Of a DNA stretch of 64,000 nucleotides, positions 1-64,000 are shown in pieces. Origin of the DNA: Sminthopsis crassicaudata (Eukaryota); the NCBI RefSeq assembly GCF_048593235.1, contig NC_133620.1:444755261-444819260 (forward strand). The letters are read 5' to 3'. The number at the start of each line of letters is the position of its first letter. Positions within the stretch are counted from its first letter, which is position 1. The notes under the pieces were generated by a model. That model was not told the DNA's origin, did no database searches, and saw only the letters and a list, made by a program, of their open reading frames with translations. The translations under genes were made by a program, and so were the position numbers.

Positions 1-129
1 ATGGACGTGAAGGAGTATTCAATCTGACTCTGCTGTGATATCATAACTGCCTAAATTTTACCATTGTAGATTTAGAGTTAGAAGGGTAATTCGAGTTCAA
101 TACTTATGTTACAACAAATCTTATGTTAC

Positions 130-212
130 AGCAAAAAAAAAAAAAAAACGATAAGAATGAAAAGAACAACAAAATAAATAACAACAAAAAAATAACAACA
201 ACAACAACAAAA
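130..212. repeat. Poly(A)/(AAC)n simple repeat
   Basis: Read directly from the sequence. Confidence 0.9.
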
Positions 213-2093
213 TGTGTTCCAAAGGCACAATAGTAGTCAGAAGCAGAAATCCTGGATATGTTTTCAGATCTGCTGACTCCACATCCATATTCACAGAAAA
301 TGCTAAATTTGCAGGAACCACAATTAGTTCTTCAAGAGCACTCATGGACAATGTTTCTGCAAATTGTGGTCATGAGCCAATCAATGAAATGCGGATTCCA
401 TTCCTTTGTCTGCTTTGTTGTGTGATGCTTCTAATCTGTATCATGTTATCACAAATTTCTTTTTCAGAATATAAAAGATTATGACTCTGATTATCTCATA
501 TTATCATCTTCGCAAATAATCTTATGAAGTAGGCAGAATTGGTATTCTTATGTCTCATCTGTTTAGGAGACTCACCTAGAGAAGAGAAAGGTTAAGAAGA
601 CCTGAGTCCTAATCCCAGGCCTGAGACTTAGCTCTGTGATCTTTCACTTCACAGGGCTCCTAGCCAACACTCTAACCAGATCATTGATAGACTAGTTGCT
701 CTATAATTACCAGTTCTTGTGGGATGGCTTTTCCAAATTTTAATAGCCAGGAAGTGATATGTTCAGGACTCAACCTTAGGACTTCTGACTGTAGGCAGGA
801 TTTGATTAAATTAAATAGGACATTCTTTCGGGAGAAGAAGTAATATGAGAATGAAGGAGGGTACATATAAAACAATGACTACAACTATGGGGCATTTTTA
901 AGTATACAACTATTGTAGATATCAGTACATGATGTTTTGTCCAGTGGAAATGAAATTCATGTTAAAGAAAATAAGATGTATTCGGAAAACAGTGATGGGT
1001 GAGAATATAGTTTTATTCTTTAATGAAGTGGTAGAGTAGGACAGGCATCTCCTTCAATTGTCTGAAAATTGTTTGAGAGAAAACTTTTTTATCTGGATCT
1101 GGAGTCAGCAGATCCCGGACCTGATCCAGGATCTGCCTCTCTTTACTGGCATTAACAGATTAAGCAAGGTCTCTCTCTTTAGCCTCCAGTATCTTTTCTT
1201 GTATGAGGAGGGTGTTGCACTTTACAATTAATTATCTTTCTAGTCCTAAATCTACACTCTTAAGACTCAGATGATTATGATGTCCGAGTAGTAAGATGTT
1301 TATGCTGTACAGTCATTCAAACCAAAAGCCACCCTCACTCTCCTTCCTAGTTGGTTTTGCATTTGTTTCATCATTCTCTGCTACTCTCTTTATTACTTTC
1401 CCACAGTTCCATTATCACACCACCACACACACATTTATTCTCTCTCTGTCCATCCCATTCTTTCTCCCAGGAGGAAACTGCCCTGGGGAACAAAACCTCA
1501 GCCCTTGCACAGCCTTGCATTCCCTGGGTTTTTTGTTGAGTTTCCAGTTTCCACTATGACACGTGCAGCTTCTTGTGGTATATGATGTAAGACATCGCTC
1601 TAACCCTGATTTCTCTCTGGCTGGTTTTCATGTTTCCCAGTAGTCTGGGTCACATACAGAATGCTGACCCAAGTGCATGATTTCTTTGGGTTTGCTCAAC
1701 ACCCTGCATTCATCTTCACTTGCTTGTTTTTTGATGAACAAAGTCTGGAGAAGAGCGAATGAAATGAGTGAAGCAATTTTAATGAAAAGAAATTCAAATG
1801 ACTCCATCCTTGCAATAAGTGACCGTTCCAGCAGAAGACTGAAAATGAAGCCTGTTTCCCACCTTTTGATGGAGAGGTAATAGACTAGAAATGCTACATG
1901 AGACAGACATTTTCACCTATGGTAAATACTTTTCTTTTCTTTGATTATACATTATATAAATGAGGACTTTGTTGAAACAACTGACAACAATGCAAAAACA
2001 GGAGAAAGGAAAGAACAATAATGAAGATTGAGGGGAGAAAATAATGTCTAGAAGGCGAGACAAACAAGGGAATTGATTTCCCATTGTGATAAA

Positions 2094-2250
2094 TGCTTTT
2101 TTTTTCTTAATTTTATGATCATAACATTTTTTGACAGTACATATGCAGAGGCAATTTTTTACATTATCCCTTGTACTCCCTTCTGTTCCGAATTTTCCCC
2201 TCCTTCCCTCCACCCCTTCCCCTAGAGGGCAGGCATTCCCATACATATTA
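2094..2250 (-). mobile_element. 5'-truncated L1 3' end
   Basis: Poly(T) plus an L1 tail matching the one at 13550-13700; 14-bp TSD cccattgtgataaa at 2080-2093 and 2251-2264; empty site in the paralogous units. Confidence 0.85.
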
Positions 2251-4099
2251 CCCATTGTGATAAACTCAATACATACCTAAAAATATCAAACTATATTCAG
2301 AAGATCACAAATTCATATGCCTTCCTCTTTTTGGTTCTTTATATGTTGAACGTTCGTATTTGTTGATATTTAAATGTTCAGAATAAAAATAAATTAATGA
2401 ATAATGTGAGAATTGAGGCAATTTGGGAGAAACTCTAACAGAAATTTGGATATCACTTTCTTATGGTCAGTGGTTGGGTTTACTGAACCTAACTTTGACT
2501 TAAGTTGGATTTGGACTGTGGCTATTCTCTGGGCTCACAACTTCCTCTTCCTTTCTGTGCTGAGAGTCATGAATCAATCTTCCTCTTTCTTTCTTAGTGA
2601 CCTACTACCTAAAGTGAGTCACATGGGACATAGAGGGATCAAGGGAATATAGAGATCCAATATGAGAATATAGAGATCCAATATGGGAATGCCACAGGAG
2701 TATGTCCTCAAAAGGCAGAGAATCAAAGGTTCAGTGCTGCAGTAAAGTCATAGAAACATCTTATTTAGATTTTCACTAGCCCACTTGAGCTCTGGGAGAT
2801 GAAGGGAAAAGAGAAGGGAAGAGGGTCTCACCACACACTCCTGACATAAGAAAAAAGAGAGAAGGGGAATCCAGCCTGGACTTTACATTCCCTCTTGTCA
2901 ACAACAACAAAAAAGAAGACATCTTTTTCCTTGAATGAGATAGAAACAAGGATCCCACTCACATGTAATTGAGATCAGATTCTTTGGGTGCCTTGAACTT
3001 TGTGCAGAAGTGATGTGGTGTAATGTTAAAAGGCTGAACTTAAAGTCAGGTCCAAATCCTGCCTCTAATACTGACTAGCGTGATCCTGAGCAATTAGCCA
3101 ATCAACCCAGTCTTTAGACACTGACCCTTCTCTTTCCTTATCTTTTACATTCCCTGAGCTTTGCTGAACCTGTTCTCCTTCATTTTAAAATCTTTTTTTT
3201 CTATAGATGATGACAAGAGACATTCAGAAATGAATTATATAAAATATTCATTGACAAAAATAAAATTAAATTGTCAAAGGGAGACCAAGAGAAGCATAGA
3301 TGGGTCTTTAGATTTTTCTCATTTTTTCTCCCCTGGGACCATTTTGAGACCCACATAACTCTTAGGGATAGAACAGGCTCAATTCATTTTCATTCCCTGT
3401 GGAGGCCATTCCAGACTAATCTGAGAGAGTAGAAATTATTCTGGAATTTAAAGTGTAGAGCAGTATTAGAATTCAATCTTGGACACTTCCTGGTGGGGAA
3501 AAAAATCAATGAATCTTTCAGAGCCTCAATTTTGTCATCTGTCTAATGGAGATAATAATAGTCCTGTCTATATCAAAGGACTGTTGAGGAAAAAAGTCAA
3601 TTCCATGTAGACTTCAAAGTCCCCTAAGAATTGGAGTTCTGGACTGCAGAAGCAAGGATTTGGAGCTGAAGGACCTTAAAGGACGTGAAGCCCACCATGA
3701 ATGAATTTTCCTTCCTGTCAAATCCTCCAAGGCACAGAGCTTTCCATAGAAACTTCTTCCCAATAAAAATCATGGTTGATGGAGCTCTTCTCTTTTCCCC
3801 ACTGACCATTCCTAGTTCCTTTATATCATCTTCTTGGAATTCTAGGCACTTAATGTTTTTTATTGCCTTCCTCTAGACAATCTCCAGCTTCCCAATGTTC
3901 TCTGTGTGACCCTATCAGATCAGAAAAATAGGAATATTACAGCTCTATTCCTGGAAGCTTATATCTTAATATGGAATAATCTGGCATTTGGGAGTCAACC
4001 TGCTGGCCCTAGGTAAGATGTTAGTTCACTCAACCCACAGAGCAATCACAGGATTCTTGTTGTTCAATGATGCTGTATATATTCCAAGAAAAGTATAGC

Positions 4100-5040
4100 A
4101 GTGTCCAAAATTTATAAAGAAATAAGGGAGATGGAATAGGATAAGATGAGATAAAGACAGATGTATAAATTAATGGGAATGGGATAAGGTGTGTAAATTA
4201 ATAGGAAAGGGAAAAAGCAAGAGACTAAGGGAAGCATAGGATAAGATGGGGTGCAGAAAGGTGTTGAGATTTACAGGAGGGAAATAAGATGGGTGGGTTA
4301 ATGGGAATGGGATAAAGAAGGAGAAATGGGGGAAAAAATAAAGGAGGGATCCACAGAGGTTTGGGGGACTAGGTTAAGTAAGAACAATGCAAGCTAACAG
4401 GTAGAAGTAAAGTAGAAGAGATAACAGGGATAAGAAATAAGAGACATACACAAACATAACAATGATCAGGAGCAGAATTTATTAGGAAAAAAATAGGGGT
4501 AGTAATCATTGAGCTTAGAAAAAATCAATCATTAAAAAGATTCGGTCAAGAGAGAAATCTACATTATGTGTCAACCATATTAATATTGTTTTAGATTTTT
4601 GTGTACATATGTGTACATGCTTATGTATATATGAGTGTATATGTATAAGTATATAGATATATAGGTGTATGTATGTGTATGTACATATGTATGCATATAT
4701 ACATATATATTATATGTACACATAATATCCGTGTTTAATTATAATTATGGGGAAAGTGAGGAGGAGGAAAGGGGAAAAAAGAATAAAGTAATAAGTATAT
4801 AACAGAATAAAAGAAAACCTACAAGACAGCAAAGAGTTATGAATACAATGTCTTCCATTATGATATTATTATATATGCTTTCTCCAAATGGAAATTTATT
4901 GTTACATATTTTTTCATATTTTGAATACTGCCCAATGTTCTATTAGGCAAATGACAATTTGTTGTTGTTATATTTCTCTCATTTTTTTTTCTATTTTATT
5001 TCTTGTTTTCCATTTCAAATAAATAAATAAACAAGAAAAA
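4100..5040 (+). mobile_element. Probable old LINE 3' fragment with purine-rich and (TA/TG)n low-complexity tracts
   Basis: A-rich tail ending ~5040; absent from the paralogous 3' flanks; family not identified. Confidence 0.45.
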
Positions 5041-5059
5041 AGGTATGGATTTGAAAAGT

Positions 5060-5373
5060 TTTATTCCAAAATCTTTATGCTGCAGATATTCATGGAATCC
5101 AGCAGGTGACTCAAAAGACCCTAAGGAAGAGAGGCCAGGATGCTACTAGAGTTTCCCATGGGGAACAGTTGATTTCCAGAAGTGCAAATAGCAAAAACAA
5201 ATACCCAAAGTGGATACCAAATAAATTACATAAATTAAGTCTCACAGAGAAGAATGAATTAAAATAGGAGAGAACATCTCAGGAAGGCTGGAGTGTGGAG
5301 AGAATGCCTCTAACTGGGGAATTTCTCAGCTTGGTCCATTTTCCTAAGATTCTTTGTCCTTTCTCCCAGGCCC
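5060..5373 (-). promoter_or_regulatory. Copy 1 3'UTR with AU-rich element, stem-loop and poly(A) signal
   Basis: AATAAA at 5065-5060; two ATTTA pentamers at ~5220-5240; hairpin at 5153-5165. Equivalent AATAAA signals at 10861, 15693, 21618, 29308, 35740 and 45066 for copies 2-7. Confidence 0.7.
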
Positions 5374-6529
5374 TCAGTTCAGCTCCAGGTCTTCCACGTA
5401 GCTCTGCACCCAGGCATCGGTGGGATTGGCACACACCTGCAGGCCCCTTTTGGTCAGGAACCTGGGGAAGAAGAGGAAGAGAGATTAGAGATCATGGAAG
5501 GAGAAGTCTTTCCTTCTATTCCCTCCATGTCCAGCACTGACCACGTCCTGAATATCTCTGTACAGCCTTAGGGGACAATCTTTACTTCTAGCAATATATT
5601 TCAGATCCAACTGAGTCAGGTTCTTTCTAAAGACCTGTGCAGTGGGGAATCTCTAAGGAAGTTTCCTCTTGGCATAAAAAACTTGTTGCATCAACTGATG
5701 CAACCCAAAATTTCCAGAGAACCCAACCTTGGCCAGAGACCATGTGGGGGACTACTTTTCCTTGTCACCAGGAGTCACCCAGGTGACCTGGTTCATCCTT
5801 TTGGCCAAGTAGCCCAATGACTTAATTTCCATTTTCCATTCTCTCTTCCTGTATCCCCTCAAGAACTTCCCTGGATAGATACTCACACCACAGCTGGCTG
5901 GGCACACAGGCTGCTGGTCTCATAATAGTCTGTCACAAATTTTCTCTGGATCTGTTGATTGATGTAGGAGAAGCAGCAGGAGGTGGGAGGGTCAGAGCCC
6001 ACTGGAAAGAAAGGGGAGGCAGGAGATTAGTGAGGTCATGATCATACCTTACAATACTTAGCTGCTGACTCCATCCCAGCACACACTCTGTATTAGAGAC
6101 AAGGCCTCCCTGCTATCCTCCAACATCAGGTGTGATTCTCACTGTGCCTGGAAGAGAATCAGAAGAGCGGCTCCCATGCTCACTGTGTAGTGTGGGAGCT
6201 AGAAAGGATCTCACAGAAATACTCAGACAATTCGTGCCCTTTTTGCCCCCTTGCCCTATCTCCATCTAAGACTGAATAAGCAAATAATGTCAAGGGCATG
6301 TTAATACCTTCAAGTCCAAGACATATAAATCCTACTTGATCTTACTCTCCCCTTCCAGGACTCCTCCTTCTCAAGTTAGGATGATTCCTGTGGTTAGAGC
6401 AAGGATCTATCCAGCCCATGACCTCAGCCTGAGCACAGAGCAGGAGGAAGCTCACTTACTTGGTGCAGAAGATGCCAGAGAGCTGAAGGCCACGATGAGG
6501 ATGGAGAGGGCAGCCACAGAGACCTTCAT
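5374..6529 (-). CDS. CCL4: CCL4-like (MIP-1beta family) CC chemokine, copy 1, intact, 90 aa
   Basis: Exons 6529-6460 (70 nt), 6001-5887 (115 nt), 5461-5374 (88 nt), with GT..AG splice sites. Translation [90 protein letters not shown]. The mature part is collinear with human CCL4 (APMGSDPPTACC...DLELN). Paralog, not necessarily the 1:1 ortholog. Confidence 0.95.
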
Positions 6530-6616
6530 GATCCTGAGAGGAGAGAGGAGCTGATGGATCGGGGCACAGGCTGAGAGATTCTGGAGAGCTGTTCTCTGTC
6601 TCATGCTTGGACCCTC

Positions 6617-6870
6617 TTTTTATAGGGGCATCTGGGAGATCCCAGAAAGAAAGAACAGAACAGAAACAGAAATTCCAATGGAGAAGTGATGTCGTGGTAG
6701 GAGATGGAAACTAAAACTGAATCCAGGAAATGTAAGGCTGCTGTCAAAGACTGAGGATCTCACCCCGGGACAGCTTCACTGTGGGGGAAATAGGAGGGGG
6801 GATGAAGAGGGAAAATATCTGCCTGTGGTGGGTGGCAAGGGTGCTAAGGGGGAAGTGGTGAACTTGTGAT
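6617..6870 (-). promoter_or_regulatory. Copy 1 proximal promoter
   Basis: TATAAAAA at 6624-6617; kB-like site variant TGGAATTTCT at 6677-6668; CRE-like variant; TGTGGT and GGGGAAGT motifs at ~6826-6860. Confidence 0.7.
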
Positions 6871-9643
6871 AGCAGCAGAGACAGACGAAACCTATGCAAA
6901 AACAAATAGGAAAGAGCGTTTTGTTGACCCAGAACATGAAAGAATATTCAATCTGACCTTCATACTGTTTTGGTATCATAACTGCCTAGATTTTACCATT
7001 GTAGTTTTAGTTACATGGATAATTCTTTTTCAACACTATTATGTTCCAGAAAAAAAAAAAAGTCTTGTTCCAGAGAGAAGTGACTTGTCCAAGATGACAC
7101 TAGTAGTTAGAAACAGATCCTGGATATATTTCCAGATCTGCTGACTCCACATTTTTGTATTTATAGATAATATCCTATAGGAAGAAACCAACATTATTCC
7201 TTCAAGGGCACTCAGGGAGAATTCTGGTGAAAATCGTGATCTCGACCCAGTCAATGAAATGAGGATTCCATCCCTCTGTCTGCTTTGTTGCATTTGCTTC
7301 AAATTTGTATCACTTTGGCAGTTTAAGGATACAAATTTTATATCACATAAAGGATACACAAGATTATGACACTGATTATCTCACAGTAACCTTATAAAGC
7401 AGGCAGAAATGATATTCTCATCTTTTTAGGAGACTTGAGGTCAGAAATAAGAAGACTGGACTCCTAATCTGATCGAGACTTATCAGTTGTATGATCCTTT
7501 ACCTCACAGGGCTCCCGGTCAACATTTTAATTAAATAATTTGTAAATTAATCGCTCTATATCAAGTTTTGCTGGATGGTTTCTTAAAATTTTAATAACCA
7601 GGAAGTGAAATGTTCAGGACTCAACCTTAGGACTTCTGATTTCAGACAGGATTTGACAAAATTAAACAGTATACTGCCATGGGAGAAGAGGCAATGTACA
7701 TATGAAATAATGACTAGAATTATGGGGCAGTTTTAAGTACATAACAATCATAGATATCAGTAGATGCATTTTATCCAATAAAAATAGAATTTATGTTAAA
7801 GAAGAGAAAAAGTGTAAGGGGAAGATGGAGATGGCAGTGGATATGATACTCTTTAATGTGTTCAGAAGTGGTAGGGTAGATTAGACACTCTTCAAGTGTC
7901 CTGAAATTTGTTAAGATGCAACTTTTCTATCCTGAACTAGAGTCAACAGATCTGGGACCAGATACGGGATCTGCCTCTCACCACTGGAGTCACCAAATAG
8001 AACAAGCCCTTTCTCTGGGCCCCAGTGTTTTTTCTTGCATAAGGAGGGCTGTCCAAGACAACTAATGGTCCTTCAAATCCTAAGTCTACACTCCTAAGAC
8101 CCAGGCAGCTGTGATATCCAAGTGTATGAAGATCATGCTGCTTACTCATTCAAATCAAAAGCCACCCTCACTCTCCTTCCTAACTGGTTTTGCACTTGCT
8201 TCATCACTCTCTGCTGCCATCTCTAGTTTGTTACTTTCCCCCACAGCACCTTGTCCCACCACCACACACACGATTCTCCTCTCTCTGTCCACTCCACTCT
8301 ATCTCCCAGGATGAAATTACACTGAGGAGCCAAACCTCAGCCTTGCACAGCCTTACATTTCCTGGGCTCCTTTTTCAATTTCCAACTTCCACCATGACAC
8401 ATGTAGTTTTTTGTAGTATATGATGTGACATATTGGTCTAAGCTCATTTTTCTCTCTAGCTGCCTTCCAGACCCAACTGCCTGATTTCTTAGGGTTTGCT
8501 AAACACCCTGCATCCATCTTCACTTGCTTCTGTTTCTGAATGAAGTAACCAGAATCTGGAGAAGAACTAGCAAATGAGTGAAATATTTTCAATGAGAACA
8601 AATTCAAATGCCTCTCTCCCTGCAATAAATAGTCTTTCCAGCAGAAGTCTGAAGATGACGGGTGTTTCCCCCTTTTTCTGGGTAGGTGATAAATGACAAA
8701 TACCACATGAGACCAACATTTTGACCTATGATCATCACTTTCCTTTGAGTATATACTGTCTCTTATATATGAAGACTTCTTTGAGGCAAATGACAGCAAT
8801 ACAAAACTAAGAAAAAGAAAGGAAAGAGCAATAATGAAAATTAAGAGGAGAAAAGGAATTTTGGGAAGGGGAGAAAAACAAGGGAAATGATTTACTATGG
8901 TGATAAACTCAACACATTCCTAAAAACACCAGCTGTATAGAGGTCACAGATTCACATACCCTCCTCTTCTCTGTTCTTCATATGTTAAAATGTTTATATT
9001 TTTTGATGTTTTGTTATTCAGAATAAAAATTAATTCATTAATAATATGTGAGAGTCATGACAACTTGAGAGACATTCTGACAAAAATATTCATATTACTT
9101 TATTCTGGTGAATGGATGAGTTTTCAGAACATAACCTTGACTTCAATTAGACTTGGACTGCAATTATTTTCTAGGTTCAGGGCTTTCTCTTCCTCCCTAT
9201 GCTGAGAGTCATGAGTCACTCTCCATTTTTTTCCTCAGTGACCTACTACCCAAACTGAGTCACATAGGACATAGAGAGAGCCAAGGGAGAACAGAGATCC
9301 AATATGGGAATGCCACAAGAGTTTATCTTAAAAAGACAGAGGATCAAAAATTAAGTGCTGCAGTAAAGCTATAGCAACATCTTATTTAGATTTTTAGTAG
9401 AACACTGGAGCTCTGGGAGAGGAAGGAAAGAGAGAAGGGAAGAAGGTATCAGTACACACTCCTGACCCAAGAAAAAAGAAGAGGAATCCACCCTGAGCTT
9501 TAGCATTCCCCTTTGTCTACAGAGAGAAAAAGAACTTCTTTTTCCTTGAATTTTAGAGAAACAAGGCTCTCGCTTACATGCAATTGAGCTCAGATTTTAT
9601 GAGTGCCCTGTCCTTTGTGCAGAAATGATTTGGTCCAATGACC

Positions 9644-10290
9644 CCCTCCTCTAGATGGCAAGTAGTCCAGCATATATTATATATGTTAAAGCCAATATAT
9701 GTAAACATATTTGTACAATTATCTTGCTGAAAAAGAAAGATCATATCAAAAAGGAAAGAAAATGAATAAGAAAACAAAATGCAAATCAATAACAACCAAA
9801 ATAATGAGAACATTATGTTGTGATCCCCTCAGTACCCACAATCCTCTCTGGGTGTAGATGGCTCTCTTCCTCACAAGATCATTGAAACTGCCCTTAATCA
9901 TCTCATTGTTACAGAGTCATGTCTAGCAGAATTGATCATCATAGAGTATTATTGCCGTGTACAGTGATCTCCTGGTTCTGTTCATTTCACTTAACCTCAG
10001 TTCTTTAAGTCTCTTAGGCCTCTCTGAAATCTCCCTACTGATCATTTCTTATAGAGCAATAATATTCCATAACATTCATGTACTATAACTTATTCAGCCA
10101 TTCTCCAATTGATGGGCGTTTACTCAAATTCCAGTTGCTAGCCACTACAAAAAGAGCTGCCACAAACATTTTAGTACCTACAGGTCGCTTTCGCTTCTTT
10201 AAGATCTCATTAGGATACAAGCCCAGTAGAAACACTGCTGGGTCAAAGGGTATACACAGTTTGATAATTTTTTGAGCATAGTTCCAAACT
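9644..10290 (-). mobile_element. L1 fragment (ORF2 end and 3'UTR, older subfamily)
   Basis: Similar to the antisense L1 at 27900-28270; no TSD seen. Confidence 0.8.
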
Positions 10291-11180
10291 GACAGCTAGA
10301 AATCTTAAGAAGTTTTTCCTGTCAGGCCAAATTTAGATCCTAACAAATCACATCCTTTGCCTTTGTTTCTATCCATGAGTCCTAGAGACTCATCTCAATT
10401 TTTCCAATACTTGAAAACTTCCAATACTTGAAAGCAGAAATCATGGCTCTTCTCTTTTCCCCACTGACCGTCCCTAGTTCCTTCTAATCATCCTTTTTTG
10501 ATTCTAGGCACCTGACATCCTTGATTGCTTCCTATAGACAATGTCCAGCTATCTAATGTTCCTCTGAAACTGTGGTTACCAAAGCAGACTAAAGACTCCC
10601 TGAGTGGTCTCATGAGATCAGAGCAATGGCCATATTGCCTCTCTGTTCCTGAAAGCTTACTTCACAGTAGGGATCAGTCTGGGATTTCGGGAGTCAACCT
10701 GTAAGATGGCAGTACATTCAACTCCCAGAGCTATTGCAGAACTCTGGTTGTCCAAGGATGCTACACCAATCTTATGTAAAAAGAGCAAAACCCCTTCACC
10801 TGAACCCTCATCCCCAAATGACATTAAGACTACACCAAAGAGATATGGTTTTGAAAACTTTTTATTCTGAAATCTTCATACTAGAAATGTTCATAGAATG
10901 GAGCAGGGGATCCAAAAGTCTCTCAGGAAGAGAAGCCAGGATGATAATAGAGGGTCTCATGGGGACCAGTTGTCTTCCAGAAATGGAACAATAGAACTAA
11001 TAAATACCGAAAGTCAACACCAAATAAATTCCATAAATTAAGTCTCACAGAGAAGAATGAATTATAATGAGGAAGGTCATCTCAAAAAAACTGGACTTTG
11101 GGGAGAATGCATCTGACTGGGAAAATCCTCAGCTCGGTCCATTTCCCACAAAGATCCCTTGTTTCAGGTCTCTGAGCCCC

Positions 11181-12480
11181 TCAGTTCAGCTCTATTTCTT
11201 CCACATAGCTCTGCACCCAGGCATCAGTGGGATTGGCGCACACCTGCCGGCCCCTTTTGGTCAGGAACCTGGGGAGAAATGGAAGGAGAGATTAGAGACC
11301 ATGGAAGAAGAGGGGTTTCTTTCTATTCCCTCCAGGTCTAGCACTGATCGCTTCCTGCACTTCTCTATAGGGACAGAAAGGACAATCCTCATCTCTAGCA
11401 ATATCTCTCAGACCCTTCTGAGTCAATCCCATTCTCTCTAGAGGCTTGTCCAATGGGAAGTGTCTCAGGAAGCCCCTTTTTGAAATAAAATTCTGTAGCA
11501 TCAGCTGATGGCTCCCCTTTTCCCTAAGTCGTTCCATGGAGAACCCAACCTTAACCAGAGACAACCTGGGGGACTTCTTTTCCTTCACACCAGACATCAC
11601 CTGGGTCACCTGATTCATCTCTTTGACCAAGGAGCCCAATGGTCCCATTTCTTCTTTCTGCCCTCTCCCTGCATCCCCTTGGGATTTCAGTAGATAGATA
11701 CTCACACCACAGCTGGCTGAGAACACAGGCTGCTCGTCTCATAATAGTCTGTCACAATTTTTCTCTGGATCTGTTGCCTGACATAGGAGAAGCAGCAGGA
11801 GGTGGGAGGGTCAGAGCCCACTGGAAAGAGGAGAAGGGAGGCAGGAGATTAGTGAGATCACATGTTCACACCTTCCCTTCCTTAGCTGCAGACTCCATCC
11901 CAGAGACCCTCTCTGTACTAGGCACAAAGGGGATGCAGACTCTCATGTCTCCCTTTCCCGGTTCCCTTCAGTACTAGCTGTGATTATCACTATGCCTGGA
12001 AGAGTATCAAAGAGCGGCTCCCATGCTCACTGTGTACATTTTGGAAAAAAAAATAGTGTGGGAGCTAGACAGAATCTCACAGGTCTGCCCAGACAATTCC
12101 TGCTTTTGGCAAGAAAGCCATTGGCTAGGAACCATATGAGTAATTAGTGGCAGAGCCAGAAGGAGAATTCAGCCAGACACAGAACTCAATCTACTGCCCT
12201 TTCCCCCCCCCCACCATCGTCCTATCTCCATCTAACATTTAAGAAGCAAATAATTCAAGGGCAGGACATTGAAGTCCAAAGCACATAAATCCTACCCTTC
12301 CCTTCCAGGACTCCTCCTTCTCAAATTAGGATGATCCCTGTGGTTAGAGCAAAGATCTATCTAGCCCATGACCTCCCCCTGGGCCCAGAGTCAGGAGGAA
12401 GCTCACTTACTTGGTGCAGAAGATGCCAGAGAGCTGAAGGCCACGATGAGGATGGAGAGGGCAGCCACAGAGACCTTCAT
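11181..12480 (-). CDS. CCL4: CCL4-like CC chemokine, copy 2, intact
   Basis: Exons 12480-12411, 11820-11706, 11268-11181, canonical splice sites. [90 protein letters not shown]. Confidence 0.95.
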
Positions 12481-12565
12481 GATCCTGAGAGGAGAGAGGA
12501 GCTGGTGGATCAGGGCACAGGCTGAGAGTCTAGAGATCTGTTCTCTGTCTCATGCGTGGACCCTC

Positions 12566-12810
12566 TTTTTATAGGGGCATCTGGGAGATCCCAGAAAGAA
12601 AGAACAGAACAGAAATGGAAATTCCAGTGAAGTGATGTCGTGGTAGGAGATGGAAACTAAAACTGAGCCCAGGAAGTATAAGGCTGCTGTCAAGGCCTGA
12701 GGTTCTCACCCCAGGACAGCTTCACTGTGGGGGAAATAGGAGGGGGAATGAAGAGGGAAGATGCCTGCATGTGGTGGGTGACAAGTTGCTAAGGGGGAAG
12801 TGGTGAACTT
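12566..12810 (-). promoter_or_regulatory. Copy 2 proximal promoter
   Basis: TATA 12573-12566; NF-kB-type TGGAATTTCC at 12626-12617; RUNX-like and ETS-like motifs further upstream. Confidence 0.7.
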
Positions 12811-13205
12811 GTGATAGCAGCAGAGACAGATGAAACCTATGCAAAAACAGATAGGAGAGAGAATTTTGTTGACCCAGAACATGAAAGAATATTCAGCCTG
12901 ACCTTCATACTATTTTGATATCATAACTGCCTAAATTTTACCATTGTAGATTTAGAATTAGAAAGATAATTCTTGTTCAACACTCTTATGTTTCAGCAAA
13001 AAGTAATTTAAAAAAAAAAACCTCTTGTTCCAGAAAGAAGTGTCTTGTCTAAGATCACACTAATAGTTAGAAACAGATGTTGGCTATCTTTCCAGATGTG
13101 CTGACTCCACATCTTTGTATTGATAGACAATGCTCCATATGGAGAAAGCTCCATTACTCCTTCAATGGCACTCAGGGAGAATTCTTGTCGAAATGGGGAT
13201 CACAA

Positions 13206-13921
13206 ATGATCAACAAGTTGATTTCAGAGAGGCCTGGAGAGATTTACATAAACTGATGATGAGTGAAACAAACAGAACTAGGGGATCATTATACACTTCA
13301 ATGTGGTATGAGGATGTATTCTGATGGAAGTGGATATCTTCAACAGAGAGAAGAGCTAATCCAATTCCAATTGATCAATGATGGACAGAATCAGCTACTC
13401 CCAGAGAAGGAACACTGGGAAACAAGTGTAAACTGTTGGCATTTTTGTTTTTCTTTCCAGGTTATTTTAACCTTCTGAATCTGATTCTTCCGGTGCAACA
13501 AGAAATTTGGTTCTGCACACATATATTGTATCTAGGATATACTATAACACATTTAACATGTATAAGACTGCCTGCCATTTAGGGGAGGGAGTAGAGGGAA
13601 GAAGGGGAAAATTCGGAACAGAAGTGAGTGCAAGGGATAATGTTGTAAAAAATTACCTATGCATATGTACTGTCAAAAAAAAAGTTATAATTATAAAATT
13701 AATTTTAAAAAAATAAAGTAAAAAAAAAGAAAATACTCAAAAAAGCCCCAAATTGGGGGATGCCTTTTTGGTGAGTTCCCCAAGAGCAGAACTATAAGGA
13801 ATTACAAAGAACTGGAAGTAACTTAATATGAAAGTGGTGAAATATATTGTGGCATATTGTTGTAATGGAATAATGGCACTAAGCATGAGGTTATAGAATA
13901 AAAGTTTGGGGGAAAAAAAAA
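13206..13921 (+). mobile_element. L1 3' end with an extra 3' segment (candidate 3' transduction)
   Basis: L1 tail to ~13733, ~180 bp extra sequence, AATAAA at 13897-13902, second poly(A); 16-bp TSD gaaatggggatcacaa at 13190-13205 and 13922-13937. Confidence 0.85.
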
Positions 13922-16012
13922 GAAATGGGGATCACAAGCCAGTCAATGTTGTGTAATGCTTCTAATTTTCATCAATTTGACAGTTTAAGGATACAAATTT
14001 TATATCACTTAAAAATTACAAAAGATGATGACACTGATTATTTCATATCATCTTCACAGTAACCTTATAAACAGGCAGAATTGGGCTTCTTATGTTTCAT
14101 CTATTTAGGAGACTTCACCTAGAGTGGGCAGAAGATTGAAGTTAAGAACATTTGAGCCCTGATCCCATGACACTTATTAGCTCTGTGATCTTTTACCACA
14201 TATTGCCCCCAGCCAGCATTCTAATCAGATCATTTGTAGACTAGTTGCTCTATAATCATCAATTCTTGAAGGACGGCTTGTTCAAATTTTTATAACCAGG
14301 TAGTGTTATGTTCAGGACTCAACCTTAGGACTTCTGACTTCAAACAGAGTTTGACAAAATTTAATAGTAGACTGTCATGGGGAAAGAGACAATATCAAAG
14401 TGGATCTCTTGGGTGGAGAGTACATATGAAACAGTGACTGGAATTATGGGGCAATTTTAAGCACAGAGCTGATATCATAGATATCAGCAGATGCTATCTT
14501 ATCCAATAAAAATAGAATTCATGTTAAAGAAGAGAAAACAAGGTATGAGTGGAAGATGGAGATGGTGTGAATATAATGGTACTCTTTAATGTGTTCAGAA
14601 GTAGTCGGGGGGAGAGGAAGCTCCTTCAATTGTCCTGAAATGTGTTTAAAATGAAACTTGCCTATCTTGAACTGGAATCAGCAGATCTAGGACCAGAAAT
14701 AGGACCTGCCTCTCACTATTGACATCACCACATGGAACAAGCCCCTTTCTCTGGGCCACAGTGTTTTTTCTTCCATAAGGAAGGTATTGTCCGAGACAAG
14801 TAGATCCTAAGTCTATACTCCTAAAACCCAGGCAGCTGTGATATCCAAGTGTATGAAGATCATGCTGCTTACTCATTCAAATCAAAAGCCACCCTCACTC
14901 TCCTTCCTAACTGGTTTGGCACTTGCTTCATCACTCTCTGCTGCCATCTCTAGTTTGTTACTTCCCCCACAGCACCTTGTCCCACCACCACACATGCAAT
15001 TCTCCTCTCTCTGTCCACTCCACTCTATCTCCCATGAGGAAACTACACTGAGGAGCCAAACCTCAGCCCTTGCACAGCCTTACATTTCCTGGGCTCCTTT
15101 TTCCGTTTCCAACTTCCACCATGACACGTGTAGTTTTTTGTAGCATATGATGTGACATATTGGTCTAAGTTCAGTTTCTCTCTGGCTGCCTTCCAGACCC
15201 AACTGCCTGATTTCTTAGGGTTTGCTAAACACCCTGCATCCCTCTTCACTTGCTTCTGTTTCTGAATGAAGTAACCAGAATCTGGAGAAGAACTAGCAAA
15301 TGAGTGAAATATTTTCAATGAGAACAAATTCAAATAACTCTCTCCCTGCAATAAGTAGTCTTTCCAGCAGAAGGCTGAAGATGAAGGGTGTTTCCCCCTT
15401 TTTCTGGGTAGGTGATAGATGACAAATACCACATGAGACAGACATTTTGACCTATGATCATCACTTTCCTTTGATTATACAATCCCTTACATAGGAAGAC
15501 ACCTTTGAAGCAACTGACGGTAAAGCAAAATTAAGAGATGACAGTACATTCAACTCACAAAACTATTGTGGAACTTTGGTTGTCCAATAATGCTACACCA
15601 ATCATACATGATAAGAATAGAACCCCCTTCCCTGAATCCCTTAACCCCAAATAACATTGAATCCACAGCAAAAAGATAAAGCTTTAGAAAATTTTATTCT
15701 CAAATTTTTATCCTACAGATGTTCGTGGAATCAAGCATTCAAGGATTCTAATTAGTAGCAGGTAAGCTGCCAAGGGAGGTCCCCAGGGAGAAAAGCTATA
15801 TTCCAGAAATGGAACAATAGTACTAGAAAATAACCAACGGTGCCACCAAATAATTTACATAAATTAAGTCTCATAGAGAAGAATGAATTATAATGAGGGA
15901 GAGCATCTCAAAAATAACTGGACTTTGAGGAGAATGCATTTGATTGGGGAAATCCTCAGCTTGGTCCATTTCCCGCAAAGATCCCTTTTTTCAGGCCTCT
16001 GAGCCCCTCAGT

Positions 16013-17318
16013 TCAGCTCAGGTATTTCATGTAGCTCTGCACCCAGGCATCTGTGGGATTGGCGCACACCTGCCGGCCCCTTTTGGTCAGGAACCTGGAG
16101 AGGGAGGAGAAGAGACATTAGAGATCGTGGAAGAAGAGGTGTATCTTTCTGATCCCTCTATGTCTAGCACTGACCACTTCCTACACATCTCTGCAGGTTC
16201 AGAAGGGATAATCCCCTTCTCTAGCAATATCTCTCAGAGCCTTCTGAGTCAATCCCATTCTCTCTAGAGGCTTGTCCAATGGGAAGTGTCTCAGGAAGCC
16301 CCTTTTTGAAATAAAATTCTGTAGCATCAGCTGAGTAAATAGCTCCATGGAGAACCCAACCTTACCCAGAGACAACCTGGGGGACTTCTTTTCCTTCACA
16401 CCAGACATCACCTGGGTCACCTGATTCATCTCTTTGACCAAGGAGCCCAATGGTCCCATTTCTTCTTTCCACCCTCTCCCTGCATCCCCTTGGGATTTCA
16501 GTAGATAGATACTCACACCACAGCTGGCTGGGAACACAGGCTGCTCGTCTCATAATAGTCTGTCACAATTTTTCTCTGGATCTGTTGGCTGACATAGGAG
16601 AAGCAGCAGGAGGTGGGAGGGTTAGAGCCCACTGGAAAGAGGAGAAGGGAGGCAGGAGATTAGTGAGATCACATATTCACACTTTCCCTTCCTTAGCTGC
16701 AGACTCCATCCCAGAGACCCTCTCTGTACTAGGCACACAGGGGATGCAGACTCTCATGTCTCCCTTCCCCGGTTCCCTCCAGTAGCAGGTGTGATTCTCA
16801 CTGTGCCTGGAGGAGAATCAAAGAGCGGCTCCCATGCTCACTGTGTAATTTCAAAATGTGTACATTTTGAAAAGGAAAAAAGGTTCTGTGGGAGCTAGAA
16901 AGAATCTCACTGGTCTGTCCAGACAATTCCTGCCTTTGGCAAGAAAGCCATTTGCTAGGAACCATGTGAGTAATTAGTGCCAGAGCCAGAATGAGAACTC
17001 ATCCAGAGACAAAACTCCATCTAGTGCCTTTTTTGCTCCTTATCTTATCTCCAACTAACATGTATCAAGCAAATACTGTCAAGGGCATGTTAATACTTTC
17101 AAGTCTAAGGCGTCTAATTCCTCCCCTTCCCTTTCAGGACTTTTCCTTGTCAATTAGGATGATCCCTATGGTTAGAGCAAGGATCTATTCAGCCCACAAC
17201 CTCCCCCTGGGCACAGTCACAAAGGGCAGGAGGAAGCTCACTTACTTGGTGCAGAGGATGCCAAAGAGCTGACGGCCATGACCATGAGGATGGAGAGGGC
17301 AGCCACAGAGACCTTCAT
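16013..17318 (-). CDS. CCL4: CCL4-like CC chemokine, copy 3; a 1-nt deletion shortens the C-terminus by 2 aa
   Basis: Exons 17318-17246 (73 nt), 16631-16517, 16094-16013. [89 protein letters not shown]. All four Cys are kept. The ancestral stop at 16008-16010 is now out of frame. Confidence 0.85.
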
Positions 17319-17403
17319 GATCCTGAGAGGAGAGAGGAACTGGTGGATCAGGGCACAGGCTGAGAGATTCTGGAGATCTGTTCTGTCTCATGTTTGGACC
17401 CTC

Positions 17404-17510
17404 TTTTTATAGGAGCATCTGGCAGATCCACAAAGAAAGCATAGAACAGAAAAATGGAGAAGTGATGTCATGGTAGGAGATGGAAACTATAACTGAGCCC
17501 AGTAAATGTA
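17404..17510 (-). promoter_or_regulatory. Copy 3 proximal promoter (truncated)
   Basis: TATA 17411-17404 and TGACATCA present. The kB site is absent and ~0.8 kb of upstream promoter is deleted relative to the paralogs. Confidence 0.6.
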
Positions 17511-20500
17511 AGGATCTTTCATGTCATTGCCTCTAGGCAGTATTTTAATTAGATCATTTGTAGACTAGTTTCTCTATGATTATCAATTGTTACTGGATGG
17601 CTTGTCCAAATTTTAATCACCAGGAAGTAATATGTTCAGGACCCTACTTAGGACTTCTGATTTCAGCCAGGGTTTGAGAAAATTTAAAAAGTGCCCTGTA
17701 ATGGGAAAAGCAGCAATAAGAGAGTGAATCTTTGGGGAGGTGGGCACATATAAAACAATGATTAGAATTATGGGCATTTTTGCATATATAATGAACATAG
17801 GTATGAGCGTAGGCTGGTTTATCCAATAAAAATAGGACTCATGTTAAAGAAGAGAAAATAATTCGTGAGTGGAAGATAGAGATGGGTGTGGATATAATGA
17901 TACTCTTTAATCTGTTCAGAAGTTGTAGGGTGGGACAGGACTCACCTCTCACTACTGGAGTCATTAAATGGAACAAGCCCTGTCTTTAGACCCCAGTGTT
18001 TTTTTTTCCTGCATGAGGAAGGTATTGCCCAAGACAATTAACATTCCTTTAAGTTCTAAGTATACATTCCTAAATGTTAGGCAGTTATGATATTCAAGTT
18101 GTATGAAGATCATGCTGCTTACTCATCCAAATCAAAAGCCACCCTCACGCTCCTTCCTAACTGGTTTTGCACTTGCTTCATTATTCTCTGCTGCCATCTC
18201 TAATTTGTTACTTCCCCCTTGTCCCACCACCACACATGCAATTCTCCTCTCTCTGTCCACTCCACACTATCTCCCATGAGTGAGGAGCCAAACCTCAGCC
18301 CTTGCACAGCTTTACATGTCTCCTTTTTCAGTGTCCAACTTCCACCATGACACATGTAGTTTTTTATAGCATATGATGTGACATATTGGTCTAAACTCAG
18401 TTTCTCTCTTGCTGCTTTCCAGACCCAACTGCCTGATTTCTTTGGATTTGCTAAACACCCTGCATCCATCTTCACTTGCTTCTAATTCTGAATGAAAGAT
18501 CCAGAATCTGGAGAAGAACTAGCAAATGAGTGAAATATTTTCAATGAGAACAAATTCAAATGCCTCTCTCCCTGCAATAAGTAGTCTTTCCAGCAGAAGG
18601 CTGAAGATGAAGGGCATTTCCCTCTTTTGCTAGTGAGATGATAGATGCAAAAAGACATTTTGACCCATGGATATCACTTTTCTTTGATTATACACATTCA
18701 CATTCACATTCATAAGAAGACTACTTCAAGGCAAATGACAGCAATGCAAAACTAAAAAAGAAAAAAAAGAAAAAGCAATAATGAAAACTGAGAGGAGAAA
18801 AGGAATTCTAGAAGGAAAGACAAGTAAGGAAATTGATTTACTATTGTGATAAACTCAGCATATTCCTGAAAACATAAGAGTATATTCAGAAGAAGGTCAT
18901 ATATTCATAAACCCTTCACTTTTCTGTTCTTCATATACAGAAATGTTCACATTTGTGGATGTTTTATTATTCATAAATAAATAATAGTTAATAAAATTAA
19001 GAATAAAATAAAAGAATAAAAAATAGTTAATTAATTAATGAAATGTGAGAGTCATGGCAAGTTGAGAGACAATGGAACAAGAGTCTGCGTATCACTTTCT
19101 TTTGGTGAATGCTTGAGATTACAGAACCTAAACTTGACTTGTTAGGTTGGGACTGTGGCCATTCTCTGGGCTCAGGGCTTCCTCTTCCTTCCATGTCATG
19201 AGTTTGTTCCTTAGTGACATACTCGCTAAATTGAGTGACATGGGACATAGAGAGATCCAAGGGAATATAGAGATCCAATATAAGAATGCCATAGGAGTAT
19301 GTCCTCAAAAGACCGAATCACAAGTTCAGTGCTACAGTAAAACTATAGAAACATCTTGTTTAGATTTTCACTAGAACACAGGGGCTCTGGGAGAAGAAAG
19401 AAAGGGAGAATGGAATAAGGTATCACTACATACTCCTGACCCAAGAAAGAAGAGAGAAGAGAAATCAAGTCTGAGCTTTAGCATTCCCTCTTGTCTACAG
19501 AGAGAAAGAAGACTTCTTTTTCCAAGAACTTTAGACTGAAACAAGGCTCTCACTCACAACTGAGCTCAGAGTCTGCCTTTGTGCAGAGGTGGTGTAGTAC
19601 AATGGGTAGAACGTTGAATTTGTGTCAGGGAGAGTGAGGTCAAAATCCTACCCCTAATACTGACTAACCTACAAAGTGACCCTGGAAAGTGAGCCAATCA
19701 TGCTCAGCCTACAGACACTGACCCTCCACCTTCCTAATCTTTTACATTTCCAATGTTTTGCTGACCTTCTCCCTTCATGTTAAAAGCTTTGTTTCAAGCT
19801 TTGAGTGTAACAGACATTTAGAAATTTATGATGTAAAATCTCCATTGACAGAAATAAAATGTAATTATTAAAGGAGATCAAAAAATGTACAAGTACCTCT
19901 TTGGGCTTCCTTCACTTGGGTTTTTCCCCCCTGGGGCTGTTTTGTGACCCACTCAACTTTTAGGAGAACAGGATTGATTCCCTCTTATTCCCTGTGGTGG
20001 CCATTCCAAATTAGCTTGGTAGATAGAAATTATGCTATTATTCAGAGTGTAGAGCAGTGTTGGAATTCAGCCTTGGATATTTCACAGCTGTATGATTGTG
20101 GAAAAATCAATATTTCAGAGCCTCACATTCCTCTTCCATTACATGGAAATAAATATAGTCCTTCTCCCTGTTTCACATGAGTTATTGAGAGAAAATTCAG
20201 TTCTTTGGAGACTTCAAAATGCCCCTTTGAATGAAAGTTCTGGAATTCAGGATCAAGGATTTAGATTTCCAAATCCAAGAACATTAGAGGGCAGGAAGTC
20301 TACTATGAACTCATTTTTCTTCCCAATTCCTAATCTCCCTCAAGACTTCATCTCCTCAAAAACCTCATGTTGCAGACAGTGGAGGGAGAGTGATATCACT
20401 GCCCACCTACCACCAGCAATAACTAATAAAAACCAGCAAACAATAATATACAACCTTTGGCTCAATAGAGCACTTTATGAGTATGAAAGGATGCTGCCTC

Positions 20501-20674
20501 TGTTATCTCATGTCAGACTTAGGGATCTGTTATCTTAAATTATTTTAAGGAATAACCTTGAAGATTAAATCTTGAAGGAATTGGCCAAGATCACACACTT
20601 AATATTTGACAAAGGCCAATTGGGAACTCCAAGGAAAACAGATGCATTTCAGGAACATAGATATGGAATATTAT

Positions 20675-20915
20675 GTACAGCACTGGTCATAGAATCAGAC
20701 TTATCTTCCCAAGCTCAATTTTGGCCTCAGACACTTTCTAGCTGTATGACCTTGGGCAAATCACCTTATCTGGTTTGTCTTATCTTTGTATCTGTCCAAT
20801 ACCCAGGAGAAGAAAATGGCAAAAAAAATACTCCAGTATCTCTGCCAAGAAAATTCCAAAGGGGTTCACAAAGAGTTAGATATAGCTGATATGACTGAGC
20901 AACAATAACAAAACA
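20675..20915 (+). mobile_element. MAR1-like marsupial SINE, duplicated with the unit
   Basis: CORE-SINE body plus tail ggagaagaaaatggcaaa...actccagtatctctgccaagaaaa...tgactgagcaacaa; paralogs at ~27340-28610 (interrupted by L1) and ~34760-35000. Confidence 0.7.
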
Positions 20916-21922
20916 ATAGTTATCTACTCAAACAAGTGACTGAAAAAATCCCCACTATCACATTCTTTGTGGATAGTCACTTAACTTCTATTTACAAACC
21001 TAAATGAGAGAAGGATCTCACAACAGCTTAACACAGCCCATTTCACCATGGACAGCTATCAGTCTTAAGTTTTCCAAATGTCAGGCCCAATTTAGATCCT
21101 AACAAATCACACCCTTTGCCTCTGTTTCTATCCATGAGTCCTAGAGACTCATCTCAATTTTTCCAATACTTGAAAACTTCCAATAGTTGAAAGCAGAAAT
21201 CATGGCTCTTCTCTTTTCCCCACTGACCGTCCCTAGTTCCTTCTAATCATCCTTTTTTGATTCTAGGCACCTGACATCCTTGATTGCTTCCTATAGACAA
21301 TGTCCAGCTATCTAATGTTCCTCTGAAACTGTGGTTACCAAAGCAGACTAAAGACTTCCTGAGTGGTCTCATGAGCTCAGAGCAATGGCCATATTGCCTC
21401 TCTGTTCCTGAAAGCTTACTTCACAATAGGGATCCATCTGGGATTTGGGGAGTCAACCTGTAAGATGGCAGTACATTCAACTCCAGAGCTATTACAGAAC
21501 TCTGGTTGTCCAAGGATGCTACACCAATCTTATGTAAAAAGAGCAAAACCCCTTCTCCTGAACCCTCATCCCGAAATGACATTAAGACTACACCAAAGAG
21601 ATATGGTTTTGAAAACTTTTATTTTGAAATTTTCATGCTACATGAAATGGAGCAGGGGATCCAAAAGTCTCTCAGGAAGAGAAGCCAGGATGATAATAGA
21701 GAGTCCCATGGGGACCAGTTGTCTTCCAGAAATGGAACAATGGAACTAATAAATACCCAAAGTCAACACCAAATAAATTCCATAAATTAAGTCTCACAGA
21801 GAAGAATGGATTATCACAGGGGAGAAGGAAGGCTGAACTGCGGGGAGAATGTATCTGAGGAGGGAAATGCTCAGCTTGGTCCATTTCCCACAAAGATCCC
21901 TTGTTTCAGGCCTCTGAGCCCC

Positions 21923-23171
21923 TCAGTTCAGCTCCAGGTCTTCCACGTAGCTCTGCACCCAGGCATCAGAGGGATTGGCGCACACCTGCCGGCCCCTTTT
22001 GGTCAGGAACCTGAGGAGGGAGGGGAGGAGAGATTAGAGATCATGGAAGAAGAGGGGTTTCTTCCTATTCCCTCCACTTCCAGTACAGACCGATTCCTGA
22101 ACATCTCTGCAGGGAGAGAAGGGACAACCCTCATCTCTAGCAATATCTCTCAGACCTTTCTGATTTAATCCCATTCTCTCTAGAGGCTTGTCCACTGGAG
22201 GGTCTCTCAGGAAGCCCCTTGTTAAAATGAAATTCTGTAACATCAGCTGGGTATGTAGCTCCATGGAGAACCCAACCTTAGCCAGAGACAACCTGGGGGA
22301 CTTCTTTTCCTTCACACCAGACATCACCTGGGTCACCTGATTCATCTCTTTGACCAGGGAGCCCAATGGTCCCATTTCTTCTTTCCGCCCTCTCCCTGTA
22401 TCCCCTTGGGATTTCAGTAGATAGATACTCACACCACAGCTGGCTGGGAGCACCGGCTGCTCGTCTCATAATAGTCTGTCACAATTTTTCTCTGGATCTG
22501 TTGGCTGACATAGGAGAAGCAGCAGGAGGTGGGAGGGTCAGAGCCCACTGGAAAGAGGAGAAGGGAGGCAGGAGATTAGTGAGATCACATGTTCACACCT
22601 TCCCTTCCTTAGGGGCAGACTCCATCCCAGAGACCCTCTCTGTACTAGGCACACAGGGGATGTGTACTCTGATGTCTTCCTTGCTCTGCTTCCCTCCAGT
22701 AGCAGGTGTGATTCTCACTGTGCCTGGAGGAGAATCAAAGATCGGCTCCCATGCTCACTATGTACATTTTGAACAAAACAAATAGTGTGGGAGCTAGAAA
22801 GAATCGTACAGGTCTGCCCAGACAATTCCTGCCTTTGGCAAGAAAGCCGCTTTGAGTAATTAGTGGCAGAGCCAGAATGAGGACTTAGACACAGAACTCA
22901 ACCTAGTGCCTTTTTTACCCCCCTCTCCTATCTCCATCTAACATTTAACAAGCAAATACTTCAAGTCCAAAGCACATAAATCCTACCCTTCCCTTCCAGG
23001 ACTCCTCCTCAAATTAGGATGATCCCTGTGGTTAGAGCAAAGATCTATCTAGCCCATGACCTCCCCCTGGGCCCAGAGTCAGGAGGAAGCTCACTTACTT
23101 GGTGCAGAAGATGCCAGAGAGCTGAAGGCCATGACCAGGAGGATGGAGAGGGCAGCCACAGAGACCTTCAT
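21923..23171 (-). CDS. CCL4: CCL4-like CC chemokine, copy 4, intact
   Basis: Exons 23171-23099, 22547-22433, 22010-21923. [91 protein letters not shown]. Confidence 0.95.
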
Positions 23172-23258
23172 GATCCTGAGAGGAGAGAGGAGCTGGTGGA
23201 TCAGGGCACAGGCTGAGAGATTCTGGAGATCTGTTCTCTGTCTCATGCGTGGACCCTC

Positions 23259-23500
23259 TTTTTATAGGGGCACCTGGGAGATCCCAGAAAGAAAGCACAG
23301 AACAGAAATGGAAATTCCAGTGAAGTGATGTCATGGTAGGAGATAGAAACTAAAACTGAGCCCAGGAAAGGTTGCTGTCAAGGCCTGAGGTTCTCCCCCC
23401 AAGACAGCTTCACTGTGGGGGAAAGAGGAGGGGGAATGAAGAGGGAAGATGCCTGCATGTGGTGGGTGACAAGTTGCTAAGGGGGAAGTGGTGAACTTGT
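23259..23500 (-). promoter_or_regulatory. Copy 4 proximal promoter
   Basis: TATA 23266-23259; TGGAATTTCC at 23319-23310; TGACATCA at ~23327-23334. Confidence 0.7.
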
Positions 23501-26500
23501 GATAGCAGCAGAGACAGAGGAAACCTATGCAAAACCAAATAAGAAAGAGAGTTTTGTTGACCCAGAACATGAAAGAATATTCAGTCTGACCTTCATACTA
23601 TTTTGATATCATAACTGCCTAGATGCTACCACTGTAGTTTTAGAGTTAGAAGGATAATTTTGATTCAACACTTGTATGTTCCAGCAAAAGAATAATAAAA
23701 AACAGGAACAACAAGAACTCTTGTTCCAGAGAGAAGTGACTTGTCTAAGATCACACTAATAGTTAGAAACAGATGCCGTATATATTTCCAGATCTGCTGA
23801 CTCCATATCTTTGTACTGACAGACAATGCTCCATATGGAGAAACCTCCATTAGTCCTTCAAGGGCACTCAGGGAGAATTCTTGTGGAAACGATGATCACA
23901 AGCCAGTCAGTGAAATGAAGATTCCATCCCTCTGCTTTGTTGTGTGATGCTTCTAATTTTCATCAGTTTGGCAATTTAAGGATACAAATTTTGTGTCATT
24001 TACAGGATACAAAAGATCATGACAGTGATTATCTCAGATCATCTTCATGATCTTATAAAAAGGGCAGAAATGATATTCTTATGTCTCATCTATTTAAGAG
24101 ACTTGCCCTAAAGTGGATAGAAGATTGAAGTCAAGAATACCCAAGTCCTGCTTATGACACTTATTAGCTTTCTGACCTTTCACTTCATATTATCCCCAGT
24201 CCAAATTTCAATCAGATCATGTGTAGACTAGTTGCTGTATAATTATCATTGGCTTGTCCAATGATGACTCCTCCAAATTGTAATAAAGAGGAAGTGAAAT
24301 GTTCAGGACTCAACCTTAGGACTTCTGATTTCAGGCAAGATTTGAGAAAATTAAATAGTACACTGACATGGGAGAAGAGGCAATATGAGAGTAAATCTCT
24401 GGGGAGGAGGGTACATATGAAACAATGATTAGAATTATGGGGCAGTTTTAAGTACATGCTGATCATAAGTATGAGCAGTGCTTGTTTTATCCAATAAAAA
24501 TAGAATTCATGTTCAGAGAAAAAATGTGTGAGGGGAAGATGGAGATAGGTGTGGATATAACGCTACTCTTTAAGGTGTTCAGAAGTGGTACGGTGGGACA
24601 GGCAGCTCTTTCAATTGTCCTGAAATTTGTTTAAGATACAACTTTCCTATCCTGACCTGGAGTCAGCAGATCTGGGACCAGATACGGGATCTGCCTCTCA
24701 CCGCTGGAGTCACAAATAGAACAAGCCCCTTCTCTGGGCCCCAGTGTTTTTTCTTGCATAAGGAGGGCTGTCCAAAACAACTAACAGTCCTTCAAGGCCT
24801 AAGTCTACACTCCTAAGACCCAGGCAGCTGTGATATCCAAGTGTATGAAGATCATGCTGCTTACTCATTCAAATCAAAAGCCACCCTCACTTTCCTTCCT
24901 AACTGGTTTTGCACTTGCTTCATCACTCTCTGCTGCCATCTCTAGTTTGTTACTTCCCCCTTGTCCCACCACCACACACGCAATTCTCCTCTCTCTGTCC
25001 ACTCCACTCTATCTCCCATAAGAAAACTACATTGAGGAGCCAAACCTCAGCCTTGCACAGCCTTACATTTCCTGGGCTCCTTTTTCAGTTTCCAAGTTCC
25101 ACCATGACACGTGCCGTTTCTTGTAGCGTATGATGTGACATATTGGTCTAAGCTCAGTTTCCTTCTGGCTGCCTTCCAGACCCAATTGCCTGATTTCCTA
25201 GGGTTTGCTAAACACCCTGCATCCCTCTTTACTTGCTTCATTTCTGAATGTAGTAACCAGAATCTGGAGAAGAACTAGCAAATGGGTGGAATACTTTCAA
25301 TGAGAACAAATTCAAATAACTCTCTCCCTGCAATAAGTAATCTTTCCAGCAGAAGGCTGAAGATGAAGGGTGTTTCCTTTGCTGATAAGGTGATCCATGC
25401 GAAATACACATTTTGAGATACACATTTTGACCCATGGATATCACTTTTCTTTTATGATGCACATTCACTTTTATAGAAAGAATCCTTTGAGGCAATTGGC
25501 AGCAATGCAAAAAAAAAAAAAAAAAAAAAAAAGAGAAAGAAAGAAAAGAACAATAATGAAAATTGAGAAGAGAAAGGGAATTCTAGTAGGAAAGACAGGT
25601 AAGGAAATTGATTTACTGTTGTGATTAACTCAGCATATTCCTGAAAACACAAGAGTATATTCAGAAGAAGGGCACAGATTCATACACCCTTCACTTTTCT
25701 GTTCTTTATATGGAGAAATGTTTATATTTGTGGATGTTTTATTATTCAGAATAAAAAATAATGAATGAATGAATGAAATGCGAGAGTCATGGCAATTTGC
25801 GAGATACTCTGATGAGAGTCTGTGTATCACTTTCTTTTGGTGAGTGCATGGGATTACAGAACCTAACCTTGCCTTCTTAGGTTTGAACTGTGGCTATTCT
25901 CTGGGCTTAGGGCTTCCTCTTCCTTCCTGTGCTGAGAGCCATAAATTACTCTCTCTATGTCCTCAAAAGACCAAATCACAAGTTCGGTGCTACAGTAAAA
26001 CTATAGAAACATCTTGTTTAGATTTTCACTAGAACACAGGGGCTCTGGGAGAAGAAGGAAAGGGAGAATGGAATAAGGAATCACTACACACTCCTGACCC
26101 AAGAAAAAAGAGAGAAAAGAAATCAAGTCTGAGCTTTAGCATTCCCTCTTGTCTACAGAGAGAAAGAAGACTTCTTTTTCCTTGAACTTTAGACTGAAAC
26201 AAGGCTCTCACTCACAACTGAGCTCAGAGTCTGCCTTTGTGCAGAGGTGGTGTAGTACAATGGGTAGAACGTTGAATTGGTGTCAGGGAGAGTGAGGTCA
26301 AAATCCTACCCCTAATACTGACTAGCCTACAAAGTGACCCTGGAAAGTGAGCCAATCATGCTCAGCCTACAGACACTGACCCTCCACCTTCCTAATCTTT
26401 TACATTTCCAATGTTTTGCTGACTTTCTCCCTTCATGTTAAAAGCTTTGTTTCAAGCTTTGAGTGTAACAGACATTTAGAAATTCATGGTTTAAAATCTC

Positions 26501-27525
26501 CATTGACAAATAAAATGTAATTATTAAAGGAGATCAAAAATGTACAGGTACCTCTTTGGGCTTCCTTCACTTGGGTTTTTACCCCCGGGGCTGTTTTGTG
26601 ACCCACTCAACTTTTAGGAGAACAGGATTGATTCCCTCTTATTTCCTGTGGGGACCATTCCAAAGTAGCCTGGTAGATAGAAATTATGCTATTATTAAAA
26701 TGTAGAGCAGTGTTGGAATTTAGCCTTGCATATTTTACAGCTGTATAAAACAGCTGTGTGTTTCCTTGTGGAAAAATCAATTAATATTTTATAATCTCAC
26801 TTTCCTCTTCCATTAAATGGAAAAAATATAGTCTTTTTCCCTATTTCACATGGTTGTTGAGAGACCATTTAGTTTTTTGGAGACTTTGCCCCTTTGAATA
26901 AAAGTTCTGGAATTCAGGATCAAGGATTTGGAGCTGCAAGTACATTAGAGGGCAGGAAGTCTACTATGAACTCATTTTCCTTCCCAATTCCTTTCAAATC
27001 TCCCTTGAGACTTCATCTCCTCAAAAGCCTCATGTTGCAGACAGTACAGGGAGAATGGTAACACTACCCACTTATCATCACCAATAACTAATAAAAATTA
27101 GCAATGAATGGTATACAACCTTTGGCTCAATAGAGCACTTTATGAGTATTAAGGATGTTCTGCTACCTGTTATCTCATATCAAACTTAGAGATCTATTGG
27201 CTTAAATTATTTTAAGTAATAATCTTGAAGATTAAATCTTGAAGGAATTGACCAAGATCACACACTTAATACTTAACAAAGGCCAATTGGAAACTCCAAG
27301 GAAAATGGGATGCATTTCAGGAACATAGATATGGAATAGTTTGTAGAATACTGGTCATGGAATCAGACAGACTTATCTTCCCAAGCTCAATTTTGGCCTC
27401 AGACACTTTCTAGCTATATGGCCTTGGGCAAGTGGCCAATCTGGTTTGTCTTAGTCTCCTTATCTGTCCAGTACACATGAGAAGAAAATGGCAAACGACT
27501 TCAGTATCTCTGCCAAGAAAATTCC

Positions 27526-28542
27526 TTTTTTTTTTTTTTTTAATTTTTTATTTTATTTTTATAATTATAACATTTTTTGACAGTACATATGCATGGGTAA
27601 TTTTTTACAACATTATCCCTTGCACTTACTTCTATTCAGATTTTTTCCCTTCCTCCCCCAACCCCCTCCCCCAGATGGCAAGCAGTCTTATATATGTTAA
27701 ATATAATACAGTATATTCTAGAAACAATATATGTGTGTAGAACCGAATTTTTTGTTGCACAGGAAGAATTGGATTCAGAAGGTAAAAATAACAGTTTACA
27801 CTCGTTTCCCAGTGTTCCTTTTCTGGATGTAGCTGATTCTGTCCATCATTAATCAATTGGAATTGGATTAGCTCTTCTCTATGTTGAAGAAATCCACTTC
27901 CATCAGAATACATCCTCATACAGTATCATTGTTGAAGTGTATAATGATCTCCTAGTTCTGCTCGTTTCACTCAGCATCAGTTGATGTAAGTCTCTCCAAG
28001 CCTCTCTGTATTCCTCCTGTTGGTCATTTCTTACAGAACAATAATATTCCATAACATTCATATACCATAGTTTACCCAACCATTCTCCAATTGATGGACA
28101 TCCATTCATCTTCCAGCTTCTAGCCACTATGAAAAGGGCTGCCACAAACATTTTGGCACATACAGGTCCCTTTCCCTTCTTTAGCATTTCTTTGGGATAT
28201 AAGCCCAGTAGTAGTACTGCTGGTTCAAAGGGTTTGCACATTTTGATAACTTTTTGGGCATAATTCCAGATTGCTCTCCAGAATGGTTGGATTCTTTCAC
28301 AACTCCACCAACAATGCATCAGTGTCCCAGTTTTCCCACATCCCCTCCAACATTCATCATTATTTGTTCCTGTCACCTTAGCCAATCTGACAGGTGTGTA
28401 ATGATACCTCAGAGTTGTCTTAATTTGCATTTCTCTGATCAATAGTGATTTGGAACACTCTTTCATATGAGTGGAAATAGTTTTAATTTCATCATCTGAA
28501 AATTGTCTGTTCATATCCTTTGACCATTTATCAATTGGAGAA
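27526..28542 (-). mobile_element. Young 5'-truncated L1 (ORF2 C-terminus, 3'UTR, poly(A))
   Basis: Uninterrupted ORF2 C-terminal frame (...CWRGCGKTGTLMHCWWSC...YEDVF*, stop at 27903); 17-bp TSD tctgccaagaaaattcc at 27509-27525 and 28543-28559; inserted inside a MAR1-like SINE. Confidence 0.95.
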
Positions 28543-29624
28543 TCTGCCAAGAAAATTCCAAAGGAGTTCACAAAGAGTTAGATATAAATGAAATGACAAA
28601 ACAGTCATCAACTCAAAAAAATTCCCACTATCACATTCTTTGGGATGTCACCTAGCTTCTGTTTACAAACCTACATAGGAGAGGGATCTCACAACAGCTT
28701 AACACAATCCATTTCACTATGAATAGCTATCAGTCTTAAGAAGTGTTTCCTAAAGTTGTACTCAATTTAGATTCTAACAAATCCCACTTTTTGCCCTTTG
28801 TTTCTATTTTTCATCCCTAGAGAGCACTCATGTCAACTTTTCCAGTACTTGAAAACTTCCCATACCTGAAAACAGAAATCATGATTTTTCTTTTTTCCCC
28901 CTGACTAACCCTAGTTCCTTCTTATCATCCTTTTGATTCTAGGCACCTGACATCCTTGATTGCTTCCTATAGACAATGTCCAGCTATCTAATGTTCCTCT
29001 GAAACTGTGGTTACCAAAACAGACCACAAGACTCCCTGAGTGGTCTCATGAGATCAGAGCAATGGGCATATTGCCTCTCTGTTCCTGAAAGTTTACTTCA
29101 CGGTAGGGATCAGTCTGGGATTTGGGGAGTCAACCTGCTGACTCAAAGTAAGATGGCAGTACATTCAACTCCCAGAGCTATTACAGAACTCTGGTTGTCC
29201 AATGATGCTACATCAGTCTTATATGACAAGAGCAGAACCTCTTCCCCTGAACTCCTCATCCCCAATGGACACTTAAATCACAGCAAAAAGATATGGTTTT
29301 GAAAACTTTTATTTTGAAATCTTCATATTAGAAATGTTAGTGGAATGAAGGAGGGGATCCAAAAGTCTCTCAGGAAGAGAAGCCAGGATAATAATAGAGG
29401 GTCTCATGGAGACCAGTTGTCTTCCAGAAATGGAACAATAGTACTAATAAATACACAAAGTCACCACCATATAAATTAAATAAGTCTCATAGAGAAGAAT
29501 GAATTATCATAGGGCAGATATTAACTCTGGAAGGCTGAACTATGGAGAGAATGCATCTGACTGGGGAAATCCTCAGTTCAGTCTATTTCCCACAAAGATC
29601 CCTTGTTTCAGGCCTCTGAGCCCC

Positions 29625-30589
29625 TCAGTTCAGCTCTATTTCTTCCACGTAGCTCTGCACCCAGGCATCAGAGGGATTGGCGCACACCTGCCGGCCCCTT
29701 TTGGTCAGGAACCTGGAGAGAAAGGGAAGGAGACATTAGAGACCATGGAAGAAGAGGGGTTTCTTTCTGTTCCCTCCAGGTCCAGCACTGATCGCTTCCT
29801 GCACTTCTCTATAGGGACAGAATAGACAATCCTCATCTCTAGCAATATGTCTCAGACCCTTCTAATTCAATCCCATTCTCTCGGGAGGCTTGTCCAATGG
29901 GAAGTCTCTCAGGAAGCCCCTTATTGAAATAAAATTCCTGTTTCATCAGCTGATGCCTTCCCTTTGGGTAGTAGACAGTCCAACCTTGGTCAGAGACAAC
30001 CTGGGGAACTTCTTTTCCTTGTCACCAGGTTTCATCTGGGTCACCTGATTCATTTCTTTGACCAAGTAGCCCAATGGTCCCATTTCTTCTTTCCACCCTC
30101 TCCCTGTATCCCCTTGACATTTCAGTAGATGATACTCACACCACAGCTGGCTGGGAACACAGGCTGCTGGTCTCATAATAGTCTATTACAAATTTTCTCT
30201 GGATCTGTTGGCTGACATAGGAGAAGCAGCAGGAGGTGGGAGGGTCAGAGCCCACTGGAAAGAGAAAAAGGGAGGCAGGAGATTAGTGAGATCACATGTT
30301 CACACCTTCCCTTCCTTAGCTGCTGATTCCATCCCAGCTACACTCCCTGTATTGAGCACACTGGGTACTCTCTTGTCTCCCTTACTCCACTTCCCTCCAG
30401 TACCAGGAGACTTTTCCTTCTCAAGTTAGGATGATCCCTGTGGTTAGAGCAAGGATCTATCCAGCCCATGACCTCAGTTTGGGCACAGCCACAGAGTCAG
30501 GAGGAAGCTCACTTACTTGGTGCAGAAGATGCCAGAGAGCTGAAGGTCATGACCAGGAGGATGGAGAGGGCAGCCACAGAGACCTTCAT
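29625..30589 (-). CDS. CCL4: CCL4-like CC chemokine, copy 5, intact, short intron 1
   Basis: Exons 30589-30517, 30254-30140, 29712-29625. [91 protein letters not shown]. Confidence 0.95.
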
Positions 30590-30677
30590 GATCCTGAGAG
30601 GAGAGAGGAGCTGGTGGATCAGGGCACAGGCTGAGAGATTCTGGAGATCTGTGCTTCTGTCTCATGCTTGGACCCTC

Positions 30678-30920
30678 TTTTTATAGGGGCATCTGGGAGA
30701 TCCCAGAAAGAAAGAACAGAACAGAAATGGAAATTCCAGTGAAGTGATATCATGGTAGGAGATTGAAACTAAAACTGAGCCCAGGAAAGGCTGCTGTCAA
30801 GGCCTGAGGTTCTCACCCCAAGACAGCTTCACTGTGGGGGAAATAGGAGGGGGGATGAAGAGGGAAAATATCTGCCTGTGGTGGGTGGCAAGGGTGCTAA
30901 GGGGGAAGTGGTGAACTTGT
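30678..30920 (-). promoter_or_regulatory. Copy 5 proximal promoter
   Basis: TATA 30685-30678; TGGAATTTCC at 30738-30729. Confidence 0.7.
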
Positions 30921-33900
30921 GATAGCAGCAGAGACAGATGAAAGCTATGCAAAAACAAATAGGAGAGAGAGTTTTGTTGACCCAGAACATGAAAGAATAT
31001 TTAGTCTAATCTTCATGCTATTTTGGTATCATAACTGCCTAGATGTTACCATTGTAGTTTTAGGTACGTGAATAATTCTTGTTCAACACTCTTATGTTCC
31101 ACCAAAAATTAATTATAATAACAACAAAAACTCTTATTCCAGAGAGAAGTGACTTGTCCAAGATCGCACTAGTAGTTAGAAACAGATCCTGGATATATTT
31201 CCAGATCTGTTAACTCCACATCTTTGTACTGACAGAGAACATTAGTCCTTCAAGAGCACTCAAGGACAATTCTTGTAGAAATGGGAATCACGAGCCCGTC
31301 AATGAAATGAGGATTTCAACCCTTTATCTGCTTTGTTGTGTGATGCTTCTAATTTTTATCATTTTGGTAATGTAAAGATATAAATTTTGTATCACATACA
31401 AAAGATTATGACACTAATTATCTCATATTATAACCTTAAAAAGCAGGCAGATTTGGTCTTATGTCTCATCAATTTAGGAGACCTGACCTAGAGTGGATAG
31501 AGGTTTGAAGTCAAGAAGACCTGAGTTCTAGTCCCATGAGACTTAGACTTAGAAGCTGTGTGGTCTTTCACCTCACAGCATTCTAATCATATTATTTGTA
31601 GACTAGTTGCTCTATAATTATCCATTTTTGCTGGATGGCTTCTTAAAACTTTAATAACCAGGAAGTGAAATATTCAGGACTCAACCTTAGGACTTCTGAC
31701 TTCAGGCAGGGTTTGAGAAAATTAAACAGTATACTGCCATGGGAGAAGAGGCAATATGAAAGTGAATTTCTGGGGAGGGGGGTACATATGAAACAATGAC
31801 TAGAATTATGGGGCAGTTTTAAGTACATAACAATCATAGATATCAGTAGATGCATTTTATCCACTAAAAATAGAATTCATGTTAAAGAAGAAAACACAAG
31901 GTATGAGTGGAAGATGGAGATGTGAATATACTGGTACTTTTTAATGTGTTCAGAAGTGGTCGGGTGGGACAGGCAGCTCCTTCCATTGTCCTGAAATGTG
32001 TTTAAAATGAAACTTTCCTATCCTGAATTGGAGTCAGCAGATCTGGACTTGCCTCTCACTATTGGAATCACCAAAAGGAATAAATCCACTTTATCTGGGT
32101 TCCAATGTTTTTTTTTCCTTGCAAAAGGAGGATGTTGCCCAAGACAATGGTCCTTCAAGGCCCAATTTTATACTCCTAAGACCCAGGCAGCTGTGATATC
32201 CAAGATGTATGAAGATCATGCTGCTTACTCATTCAAATCAAAAGCCACCCTCACACTCCTTCCTAACTGGTTTGGCACTTGCTTCATCACTCTCTGCTGC
32301 CATCTCTAGTTTGTTACTTCCCCCTTGTCCCACCACCACACACGCAATTCTCCTCTCTCTTTCCACTCCACTCTATCTCCCATGAGGAAACTCCATGAGG
32401 AGCCAAACCTCAGCCTTGCACAGCCTTACATTTCCTGGGCTCCTTTTTCCATTTCCAACTTCCACCATGACACGTGCCGTTTCTTGTAGTGTATGACGGA
32501 ACATATTGGTCTAAACTCAATTTCTCTCTTACTGTTTTCCAGACCCAACTGCCTGATTTCTTTGGGTTTGCTAAACACCCTGCATCCATCTTCACTTGCT
32601 TCTATTTCTGAATGAAGGATCCAGAATCTGGAGAAGAACTTGCAAATGACTGAAATATTTTCAATGAGAACAAATTCAAATGCCTCTCTCCCCGTAATAA
32701 GCAATCATTCCAGCAGAAGGCTGAAGATGAAATCTATTTCCCCCTTTTGCTGAGGTGATAGACAAGAAATACCACATGAGACAGACCTTTTAACCTATGA
32801 TCATCACTTTTCTTTGATTAAACAGTTTCTTATGTAGAAAGACTCCTTTGAAGCAACAGACAACAATGCAAAACTAAGAGAAAGGAATGAGCAATAATGA
32901 AAATTGAGAGGAGAAAAAGAAATCTAAAAGGAGAGACAAACCAGAAAGGGAGATGATTTACTATTGTGATAAACTCAACGTATTCCTAAAAACACCAAAG
33001 TATATTGAGAAGATCACAGATTCATACACCCTCCTCTTTTCTGTTCTTCCTATGTTGAAATATTTACATTTGTTGATATTTTAATATTAAGAATAAAAAT
33101 TAATTAATTTACATTTGAGATTCAAGTAAATTTGAGAGACACTCTGACAAAAGTCTGCATATCACTTTCTTCTGGTAAATGGTTGGATTTACAGAACCCA
33201 GTCTTGGCTTGTTAGGTTTGGACTGTGGCTATTCTCTGGGCTCAGGGTTTCCTCTTCGTCCCTGTGCTGAGAATCATGAGTAACTTCCCCTCTTTCTTCC
33301 TCAGTAACCTACTATCTAAACTACCTAAACTGAGGGACACAGAGAGATCCAAGGGAATATAGAGATCCAATACGGGAATGCTACAGGAGTAAGTCCGCAA
33401 AAGACAGAGAATCACAAGTTCAGTGCGACAGTAAACTAATAGAAACATCTTTTTTAGATATTCATTTGAACACTGGAACTTTGAGAGATGAAAGAAAGAG
33501 AGAGGAGAAGAGTGTCTCACTACACACTCCTGAACCAAGCAAAAAGAGAGAAGAGGAATCCATTCTGAGCTTTAGAATTCCCCCTTGTCTACAGATAGAA
33601 AGAGGATTTCTTTTTCTTTGAATTTTAGAAGAAATAAGGCTCTCACTGACATGCAATTGAGTTCAGATTTTGTGAGTACCCTGTCCTTTGAGCAGAAATG
33701 GTTTGGTGAAATGACTAGAAAACTGAACTTTTAATTCTAGAGACCAGGAGGTTGAGGCCAAAATCCTGTCCCAGATACTATTTAGCCTTCAAGGTGACCC
33801 TGCCATGTGAGCCAATCATGTTCAGCCTATAGACACTGACCCTTCACTTTTCTAATCCTTTACATTCCCAAAATTATGCTGAACTTTTTTCCCCTTCATA

Positions 33901-34759
33901 TTAAAACTTTGTTTCGAACTATGAGTGTGAGAGACATTTAGAAATTCATAGTGTAAATATCCATTGACAGAAAAAAAAAGAATTATAAAAGGAGATCAAG
34001 AAAAGTACAGACAACTTTTGGGACTTCCCTCACTTGGTTTTTCTCCTGAGGCCATTTTGAGACTCCCTCAATTTTTAGGAATAGAACAAGATTGATTCCT
34101 TCTTATTCCCTATGGGACCATTCCAAACTAGCCTGGTAGAGTAGAAATTATGCTACTATTTAAAGGGTAGAGCAGTGTTGGAACTCAGTCTTGAATATTT
34201 CCTAGCTGTATGATCGTGAAAAAATCAATGAATATTTCAGAGCCTCTGTTTCCTCTTCTTTTAAATGGGAATAAATATATTCCTTCTCCCTATTTCACAT
34301 AGGTTGTTGAGAAAGGATTCAGTTTTCTGGAGACCTTGAATGTCCCTTAGAAAGAAAGTTCTGGACTGTAGGATCAAGATTTTGAAGCTGAAATAATATT
34401 AGAGGGCAGGAAGTTTACTATGTTCTCATTTTCTCTTCCAATTCCTTTCAAATTTCCCTTGAGATTTAATCTCTCTGCAACCTTGTATTGCAGACAGTGC
34501 AGGGAGAATGGTAACACTGTCCACCTATCACCACCTCTAATAAAAAACAGCAAAGAATAATATACAACCTTTGGCTCAATAAAGCATTTTATCAGTCTTA
34601 AAGCATGTTCTGCTGCCCCTGTTATCTCATGACAGACTCAGAGAAGTCTTAAGGGATATCCAGGAGAGAAAGTCCCAAGATCACACAGTTAATATCTAAC
34701 AAAAGCCCTTGGAAATGCCAAGGAAAACTAGATGCATTTCAGAAACATAAATATATGGA

Positions 34760-35000
34760 ATAGTGCAAGGAATGTTGGATGTGAGATCAGGCAAATTCAT
34801 CTTCCTAAGTTCAAATTTGACCTCAGACATTCTAGTTGTGTGACCTTGGGCAAGTCACCTATTCTTGTTTTCCTCAGCCTCCTCATCTATCCCATGAGCT
34901 GGAGAAGAAAATGGCAAACTACTCCAGTACCTCTGCCATGAAAACACCAAAGGGGTTCACAAAGAGTTAGATATAACTGAAACGACTGAGCAACAATAAT
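34760..35000 (+). mobile_element. MAR1-like SINE
   Basis: Same body and tail as 20675-20915. Confidence 0.7.
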
Positions 35001-36079
35001 AAGACATAGTCATCTACTCAGAAAAGCAACTGAAAAAAATCCCCACAATTACATTCTTTGTGTATGGTCATCTAGCTTCTGTTTAAAGACTTGCATGGGA
35101 AAGAGATTTCACCAGAGCTTAGCAGAGTCCGTTTCACTATGGGTAGCTATCGGTCTTAGGAAGTTTTTCCTAATGTAAGACCCAATTTAGATGCTACCAA
35201 ATCCTACCCCTCAACTTTGTTTCTACCCTTGATCCCTAGAGAGCACTCATCTCAACTTTTCTAATACTTAAAAACTTCCCATATTTGAAAGCAGAAATCA
35301 TGGCTCTTCTCTTTTCCTCTCTGAGTATTCCTAGTTTCTTCAAATCATTCTCTTCTGATTCTAGGCACTTGATGTCCTTGGTTGCCTTCCTCTGGACAAT
35401 GTCTAGCTAACCAATATTCTTCCGAAACTGTGGGTACCAAAAGAGATCATAAGACTCCCTGGGTGGTCTTATCAGATCAGACAATGGGCATATTGCCTCT
35501 CTATTCCTGGAAGCATGCTTCCAACGGATCAGTCTGGGATTTGGGGAGTCAACCTGCTGACTCAAACTACACGACAGTACATTCAACATCAATTCATTAG
35601 TTCAACAGAACTAGTGCAGAACTTTGGTTGTCCAATAATGCTACGCCAATCTTACATGATAAGAATAGAACCCCTTTTCCTGAATCCCTTATCCCCAAAG
35701 AACATTGAATCCACAGCAAAAAATAAAGCTTTAGAACGTTTTATTCTCAAATTTTTGTCCAACAGATGTTCATGGAATCAAGCAAATGACCTAAGATTTC
35801 TAATTAATAGCAGCTAAGCTGCCAAGAGAGGTCCCCATGGGGGACAGTATGTTCCAGAAATGGAATAATAGTACTAACAATATATTAATAATAAAATGCT
35901 TGGTGGCAAAAATGCCATCAAATAGTATAAATTAAGTCTCATGGAGAAGAATGAATTATAATGAGGGAGAGCATCTCAAAAATACTGGACTTTGGGGAGA
36001 ATGCATCTGACTGGGGAATTCCTCAGCTCGGTCCATTTCCCACAAAGATCCCTTGTTTCAGGCCTCTGAGCCCCTCAGT

Positions 36080-37379
36080 TCAGCTCCAGGTCTTCACGTA
36101 GCTCTGCACCCAGGCATCTGTGGGATTGGCGCACACCTGCCGGCCCCTTTTGGTCAGGAACCTGGAGAGAAAGAGAAGGAGACATTAGAGATCGTGGAAG
36201 AAGAGGGGTTTCTTTCTGTTCCCTCCATGTCCAGCACTGACCGCTTCCTGCACATCTTTGCAGGGACAGAAGGGACAATCCTCATCTCTAGCAATATCTC
36301 TCAGACCCTTCCGAGTCAATCCCATTCTCTCTAGAGGCTTGTCCAAGGGAAGCCCCTCGTTGAAATAAAATTCCTGTAGCATCAGTTGATACTTCCCTTT
36401 GGAGAATTAGCTCCATAGATAGCCTAACCTTGGTCAGAGACAACCTGGGGAACTTCTTTTCCTTGTCACCAGGTTTCTCCTGGGTCACCTGATTCATCTC
36501 TTTGACCAAGGAGCCCAATGGTCCCATTTCTTCTTGCCACCCTCTCCCTGTATCCCCTTGGGATTTCAGTAGATAGATACTCACACCACAGCTGGCTGGG
36601 AACACAGGCTGCTCGTCTCATAATAGTCTGTCACAATTTTTCTTTGGATCTGTTGGATGACATAGGAGAAGCAGCAGGAGGTGGGAGTATTTAAGCTCAC
36701 TGGAAAGAGGAGAAGGGAGGCAGGAGATTAGTGAGATCACATGTTCACACCTTCCCTTCATTAGCTGCAGACTCCTTCCCAGAGACCCTCTCTGTACTAG
36801 GCCCACAGGGAATGCAGACTCTCATGTCTCCCTTATCCTGCTCCCCACCAGTACCAGGTGTGATTCTCACTGTACCTGAAGGAGAATCAGAAGAGCTATT
36901 CCCGTGCTCACTGTGTCTATTTTGGAAAAAAAAAATTAAGTAGTGTGGGAACTAGAGAGAATCTCATGGATCTATTCAAACAACTCCTGCCTTTGGCAAG
37001 AAAGCCACTTGTTAGAAATCATATGAGTAATTAGAGGCAGAATCAGAAGGAGAACTCAGCCAGACTCAGAACTCAACCTACTGCCCTTTTTGCTCCCCCC
37101 CCATCCTATTTCTATCTAAGATTTAACAAACAAATACTTTCAAGGGCATGTTAATACCTTCAAGTCCAAGGCATATCAATCCTACTTGATCTTACCCTTC
37201 CTTTTCAAGTCTCCTCCTTCTCTAGTTAGGATGATCCCTGTGGTTAGAGCAAGCATCTATCCAGCCCATGACCTCAGCCTGGGCACAGAGCAGGAGGAAG
37301 CTCACTTACTTGGTGCAGAGGATGCCAGACAGCTGAAGGCCACGATGAGGATGGAGAGGGCAGCCACAGAGACCTTCAT
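36080..37379 (-). CDS. CCL4: CCL4-like CC chemokine, copy 6; altered N-terminus and 1-nt deletion near the C-terminus
   Basis: Exons 37379-37310, 36699-36585, 36161-36080. [88 protein letters not shown]. The ancestral stop at 36075-36077 is out of frame. Confidence 0.85.
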
Positions 37380-37439
37380 GATCCCCAGAGAACAGGGGAG
37401 CTGAAAGAGCAGAGTACAAGCTGAGAGACTCTGGGTCTC

Positions 37440-37690
37440 TTTTTATAGTAGTTTCTGGGCAAACCCAGAGAGTAAGAAGGAACAGGAGTGGTAATTCCAG
37501 TGGCAATCTGATGTCATTTTTGGAGAAAGAAATCAAAACTTAGCCCAGGAAATATAAAGCTGCTGCCAGGGAATAAACTTCTGTTCCCCAGTTTCATCAT
37601 GAGGGAAAGGGGAGGGAGGATCGAGAGAGGAAAAATGAGTATGTGGTAAAGTGGTATGTGTGCTAAGGGGGAAGTGGTGAACTTGAATTA
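37440..37690 (-). promoter_or_regulatory. Copy 6 proximal promoter (divergent type)
   Basis: TATA 37447-37440; kB variant TGGAATTACC at 37499-37490; TGACATCA retained; GGGGAAGT retained at ~37668-37675. Confidence 0.65.
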
Positions 37691-38694
37691 GTAACAAAAA
37701 GATGACACATATGCAAAACTAAACTGGAAGGAGAGTTCCGTCGACTACCATTGACCCTAAGAAGGAATATTCAACATGGCCTTCAAACTGCTTTGATATC
37801 ATAACTGCTGAGTTCTTAGCATTACAGATTTAGAACTAGAAGGGTCTTTAATGGTCTAGTCCAATACTCTCAGAATCTAGAGAAAGAACTGTGGCCCAGA
37901 AGGAAGTAACTTATCCAAGATCACACTGGTAGTCAGAAAAAAAATCTGATATATTGTTTCCACATCTGTTAACTTCATACTCACTTTATATAAGAGCATG
38001 TCCATTTATACACATATACATATATACACAGATACATGTGTATATTCATGCTTATGTGGAGAATGGTCCATACCAAGGACACCTCCATGGTTCTTTAAAG
38101 GCACTCAGGATAATTTTTGCACAAATGGTACCTATAAAAGACCACTGGTCTTAGTCTATCCCTACATTTTTTTCTTATGTGATGATTTTAACTACTTACA
38201 TTTGTATAACACTTTAAAGACCCAAAAGATTTTGATACTAATTATTTTAAATCAGCTTCACAAGAACTCTATGAAACAGGCAGGCTTGTATTCTTATATC
38301 TTGCTTATTTATGAGACTGCTTCTAGGAGTAGATAGACTTCTAGGCTTGAAGTCAGGAAGATCTGGGTATAAGTTCCATTTTTGAAAATTATTAGCTGTG
38401 AGATCTGTAACCTCATACCAGCTTTTGTTAAATGCCATGTCCAAATTTTGACAACCAGAAAGTGGAAAAGGATTCAGCCTTTGACCTTCGGAGTTCAAGC
38501 AGGATTTGACAGAATTCTGGGGCACAACCCCATGAGACCCTCTGAGGAGGAGTGCAGGTTAGAATTGTGAAACACTTGTTAGTACACAACTTGTTCATGC
38601 TTTTTCGTCCAATGGAAATGAATTTCATATTAAAGAAGATAAAACAATATGTGGAGGGAAGATGGAGATGGGGGTGAAAGTAATGTTTCTATAT

Positions 38695-38775
38695 TAAGTT
38701 ATAATATATAATATAATATGTTATAATAGAATATAATGTTATAATATATAATATTATAATATAATATAGATATTA
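38695..38775. repeat. AT-only low-complexity tract
   Basis: Repeated tataatat-type units. Confidence 0.85.
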
Positions 38776-40829
38776 CAGGCATCTCCAACTATCCTGAAAT
38801 TTGAGACATAACGTTCCAATCCAGGTCTAGACCAACAGATAAAGGATCTGCTTCTGACTATTGTTATGACTTTGGACAAGTCAATTCTCTGAGCTACATT
38901 TTTTATAGTTCTAAAATTATGATGTTGAACTAGACAACTAAGGATGAATCTAGCTTTTAACCTGTACTCCTAAGATCTAAGCAATTATCCTATCAAAATA
39001 GTATGAAGATTATGTCAAATGCTCCTTCAAATCAATGATCAACATAACTTTCTGGTTTAGTTTTCCATTTGCTTCATCTGCATCTTTTGTGATCTCAAAT
39101 TCATCACTTCCCCCTCAGAACCCTTGTCATCTTACTACAAACACAATTCCCCTCTCTCTCTCCACTCTCATCTTTGTTTCATGATGAAGTTTTATTGGGG
39201 AAGAGAAGCTAGCCTTGTCACCAGCCTTACATTTCCTGAGTCCATTTTTCCGTTTCCAGCTCCTGCCATGACATACGGAAGTTCCTGTGGTATCATTGTA
39301 TGAGATGTTGACTTAAGCTTGATTTTTGTCTGACTGTTTTTCCAGTTTTCTGAGTACATTTGGTCAACTATAGAATGTTGATCCAAGTGGATGATTTCCT
39401 TGGATTTGCCAAACACCTGCTATTGTAATGATGTTTCTATTTCAGAATGAAGACAGTAGATCCTAAAGGGAAAAAACACCTGATGCAATGACTGAAGTAG
39501 TGTAGATGAAAATAAGTTTGAATGACTTGAGAATGGTGATCACTGCAATGACAAATTATTCTGTCAGAAAACTGGGAGTTAAGTATGTTTTTCCTCTTTG
39601 GGCACTTAAGTGATAGATTAGAAGTATCAAATGTTCAACTCTGGGAAATTTTGTTTTGTTTTGTTCTATCCAGTTTGTCATGTAGGGGGACTTCTTTGGG
39701 GCAACTGATAAAAGGTGTTGAATAGTGATACTAAAGGTAAAAAAGAAGGGAAGAGAAGAGTCAGGAAAAGAAGAGAAGGGAAAGGAAGCACATCAAGAGA
39801 AAATTAGTGGGAGGGGGAGGGAAGAACACAAAAGAATGGAAAGAATTCCAGAAGAGTACACCAAAAAAATGGGAATTTTCTTATTATTGTGACAAATTTA
39901 ATATATGCCTTTAAAAGAAAAACTATATTCAATAGAAGTTCATAGATATATATAGCCTCCTCTTTCTTGTTTTGTATATTAAAATGTTCTTATTTGTTAA
40001 TATATTAATGTTCATAATAAAAAATTATAGTATGTGAAGATCAGAGCCATTTTTCCACACAAAAGAAATTGGGAGAGACACTATGTGATAAGTTTGGAAG
40101 CCACTCCTTTTTGGCCAGTGGGTGGGTTTCCAGAAGACAGCCTTGTCTTGATATGGATTTGCCCATGTCTCCTCTCTATGACCAGGGCTTCTACTCTCTC
40201 CTGCGAGTCATCTTTCTCCCTCACTCATTCTCAGTGTCCTGATGCTTCAGTTGAGATAAACATGGAATATAAAAAGATCTAAAGGAATAGGGACCCAATG
40301 TAGACAGAAGCCACAAAGAAAATGTCCCCCAAAAGACAGAGAATTAAACCCACAAAAACATCTAAGTCAAACCTCTCCTGGAAAAAAACAGTAGTGTTAC
40401 CCAAGTCCTGGGAGAAGGAGGGAAAAGAGAAGGAAAAGAGGTCTACTACATTCTCTTGATCTGAGAAGGAAGAGGGGGGAGAAAACCAGACAGGCCTAGA
40501 ATTCTCCTTTAGCAATAAGAAGGAAAAAAAAGGCATTTTCCTTATCTCTTGAGTTTCAATTAGAAATAGGGATTCTACTCACAGGAAAAGTCAGACCAGA
40601 TTTTGTGGATGGATTTTGTGCTCTTTCTTTCCCCCTTCCCCAGCAGAAACAGTGTAGTATAGTGGATAGAAGGCTGAACTTAAGAGTCAGGGAAACTGAG
40701 GTACAAATCTTGCCTTTCATACTTACCAGAGATCTAGGTGAACCTAGACAAAGTATGCCATCATCCTCATCCTTGAAATATATTTACTTTACTTTCTTTA
40801 TCTTTTAAATTGCCTGATCTCCTTCCTCA

Positions 40830-41600
40830 ATCCCACTTCCATATCACCAGTTGTTTCGTACATCTCTTCATCTGGAAGTCTTGTTAACACTCAGACCCAA
40901 TCTATTCCAAGCAGAGCTCATTTCTTTCCTTTAAACTCACTTCCCTTTCAGTTTTCTCTTTCCGTTAGAGCCCCATCATCCTTTGAGATTCATAGATTTG
41001 AAGCGGAGTCCTCCTCAATTCTTCACTCACTATTCCCAATCACTTTCTAAGACTTTTTCTTTTTTCTTTCACAATGCCGCCTGCACTGTCCCCCTTTCTC
41101 CTCTTAAATGACTACTTCTGTAGGCAAGGCTTTCATCATCTCTCATTTAGACTCTTAAATAGCGTTCTGGTTAGCCCTTTGTCTCTTCCAGGCTCTCATC
41201 TACTCCATCCATTCTCCACAGTTATGAAACTGATAATCCTCAAGCTTATGTCTGACCACAACCCTTACCTCCTCAAGAAGCTTCAGTGTTTCCTGTACCG
41301 TTTTATATTTCTTTTCTGCTATGCTGCTTTTTACAAGAAGTCCTTCCTGATTCTCCCAGTAATTAGTGTTTCTCCCCATCCTCTGTAATTACTTTGAATT
41401 GATTTTGTAAATAGATTTTAAATTTTACTTCTCTGGCTCTGTGGCGTTTCCTTCCATAATACTATATTCCACTGGACTACAAAGACCTTCTGGGTAGAGA
41501 TATTTTCATTTTCTGTCTCTGGGATCTCAGAACAATGCTTAGTTGTAACTGGGAGCACTTGGCTGTGCTGGCCATACACATTGACCTCAGTCAACTTTAA
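40830..41600. mobile_element. Degenerate L2-like fragments
   Basis: Pyrimidine-rich L2-type 3' motifs; similar remnants at ~52880-53230, ~57480-58060 and ~60440-60960. Confidence 0.45.
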
Positions 41601-42121
41601 TCTAAAGTTGCTTAAGAAACTACACACTAAGTACCCAAACTTAGAGTTATCATCTTTGGCCCCATAGAAGAGTTAAAAAAACAAAGCACCAACACTCTCC
41701 ATTTGTGGAGATAAGGTTTTTGGGGTGTAAAACATCACATAAACTACCAGAAACAATTGATGTGTGGTTTACTTTTGCTGCACTTTCTCCCCTTATTTTT
41801 AATATCATTATTGCAAGGAATGACTCACTGAATAAGAAGTATTCAGAAATAAATGATTTTTTAAAATGTGCTAACAAAAATTAAATTGTGAAAGGAGAAC
41901 AAGACACGTGCAGATACATCTTTTGAACTTCTCCATTTTTTCTGTCACAGTCAAGAGCCTCTCGTGTTCTCAGAGATACAAAGGGATTCTATCTATCACT
42001 CTGTAGTAAATATTCCAACCCGGCCTGGTGGTATTGAAATCATAGAAAAGTATAGACACTTCCTTGGATACTTCCTTGCTGTATGTACATGAGGAAATCC
42101 ATTGATTTTTCATAGTCTCTC

Positions 42122-42277
42122 TTTTTTTTTTTTTTTCTTTTTGCAAGGCAACTGAGGTTAAATGACTTTGCTAGGGTCACATAGCAAATAAGGATTAAGT
42201 GTCTGAAGTGGATTTGAACTCAGGTTCTCCTGATTTCAGGCTCAGTGTTCTATCCACCTGTGCCATCTAGCTGCCCC
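42122..42277 (-). mobile_element. Marsupial tRNA-derived SINE (WSINE/SINE1-like)
   Basis: Reverse complement of ggggcagctagatggcacaggtggatagaacactgagcctgaaatcaggagaacctgagttcaaatcc..., with a poly(T) tail. Confidence 0.85.
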
Positions 42278-44133
42278 AATCTCTGATAGTTTCAGTTTTC
42301 TCATCCTTCAAATAGGAATAATAATACTCCCACTATCTATTTCAAATGATTGTTGAGAGAACAGTCCTTTGGACACTTCAAATCCCCTTAAGAATGGAAG
42401 TTCTGGGCTAGAGGGTCAAAGTTGGGGAGCTACAAGGAATCTTTGCATGAAGCCCACTAAGAACTAATTTTCCTTCCCAATTCCCCTTTCAAAATTCCCT
42501 TGGGATTTCATCTTCCCAACAAAGCTGCGGTACAAGCAGTGTGGGGAGAATGGTAACACTGCCCATCCACAAACAGCACTAATAGAAAGCAACAATGAGT
42601 AATAAACATCCTTTGCCTCCCTAAAACTCTTCACAGTTTAAAAAACATGTTCTGTTGCCCCTATTGCTTTGTATCAGCCTCAGAACTGCCTTAAGGTACA
42701 ACCAAGAGAGATTTGAGTGACTTGCCCAAGATCGTGCAGTTAAGGCTTAGTAGAGACTAATTGAGAATACCAAAAAGGACTGGGTAGATTTCAGGAACTT
42801 ATGCATATACTAGTTTATGATCCTCACCACATTCTGGGGCATGATATGTTAATGGGTAATGTCATGACCATATGACAAATTAGGAAACTGAAACACAAAG
42901 AGGTGACAGAATTTTGTTTAAGGCTTTCTACTAACCCACAATCCCTCAGTTTCCTGTCTTCTATGGTAAAGATGTCCTTCAAGTTAGAGTTGGGAAAAAT
43001 TAAAATACATTTATAATTGATTTGTCCAAGGACTTTCAATTAGAATTTCTGACATCTCAGAGAGAACCAAAGGAATAATGGAGAAGAAGAGGTATAGAAA
43101 AGTGAAAGAAGTCAATTGTGACAAGTTGGGTCCACCAGTGGAGAAGAGAGGGCATAGAACCAGGTTGTGAAAATGACCTTAATGTTTTATGGGAGGAACA
43201 GAAAGGAGGCCAGAATCATTTTTTTTTAAAATAGAATGAGTGAAGGGCAATAAAGTGTTAAAAAAAAAACAGAAAGATAGGAAAGAGATAGGCTACAGAG
43301 GACGTGAAAAGTCAAAAAGATATTTTTTTATTTAATTCTGGAGGTGATAGGGAGCCACTGGAGTATACTGAATACAGAATGACATGGTCAGAATTCTTTA
43401 TGAAGAATCACTTTGACAGCTGAATGAAGAATGAAATGGAATGAGGACAAATGTGAGGAAAGGAGATCATCCAACAGAATATCATTACTTTAATCAAGAT
43501 AGGGCTAAGATGGATTTTCTTAATTTATCGTTAAATATTACAAAAATATAGGCACAATGAAAATATTTGAGTTAACATTTTTCTTTTATTCTGAAGCTAG
43601 GAAGTGATTGAACTAAGATAAGATTTCAAGTCTTGTATTTTGACATCTAAATTGGCCAATTTACCATAAGTTTCTCATTCATTGAAAAACATGATTTTTA
43701 GATTATTGTTAAATACACTAATTTTTTTCCAAAAGCTAAGTCAGTATGTGACTTTCCTACAGTCATGCCAGTAGTGAAGTCATGATTTGAAACAGCAAAT
43801 TAAGCATTTTATCTCCTGTCACACTTTTTAAAATAATCTCCATTTTTCTTAAATCTTTCCTGGTTCTACTTCTCTCTCTTCCATTTTTCCTAGTGGTTCC
43901 TTGGTACAACTCCTAAGAAAGAATTGTTTTTGGCCCATATCCTACATCACAGAATTTGATAGTTACAGAATTTGAGTTTTTGGAAAGGACTATAGTTAAT
44001 CCGTTACTAAAAACAAACCCCACTATCCCATTCTTTGGAAATGCTCACCCCACTTTTCTTTAAAGATCTCCAGGGGAAGGGAAACTCCCTACAGCTTGAT
44101 GTCATCCATTCTAGTTTTAACAGTCAAAATTGT

Positions 44134-44481
44134 TTTTTTTTAATAATAGTTGAAATATTTTGAAATATATGCAAAGATAGTTTTCAACATTCGCCCTTGC
44201 AATAGGTTCCAAAATTTTCTCCCTCTCTTCTTCCCACCCTCTTCCTTAGACAGCAATTAATCCAATATATGTTAAATACATGCAACTCTTCCATATATAT
44301 TTCCACATTTATAATGCTTCACAAGAAAAATCAGATTAAAAAGGAAAAAAATTAGAAAGAAAACAAAAGAAAGCAAGCAATAACAAAAAAGATAAAAATA
44401 AAAATACTATTTTGTGATCTACATTCAGTCCCCACAGTCTTCTTTCTGGATGTAGATGGCTCTCTCTATCACAAGTCTATT
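44134..44481 (-). mobile_element. L1 3' end
   Basis: L1 3'UTR motifs, poly(T) start, flanking direct repeat aaaattg. Confidence 0.75.
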
Positions 44482-45372
44482 AAAATTGGACAGCCATAAA
44501 TGTATAGAAGTTTTTCCCAACAGCAAGACTAAACTTAATCTCCTCACAAATATCATCCATTGATCCTGATTCTGTCTTTTGAATGAATCCCATGAAGACA
44601 AATCTATATTCTTCCAAAGGATGGACCTTCCTATATTTAAAGATAGAAATTATATCTAACCTGGGTCTTCTCTTCTCCCATAAATATCCCAAGTTCCTTC
44701 AACTCACCCTCTTACAACTTTCAGCCCTTGATTGTCTACTCTTGCTCTTCTCCAGCTTCCCAGTGTTCTTAGTAAATTATGGTTCCCAAAACTGACCAAA
44801 ATAGTGTGAGTGTAGTCTGCTCAGACCATACAAGAATGAGACTACTGCTTCTCTATTTCTGGAAGTTTGTTTTTTAACACAGAAGATCTTATTTTTGGCT
44901 TCCCTCTCATCCTACTGACTCAAAATGAGATGGTGGTCCACTGAATCTCTAGAAATTTTATAGAAACAGTGTCCAATAACACCACATCCATATGCTATAA
45001 AAATAGCATTCTCTTTTCCCTTGAGAAAATAGAAACCATGGTCAAAATATATGGATTTTAAAATGTTTATTGACAGGCATTCACAGAATCCAGAAGGTAG
45101 CCCCAACACTCTAAAGAGTGGAAGTCTGGCTGCTACTAGAAGTCCCCATGGGAGACAAGCGCCCTCCAGAAATACAAATGTTACCAATAAATATCCAAAT
45201 ATGTCACCAAATAATTTACATAATAAGTTAAATCTCATTGGCAAAAAAAAAAATTATAATGGGAAAGTCAATCTCAGGAAAACTTCAGTCTTGAAAGATC
45301 TCATCCAACTGCAGAGTTTCTTGATTTGGATCATTTTTCTTTAGGATTCATTTTCCTAGGTTTCTGAGCCTC

Positions 45373-46648
45373 TCAGTTCATCTCCAAGTCATCCATGTAA
45401 GTCTGAACCCAGTCATCTCTAGGGTCAGCACATACCTGACGGCCCTTTCTAGTCAGGAACCTGTGAAGTGAATAAAAAAGGGGGACAAGAGGCCAATGAA
45501 TTTTTCACTTGAAGATAAAGGATAGTTTTTTGTGTTCCCCCCGTGTACAACACTTATGTAGACTTCTGGAAGAGCTTAAGGAACAATCCACATCTTTTGC
45601 ACCAATCCCCTGGTTATTTTGAGTTAATCATTTCCTTCCTAGGGATCTCTCTAGTAAGGAGTCCCTTTAAAAAGGCTCCCCCAGCCTCAAGTTCCTGTTG
45701 CATCAGATTAGTATTGTCCCTCAGGGTGAGACTAGTTCTCTGCCTTGCTTCCTGGGGAGACATAGGCTACGGTACTCCTTTGTAGCCAGATTTAATTTCT
45801 ATTACCTGACCTTTCATTTGACCAAGTTGCCAAATGACCCCATTTCCTCTTTCCATTCTCTTGTCTTTATATTTCCTAGAGACAATGAGTAAGTAGATAC
45901 TCACACCACAGCTGGTTGAGAGCACTGGCTGCTGGTCTCAAAATAGTCCGTCACAAATTTTCTGGGGATCTGTTGCTTAACATAGGAGAAGCAGCACGAG
46001 GTGGGAGGGTTAGAGCTTACTGCAGAGAAAAGAGAAGCATAAAATTAGGATCATATGTTCATACTATACAGTCCTTAACTATGTCCCACAAAAGGTTTCC
46101 CATCAAAAATTATGTGGATGTCATCTCTCTTATCTCCCTTACCCTGGTTCTTTCTGTGCCAGCTATGATTCTCAGTTGTATATAGAAGAGTCAGACCTGC
46201 TGTTCCCATTGCAAAAAGGATCCATGGAGAAAAATCAGAGCTGCATCGGGTGTCAGAGATCAGCCCATCTAACTTCTACAAAGTTTTTTTGTTGAGAAAA
46301 CTACTTGCTGCAAGGATTTAGTGACCAAACCAGAACTAAAACCATGTTGGACTAGAGCCCAATCTACTGCCCTTGTGGCTCTTTTCTCCTGCCTTGAATT
46401 TATATGTAAACCAGCATAAATTGTCAAGTCTAATAAACCTGCTTCTGTCCCTCCCCTCCCGACTTCCTTCTCCACATCCTCACTAAATCCTCATGCTCTA
46501 ACTAGCTTTAAACTAGGGGCTCTGTCCAGCTTGTGATTAAAGCCTGGGCACAGAGGCAGGAGAAAGCAGACTTACCTGGTGCAGAGGATGCCAGAGAGCT
46601 GAAAGCCATGACCAGGAGGAGGGAGAGGGCAGCCACAGAGACCTTCAT
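45373..46648 (-). CDS. CCL4: CCL4-like CC chemokine, copy 7, most divergent, intact
   Basis: Exons 46648-46576, 46019-45905, 45460-45373. [91 protein letters not shown]. Confidence 0.93.
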
Positions 46649-46729
46649 GATCCTGAGAGGAGAGAGGAGCAGGACACGGGCTGAGAGATTCTGGAGAGCT
46701 GTGCTTCGGTCTCATGCTTGAACCCTCTC

Positions 46730-46975
46730 TTTATATGGGGCTTTTGGAAGCAATTGGAGGAACAGAAAGGGAATGGAAATTCCAGGGTAGTTTTGATGTC
46801 ATGGTGAGAGTTGGGAACTGAAAAATCAGCCCAGGAAATGTAAGGTTGGTGTCAAGGGCTGAGTTGCAGTGCAGTTTCATCATGGGAGAATTGGTGGGGG
46901 GTATAGGAAAAGAGAGAGAGGAGAAATGTGTGTGTAAGGGTGACAAGGGTGCTAAGGGGGAAGTGGTGAACTTGA
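46730..46975 (-). promoter_or_regulatory. Copy 7 proximal promoter
   Basis: TATAAA at 46735-46730; TGGAATTTCC at 46784-46775; TGACATCA at ~46795-46802; GGGGAAGT at ~46957-46964. Confidence 0.7.
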
Positions 46976-47221
46976 AATAGAAGCAGAAACCGACCAAACA
47001 AAAGCAAAATGAAATCAGAAGGAGATTTATGTTAATGATTGATTTAAAAGAGTATTTAATATAACATTACTACTGCTTTGATATTATAACTATCTGTATC
47101 TTCACTAATTTGGTGTTGTCCTTTCTCAGGGACCATTCACATTTTCTCTCTTTCGTTCCAAATTTAGCATATGTGCTGCCAGAGCAAAAACTAACTGCCT
47201 CTCTCTTAAGGTTGTACATGG

Positions 47222-47390
47222 AGGAGCAGCTAGATGGATGGTTCAGTGGATAGAGCACTGGCCCTGGAATCAGGAAGACCTGATTCAAATGTGACCTCAG
47301 ACACATAATATTTAGTAGCTGTGTGATCCTGAACAAGTCATTTAACCCCAATTGCTTCTCAAAAAAAATACTATATATAAAAAAAAAAGA
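47222..47390 (+). mobile_element. Marsupial tRNA-derived SINE
   Basis: gcagctagatgg...agtggatagagcactggccctggaatcaggaagacctgattcaaat...aaccccaattgc followed by an A tail. Confidence 0.85.
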
Positions 47391-48103
47391 TTGTAGATTA
47401 AGAGGTGGAAGAGTCTTTCATCTAAATTAACCTCCTCCCATATAAATAAGGAAACAGTGACCCTCTTTCGTTGTTTCACAGGTAGTGAGAAGTACTTTAA
47501 GGTTCCACAAACCTTTGACATCTATAATTGATAATAAGAAATGATATTTATATTAAGGTTTGCAAAGCTCTTAAAAATATTATTGCATTTGAGCTTCACA
47601 ACTATCCTATGACGTGCATAATATAGATCTATCCCAATTTAAAAGTAAACTTCCTTATGACAGAATCTCTTTAAATGTTTTCAAATGATATTTATGATAT
47701 CAGTTGAGGCTCATCATTTCTTTAAGGTAGATAGAATTGGTATTATTACATCTAATTCATTCATTAAAAACACTGAGACTTATGGTGAAAAGACTTGGGT
47801 TCTGGTCTCATCTCTGAAAATTACTTTTTATGTAACACTAAACCTCACACTATTCCCAGACCAATCTCCAGTCCTCTGAGTTTTCAAGTAGTTGCTAATC
47901 TGCTTTAACAGGAGTTTCCTTATTAATGAAATCACAGGTTGGAAACAGAACAACAACAAAAAAAAAAGATAGACATTATGCTAGACTTTAGTGATAGGAA
48001 AGAAAAACACATATATAGATCCTAACTCCAAGGAGTTTATATTTTAACAGGGATAGATCTGTATTGTTCATATCATAAAATGTTCAAATGCAACAATATT
48101 TTT

Positions 48104-48299
48104 TAAATAACTTCTTATTGACAGAACATATGCCTGGGTAATGTTTTACAACATTACCCCGTGCCTTCACTTATATTCTGACTTTTCCCTTTCCTCCTTC
48201 CACCCCCTCCCCTAGATGGCAGGCAGTCCCATATATGTTAAATATGTTATAATATATCCTAGATACAATATATGTGTGCAGAACTGAACAGTTCTCTTG
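48104..48299 (-). mobile_element. L1 3' end
   Basis: L1 tail; TSD tgcaacaatattttt at 48089-48103 and 48300-48314. Confidence 0.8.
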
Positions 48300-48739
48300 T
48301 GCAACAATATTTTTAAGACTCTTGTAAACTTTAAGATTAATGCCATTCTTTTTTTATTAACAAATACCATTTATTCTTAAAACACTGCTTTTATTATTAA
48401 CATCCTTAATAATACCATTAATTATTTAGAATTACCATTTATTATTACCAAGTGATTTGTCTAGGTTTAAACCTAATAAATGGTAAATAAGATTCACAGC
48501 TGTGGAGGCTCTTGAAGAATTGACCTGTTCCTTAACAGGAAGGAAGGAAGGTAGGAAGATTAGAAAACAAGTACTTATTTTTGAAATAAATAAAAAGAAA
48601 ATAGATCTAGAAGGAATCAATGATAAAGTCATACATACTATCTTTCCTGGGTTCATTTCCTTTTTCTAATAATTCTGAACTTTCTTCTGTGTATTTTTAA
48701 AAAGTATCAATGACATTCTTCTTTTTCCACTACTTCCCA

Positions 48740-49860
48740 CTCTCTTTTATCACCCTCTCTTCACCCTTTTCCACACAGAAGAGTCCTCCCTTATAACAAA
48801 TAAGTATAGTCAAGCAACCAAAACCATATTTTGCATGTGATTCAAAATGTGTGTCTTCTTCTGAATCTATAATTCATCATCTCTGCCAATATTTGAGAAA
48901 CATGATTATCCTCAGTTTTCTGGGGTCACCTAATGGTCATTACAATAATCATCATTTATTCTTTGACAATTGCTTCCCATTACAATGTTTTATCCTTTCT
49001 AATATTGTTCGATTCTGCTTACTTTTTTATATGTCTTTTCAGATTCGTCTAAAATTATTGGTTTTATTTTTTTCTTACTACTCTATAATATTCCATGACA
49101 TTCATGTACCAAAATTTCTTTAGTCATTTCCCAGTTGATGGATAACCCCCTTCATTTCTAGTTCCTTGCTCTAACAAAAAAAGACTGCTATAAGCATTTT
49201 TGGTTAATATTTGTCCTTTCCTTTTTTCTTTGTTATCTTTGAAATACATAGATTGCAGAGGTATAACTGGGACAAAGGATATGCATAGATTACTGATCTA
49301 TGAACTGATTAGTTCAGTTTCAGCAACAGTATATTAGTTTGTTTTTCTTCTCACACTCCCTCCAAAAGTTGTCATTTACTCTTTTTATTATCTTTGTGAA
49401 TCTGAGGTGGGAGATGGAAATTCTGAGTTGCTTTAATTAGTATTTTCTTATCATTAGTGATTGGACAATATTTTCTATATGGCTGTTGATGGCTTGTTTT
49501 TCTTCCTTTTAGAACTGCTGTTATAGCCTTTGACATGTTAAATGTACCTATCGGGGAATGGCTTTTGTTGTATATTTAAATCATTTCCCTATAGATCTTG
49601 AATATTAGACCTTTACCAGAGAAATTTACTGCGAATATCCATTCCCTCCCAGTTAAGAGTTTCTCTTTTATTACTACATTACTTTTGTGTGTGCAAAACC
49701 TTCAATTTTATGTAAACAATAGTGCATTTTGTTCTTTGTGGTGATCTTTACTCCTTGTTTGGTTCATTTTTCACCTACCCACTTCCAGTTGTGAAAAATA
49801 TCTCCTTCCCTTTTCCTTTAATTTGCTTATGATATGACCTTTTTCATTACATCTGGGCAT
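48740..49860 (-). mobile_element. Old degenerate L1
   Basis: Antisense L1 ORF2-end and 3'UTR motifs. Confidence 0.6.
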
Positions 49861-49882
49861 TCATTTAACGTTTGAGATATTG

Positions 49883-50115
49883 AGGTAGTCCAATGGAGCA
49901 TTGGATTTGGAGTCAGGCAAACCTGAGTTCAAATTTTGCCTCAAACATTTATGAGTTGAGTGATGCTGGGCAAGTCACTTTCAGCACCTCAGTTTCCTCA
50001 TCTATAAAATGAGTTTAATAATAACACCCACATCCCAAGGTTATTGTTATGATCAAATGATATATTATAAAATACTTTGAAACTTTAAAGTACTTATAAA
50101 TGCTAATTATTATTA
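49883..50115 (+). mobile_element. MIR-type SINE
   Basis: CORE motif gggcaagtcact...cctcagtttcctcatctataaaatg; similar MIRs at ~52360-52620 and ~54500-54620. Confidence 0.8.
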
Positions 50116-51044
50116 TTATGGTCTATAATGTGAGATGTTTATTTAAACCCAATTTATGTCAAGTTGCTCTCCAGTTTTTCCAGAAGCTTTTACTGAATGA
50201 CAAATCCTCATCCCAAGTGTTGGGGTTTATTTGAGTTTATTGAATATTATGCTGCCATATTCGATGGCTTCTGATTCAGAGTCAAGTCAGTAGAGGCAAA
50301 AGGGGAAAATGCACACAATGGCTATGATAATGTGAGAAAAATAACCTTGAAAGGCTTAAGAATACTGTGCAATGACCAATTATGTCTTTAGGATATTGAT
50401 GACAAAACATGCTATTTGTGATTAGGCAGAGAGGTGACAGACTACAGGAGTGAGAGGAGACACATTTTTAGATACTGACATCCTGTTTCTTTTGCTTAAC
50501 TATAATTAGTTCTATTCAGTATATATGTATGTATGATTATATACATATATAGTAGCCTTTTGGTTACAAGGGGAAACTTCTTTTGGAAAAATAAGAATTG
50601 ATGTGTAAAATGAAACAAAAATAAAAGAAGGAAAATTAAAGAGCAGCTAAAACAGCATAAAGGGGAGAACAGAAGAAAATTCAGAAAGGAAAATAAACAG
50701 CATAACCATTTTGATATTATCATGATAAATTTACTATACATTTTAAATAGAATTCATATTTATATGATGAAATGTTCATGATTGTTGATTTGTTAAATTT
50801 ATAATAAAAGAGAATTTTTAAAAAGTGTAAAGGGGGCCGTGTCAATTTAATTTTCATATAAAAGTGTATGATGAAAATACTGCTATATTTCTTTGGAAAC
50901 CATTCTCCTAAGGCCAGTGCTTTCATTTAGAGTCCTGCTTTTTCCTGTTATTTTTTTTTTCTATAACCAGGTCAGTACTCCCCTTCCTTCCTTCTACTGA
51001 TAATCAAAAGTCTCTTTCTCTTCCTTCCTCTTTTCTCCCTACTT

Positions 51045-51894
51045 NNNNNNNNNNNNNNNNNNNNNNNNNNNNNNNNNNNNNNNNNNNNNNNNNNNNNNNN
51101 NNNNNNNNNNNNNNNNNNNNNNNNNNNNNNNNNNNNNNNNNNNNNNNNNNNNNNNNNNNNNNNNNNNNNNNNNNNNNNNNNNNNNNNNNNNNNNNNNNNN
51201 NNNNNNNNNNNNNNNNNNNNNNNNNNNNNNNNNNNNNNNNNNNNNNNNNNNNNNNNNNNNNNNNNNNNNNNNNNNNNNNNNNNNNNNNNNNNNNNNNNNN
51301 NNNNNNNNNNNNNNNNNNNNNNNNNNNNNNNNNNNNNNNNNNNNNNNNNNNNNNNNNNNNNNNNNNNNNNNNNNNNNNNNNNNNNNNNNNNNNNNNNNNN
51401 NNNNNNNNNNNNNNNNNNNNNNNNNNNNNNNNNNNNNNNNNNNNNNNNNNNNNNNNNNNNNNNNNNNNNNNNNNNNNNNNNNNNNNNNNNNNNNNNNNNN
51501 NNNNNNNNNNNNNNNNNNNNNNNNNNNNNNNNNNNNNNNNNNNNNNNNNNNNNNNNNNNNNNNNNNNNNNNNNNNNNNNNNNNNNNNNNNNNNNNNNNNN
51601 NNNNNNNNNNNNNNNNNNNNNNNNNNNNNNNNNNNNNNNNNNNNNNNNNNNNNNNNNNNNNNNNNNNNNNNNNNNNNNNNNNNNNNNNNNNNNNNNNNNN
51701 NNNNNNNNNNNNNNNNNNNNNNNNNNNNNNNNNNNNNNNNNNNNNNNNNNNNNNNNNNNNNNNNNNNNNNNNNNNNNNNNNNNNNNNNNNNNNNNNNNNN
51801 NNNNNNNNNNNNNNNNNNNNNNNNNNNNNNNNNNNNNNNNNNNNNNNNNNNNNNNNNNNNNNNNNNNNNNNNNNNNNNNNNNNNNNNNNNNNNN
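51045..51894. other. Assembly gap (850 N)
   Basis: Run of n flanked by CT-rich low-complexity sequence. Confidence 1.
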
Positions 51895-54800
51895 CCCCTC
51901 TTCCTCTCTCTTTTCTCTCTCTTTCTCTTTTCCCCACTCCCAATATCCCCTTGCCAAAATTAAGCTAGATGGGATATACAGAAATCCAAGCAAAGGGGGT
52001 GGAGGACCCCACTACAGACTGAAACCATACAGAGAATGTCCCTCAAAATACAGGGAACTAAAGATGAAAGGCTAGAGCAAATAGAAGCATCTTAGATCTG
52101 AACTGGAAAGAAGCTGGATTCCGTCTGACCTCTGGGAGAGGAAAGAAACAGAAAAGGAAAGAGGATCTCACTACATTCTCCTGACCCCATGCAGAAACAG
52201 GGAGAAGGAAACTAACCTCAGTTTAGGATTGTCATTCAGTTAAAAAGAAACAAGAGAAGACTTCTGTTTTTGCCCTTGAGTTTCAGTCAGAAATTCAAAT
52301 CACAAATCTAGCCAGATTTGGGGGATTTTCTGCCCTTTCCCCCTCAAGCAAAGGAAGTATGATATAATGGTGAGAAGACTGGACTTGGAGACAGAAAGTC
52401 TGAGATTCAAATCCAATAATTGACATGGCTGGGAGTTTCTTATGTTATGTTATGACTTAACATTTCTATACCTAAGATTTCCACATCTGTAAAATGGGAA
52501 GAATAATAATAATAAGGCATGCTAATTTCCTCAATGAATTGTGAGGCTCAAATGTAATGATACAAGTAATATAAGCTCTTTGCAAATCTTAGAGCATTTT
52601 GTAAATGTTGCTGCTGTTACTATTGTTTTTATTACATAAGAGAGGAAATGCACAAAAATGTAATTCCTAGACCCAGATTAATGTATTATAATCACACTGA
52701 AGTTCTAAGCTAATCACTCATTTCTTCCAAGTCTTATTTATTTTTACACACCTGGAAATCTATTCTAAAGCTCACTACCCTAATTTTCTATCTAGAGAAA
52801 ACTGAGGTATTAAAAGAGAACAAATTTTCCCAACATCATAAGGCACGGGTTTGGAAATCATCTTGAAGAAGAAAGAACCCCAAATTGGGAGCCAGGGGAG
52901 CAAAGCTAGAACTTTGCTTCTGCTACTAATTACCTCATAGAGCTCTTCACTTGAATCTGGTAGACATCTCAAATTCAACACGTCCCATGAAGAACCCATT
53001 ATCTTTCCTCTCTCAAACCAGCCCTCTACTTCCAAACTTCCCTGTTTTTGTCAAAAGCACCATCATCTTTCCAGTCACCAAAGTTCTCAAACTTGGGGAC
53101 ATCCTCAACTTTTCATCCACTGTTATCTAATCATTTGCCATATCTTTTCACAATATCTTTTTGCATTGTCTCCTCTCCAGTCACACAACCACCATCTTTC
53201 TTCAAGTCTTCCTCATTGAAATTATTGTGAGGAAATGACTATGAAGACTTTAAAAAGTTCCATTGAAATGTGAACTCTTAGTCATAGGATCATCACACTT
53301 TTAAACCAGGAAGGACCCTAAAAGTCATTTAGCTCAATATAGCCCTTTGAATTTTTCTTCCCAAGAACTTTTACATCTGCCAGGGAAGTTTTATCATGCT
53401 CCCAACAGCCCCAGGTAGTGCAGGGAACAAATAAATCATCATAGTATCCACTAACAATCAGCACCAACAAATGAAAAATATGTAATAATAATTATAGCAC
53501 CCATCATTTGTAAAACTCTTTGCAGTGTAGACTATTCATGGGATCATGTACTTAGGGCTCTATGGGACTTCAAGTTATTTAATCCAACTTCTTCGTTTTA
53601 TGGGTAAGGAAATTGAGACATTAAATTACCCCAAAATCACATAGGTAAGATTTGAGTCTCCCAGCAGGCTTGTGAAGTAGGCAGGAGAGGTAGATTGGGT
53701 AACTTGTCCAAGATCATGTAGCCAGTCCATGGGGGAGACAGAACTAGGATTGGGAATGGAACTTCGCGCTTTTCAAAACAATTGACTCTCACCACAATCC
53801 TGTGAAGTAACATGTTAGCAGCATGTATATTGCCCTTTATTTCAAATTATGAAACTAAGATGTGACAAGGCTTGACTAAAAATGAATTCATTAAGACTTG
53901 GTTTAAGTCACCTAATCCCTCTAGAACTGGCCATTTCTACCTCAGGTGCTAAAGTGCATAGACAGGTAATCTGTCCAAGGTCATATAGCTAAAGTCTCAG
54001 GTAAGGTCTAGGGCAAGCATAGGAGAGGGGCAGACAGAGGCCAAGGTAAATCAATTGTTATCTTCAGTATTTCATCTGTGGACCATTTAACCTCTAAAAC
54101 TATACCCTGGAAAGGACCTTCAAGCCCAATGAGGGAACTGAGTTTCAGAGTGAAGAAATTACTTTGAAAGGGAGCAAACCCAGGTTCCCCCATTTCAAAT
54201 CCAGCTCTCTTTTCACTATGCCATGTGTGATTCCATATAAGGATGTAGACTCTTTAAGACCGGGAATCTTTTGTTGCATCTCCAATTCCTGATATTTCAC
54301 CTCTGGTCCATAATGCTTGATGAGTAGAATTGAACTGAAAAAATCCAACCTCTTGGGTTGGGGGGGATTCTGAATCTTAGCACAGTATGTTATTTCTCAC
54401 TTGTTGTTTGGGTAGATCTTCTGTAGGGGATCCTTTTACCAAACAAAGATGGGGCTTGTGTCAATCTCTGGGCACAATGGTGTTTCTCAGATAAGACTGA
54501 GTATTGGTGATTTCTGATTCTGCTACTTAACATCTGTGTGATGATAAGTAAATCACTTCTCTCTGAGCCTCAGTTTCCTCCTCTATTAAAGGAACAAGTT
54601 GGATCTGATGAATACTAAGTTATAAGGAATATAAAAAGACAAAAGAGTAAAGTCGGGGACAAGAGCCTTAGGAATAAGAAGATGAAGATCCAACAAACAA
54701 GACCAAGGAAAGAGTCAGACAGACAGGAGACAATGTTAGAACCATGTTAGAAAACCATAGGAGGGAGCAAATGTCCAGGAGGAGCCGGTGATCAACAATG

Positions 54801-55808
54801 TTAAAAGCTAACAAAAGAAAAGAAGATGAGGACTGAGGAAAGGCCACAGGACTTGATAATTAAATATTTTTAGGCTTCATCTTAGAGCCCCCTAACCTCT
54901 CTCCCCCACAGCCACAGTGATCCTCTTCACCTTTATCTGATTGTGATGCAGCATTTTCCATTTCCTTTTTTTCTTGCCTTCCTCAATTCATTCATGGCAG
55001 CTCTCAGAATCTGAATCATAAGAGAGATGGGGGTGTCCCTGAAAAGTGAGTCAGGAGGGGATAACTGGTAAACTCAACATTTCCAGACAGGCTGAAGGGG
55101 CTTCAGGTTCTACTATAATGTTTGTGAGTTTCAGCATGGACTTGGAATGTAGAGAGGGAAGAGAAAAGGAGATGTCCCAGAATATAATGGCTTCAGCAAA
55201 GAGAAAAACAGACCCATTTAATTGAAATGATAATTGGAAAGAAAACTATGATGTTTGAATTGGAATTAAGTTCCTCTCTGTGCACAACTAACCACCTTAC
55301 TTTCTCCACCCCACCTCTTCATCTTTGATTTCTTCCTGCTCACTGGATTCTTCCCTACTGCCTATAAAAGTTGCTCTCAAAAATAAATGCTTATTTTCAT
55401 TTGTGTATACTTTTAGCATCTATCCATCCTAATGTCTTCCACCTCCTTCATTGTTAATACATATAATTTTACAAAACAATCTGCCATTGTTTAGCCAATA
55501 ACCAAAAATATATTTCTTTCTTGAGAGATTTTTTAAGTATTTTATTTTAAGTATATCACCTCTCTGAAAGGAGATGAGAGTCGTGTTTTATATTCAGGCT
55601 TCTGGACTTGGGGTTTATCATTTTCACTGATCAGAGTTCAAAAGTCTTTCAAAGTTGCTTTTCTCTCTAATGTTTTTGCCACTGTATAAAACGTTCTAGT
55701 TCTGTTCACTTTGCTTTGCATCATTTTATAGAGGAATTCCAGGTTCCTCTGAAACTGTCCATTTGAACATGTCTTTATTATTTCTTTTTTATTATGTCAC
55801 AACATAAT

Positions 55809-56230
55809 TGATGTAAACTGAGATCTTGGGGGGAAGGGTGGTCCTGAGTTAGAAATCTCAAACCTCTGGGGGGGAGCACCCTCCTGTTCATAGTGGAAAC
55901 TCCCAGATAGTAATCTCCTCCAATTCAATTAGAGATCTTGGCCAGGGACATAATCACCACCCTCTATGGGATTGAAAATTAGTCCCTCAAATTGCTCCCT
56001 GGCTCGACAAAAATACAATATAATCAAAGGCTGTCGCCCAAACTTTTGCAAAAATCCTAACAGGATTTTATCCACTAAGAAAATTGTTTCCTTAGTGTAA
56101 TAAATCTATTTTTGCCACAAATCTCACTTCATTCATTTGGGTTTGCGAATTATTTTGAAAAACCTGCAACTGGCCACAGGACCCATTGCTGTCAGAGGTT
56201 CTCTCAATCTTTATTTCTCACACCTCAACA
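55809..56230 (+). mobile_element. Solo ERV LTR (ERV1-like) nested in an old antisense L1
   Basis: TG...CA termini; 4-bp TSD taat at 55805-55808 and 56231-56234; internal AATAAA at 56099-56104; L1 sequence resumes on both sides. Confidence 0.65.
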
Positions 56231-56885
56231 TAATAATATTCTATTATATTTATATAACAATTTATTTAGCCATAGTCCAATAGAAGGGTACCTCTCCTCT
56301 TGGAAGGAGAAATGCTTCCCCCTTTTGCTACTATGAAGAGTGTTAGTGTTGAGCCTCAGTTCCTCTGTACCAAATGCTTTAGAAGCATATTGCCATTCAA
56401 AAAAACTCTACACATTAAATTAATAAATCTCTACTCGCCTCAGTTTCTCTGGCATTGCAATAAATATTTTTGTTAATTTTGATCTTTTTCCTCTTTCTTT
56501 GATAACACTAGTAATGGTATAGATGGGTCAAAGAGTGGTAACATTTTTTTAATCTTTTGGCTATAGTTCCAATTTGCCTATCATAATGCTGGACCAATTT
56601 ACAATTCTATTACTACTGTACTAGTGTGTCTGTTTTTCTATAACCCCTCCAATATCTATAATTTTCCTCTTAGGTCATCTTTGCCAGTCTGGTGCATGAG
56701 CAATAGAACCTCAAAGTTGCTTCATTTGCAGTTTTCCAATCATTAAAAATTTAGATCATTTTTTTTTCATATGGAGACTGATTTTTTTCATATGGTTGTT
56801 AATGACTTCCTTTGAAAATTGTCTTTTGTTATTTTTTGAGCATTTATTTTCTAAGGAGTACATAAATTTTAATCAGTTCCTTAAA

Positions 56886-57034
56886 GGGGCAGCTAGATGG
56901 TGTAGTGGATAGAGTACCGGCCCTGCCGTCAGGAGGACCTGAGTTCAAATCTGGTCTCAGACACTTTACACTTCCTAGCTGTGTGACCCTGGGCAAGTCA
57001 CTTAACCCCAATTGCTTCAGCAAAAAGGAAAAAA
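56886..57034 (+). mobile_element. Marsupial SINE (WSINE1-like) with TSD
   Basis: Near-consensus body; TSD aatcagttccttaaa at 56871-56885 and 57035-57049. Confidence 0.92.
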
Positions 57035-58702
57035 AATCAGTTCCTTAAATAATTTGGATAAAAGAACTTGATCAGGAAAATCTGCTGTAAGATTGTTTTT
57101 GGGATTTGGTTTTGGTTTGGGGTTTTTTTTGTTGTTGTTGTTTCATTTTGTTTTACCTCCCAATTACCCAGTGTCCCTACTAATTTTAATTATATTTGAT
57201 TTGTTTAAGAAAAATATTTTTAGCCAATATTTTCCATTTTATCTTGTATTATCTTCTAAATCATTTCTTTATTCATGAATCTTACCTCTCTCCATAAATC
57301 CCAACAGAATTTCTTCCTTTATCTTTATTTGTTTTTTTTTTTTTATATTTTTATATGACCTTTTATATCTGGCTCATGAATCCATTTGGAATTATCTTGG
57401 TACATGGTATGCAATGTTGTTCTAAACCCATTTTCTGACAATGTCCTGTTTTTCCAATAGTTTTTTGTCAAAGAGGGAGATCTCCTCTTTCCCAAACAAG
57501 ATCTTCAGAAGATTTTCACATTCCCCTCAAGCTATCATCCTATATTTTTCCTTTATTTCACTGCTAAATACACAAAAAAATTGCATACACTGGCTCTCTA
57601 CATTTCCTCAATGATTAGTCATAATCAATTATAATCTCTGGCAACTCCATCAGTGCACTGAAATTTTTTTTTTTTTTTAAGGATTAGCAATAAGCTTTTT
57701 TTATCCCTCCTTCCTCAACTCTCACCCTCTTTCAGTAACTTTCAACAATGGTGACTCCAGCTCCTCCCTTGACTTTTCTAATGCTGTTTAATCCTAGTTC
57801 TCCTGCCTGTCTGACCTAGTCTCCTTTGCTGGTTCTTTATCCTCCTCTTATCTCAAGGTCCTCTCTCTTTATATTCTTTTTTCTGGTGAGCTCATCCATC
57901 CCCCTAAGTTCAATTATTTCCTCCATTCAGATAATTCTTAGCTCTATACATTCACTCTGAACTTCTCTTGACATCTCTGACCACCTGGACGTTGGCAAAT
58001 TCATGTTCAATTATGAACATGTCGCCTTTCTCTTAATTTCCCTTTTCCAGTTGTTGACACCATCTTTTAATTAAAACAACAACAAAAAAGTTTCATAATT
58101 TTTTTTACAACAAAGAAATTTCCAAATGACTCCCCTCACTCAAAGACCCTCCCTTGTTACGAAGAGATACAACCATAAATCATATACTGAATGAATAAAA
58201 AAAAAAGTATATCTCATTCTCTATCTCCAGTCTAACACTTCTCTTCTGAAAGGTGGATGAAACGCTATTCATTATTGAAATCATGATCTATCATTACTTT
58301 GATCAAAGTTTATAAATGTTTCAATGCTGTTTGTCTTTACATGTTATAATCGCTATTTACATGCTTTTCCTGATTCTATTCACCTTATTCTGCATAAGTT
58401 CATAGAAATCTTTCTGGGTAACTCTGAAGTCATCTGGCCATATAATCAAATTTATTGCAACCACTTGTCACACTTTGCTTAGTCATTTACAAATTTCCTT
58501 TTACTTCCTTTGCTACTTCAAAAAAAAATTCTGCTAAAAATATTTCTGTATGTAGGGGAACTTTGACTCTGTCTGTGACCTCCTTGTTGCCTATGTCAAA
58601 AATGATATTTCTAAGTCAAAAATCACTTTACTAGAATTTCTAGCATAATTTTAAATTGAACAGTTAGGATAAATTCATAGCTCCATCAATAATGTATCTG
58701 TT

Positions 58703-58856
58703 GGGGACAGCTAGGTGGCACAATGCATAGAGCACCAGCCCTGAAGTCAAGAGGACCTCAGTTCAAATCTGATCTCAGACACTTAACACTTCCTAGCTGT
58801 GTGACCTTGGGCAAGTCACTTAACCCCAATTGCCTCAGCAAAAAATAAAAAATAAA
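58703..58856 (+). mobile_element. Marsupial SINE (WSINE1-like) with TSD
   Basis: Near-consensus body; TSD aataatgtatctgt at 58688-58701 and 58857-58870. Confidence 0.92.
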
Positions 58857-58879
58857 AATAATGTATCTGTGTATACAGC

Positions 58880-60330
58880 CAATATTAGAAGAGAAGCAAA
58901 AAGCTAAGAAACAATTTTTACAGCCAATGTTTCTCCTAAGGGTTTAATTTCTAAAAATGAGTCAAATTTATGAGAATACAAGTCATTTCCCAATTAATAA
59001 ATGGTCAAAGGATATGAACAATTTTCAGATGAAAAAATTTAAGCATCTCTAATCATATGAAAAAATGCTCTAACTCATTATTGAGTAGAGAAATGCGAAT
59101 TAAAACAATTGTGAGGTACCACCTCACATCAAATTGGCTAAGATGGCAGGAAAAGATAGTAATAAATGTTGGAGGGGATGTGAGAAAACTGGGACACTGA
59201 TGCATTGTTGGAAGAGTTGTGAACTGATCCAACCATTCTGGAGAGCAATTTGGAACTGTTCCCCAAAGGCTATCAAACCATGCATACTCTTTTTTTCTGT
59301 TTATGTACTTTTAATATATATTATTTTATGAATTATGTTGGGAGAGAAAAATTAGAGCAAAAGGGGAAAAACATGGGAGAGATAAAAAGACAGAAAAAAA
59401 AGTGAATATAGCATGTATTGATTTACATTTAATCTCTTTAGTTCTTTTTCTAGGTTCAGATGGCATTTTCTATCCAAAGACTATTAGGTTGCTTTGATCA
59501 CTAAACCACTGAGAAGAACTAAGCTTTTCATAGTTGATCATCACACATTCTTGCTGTTACTGCATACAATGTATTCCTGGTTCTGCTTATTTCGCAAAGC
59601 ATGAGTTTATGTAAATCTTTCTAGGCCTTTCTGTAATCAGTTTGTTCATCATTTTTAGTAGAACAATATTCCATTATCTTCATGTACCACAACTTGTTGA
59701 GTCATTTCCCAATTGATGGGCACCCATTCCCTTTCCAATTCTTTGCTAGCACAAAAAAGCTACTACAAACTTTTTTATGCATACCCTTTGATGCACCGGT
59801 ACCATTTCTGGATCTGGATCTCAAAGAGATCATAAGAGAGGGAAAAGAAGTCACATGTGCAAAAATGTTTGTAACAGTTCTTTTTGTTGTAGCAAGGAAT
59901 TGGAAACTGAATGGGCACCCAGCAACTAGGAAATGACTGAATGTTAGGGTATATGGATGTAATGGAATATGATGATTCCATAAGAAATGATGAAAAGACT
60001 GATTTCAGAAAATCCTGGAAAGACTTATTCTGCTGAGCAGAACCAAGGAAATATTGTACAGAGTAACAGCAAGATTGCATGATGATCAACTCGGATAGGC
60101 TTAGCTCTTCTCAGCAATTCAGTGATCCAAGGCAATTCTAATAGAGTTTGAATGGAAAATGTCACCTGCATTCAGAGAAAGAAGATGGAAATTGAATGTG
60201 CATAGGAACATACTATTTTCACCTTTTTTCCTTCTTTTTTTTTCTTTCTCATGGTTTTTTTCCTTTTATTTTTTTCTCTCCCAACATGACTCATATGGAA
60301 AAAGACAAATGTACATGCATAATCTAAAAC
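58880..60330 (+). mobile_element. L1 ORF2 3' region with a nested antisense L1 (~59291-59776)
   Basis: ORF track 59134..59331 (CWRGCEKTGTLMHCW...) is L1 ORF2; the sense L1 resumes at ~59777 after a duplicated atgcatac(t/c)ct. Confidence 0.8.
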
Positions 60331-61700
60331 AAAACAAAAAACCATTATGTATCTGTGTGCATATCATCCCCTAGTACCTCCTCACATTTGCCATTTTTAT
60401 TTTTGTCATTGTTGCCAACTTAACAAGTGTAAGGTGAACCCCTAAGACTCATCTTTGAGTCTACTCTCTCTGATATCCAATCAATTGCCAAGTTTTATTG
60501 ATTCTACTTTTACAACCTCTCTCATATCCATCTTCTTCTCTCCACTCAAACTGATATCACTCTAGTTCAGACTATCATCATCACCTCTTATGTGTATTCT
60601 CTTAATAGCCTCTTAACTGGCCTCTATGCCTCCATTGTTTTCTCCAGTTATTTTTCTACACATTTGCCAAAATAATCTTTTTAAGATGTAGTTTGACCAT
60701 GTCACCCCCTCCCACCTCTCACTCACACGCAGTTTGATGGTAAGCTCCTTGATAACCGAGGCTGTCTTTTGCCTCTTTTGCCTCAGTGTTTAGCACATAA
60801 TCCGGCACATAGTAGGTACTTAATAATGACTAACTGAGGACTCAAAAACCTTCAGTGATGCCCTATTTTATCTATGATAAGATAAATAAAGATTCCTTAG
60901 AATAGCATTTAACACCATCCACAATTTAGTTCCAAACTACTTTCCAAATTTTATTTCATATTCCTCCCCTTTATTTTCTATACATTTTGGTCAAGCTAGA
61001 CTATTTTTCTTGAATTTGACGTGCCATCACTTATCTCTGGACTTTCACACACCTCTTCCCCAGGCTTGGAATTTATACTCTCTTCATATTGGTTTTTCAG
61101 GATTCTTCATTTTCTTTGAGACTCATCTCAGAAAGAAACCTTTCTTCAACATCTAGCTACATTTACTCTCTTTCATATTTTCCTAAAGTAGCTTGCCTAG
61201 ATCTCTCATTTGACGTAATACTTGATTTATTAGATAATAAATGTTTATTATTACCACCACTCTTTGCCTCATATTAGATTTATCTCTATTTGTGCTATTC
61301 TCTACTCTCCAACTCCAAATTGAATATAAGCTCTCTGAGGGCAGGAACTGAGCTGTATATTCTTTGTATCCCTAGCACAAGAAGCAATATTGTACAGACA
61401 TAGAGAGTTGGCCTCCAAACCAACCAGATTTGGGTCAAATCTTGCCTCTAATACAGCCTGACAATTTTCTTGTCAAGACTTCTAGGTATTCTAGACAACC
61501 CCATAAAACTATAAAATTCAGAATGACTATTCTTCTGCATTGGTAGAGTATGCTTCCTTATCCAAGAATCACTCACACTAGGGACATCACAGGGCTGTCC
61601 CAAAAAGTCTTTCTTGGTCCATAGAATGAGACAGACACAAATGTCATTGGATAAATAAATGATTGAATAGTGATACAATTGGTCAGATGATTAGGTTGCT

Positions 61701-62027
61701 TTATTATTATTATTATTGTTATAGCTTTTTACAAGATGGGTAATTTTTCAGCATTGACCCTTGCAAAACCTTCTGTTCCAACTTTTCCCCTCTTTCCCCA
61801 CTCCCTCTCCCAGATGGAAGGTAGACCAATACATGTTAAATATGTTAAAGTATAAGTTAAATACAATATATGTATACATATCCATACAATTATTTTGCTG
61901 CACAAGAAAAATCAGACTTAGAAATAAGGTAAAATTAATCTGAGAAGGAAAACAAAAATGCAAGTGGACAGAAAAGAGATATTGGAAATGCTATGTAGTG
62001 GTTCACACTCATTTCCCAGAGTAGGCC
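61701..62027 (-). mobile_element. L1 3' end
   Basis: (TTA)n tail, L1 3'UTR motifs, flanking direct repeat attaggttg. Confidence 0.75.
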
Positions 62028-62807
62028 ATTAGGTTGTTATGGTTGATGGTTTGAACACATCCAAATTTGCTTGTCCTGCAAATTCAAGTACTCACAACTA
62101 TCATTTATTTTATTGTTTTGTTTTGTTTTACAAGGAAGAAAGGTATACTAGAGCAGGGCTCAAGGCTTAGTAGACCTGACTTCAGATCTTGCCTCCTACG
62201 CATACTGCCTATGACCCCAAGAAAGTCACTTAGCAATAAGACTTGAAGTTGCCAAGAAGGTGCTGACCTGAACTAATAGAGTTTCCTCACCTGGGACTTC
62301 CTTACACCAAAGAAATCACAGATCCATTCATTACCATTATTCCAATGAATCATTGAAAATCTAACTTTAATTTTCCCATCTTCCTTTCCCTCACCCCTTA
62401 ACCCCCAATCTTCTTGACTTTTTCTAATGAAATTTTTTACTCTTTCTAGTGTGGAGAAAATAATGTTGCTTATTTAATCACGAGACTCTGGGATAGCCCC
62501 TTGTTTGTGATTGTAATCATCATATGGAACATCAAAAGTTTCAACTCCTTAGAAGGGAAACAAAACAGACAGCCTACATCTAGTTCAGTTCTCATGAGGA
62601 GGAACTAACTATTAATAGTAATAGCCTGATATCCTTCTCTCTATCTTATTAGAGAAGATAATTTCCCTCTTCCACCCTCCTCCCCCAACAAATGCTTCCT
62701 CATCACCCCACTCCTTTTAGTACTTCATAATCAAGTAGCTGAAATTATGACCATTCTTGGATATTCTGGGGCCACATGACACATAGAGTGCTCTTTAGTT
62801 GTGCAAG

Positions 62808-62886
62808 TGACATCATGACGTCAAGCTTACTAAGAAAAGTTCTAAGATGTTCCAATTTCCTACGAGATCCAGCATCCCCTATAAAA
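62808..62886 (+). promoter_or_regulatory. Promoter of the plus-strand CCL3-like gene
   Basis: TGACATCA at 62808-62815 abuts the perfect CRE TGACGTCA at 62816-62823; TATAAAA at 62880-62886. Confidence 0.75.
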
Positions 62887-62999
62887 AGCAGCCTGGCAAA
62901 GAATGGGTGACAGAAAGAGCCAAGGAACTCAGAACTCAGAAATCTCTCCTAGCTGAAGAGCTCATCCTACTCCTGGGACTCCTGCCCTTCACCAGCATC

Positions 63000-63773
63000 A
63001 TGAAAAGCTCTGTGGCTATCCTCTCTGTCCTTATCATCACCTTCTATCAGGTCTCTTCATTAACAGGTCAGTCTGTTTTCCCTTCTCCCCTTTAAAAAAA
63101 AATTCCCCTTTTTCTAACTGGGAGGAGAGATGATTTTGATAAGATAGTTGATGAGACAGAGCCCAGCACCTGTGATTTGTGGTGTGAGACTTTTCAGTCA
63201 AAACATGAAATCCACCCAAGATTTCAAAATGGTTTGGGTCATTTCTCAATATGCTTCTGTCTTCAGAATGGGCTATTTCCTACTAATTTCCCCAGACACA
63301 GGATTTGAAATAGTACCTCTCAGAGAGAGGTACTGTTCTTATCATACCTAGTTTACAGACTAGGAAACAAAAGCAGAGTAGATAAGCGCTTTGCCCAGAG
63401 ATACAAAGCACAAGTTTCTGGGGTAGAATTTAAAGCTTAGGTTTTCTTAACTCCAAAGTCTAGAACTCTGTTCACTATGCTAGCACACCATTCATTAGAA
63501 ACAAGGAGGGATATTTCTGGAAATGACGACATGTCCCATGTCCTCCCAAAGTCTCCTCTGCTCTTTCCACATCATTCTGAGACTAGAAGTGTTGAGTCAT
63601 CTGCTAAAAAAAAAAAAAAAAAAATGGCACAATTCTCACAATGTTCCTTTCCTTTCAGTTGGGTCTGACATTCCCACTGCTTGCTGCTTCTCCTATACCT
63701 CCCAGAAGATCCCTCGAGCAGTTGTAGTGGATCATTTTGAGACCAGTAGTCTATGTTCCCGGCCAGCCATCAT
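63000..63773 (+). CDS. MIP-1 family CC chemokine, probably CCL3-like; partial (exons 1-2, exon 3 beyond the window)
   Basis: Exon 1 63000-63066 (donor gtcagt); exon 2 63659-63773 (acceptor ttcctttcag, donor gtgagt; 115 nt). MKSSVAILSVLIITFYQVSSLTVGSDIPTACCFSYTSQKIPRAVVVDHFETSSLCSRPAI... The CC motif and ETSSxC are clear. CCL3 versus CCL4 identity rests on head-to-head synteny and the QVSS/KIPR/FETSS pattern. Confidence 0.88.
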
Positions 63774-64000
63774 GTGAGTAAAGGTGCCAATCACCACGTT
63801 TGAGGAAGAGAGCCAAGGATTATATGGGGACAAATTGTCAGGATCTGGGAGGAAGAAAAAAAGCCCCTGCTAAAATAAATTATGAAAAATTCAACCACGT
63901 CTCCCAGAAGAAAGTTTCCGTGATTCGGTGGCATTTGGGGCTGATGTTCTAGCTGAGCATAAGGGAGAGATAGGAAATGAAAAAAGAGAGCTGTGGCTTT

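Follow-up and report, generated by a model that had tools for sequence, protein, structure and literature searches.

A conserved CAU hairpin in the 3'UTRs of tandem CCL4-like genes of the fat-tailed dunnart, a probable decay element of the Roquin/Regnase-1 type

CCL4 is a major inflammatory chemokine, the mRNA of which needs to be switched off fast. In the window, i.e., the whole 64,000-nucleotide stretch of fat-tailed dunnart (Sminthopsis crassicaudata) DNA that was analysed, exon matches give seven tandem CCL4-like genes, all on the minus strand and all with the ATG and the splice sites intact. The question that this locus raises is whether a short hairpin recurring downstream of their stop codons is a selected RNA structure and, if so, what would read it. 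An earlier note had taken the hairpin to be a conserved decay element of the type recognised by Roquin and Regnase-1. Conservation among therians, covariation, the fit to the known motifs and a precedent in mouse Ccl4 support this proposal, and we regard it as probable (roughly 0.7) that the hairpin is a CCL4 3'UTR stem-loop of the constitutive-decay-element (CDE) type, conserved across therian mammals and recognised by Roquin-1/2 and/or Regnase-1.

It is noted that the minus strand is the mRNA sense for the hairpins, the positions of which are collected together with those of the 3'UTRs in Table 1. In the seven copies the hairpin is located 210–245 nt past the stop codon and 70–86 nt ahead of AATAAA, which is invariant across the alignment of the dunnart copies. 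Since the hairpin lies between the stop codon and the invariant AATAAA in every dunnart copy and in every species aligned, the hairpins are inside the expected 3'UTRs. The coding sequence of copy 3 has a 1-nt deletion, which shifts its stop codon 4 nt upstream, and copy 7 clusters in the 3'UTR tree with a single-copy lineage that is present across marsupials. AU-rich motifs are present 30–80 nt upstream of the hairpin. A second small hairpin, UUCCA-UUUC-UGGAA, is possible in copies 2–6, 8 nt upstream of the first, and the other species aligned do not retain it.

Table 1. Stem-loops and 3'UTRs of the seven dunnart CCL4-like copies (positions in the window; each 3'UTR runs from after the stop codon to AATAAA).
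Feature	Positions	Strand	Sequence or AATAAA	Remarks
Copy 1 stem-loop	5152–5166	-	G-TTCCC-CAU-GGGAA-A	5 Watson-Crick pairs, outer G.A unpaired
Copy 2 stem-loop	10953–10967	-	GGUCCC-CAU-GAGACC	C.A mismatch at pair 5 (second from the loop in the upper stem)
Copy 3 degenerate stem-loop	15779–15793	-	UUUCUC-CCU-GGGGAC (DNA TTTCTC-CCT-GGGGAC)	ungapped alignment
Copy 4 stem-loop	21702–21716	-	GGUCCC-CAU-GGGACU	5 Watson-Crick pairs and outer G.U
Copy 5 stem-loop	29400–29414	-	GGUCUC-CAU-GAGACC	6 Watson-Crick pairs, pair 5 compensated to U-A
Copy 6 stem-loop	35831–35845	-	GUCCCC-CAU-GGGGAC	6 Watson-Crick pairs
Copy 7 stem-loop	45142–45156	-	GUCUCC-CAU-GGGGAC	6 pairs, one U.G
Copy 1 3'UTR	5060–5373	-	AATAAA 5060–5065	exon 3 match ends at 5377; AATAAA invariant in alignment
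Copy 2 3'UTR	10861–11180	-	AATAAA 10861–10866	exon match and alignment
Copy 3 3'UTR	15693–16010	-	AATAAA 15693–15698	upper bound approximate; alignment
Copy 4 3'UTR	21618–21922	-	AATAAA 21618–21623	exon match and alignment
Copy 5 3'UTR	29308–29624	-	AATAAA 29308–29313	exon match and alignment
Copy 6 3'UTR	35740–36086	-	AATAAA 35740–35745	upper bound approximate; alignment
Copy 7 3'UTR	45066–45372	-	AATAAA 45066–45071	exon match and alignment

Each dunnart copy has a stem of 5–6 bp and a triloop, and the six hairpins that the earlier note had listed (copies 1, 2, 4, 5, 6 and 7) were all found at the positions given there in the minus-strand reading. Its claim that copy 3 has lost a loop base turned out to be wrong, because the seven copies align gap-free across the element. 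What stands is that the element is weakened in copy 3, by substitution: the loop A is changed to C, giving a loop that departs from the pyrimidine-purine-pyrimidine pattern, two of the pairs are U.G and the outer pair is broken. The folding of the copies is graded, with hairpin pair probabilities of 0.98–1.00 in copy 6, 0.94–0.96 in copy 5, 0.73–0.98 in copy 4 (where the MFE fold of the entire 3'UTR contains the hairpin), 0.24–0.37 in copy 1 (full 3'UTR folded), 0.25 in copy 7, at most 0.04 in copy 2, which is predicted not to fold, and 0.00 in copy 3. Note also that pair 5 of copy 2 stands midway towards the U-A pair that copy 5 has there.

Within the array, both sides of pairs 2, 3 and 5 of the six stem pairs change and 39 of the 42 cells (92.9%) are paired, so the statement of the earlier note that stem bases change in pairs holds; the loop is CAU in six of the seven copies, copy 3 being the exception. 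With the seven copies, the covariation score is 0.548, as compared with 0.326 in shuffles, and is reached by 4 of 500 shuffles, and sliding the partner column by one lowers the pairing to 64%. Among the 8,090 six-bp positions scanned (loops of 3–7, both strands) in the 7-copy alignment of 2.3-kb units, the CCL4 hairpin in mRNA sense stands alone in combining a pairing of 90% or more with three double-sided pairs. When neutral evolution is simulated along the paralog tree, the P per ancestral hairpin ranges from about 1e-3 for 6 bp to 1.5e-4 for the 5-bp core, and a rough correction for the 60–170 chance hairpins expected per unit brings this to about 0.03–0.06. Thus, the evidence from the window by itself is no more than suggestive of a selected hairpin, and the corrected significance is a point in favour of a neutral DNA palindrome, where the pairing would have arisen by chance or by arm-copying template-switch mutations with no RNA function. 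Template switching yields one-step compensated changes in inverted repeats; moreover, where the pyrimidines of a stem are 5' and its purines 3', about half of the transitions yield G.U and seem to preserve the pair.

The earlier note had called for an alignment of CCL4 3'UTRs across therians, with a covariation analysis and RNAalifold. In the alignment made here the hairpin is present at the homologous 3'UTR position in seven other marsupial genera (being broken in the single aligned bilby copy) and in three eutherians. The form of copy 6, GTCCCC-CAT-GGGGAC, is the one that most of the marsupials have, as seen in Gracilinanus, Trichosurus, Dromiciops and Vombatus, and it recurs in the bat Molossus; the form of copy 1, TTCCC-CAT-GGGAA, is that of a second Trichosurus copy. 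The hairpin is GTCCCT-CAT-GGGGGT in Antechinus, TCCCC-CAT-GGGGG in Notamacropus, GTCTCC-CAT-GGAGAT in Mus pahari and ATCCCC-CGT-GGGGAT in the badger Meles, with additional compensated pairs in the latter two species. The loop is CAU in 14 of the 15 non-dunnart sequences aligned, with CAC in one broken Antechinus copy and CGU in Meles. Its position 3 is U throughout save in that Antechinus copy, and the A to G of the badger, which still gives a pyrimidine-purine-pyrimidine loop, is the only loop change within an otherwise fully paired hairpin. From several apparently intact paralogs (the bilby copy, two Antechinus copies and a tammar copy) the hairpin is gone, and it is therefore dispensable for some members of the CCL4 family.

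The covariation was determined with 22 sequences (7 dunnart and 15 others), the decayed paralogs included. Among them 85.6% of the cells are paired; the covariation score is matched by 0 of 500 shuffles and the pair count by 10 of 500. Under neutral simulation along the 3'UTR tree, the joint P for the 22 sequences is 2e-4 to 5e-4 whatever the rate, and for the 15 non-dunnart sequences alone P is 0.004–0.016. With the 18 non-decayed sequences, RNAalifold predicts exactly the CCL4 hairpin and nothing else. Moreover, the hairpin predates the marsupial/placental split and five of its six stem pairs have changed on both sides in a compensatory way, which is strong comparative evidence that it works as a structure.

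If the palindrome were neutral, it would hardly be expected to persist in both eutherians and marsupials when the tree amounts to 4.0 substitutions per site, with a P for the observed pairing at the neutral rate of 0.0013 (22 sequences) or 0.007 (non-dunnart). Nor would the hairpin be expected to be the best-conserved 15-column window of the 3'UTR between eutherians and marsupials (0.756, versus a mean of 0.407 and 0.720 for the window of the poly(A) signal). Palindrome repair would also not explain the loop, which changes far more slowly than the flanks, with 1.0 parsimony steps per column in the loop, 3.4 in the stem and 3.7 in the flanks. A neutral palindrome is thus very improbable, and the cross-species data settle that the hairpin is more than chance. 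Since the stem columns change at about the rate of the flanks and the pairing persists, selection acts on the pairing of the stem and not on its sequence; in the loop, the sequence itself is selected.

The same data bear on two other explanations. The first is that the conserved unit is an element of double-stranded DNA, e.g., a palindromic or NF-kappaB-like site downstream of the gene, rather than an RNA. The core CCATGG is indeed a DNA palindrome, the 3' arm with its flank in Trichosurus, GGGGACCCCC, is kappaB-like, and the wobble count gives no strand preference (10 G.U versus 9 A.C cells). However, the kappaB-like flank is not retained in the dunnart, in the other marsupials or in the eutherians. 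A protein site would hold its sequence, whereas the arms change at the flank rate, and together, and swaps from G-C to U-A and from C-G to U-A in both arms are unexpected under half-site recognition; we thus give this explanation very little weight. The second is a linear single-stranded RNA motif, i.e., a C-run for a poly(C)-binding protein or a G-run, with the pairing as a by-product. It accords with the C-rich 5' arm and the G-rich 3' arm of most species, but where the 5' arm has gone from C to U, the 3' arm has gone from G to A, and this occurred independently in copy 5, in Mus pahari and in the copy 1 type, and the stem columns lack sequence conservation, so that this explanation is also hardly likely.

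We now return to the decay element. The anatomy of the element is a stem of 5–6 bp, with the three loop-proximal pairs having a 5' pyrimidine and a 3' purine, a C-G closing pair and the triloop CAU (CGU in the badger). The original CDE definition of Leppek 2013, as presented in PMC6294493, consists of a YRY triloop and three Y-R pairs with a 3' purine stack. All the dunnart copies except copy 3 have such a triloop, and the upper stem of the hairpin fits as well, copies 1, 4 and 6 having CCC/GGG, copy 5 CUC/GAG and copy 7 UCC/GGG, where one pair is U.G; the C.A mismatch of copy 2 falls in this part of the stem. The relaxed definition asks for a stem of 6–8 bp without G.U and a YRN triloop (PMC6294493). 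Copies 5 and 6 and the marsupial/bat form fully agree with it, and copies 2 and 3 fall outside; of the others, copy 1 stops at 5 bp, copy 4 adds an outer G.U to 5 Watson-Crick pairs, and the stem of copy 7 includes an internal U.G. For high-confidence CDEs, the same source uses evolutionary conservation, a folding probability above 5% and U at loop position 3, which is favoured in conserved CDEs (PMC6294493). The hairpin shows therian conservation and U at this position, and the pair probability is 0.24–1.0 in copies 1, 4, 5, 6 and 7; copies 2 and 3 (at most 0.04) are below 5%.

Roquin recognises shape and the YRY triloop, and the sites of Regnase-1 are YRY triloops on stems of 3–7 nt (PMC5603727), so that on its sequence the hairpin, with a YRY loop and a short stem in a 3'UTR, is also a candidate Regnase-1 site. 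In mouse, a YRY stem-loop of the Ccl4 3'UTR, possibly a different hairpin from the dunnart type, caused reporter repression on expression of Regnase-1, and macrophages with Regnase-1 knocked out showed increased Ccl4 (PMC11197792, 2021). The conservation of the hairpin is consistent with this single published reporter result. The stem-loop search of that study used a stem of more than 5 bp, a loop of 3–6 nt and YRY in the loop (PMC11197792), and the orthologous 7-bp CAU hairpin of Mus pahari falls within these bounds. The Mus pahari 3'UTR also has a second candidate stem-loop, with a pentaloop. Rfam covariance models at the gathering score matched no decay-element family in the whole window. 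All that Rfam matched there was a U6 snRNA, at 47086–47187.

The covariation and the conservation reveal a structure and not its reader, and a selected RNA hairpin could be read by a protein other than Roquin or Regnase-1, or could have another role, for instance in controlling translation, in localising the mRNA, or in positioning the nearby AU-rich elements or the poly(A) site. In line with this, LPS relieves a translational repression under which Ccl4 mRNA is kept in resting macrophages (PMC4063670), and CCL4 is absent from the compared supplementary lists of predicted human Roquin CDEs. By contrast, the definitions of the CDE and of Regnase-1 sites are matched in loop class, in the Y-R pairs of the upper stem, in stem length and in the location in a 3'UTR, a YRY stem-loop of mouse Ccl4 responds to Regnase-1 (PMC11197792), and the loop change in the badger preserves the pyrimidine-purine-pyrimidine class. 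Another reader or role thus seems unlikely, though less so than the three explanations above. The CCL4 hairpin is a real element, and it belongs to the already known CDE/Regnase-1 class rather than being a new kind of element; the identity of the binding protein and the effect on decay are what we infer from it.

Based on the CDE/Regnase-1 reading, the ROQ domain of Roquin-1/2, Regnase-1 or both would recognise the folded hairpin in the mature CCL4 mRNA by its shape. Roquin would lead to deadenylation and decapping of the CCL4 mRNA, Regnase-1 would cleave the mRNA under translation, and the hairpin together with the upstream AU-rich motifs would make the mRNA short-lived. In reporters of the UCP3 CDE, the activity was reduced by having only 5 Watson-Crick pairs, as in copies 1 and 4, or an internal G.U, as in copy 7 (PMC6294493). 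Full activity of the element is predicted for copies 4, 5 and 6, a weaker element for copies 1 and 7, and a largely inactive one for copies 2 and 3. Note also that one and the same pair is C-G in copy 4, C.A in copy 2 and U-A in copy 5, giving natural stem-break and stem-rescue variants. It is conceivable, and we put it forward only tentatively, that the dunnart array is a natural mutate-and-rescue series, the paralogs of which have diverged in post-transcriptional control, with a strong hairpin retained in copies 4, 5 and 6, a weaker hairpin in copies 1 and 7, and escape from Roquin/Regnase-1 of copies 2 (by C.A) and 3 (by CCU). If this is true, the tandem CCL4 genes would differ in mRNA half-life, instead of or besides protein sequence, and the losses of the hairpin in the bilby, Antechinus and tammar paralog lineages would be the same process repeated.

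Finally, we compare the hairpin with known systems. Like the Roquin CDE of TNF, it is a single 3'UTR hairpin with a pyrimidine-purine-pyrimidine triloop having U at position 3, a C-G closing pair, three upper Y-R pairs, a 3' purine stack and a stem of 5–6 bp, it is conserved mammal-wide, and it is located in an inflammatory mRNA downstream of AU-rich motifs. It differs in the upper stem, which is CCC/GGG in CCL4 and UUC/GAA in TNF, and in that the stem of some dunnart copies is limited to 5 Watson-Crick pairs or includes an internal G.U. With the target stem-loops of Regnase-1 (ZC3H12A) it shares the YRY loop, the short stem and the location in the 3'UTR of an LPS-induced chemokine, whereas, unlike the mouse Ccl4 stem-loop, the dunnart copies are those of marsupial paralogs. 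The possible second hairpin in copies 2–6 recalls tandem or composite decay elements, i.e., the UCP3 tandem CDE and the ADE plus CDE-like element of Ox40; in the dunnart, however, the second hairpin has a tetraloop and is species-limited, and the conserved unit is the single hairpin.

The seven CCL4-like chemokine genes of the window, recognized by evenly spaced exon 2 and exon 3 peptides, stand in tandem on the minus strand only, with the ATG and the canonical AG/GT splice sites intact in all seven. Copies 3 and 6 have independent 1-nt deletions in the final codons of exon 3, their proteins ending in YMKYLS and YVKTWS, respectively, in place of the YVEDLELN found elsewhere.

All six hairpins that the earlier note had described were found on the minus strand exactly where it placed them. 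Between the stop codon and the hairpin are 210-245 nt, and a further 70-86 nt separate it from an AATAAA unchanged in the seven copies, which places it within the expected 3'UTR. The 15-nt block (two 6-nt stem arms and a 3-nt loop) aligns without gaps in every copy. It is noted that this alignment corrects the claim that copy 3 has lost a loop base: the change is an A-to-C substitution in the loop, with copy 3 reading UUUCUC-CCU-GGGGAC, where two pairs are U.G and the outer pair is broken. AUUUA pentamers are present 30-80 nt 5' of each hairpin in the mRNA sense, with UAUUUAU in several copies, and AUUUA or UAUUUAU also stands at this distance upstream of the hairpin in nearly all of the marsupial and eutherian CCL4 3'UTRs sampled. 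With RNAalifold on the seven copies a second possible hairpin is predicted 8 nt to the 5' side of the CAU hairpin. It occupies one position in copies 2-6 and is disrupted in copies 1 and 7 by a G.G; it was dropped as a part of the element because it is unconserved outside dunnart copies 2-6.

Positions and sequences of the features (window positions unless a locus of another species is named; hairpins written arm-loop-arm)
Feature	Sequence	Position	Strand	Remark
CCL3-like exon 2		63658-63774	+	strand opposite to CCL4 array; remaining gene extends beyond window
U6 spliceosomal RNA, full-length match		47086-47187	-	Rfam RF00026, 52.9 bits, E 1.9e-10; ~500 nt upstream of copy 7 first exon
Copy 6 exon 2 start	SLNTPT (peptide)	36686-36697	-	GSDPPT or GSNPPT in other copies
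Copy 3, 1-nt deletion		~16010-16030	-	
Copy 6, 1-nt deletion		~36086-36100	-	
AUUUA pentamers, example		21745-21790	-	
Second possible hairpin, copy 4	UUCCA-UUUC-UGGAA	21724-21737	-	
Hairpin-less bilby paralog		L001:11464-11508		
Hairpin-less Antechinus paralog		L002:11488-11531		
Hairpin-less Antechinus paralog		L002:18348-18392		
Hairpin-less tammar paralog		L007:20763-20806		
Tammar orthologue		L007:11553-11575		12-nt insertion right behind hairpin (G run and repeat of AGTAGCAG), by which outer stem pair becomes G.G
Gracilinanus, Trichosurus, Dromiciops, Vombatus, Molossus (bat)	GTCCCC-CAT-GGGGAC			
Trichosurus, second copy	TTCCC-CAT-GGGAA			form identical to dunnart copy 1
Antechinus	GTCCCT-CAT-GGGGGT			
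Notamacropus (tammar)	TCCCC-CAT-GGGGG			
Meles (badger)	ATCCCC-CGT-GGGGAT			
Mus pahari	GTCTCC-CAT-GGAGAT			

Among the seven paralogs, 39 of the 42 cells of the stem are paired. With the pairs numbered 1 to 6 from the outermost, four copies carry U-A and three carry G-C at pair 2. At pair 3, U-A occurs in four copies, C-G in two and U.G in the remaining one. Four copies carry C-G at pair 5, where copy 5 has U-A, copy 3 has U.G and copy 2 has the mismatch C.A. The observed covariation score of 0.548 compares with 0.326 after shuffling and is attained in 4 of 500 shuffles; shifting the partner column by one lowers the pairing to 64%. Because the hairpin had been chosen by eye in the earlier note, the aligned 2.3-kb units were scanned as a whole and on both strands, which gave 8,090 gap-free positions for a six-bp stem with a loop of 3-7 nt. 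No position other than that of the hairpin, read in the mRNA sense, combines pairing of at least 90% with three pairs changed on both sides; the antisense reading of the hairpin has fewer paired cells (36 of 42). In neutral simulations on the IQ-TREE tree of the units, the probability per ancestral hairpin does not exceed about 1e-3 when the 6-bp stem is taken, or 1.5e-4 when only its 5-bp core is; the pairing odds give an estimated 60-170 chance hairpins per unit, so that the corrected significance from the window alone is about 0.03-0.06. The covariation within the window alone is thus at most suggestive of a selected hairpin.

For the comparison with other species, the exon 2 peptide, used singly as a protein query with the exons unspliced, led through chemokine representatives and a bilby protein to a 91-residue bilby paralog, and from there to named CCL4 or CCL4-like proteins of many marsupials and eutherians, of which ten loci were fetched; the homologues of the array genes include CCL4-like proteins of Sminthopsis crassicaudata itself. 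The Sarcophilus protein P0123 has no gene on record. Locus L011 was searched with a 13-nt hairpin consensus from the marsupials, a string that does not occur in 21400-23300 of the window. In the other species the homologous place is 190-228 nt past the stop codon. In the badger the outer G-C pair has become A-U and the loop CGU, still pyrimidine-purine-pyrimidine, and in Mus pahari pair 4 has changed from C-G to U-A. In one wombat copy a single pair inside the stem is mismatched. The elephant CCL3-like gene, whose 3'UTR is the sole CCL3-like one sampled, lacks the element, and this 3'UTR is shorter. The hairpin is lost in four divergent paralogs, which have several substitutions each and seem otherwise intact, with sister copies retaining it; read from these alignments, hairpin loss is lineage-specific and took more than one event. 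In the dunnart, the predicted pair probabilities within the full 3'UTR are 0.73-1.0 for copies 4, 5 and 6, about 0.24-0.37 for copies 1 and 7, at most 0.04 for copy 2 and 0 for copy 3. Since copy 6 has a perfect hairpin despite its coding deletion, hairpin decay is not simply tied to coding damage.

With the 22 sequences aligned, the four decayed ones included, 85.6% of the cells are paired, five of the six pairs have changed on both sides, and the covariation score is attained by none of 500 shuffles. Given a 3'UTR tree length of 4.0 substitutions per site, simulation at the neutral rate gives P = 0.0013 for the observed pairing, and P = 2e-4 to 5e-4, whatever the rate, for this pairing taken jointly with the five pairs changed on both sides. 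The 15 non-dunnart sequences, which are independent of the origin of the hypothesis, yield P = 0.007 when pairing alone is considered and a joint P of 0.004-0.016. Run on the full set of 22 sequences, which includes four decayed paralogs and a gap column, RNAalifold predicts no structure; from the 18 that remain when the decayed paralogs are omitted, an omission decided post hoc with the data already seen, it predicts the dunnart-type hairpin and nothing more. The compensatory change that the earlier note had proposed is supported across therians by shuffling and simulation, with RNAalifold agreeing on 18 sequences and not on 22.

The hairpin is also the 15-column window most conserved between eutherians and marsupials (0.756 versus a mean of 0.407; 0.720 for the window of the poly(A) signal). 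It is very improbable that the element is a neutral DNA palindrome or a product of template switching, which would leave unexplained both its retention across the eutherian-marsupial split and the slow change of its loop. The parsimony steps per column are 3.4 in the stem, 3.7 in the flanks and 1.0 in the loop; a stem near the flank rate with a slow loop argues that it is the pairing of the stem and the sequence of the loop that are under selection. A site read by a protein at the DNA level does not account for arms that evolve at the flank rate yet jointly, and we give it hardly any credence; nor does a linear C-run or G-run motif in the RNA, which is just as improbable. Note that the wobble-pair test of strand, with 10 G.U and 9 A.C cells, is uninformative. 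An NF-kappaB-like site in the 3' arm and flank was set aside, being present in one or two species only.

Judged from sequence, the CCL4 hairpin is a genuine RNA stem-loop under selection and belongs to the Roquin/Regnase-1 class proposed in the earlier note, with these proteins as its likeliest candidate readers. In the original consensus of the Roquin constitutive decay element (CDE), a YRY triloop caps three Y-R pairs that have a 3' purine stack; the relaxed one calls for a YRN loop on a stem of 6-8 bp, with conserved CDEs favouring U at loop position 3 (PMC6294493). Roquin recognizes chiefly the shape and the YRY triloop, and Regnase-1 sites have a YRY triloop on a stem of 3-7 nt (PMC5603727). 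With its CAU loop, C-G closing pair, CCC/GGG beside the loop and 5-6 bp, the CCL4 hairpin fits the original CDE and the Regnase-1 motif definitions; the relaxed CDE consensus is fully matched by copies 5 and 6 and by the form common to marsupials and the bat. The Rfam search of the window gave no match to a decay-element family, and CCL4 is absent from the accessible portion of the supplementary lists of the Roquin CDE prediction paper. Another protein than Roquin or Regnase-1 may read the hairpin.

A 2021 smartSHAPE study of mouse macrophages (PMC11197792) predicts YRY stem-loops in 3'UTRs, reports that seven, that of Ccl4 among them, repress a reporter in a Regnase-1-dependent manner, and finds Ccl4 to be up in Regnase-1 knockout macrophages. 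In the Mus pahari Ccl4 3'UTR two hairpins satisfy the criteria of that study, namely the conserved triloop and a pentaloop closer to the stop codon. The dunnart hairpin is orthologous to an element that has probably been published already for mouse Ccl4. In the TNF 3'UTR, an AU-rich element is followed by a stem-loop, and the CCL4 3'UTR is alike in having AU-rich motifs and then a stem-loop. The kind of element is already known, and in the CCL4 hairpin its natural covariation is unusually clear.

Follow-up and report, generated by a model that had tools for sequence, protein, structure and literature searches.

Two genes of a chemokine array in Sminthopsis crassicaudata (GCA_048593235.1), the fat-tailed dunnart, have each lost a single base pair within their last five codons, with the outcome that both products end at a serine in place of the acidic residue 67. 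The window, the 64,000-nucleotide stretch that was analysed, holds seven three-exon CCL4-like genes, all on the minus strand; the two altered ones, copies 3 and 6, belong to a tandem expansion of CCL4-like (MIP-1) genes that is specific to this lineage. We give about an even chance to the reading that in these two copies a near-neutral or mildly impairing change of the tail has been tolerated, the genes being redundant duplicates with fast turnover, and that they are not innovations that were selected twice. The features on which the argument draws are collected in Table 1.

Table 1. Coordinates (positions within the window) of the genes, lesions and regulatory features discussed in the text
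Feature	Position	Strand	Description
Copy 3 gene	16013..17318	-	XP_074121654.1, 89 aa; GT-AG introns; exact product recorded in RefSeq for this genome
Copy 3 exons	exon 1 17246-17318; exon 2 16517-16631; exon 3 coding part 16013-16094	-	gene model
Copy 3 tail lesion	16019..16030	-	1-bp deletion and three first-codon-position substitutions; new stop 16013-16015
Copy 3 poly(A) signal	15693..15698	-	AATAAA, 315 nt past the stop
Copy 3 truncated promoter	17319..17545	-	retains TATA box and TGACATCA; 10-bp loss of GGAATTTCC element
Copy 4	21923..23171	-	intact comparator, ends ...VEDLELN, with an L34R change of its own; reference for contig placement
Copy 6 gene	36080..37379	-	RefSeq XP_074119621.1, 88 aa
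Copy 6 exons	exon 1 37310-37379; exon 2 36585-36699; exon 3 coding part 36080-36161	-	gene model
Copy 6 1-bp deletion	36095..36096	-	one C of plus-strand TTCCAC; E64-D65-L66-E67 becomes K-T-W-S, then stop
Copy 6 altered N-terminus	36686..36697	-	mature residues 4-7 GSDP become SLNT; clustering p about 0.0002
Copy 6 promoter	37380..37780	-	old distinct type, also that of dev_G0, the devil orthologue (88% identical across 415 bp)

Apart from their tails, both genes are well-formed members of the MIP-1 (CCL3/CCL4) subfamily. They have its conserved three-exon structure and exon phases, with the GTAAGT/GTGAGT donors and cag acceptors found in all seven copies, and their proteins begin with the MKVSVAAL... 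leader, keep all four cysteines (those of the CC motif and two later ones) and carry PF00048 in precomputed annotation. The closest solved structure returned by a PDB sequence search is human CCL4 (E = 8e-29; 1HUM, 2X6L), which shares the three-exon gene, the APMGS(D/N)PPT N-terminus and the four cysteines, but which ends ...VYDLELN where copy 3 has ...MKYLS and copy 6 has ...VKTWS. Mature numbering follows the alignment to 1HUM, precursor residue 23 of copy 3 being mature residue 1. In AlphaFold2 models, both products take up the E-E-E-H topology of chemokines (core pLDDT 85-95), and their C-terminal helix runs to the penultimate residue (last-block pLDDT 92 in copy 3 and 85 in copy 6). Each gene still encodes a signal peptide followed by an entire chemokine domain that is able to fold in these models.

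Seven-way alignment of the end of exon 3 places the deletions at different sites. Copy 3 lacks one G from CTG|GAG (a C absent between 16019 and 16020 on the plus strand), whereas copy 6 lacks one G from GTG|GAA (a C absent between 36095 and 36096). In copy 3, the deletion is accompanied by substitutions at 16024 (D65Y), 16027 (E64K) and 16030 (V63M). The translations end ...SYMKYLS and ...SYVKTWS, respectively, and alignment to 1HUM makes the terminal serine residue 67 in both, so the claim of the original prediction that both products stop at Ser67 with loss of the acidic tail is upheld. Tail charge moves from about -3 to +1, and neither tail keeps any acidic residue, in copy 3 partly through the separate E64K and D65Y changes. 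Both proteins have thus parted with the conserved acidic ...D-L-E-L-N C-terminus, including the nearly invariant E67-L68-N69: among 133 homologues, residue 67 is glutamate or aspartate in 128 and serine only in copies 3 and 6, and L68 and N69, absent from both copies, are nearly invariant.

The two lesions are also separate in origin, as had been proposed from the exon 3 sequences. In intron trees, copy 3 falls beside copies 2 and 4, and copy 6 clusters with dev_G0 and copy 5; a sister relationship between copies 3 and 6 is rejected by an AU test (p = 0.029); and exon 3 is unshifted, at 88 nt, in dev_G0 and in each of the seven well-preserved copies from devil and antechinus. Inheritance of one lesion by sister copies is ruled out by the different deletion sites, the trees and the AU test, and the sequences indicate that the two deletions are independent. 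These comparisons date each deletion to the time since the dunnart lineage separated from that of devil and antechinus. Copy 6 is part of an old divergent lineage with dev_G0, which has itself lost the first cysteine of the CC motif and D27. A view of the copy 6 promoter as decayed (23% private divergence) was dropped, since the devil orthologue has the same promoter type.

It is very improbable that the copy 3 deletion arose as an error of assembly or consensus, or that it occurs in the reference individual only, and much less probable still that this applies to both deletions. The relevant data are contigs from four runs (X1, X3, X7 and X8), placed on intact copy 4 at 85% likeness. The copy 6 deletion (place 21943 in copy 4 coordinates) is present in one DNA contig each from X1 (sample S1) and X3 (sample S2), which confirms it in two samples other than the reference. 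The copy 3 deletion is not listed in any of the four runs, even though a contig of the copy 3 3'UTR is there, and a 61-nt query centred on the deletion, of which only 3 index words were sampled, matched no indexed run with the tail-specific words of copy 3. However, Logan contigs drop minor graph paths, so that this absence is weak evidence and neither confirms nor refutes the deletion; the C>A base of copy 3 likewise has no contig in X1. Moreover, the missing base belongs to a GG dinucleotide, where no extended homopolymer is involved, and three substitutions found in no other copy lie next to it. The runs marked as possible RNA (X7 and X8) contain intron and downstream contigs and no exon 2-exon 3 joints, and both look DNA-like, which makes them uninformative about transcription. 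Exact proteins of copies 2, 3, 6 and 7 match the reference genome only, and because the intact copies are likewise without a transcript-assembly match, the absence of copies 3 and 6 from transcript assemblies is uninformative.

The common end of the two proteins has a simple cause. A single-nucleotide deletion in an intact copy leads to the identical AGC-TGA end from nearly any site within the final 72 nt of the coding sequence, and in a copy ending ...EDLELN a -1 shift in exon 3 reaches it from 71 positions within CDS 194-265. Copies 3 and 6 both stop at Ser67 because exon 3, read in the -1 frame, meets no stop before this single AGC-TGA; the shared serine is a by-product of the reading frame, with no convergence at the level of the residue, and on this point the original prediction is not supported as stated. 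The location of the changes is another matter: two deletions placed uniformly over the 273 nt would both land within the final 15 nt with a probability of about 0.003, and lineage-specific changes are concentrated at both functional termini, four of seven such events in copy 3 lying within 12 nt at the tail (p about 0.009) and those of copy 6 at the N-terminus (p 0.0002). No gene-conversion donor for the copy 3 tail was found in the window or in the fetched loci. The altered N6-T7 of copy 6 agrees with the NTPT motif, of CCL3 type, that is seen in other marsupial paralogues. The second shared change in the original prediction, D6N, is indeed present in copies 3 and 6, but it is not specific to the frameshifted genes, because copy 7 and the devil and antechinus CCL4 orthologues carry it too; in the dasyurid CCL4 orthologue it is the usual state.

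Self-association of CCL3, CCL4 and CCL5 governs their range, half-life and activity in vivo. To our knowledge, nearly everything understood about the E66/E67 determinant stems from engineered mutants; in CCL4, we take D27 and E67 to be the polymer contacts. In CCL5, E26 and E66 drive self-association and E66S is a stable dimer (PMC12009402), the MIP-1alpha/beta equivalents being covered by Czaplewski 1999, as cited in PMC12009402, and in polymeric CCL3 the residue D6 makes contact between dimers (PMC4355285). The background on acidic residues in CCL5 and MIP-1 self-association from which the original prediction started is therefore sound (PMC12009402; PMC4355285). Engineered disaggregated MIP-1/RANTES variants (CCL5 E66S, E26A) and the dunnart proteins have in common that an acidic residue at 66/67 of the C-terminal helix becomes serine while the core is untouched, and E67S gives both copies the sequence mark of non-aggregating MIP-1 variants, loss of an acidic residue at 26/27 or 66/67. 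They differ in that the dunnart change is natural and came about by frameshift, removes L68-N69, alters residues 63-66 and leaves D27 in place. By analogy with the E66S/E67-type mutants, it is plausible but unproven that the products of copies 3 and 6, if secreted, would self-associate less than their neighbours.

Whether selection twice produced secreted, tail-less CCL4-like proteins, acting as non-polymerising, fast-diffusing and short-lived signals beside polymerising depot paralogues, is a further question, and we think it unlikely. Such a history would fit the identity of residue 67 as the classic aggregation residue (PMC12009402, citing Czaplewski 1999), the loss of all tail acidity in both copies, with point changes contributing in copy 3, and the sparing of the chemokine domain by both deletions. 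It would also fit purifying selection on the body of copy 3 combined with significantly clustered changes, and directional remodelling fits this clustering and the lost acidity as well as drift does. There is, in addition, a natural precedent in human CCL18, a mainly monomeric, CCL3-derived tandem duplicate from the same cluster whose self-association is altered; CCL18, however, differs at the N-terminus, with K8 for P8, and has distinct regulation and receptors, whereas in the dunnart copies P8 is retained and the tail is what differs (PMC4355285). Against this, the Ser67 end is automatic, D27 is still present in both copies, and the loss extends to L68 and N69. Given that the cluster has about 20 copies of the family, the probability of at least two tolerated tail indels is 0.12-0.22, which makes the pair unremarkable. 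Copy 3 also lacks a conserved promoter element: the kappaB-like GGAATTTCC is kept in 12 of 16 promoters from three species and is gone from copy 3, where homology to its siblings stops at about -191 and about 830 bp of the upstream sequence of copies 1, 4 and 5 is missing. These promoter lesions, together with loss of the CC motif in the devil orthologue of copy 6, temper the adaptive reading.

The same promoter damage and the same devil orthologue could be taken to mean that copies 3 and 6 are dead or dying pseudogenes, untranscribed or encoding unstable proteins, whose frames stay open through recent lesions and homogenisation by gene conversion. Private substitutions accumulate at similar rates in exons and introns of copies 3 and 6 (exon/intron ratio 0.94 for copy 3 and 1.17 for copy 6; copies 1, 4 and 5 lie at 0.14-0.41), although these are small counts in which gene conversion is likely, and mosaic exon patterns do occur, with EEIELN common to copies 2 and 5 and a 70-nt exon 1 common to copies 1, 2 and 6. 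We nevertheless consider this account doubtful. The start codon, splice sites, TATA box, poly(A) signal and cysteines of both genes are undamaged, RefSeq models both as coding, and the sole frame-breaking lesion of each lies within the last five codons. Over codons 1-84, again on small counts and with gene conversion likely, omega is 0.14 in copy 3, compared with 0.12-0.19 in the intact siblings, and 0.28 in copy 6; copy 3 has 2 nonsynonymous changes there, where neutrality along its branch would predict about 10-16.

Between selection for a new form and outright decay lies the reading that we favour, in which tail variants were simply tolerated. The tandem MIP-1 expansion would have supplied redundant CCL4-like duplicates in the fat-tailed dunnart; the non-sister copies 3 and 6 were each hit by a 1-bp deletion of their own in the last five codons; the open -1 frame of exon 3 forced the Ser67 end on both products; and weakened constraint on the duplicates would have let the variants persist. 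Weakened constraint is suggested because unique derived changes are mostly nonsynonymous in copies 3 and 6 (nonsynonymous/synonymous 5/1 and 7/2, respectively, compared with 1-2/1 in copies 2, 4 and 5), because copy 3 has suffered promoter losses, and because the devil orthologue of copy 6 is without the CC motif. From the neutral rate of indels in introns, 0.5-0.8 indels would be expected per coding sequence on the branches to copies 3 and 6. What speaks against this reading is that the first 84 codons of copy 3 are no less constrained than those of its intact siblings, that both deletions lie so close to the end, that changes cluster at the termini, and that both tails have lost all acidity. 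Human CCL3L/CCL4L are comparable as copy-number-variable, lineage-specific MIP-1 tandem duplicates that encode slightly different proteins, some of them non-functional. The dunnart copies, by contrast, are much older, with 4-10% own-branch neutral divergence, and their variant is a C-terminal frameshift.

As a general caution, these genes illustrate that an alternative reading frame can force identical ends after frameshifts. Should copies 3 and 6 prove silent or inactive, they would represent the ordinary birth-and-death turnover of immune genes in a cluster that has expanded. If, on the other hand, the array does include CCL4-like chemokines that by nature do not polymerise, having arisen twice by independent tail frameshifts and been kept by selection, which seems to us decidedly unlikely, the dunnart would possess depot-forming and fast-diffusing, rapidly cleared forms of one signal, a marsupial parallel to primate CCL18. 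Natural paralogues without E67, standing beside intact siblings, would offer a ready evolutionary experiment on why MIP-1 chemokines polymerise.

At the end of exon 3, alignment shows that copy 3 of the dunnart CCL4-like array reads CT-GAG where the others have CTGGAG, and that copy 6 reads GT-GAA in place of GTGGAA. After the deletion both genes read AGC TGA, and the terminal serine is residue 67 on alignment to human CCL4 (1HUM/2X6L, E = 8e-29). The two different single-base losses and the common Ser67 end of the original prediction are therefore confirmed, as is the loss of the acidic tail: ...VEDLELN has become ...MKYLS in copy 3 and ...VKTWS in copy 6, with no acidic residue remaining in either. 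In copy 3 the three codons ahead of the deletion have also changed, from GTG GAA GAC to ATG AAA TAC (V63M, E64K, D65Y). D6N, also predicted, is indeed found in both copies but is not special to them; it is the normal family state, since copy 7 and the CCL4 orthologues of two dasyurid relatives, devil and antechinus, carry it too.

The gene models are otherwise regular (see table). All seven CCL3/CCL4-like genes of the window share a three-exon layout. Their splice sites are canonical (GTAAGT and GTGAGT donors, cag acceptors), exon 1 is of phase 1 and supplies the APM... mature N-terminus, and every gene has a TATA box as well as an AATAAA ~300-335 nt past the stop codon. Each is a RefSeq 'C-C motif chemokine 4-like' model on CM109184.1 of GCA_048593235.1, where window position 1 lies at ~444,755,261, and three predicted products are identical to RefSeq Sminthopsis crassicaudata proteins. 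For copies 1 and 4 the model begins at a 5'UTR ATG that lies upstream and in frame (window 6530-6604 and 23172-23246), giving proteins of 115 and 116 aa in which an MRQRT... extension precedes the signal peptide; these starts are probably an annotation artefact. Several private deletions have reduced intron 1 of copy 5 to just 262 nt (window 30255-30516) compared with 458-614 nt elsewhere, and an assembly gap of 850 N (window 51045-51894) lies downstream of the array.

Genes of the array, with unique derived coding changes polarised by dasyurine copies
Copy	Stop codon ends (window)	Strand	RefSeq product	Nonsynonymous	Synonymous	Deletion
1	5374	-				
2	11181	-		1	1	no
3	16013	-	XP_074121654.1, 89 aa	5	1	yes
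4	21923	-		1	1	no
5	29625	-		2	1	no
6	36080	-	XP_074119621.1, 88 aa	7	2	yes
7	45373	-				

Logan contigs from four runs, two of DNA and of different samples (X1, X3) and two guessed to be RNA (X7, X8), were aligned at 85% likeness to intact copy 4, against which both lesions would show as simple deletions. The copy 6 lesion (1-letter deletion at window place 21943, TTC/CAC) appears in one X1 contig (depth 116 of 1243) and one X3 contig (depth 21 of 425), but the copy 3 lesion (place 21934/5) is absent from the differences listed for the contigs of all four runs, and a 61-nt query on this deletion matched no run. The X1 contigs also contain none of the C>A place of the copy 3 tail, so no contig of this tail aligned there. 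A copy 3 3'UTR contig was found that ends at a graph branch point shortly before the lesion and, because contigs drop minor paths, the missing lesion is not evidence of absence. The copy 3 deletion, for which support comes from the assembly, is probably real, and an artefact at this site is a very unlikely reading. The X1 contig with the copy 6 deletion has about twice single-copy depth (116 vs ~60), which may reflect copy-number variation or k-mers common to another copy; the X3 contig is near single-copy depth. X7 and X8 behave like DNA or chromatin libraries: across window 21750-22600 their intron and downstream sequence is as deeply covered as the exons, and their contigs include no exon 2-exon 3 joints. 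Copy 4, the intact comparator put forward in the original prediction, has an unusual L34R of its own (window 22453-22455; SSRC vs the conserved SSLC) adjoining Cys35; as a control, copy 2 or 5 may be the safer choice.

Devil (~60 kb) and antechinus (21 kb) arrays were tiled from loci returned for annotated proteins. Synteny is conserved, with devil CCL4 (the copy 7 orthologue) followed by dev_G0 (the copy 6 orthologue), G1-G5 and a dead G6, and copy 1 and devil G4 are 1:1 orthologues (support 100/100). Intron 2 places copies 2-6 together, joining copy 3 to copies 2 and 4, and copy 6 to copy 5 and dev_G0. A sister relationship of copies 3 and 6 was rejected (AU test p = 0.029, for a group named after the tree was seen), and neither deletion recurs in the relatives, exon 3 being unshifted at 88 nt in every well-preserved devil and antechinus copy, dev_G0 included. 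Together these results indicate that the deletions arose independently, twice as predicted, and within the dunnart lineage. The gene lineages themselves are old, since copies 3 and 6 sit on terminal branches of 0.04-0.10 substitutions per intron site, comparable to the copy 1/devil G4 species divergence. A strongly diverged CCL4-like copy closes both the devil (L005:16400-18740) and antechinus (L006:15772-17055) arrays; the devil one, with several stops and frame disruptions, is a clear pseudogene.

The promoter of copy 6 differs by ~28% from those of its dunnart neighbours. Decay was rejected as the cause because dev_G0 has the same promoter type; with 88% identity over 415 bp and joining at 100/100 in the promoter tree, this is an old distinct type. 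In both species the kappaB-like element is mismatched and a gap follows the TATA box. The dev_G0 gene (L009:18688-20687, devil CM109177.1) has an open 91-aa frame with an intact ...VEDLELN tail, but the leading Cys of its CC motif is lost (TSSCF), as are D27 (to G) and R48 (to W); its RefSeq and UniProt models have long N-terminal extensions (136-140 aa). Mature residues 4-7 of copy 6 are rewritten from GSDP to SLNT, of which N6-T7 agrees with the NTPT motif seen in CCL3-type proteins and in other marsupial paralogues. Copy 3 keeps the proximal 190 bp of its promoter, including the TATA box and TGACATCA. Further out (window 17465-17545), a 10-bp deletion takes out its GGAATTTCC element, a putative NF-kappaB-type site that 12 of 16 promoters from three species, true CCL4 orthologues among them, keep intact. 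Also gone is ~830 bp carried by copies 1, 4 and 5 at roughly -200 to -1030, a region more conserved among siblings (4-8% divergence) than the introns (9-16%).

Convergence on the identical ending is not borne out. When each CDS base of intact ...EDLELN copies was deleted in turn, 71 positions in CDS 194-265, nearly the whole of exon 3, led to the same AGC TGA, so that the end is forced by the alternative frame (the -1 frame closes two codons sooner in ...EEIELN copies). The part that stays non-trivial is deletion position, both lying within the last five codons (p ~0.003 if placed uniformly). Assuming tolerated tail indels at the intron indel rate, two or more would be expected with a probability of 0.01-0.04 among 5-7 copies, and of 0.12-0.22 among ~20 family copies. 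The remodelled copy 3 tail reflects either one complex mutation or several directional steps, and no gene-conversion donor for it was found in the window or the retrieved devil and antechinus loci. That the two are paralogues selected not to polymerise we regard as improbable.

For private changes, the exon rate divided by the intron rate is 0.94 in copy 3 and 1.17 in copy 6, compared with 0.14-0.41 for copies 1, 4 and 5. The excess of changes is unevenly placed, four of seven in copy 3 falling inside 12 nt at the tail (p ~0.009) and six of ten in copy 6 inside 12 nt at the N-terminus (p ~0.0002). Over codons 1-84, omega against devil G3 is 0.14 for copy 3, 0.12-0.19 for intact siblings and 0.28 for copy 6. 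Copy 3 is thus as constrained here as its intact siblings and is probably not an old pseudogene. The alternative that the pair are dead genes is unlikely.

The mammal and bird homologues retrieved number 133, of which 128 have E or D at residue 67; conservation of L68 and N69 is nearly as high, and Ser67 is confined to copies 3 and 6. In AlphaFold2 predictions both of these proteins adopt the usual chemokine fold, and the helix extends as far as the penultimate residue; this evidence is weak, since tail changes of this kind hardly affect the method. In keeping with the background to the original prediction, self-association of CCL5 depends critically on E26 and E66, E66S gives a stable dimer, and the acidic pair opposes the basic 40s loop of the adjacent dimer (PMC12009402, citing Czaplewski 1999 for MIP-1alpha, MIP-1beta and RANTES). 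In the CCL3 polymer D6 forms a contact between dimers, in vivo behaviour is altered in depolymerising mutants, and the CCL3-derived paralogue CCL18 occurs naturally mainly as a monomer (PMC4355285). From this literature, it is reasonable to expect that the copy 3 and copy 6 products would self-associate less. The original interpretation of the pair is partly supported, and the reading we favour over the three rivals, at about even probability, is that copies 3 and 6 are redundant duplicates under weakened constraint whose variant tails have been tolerated.
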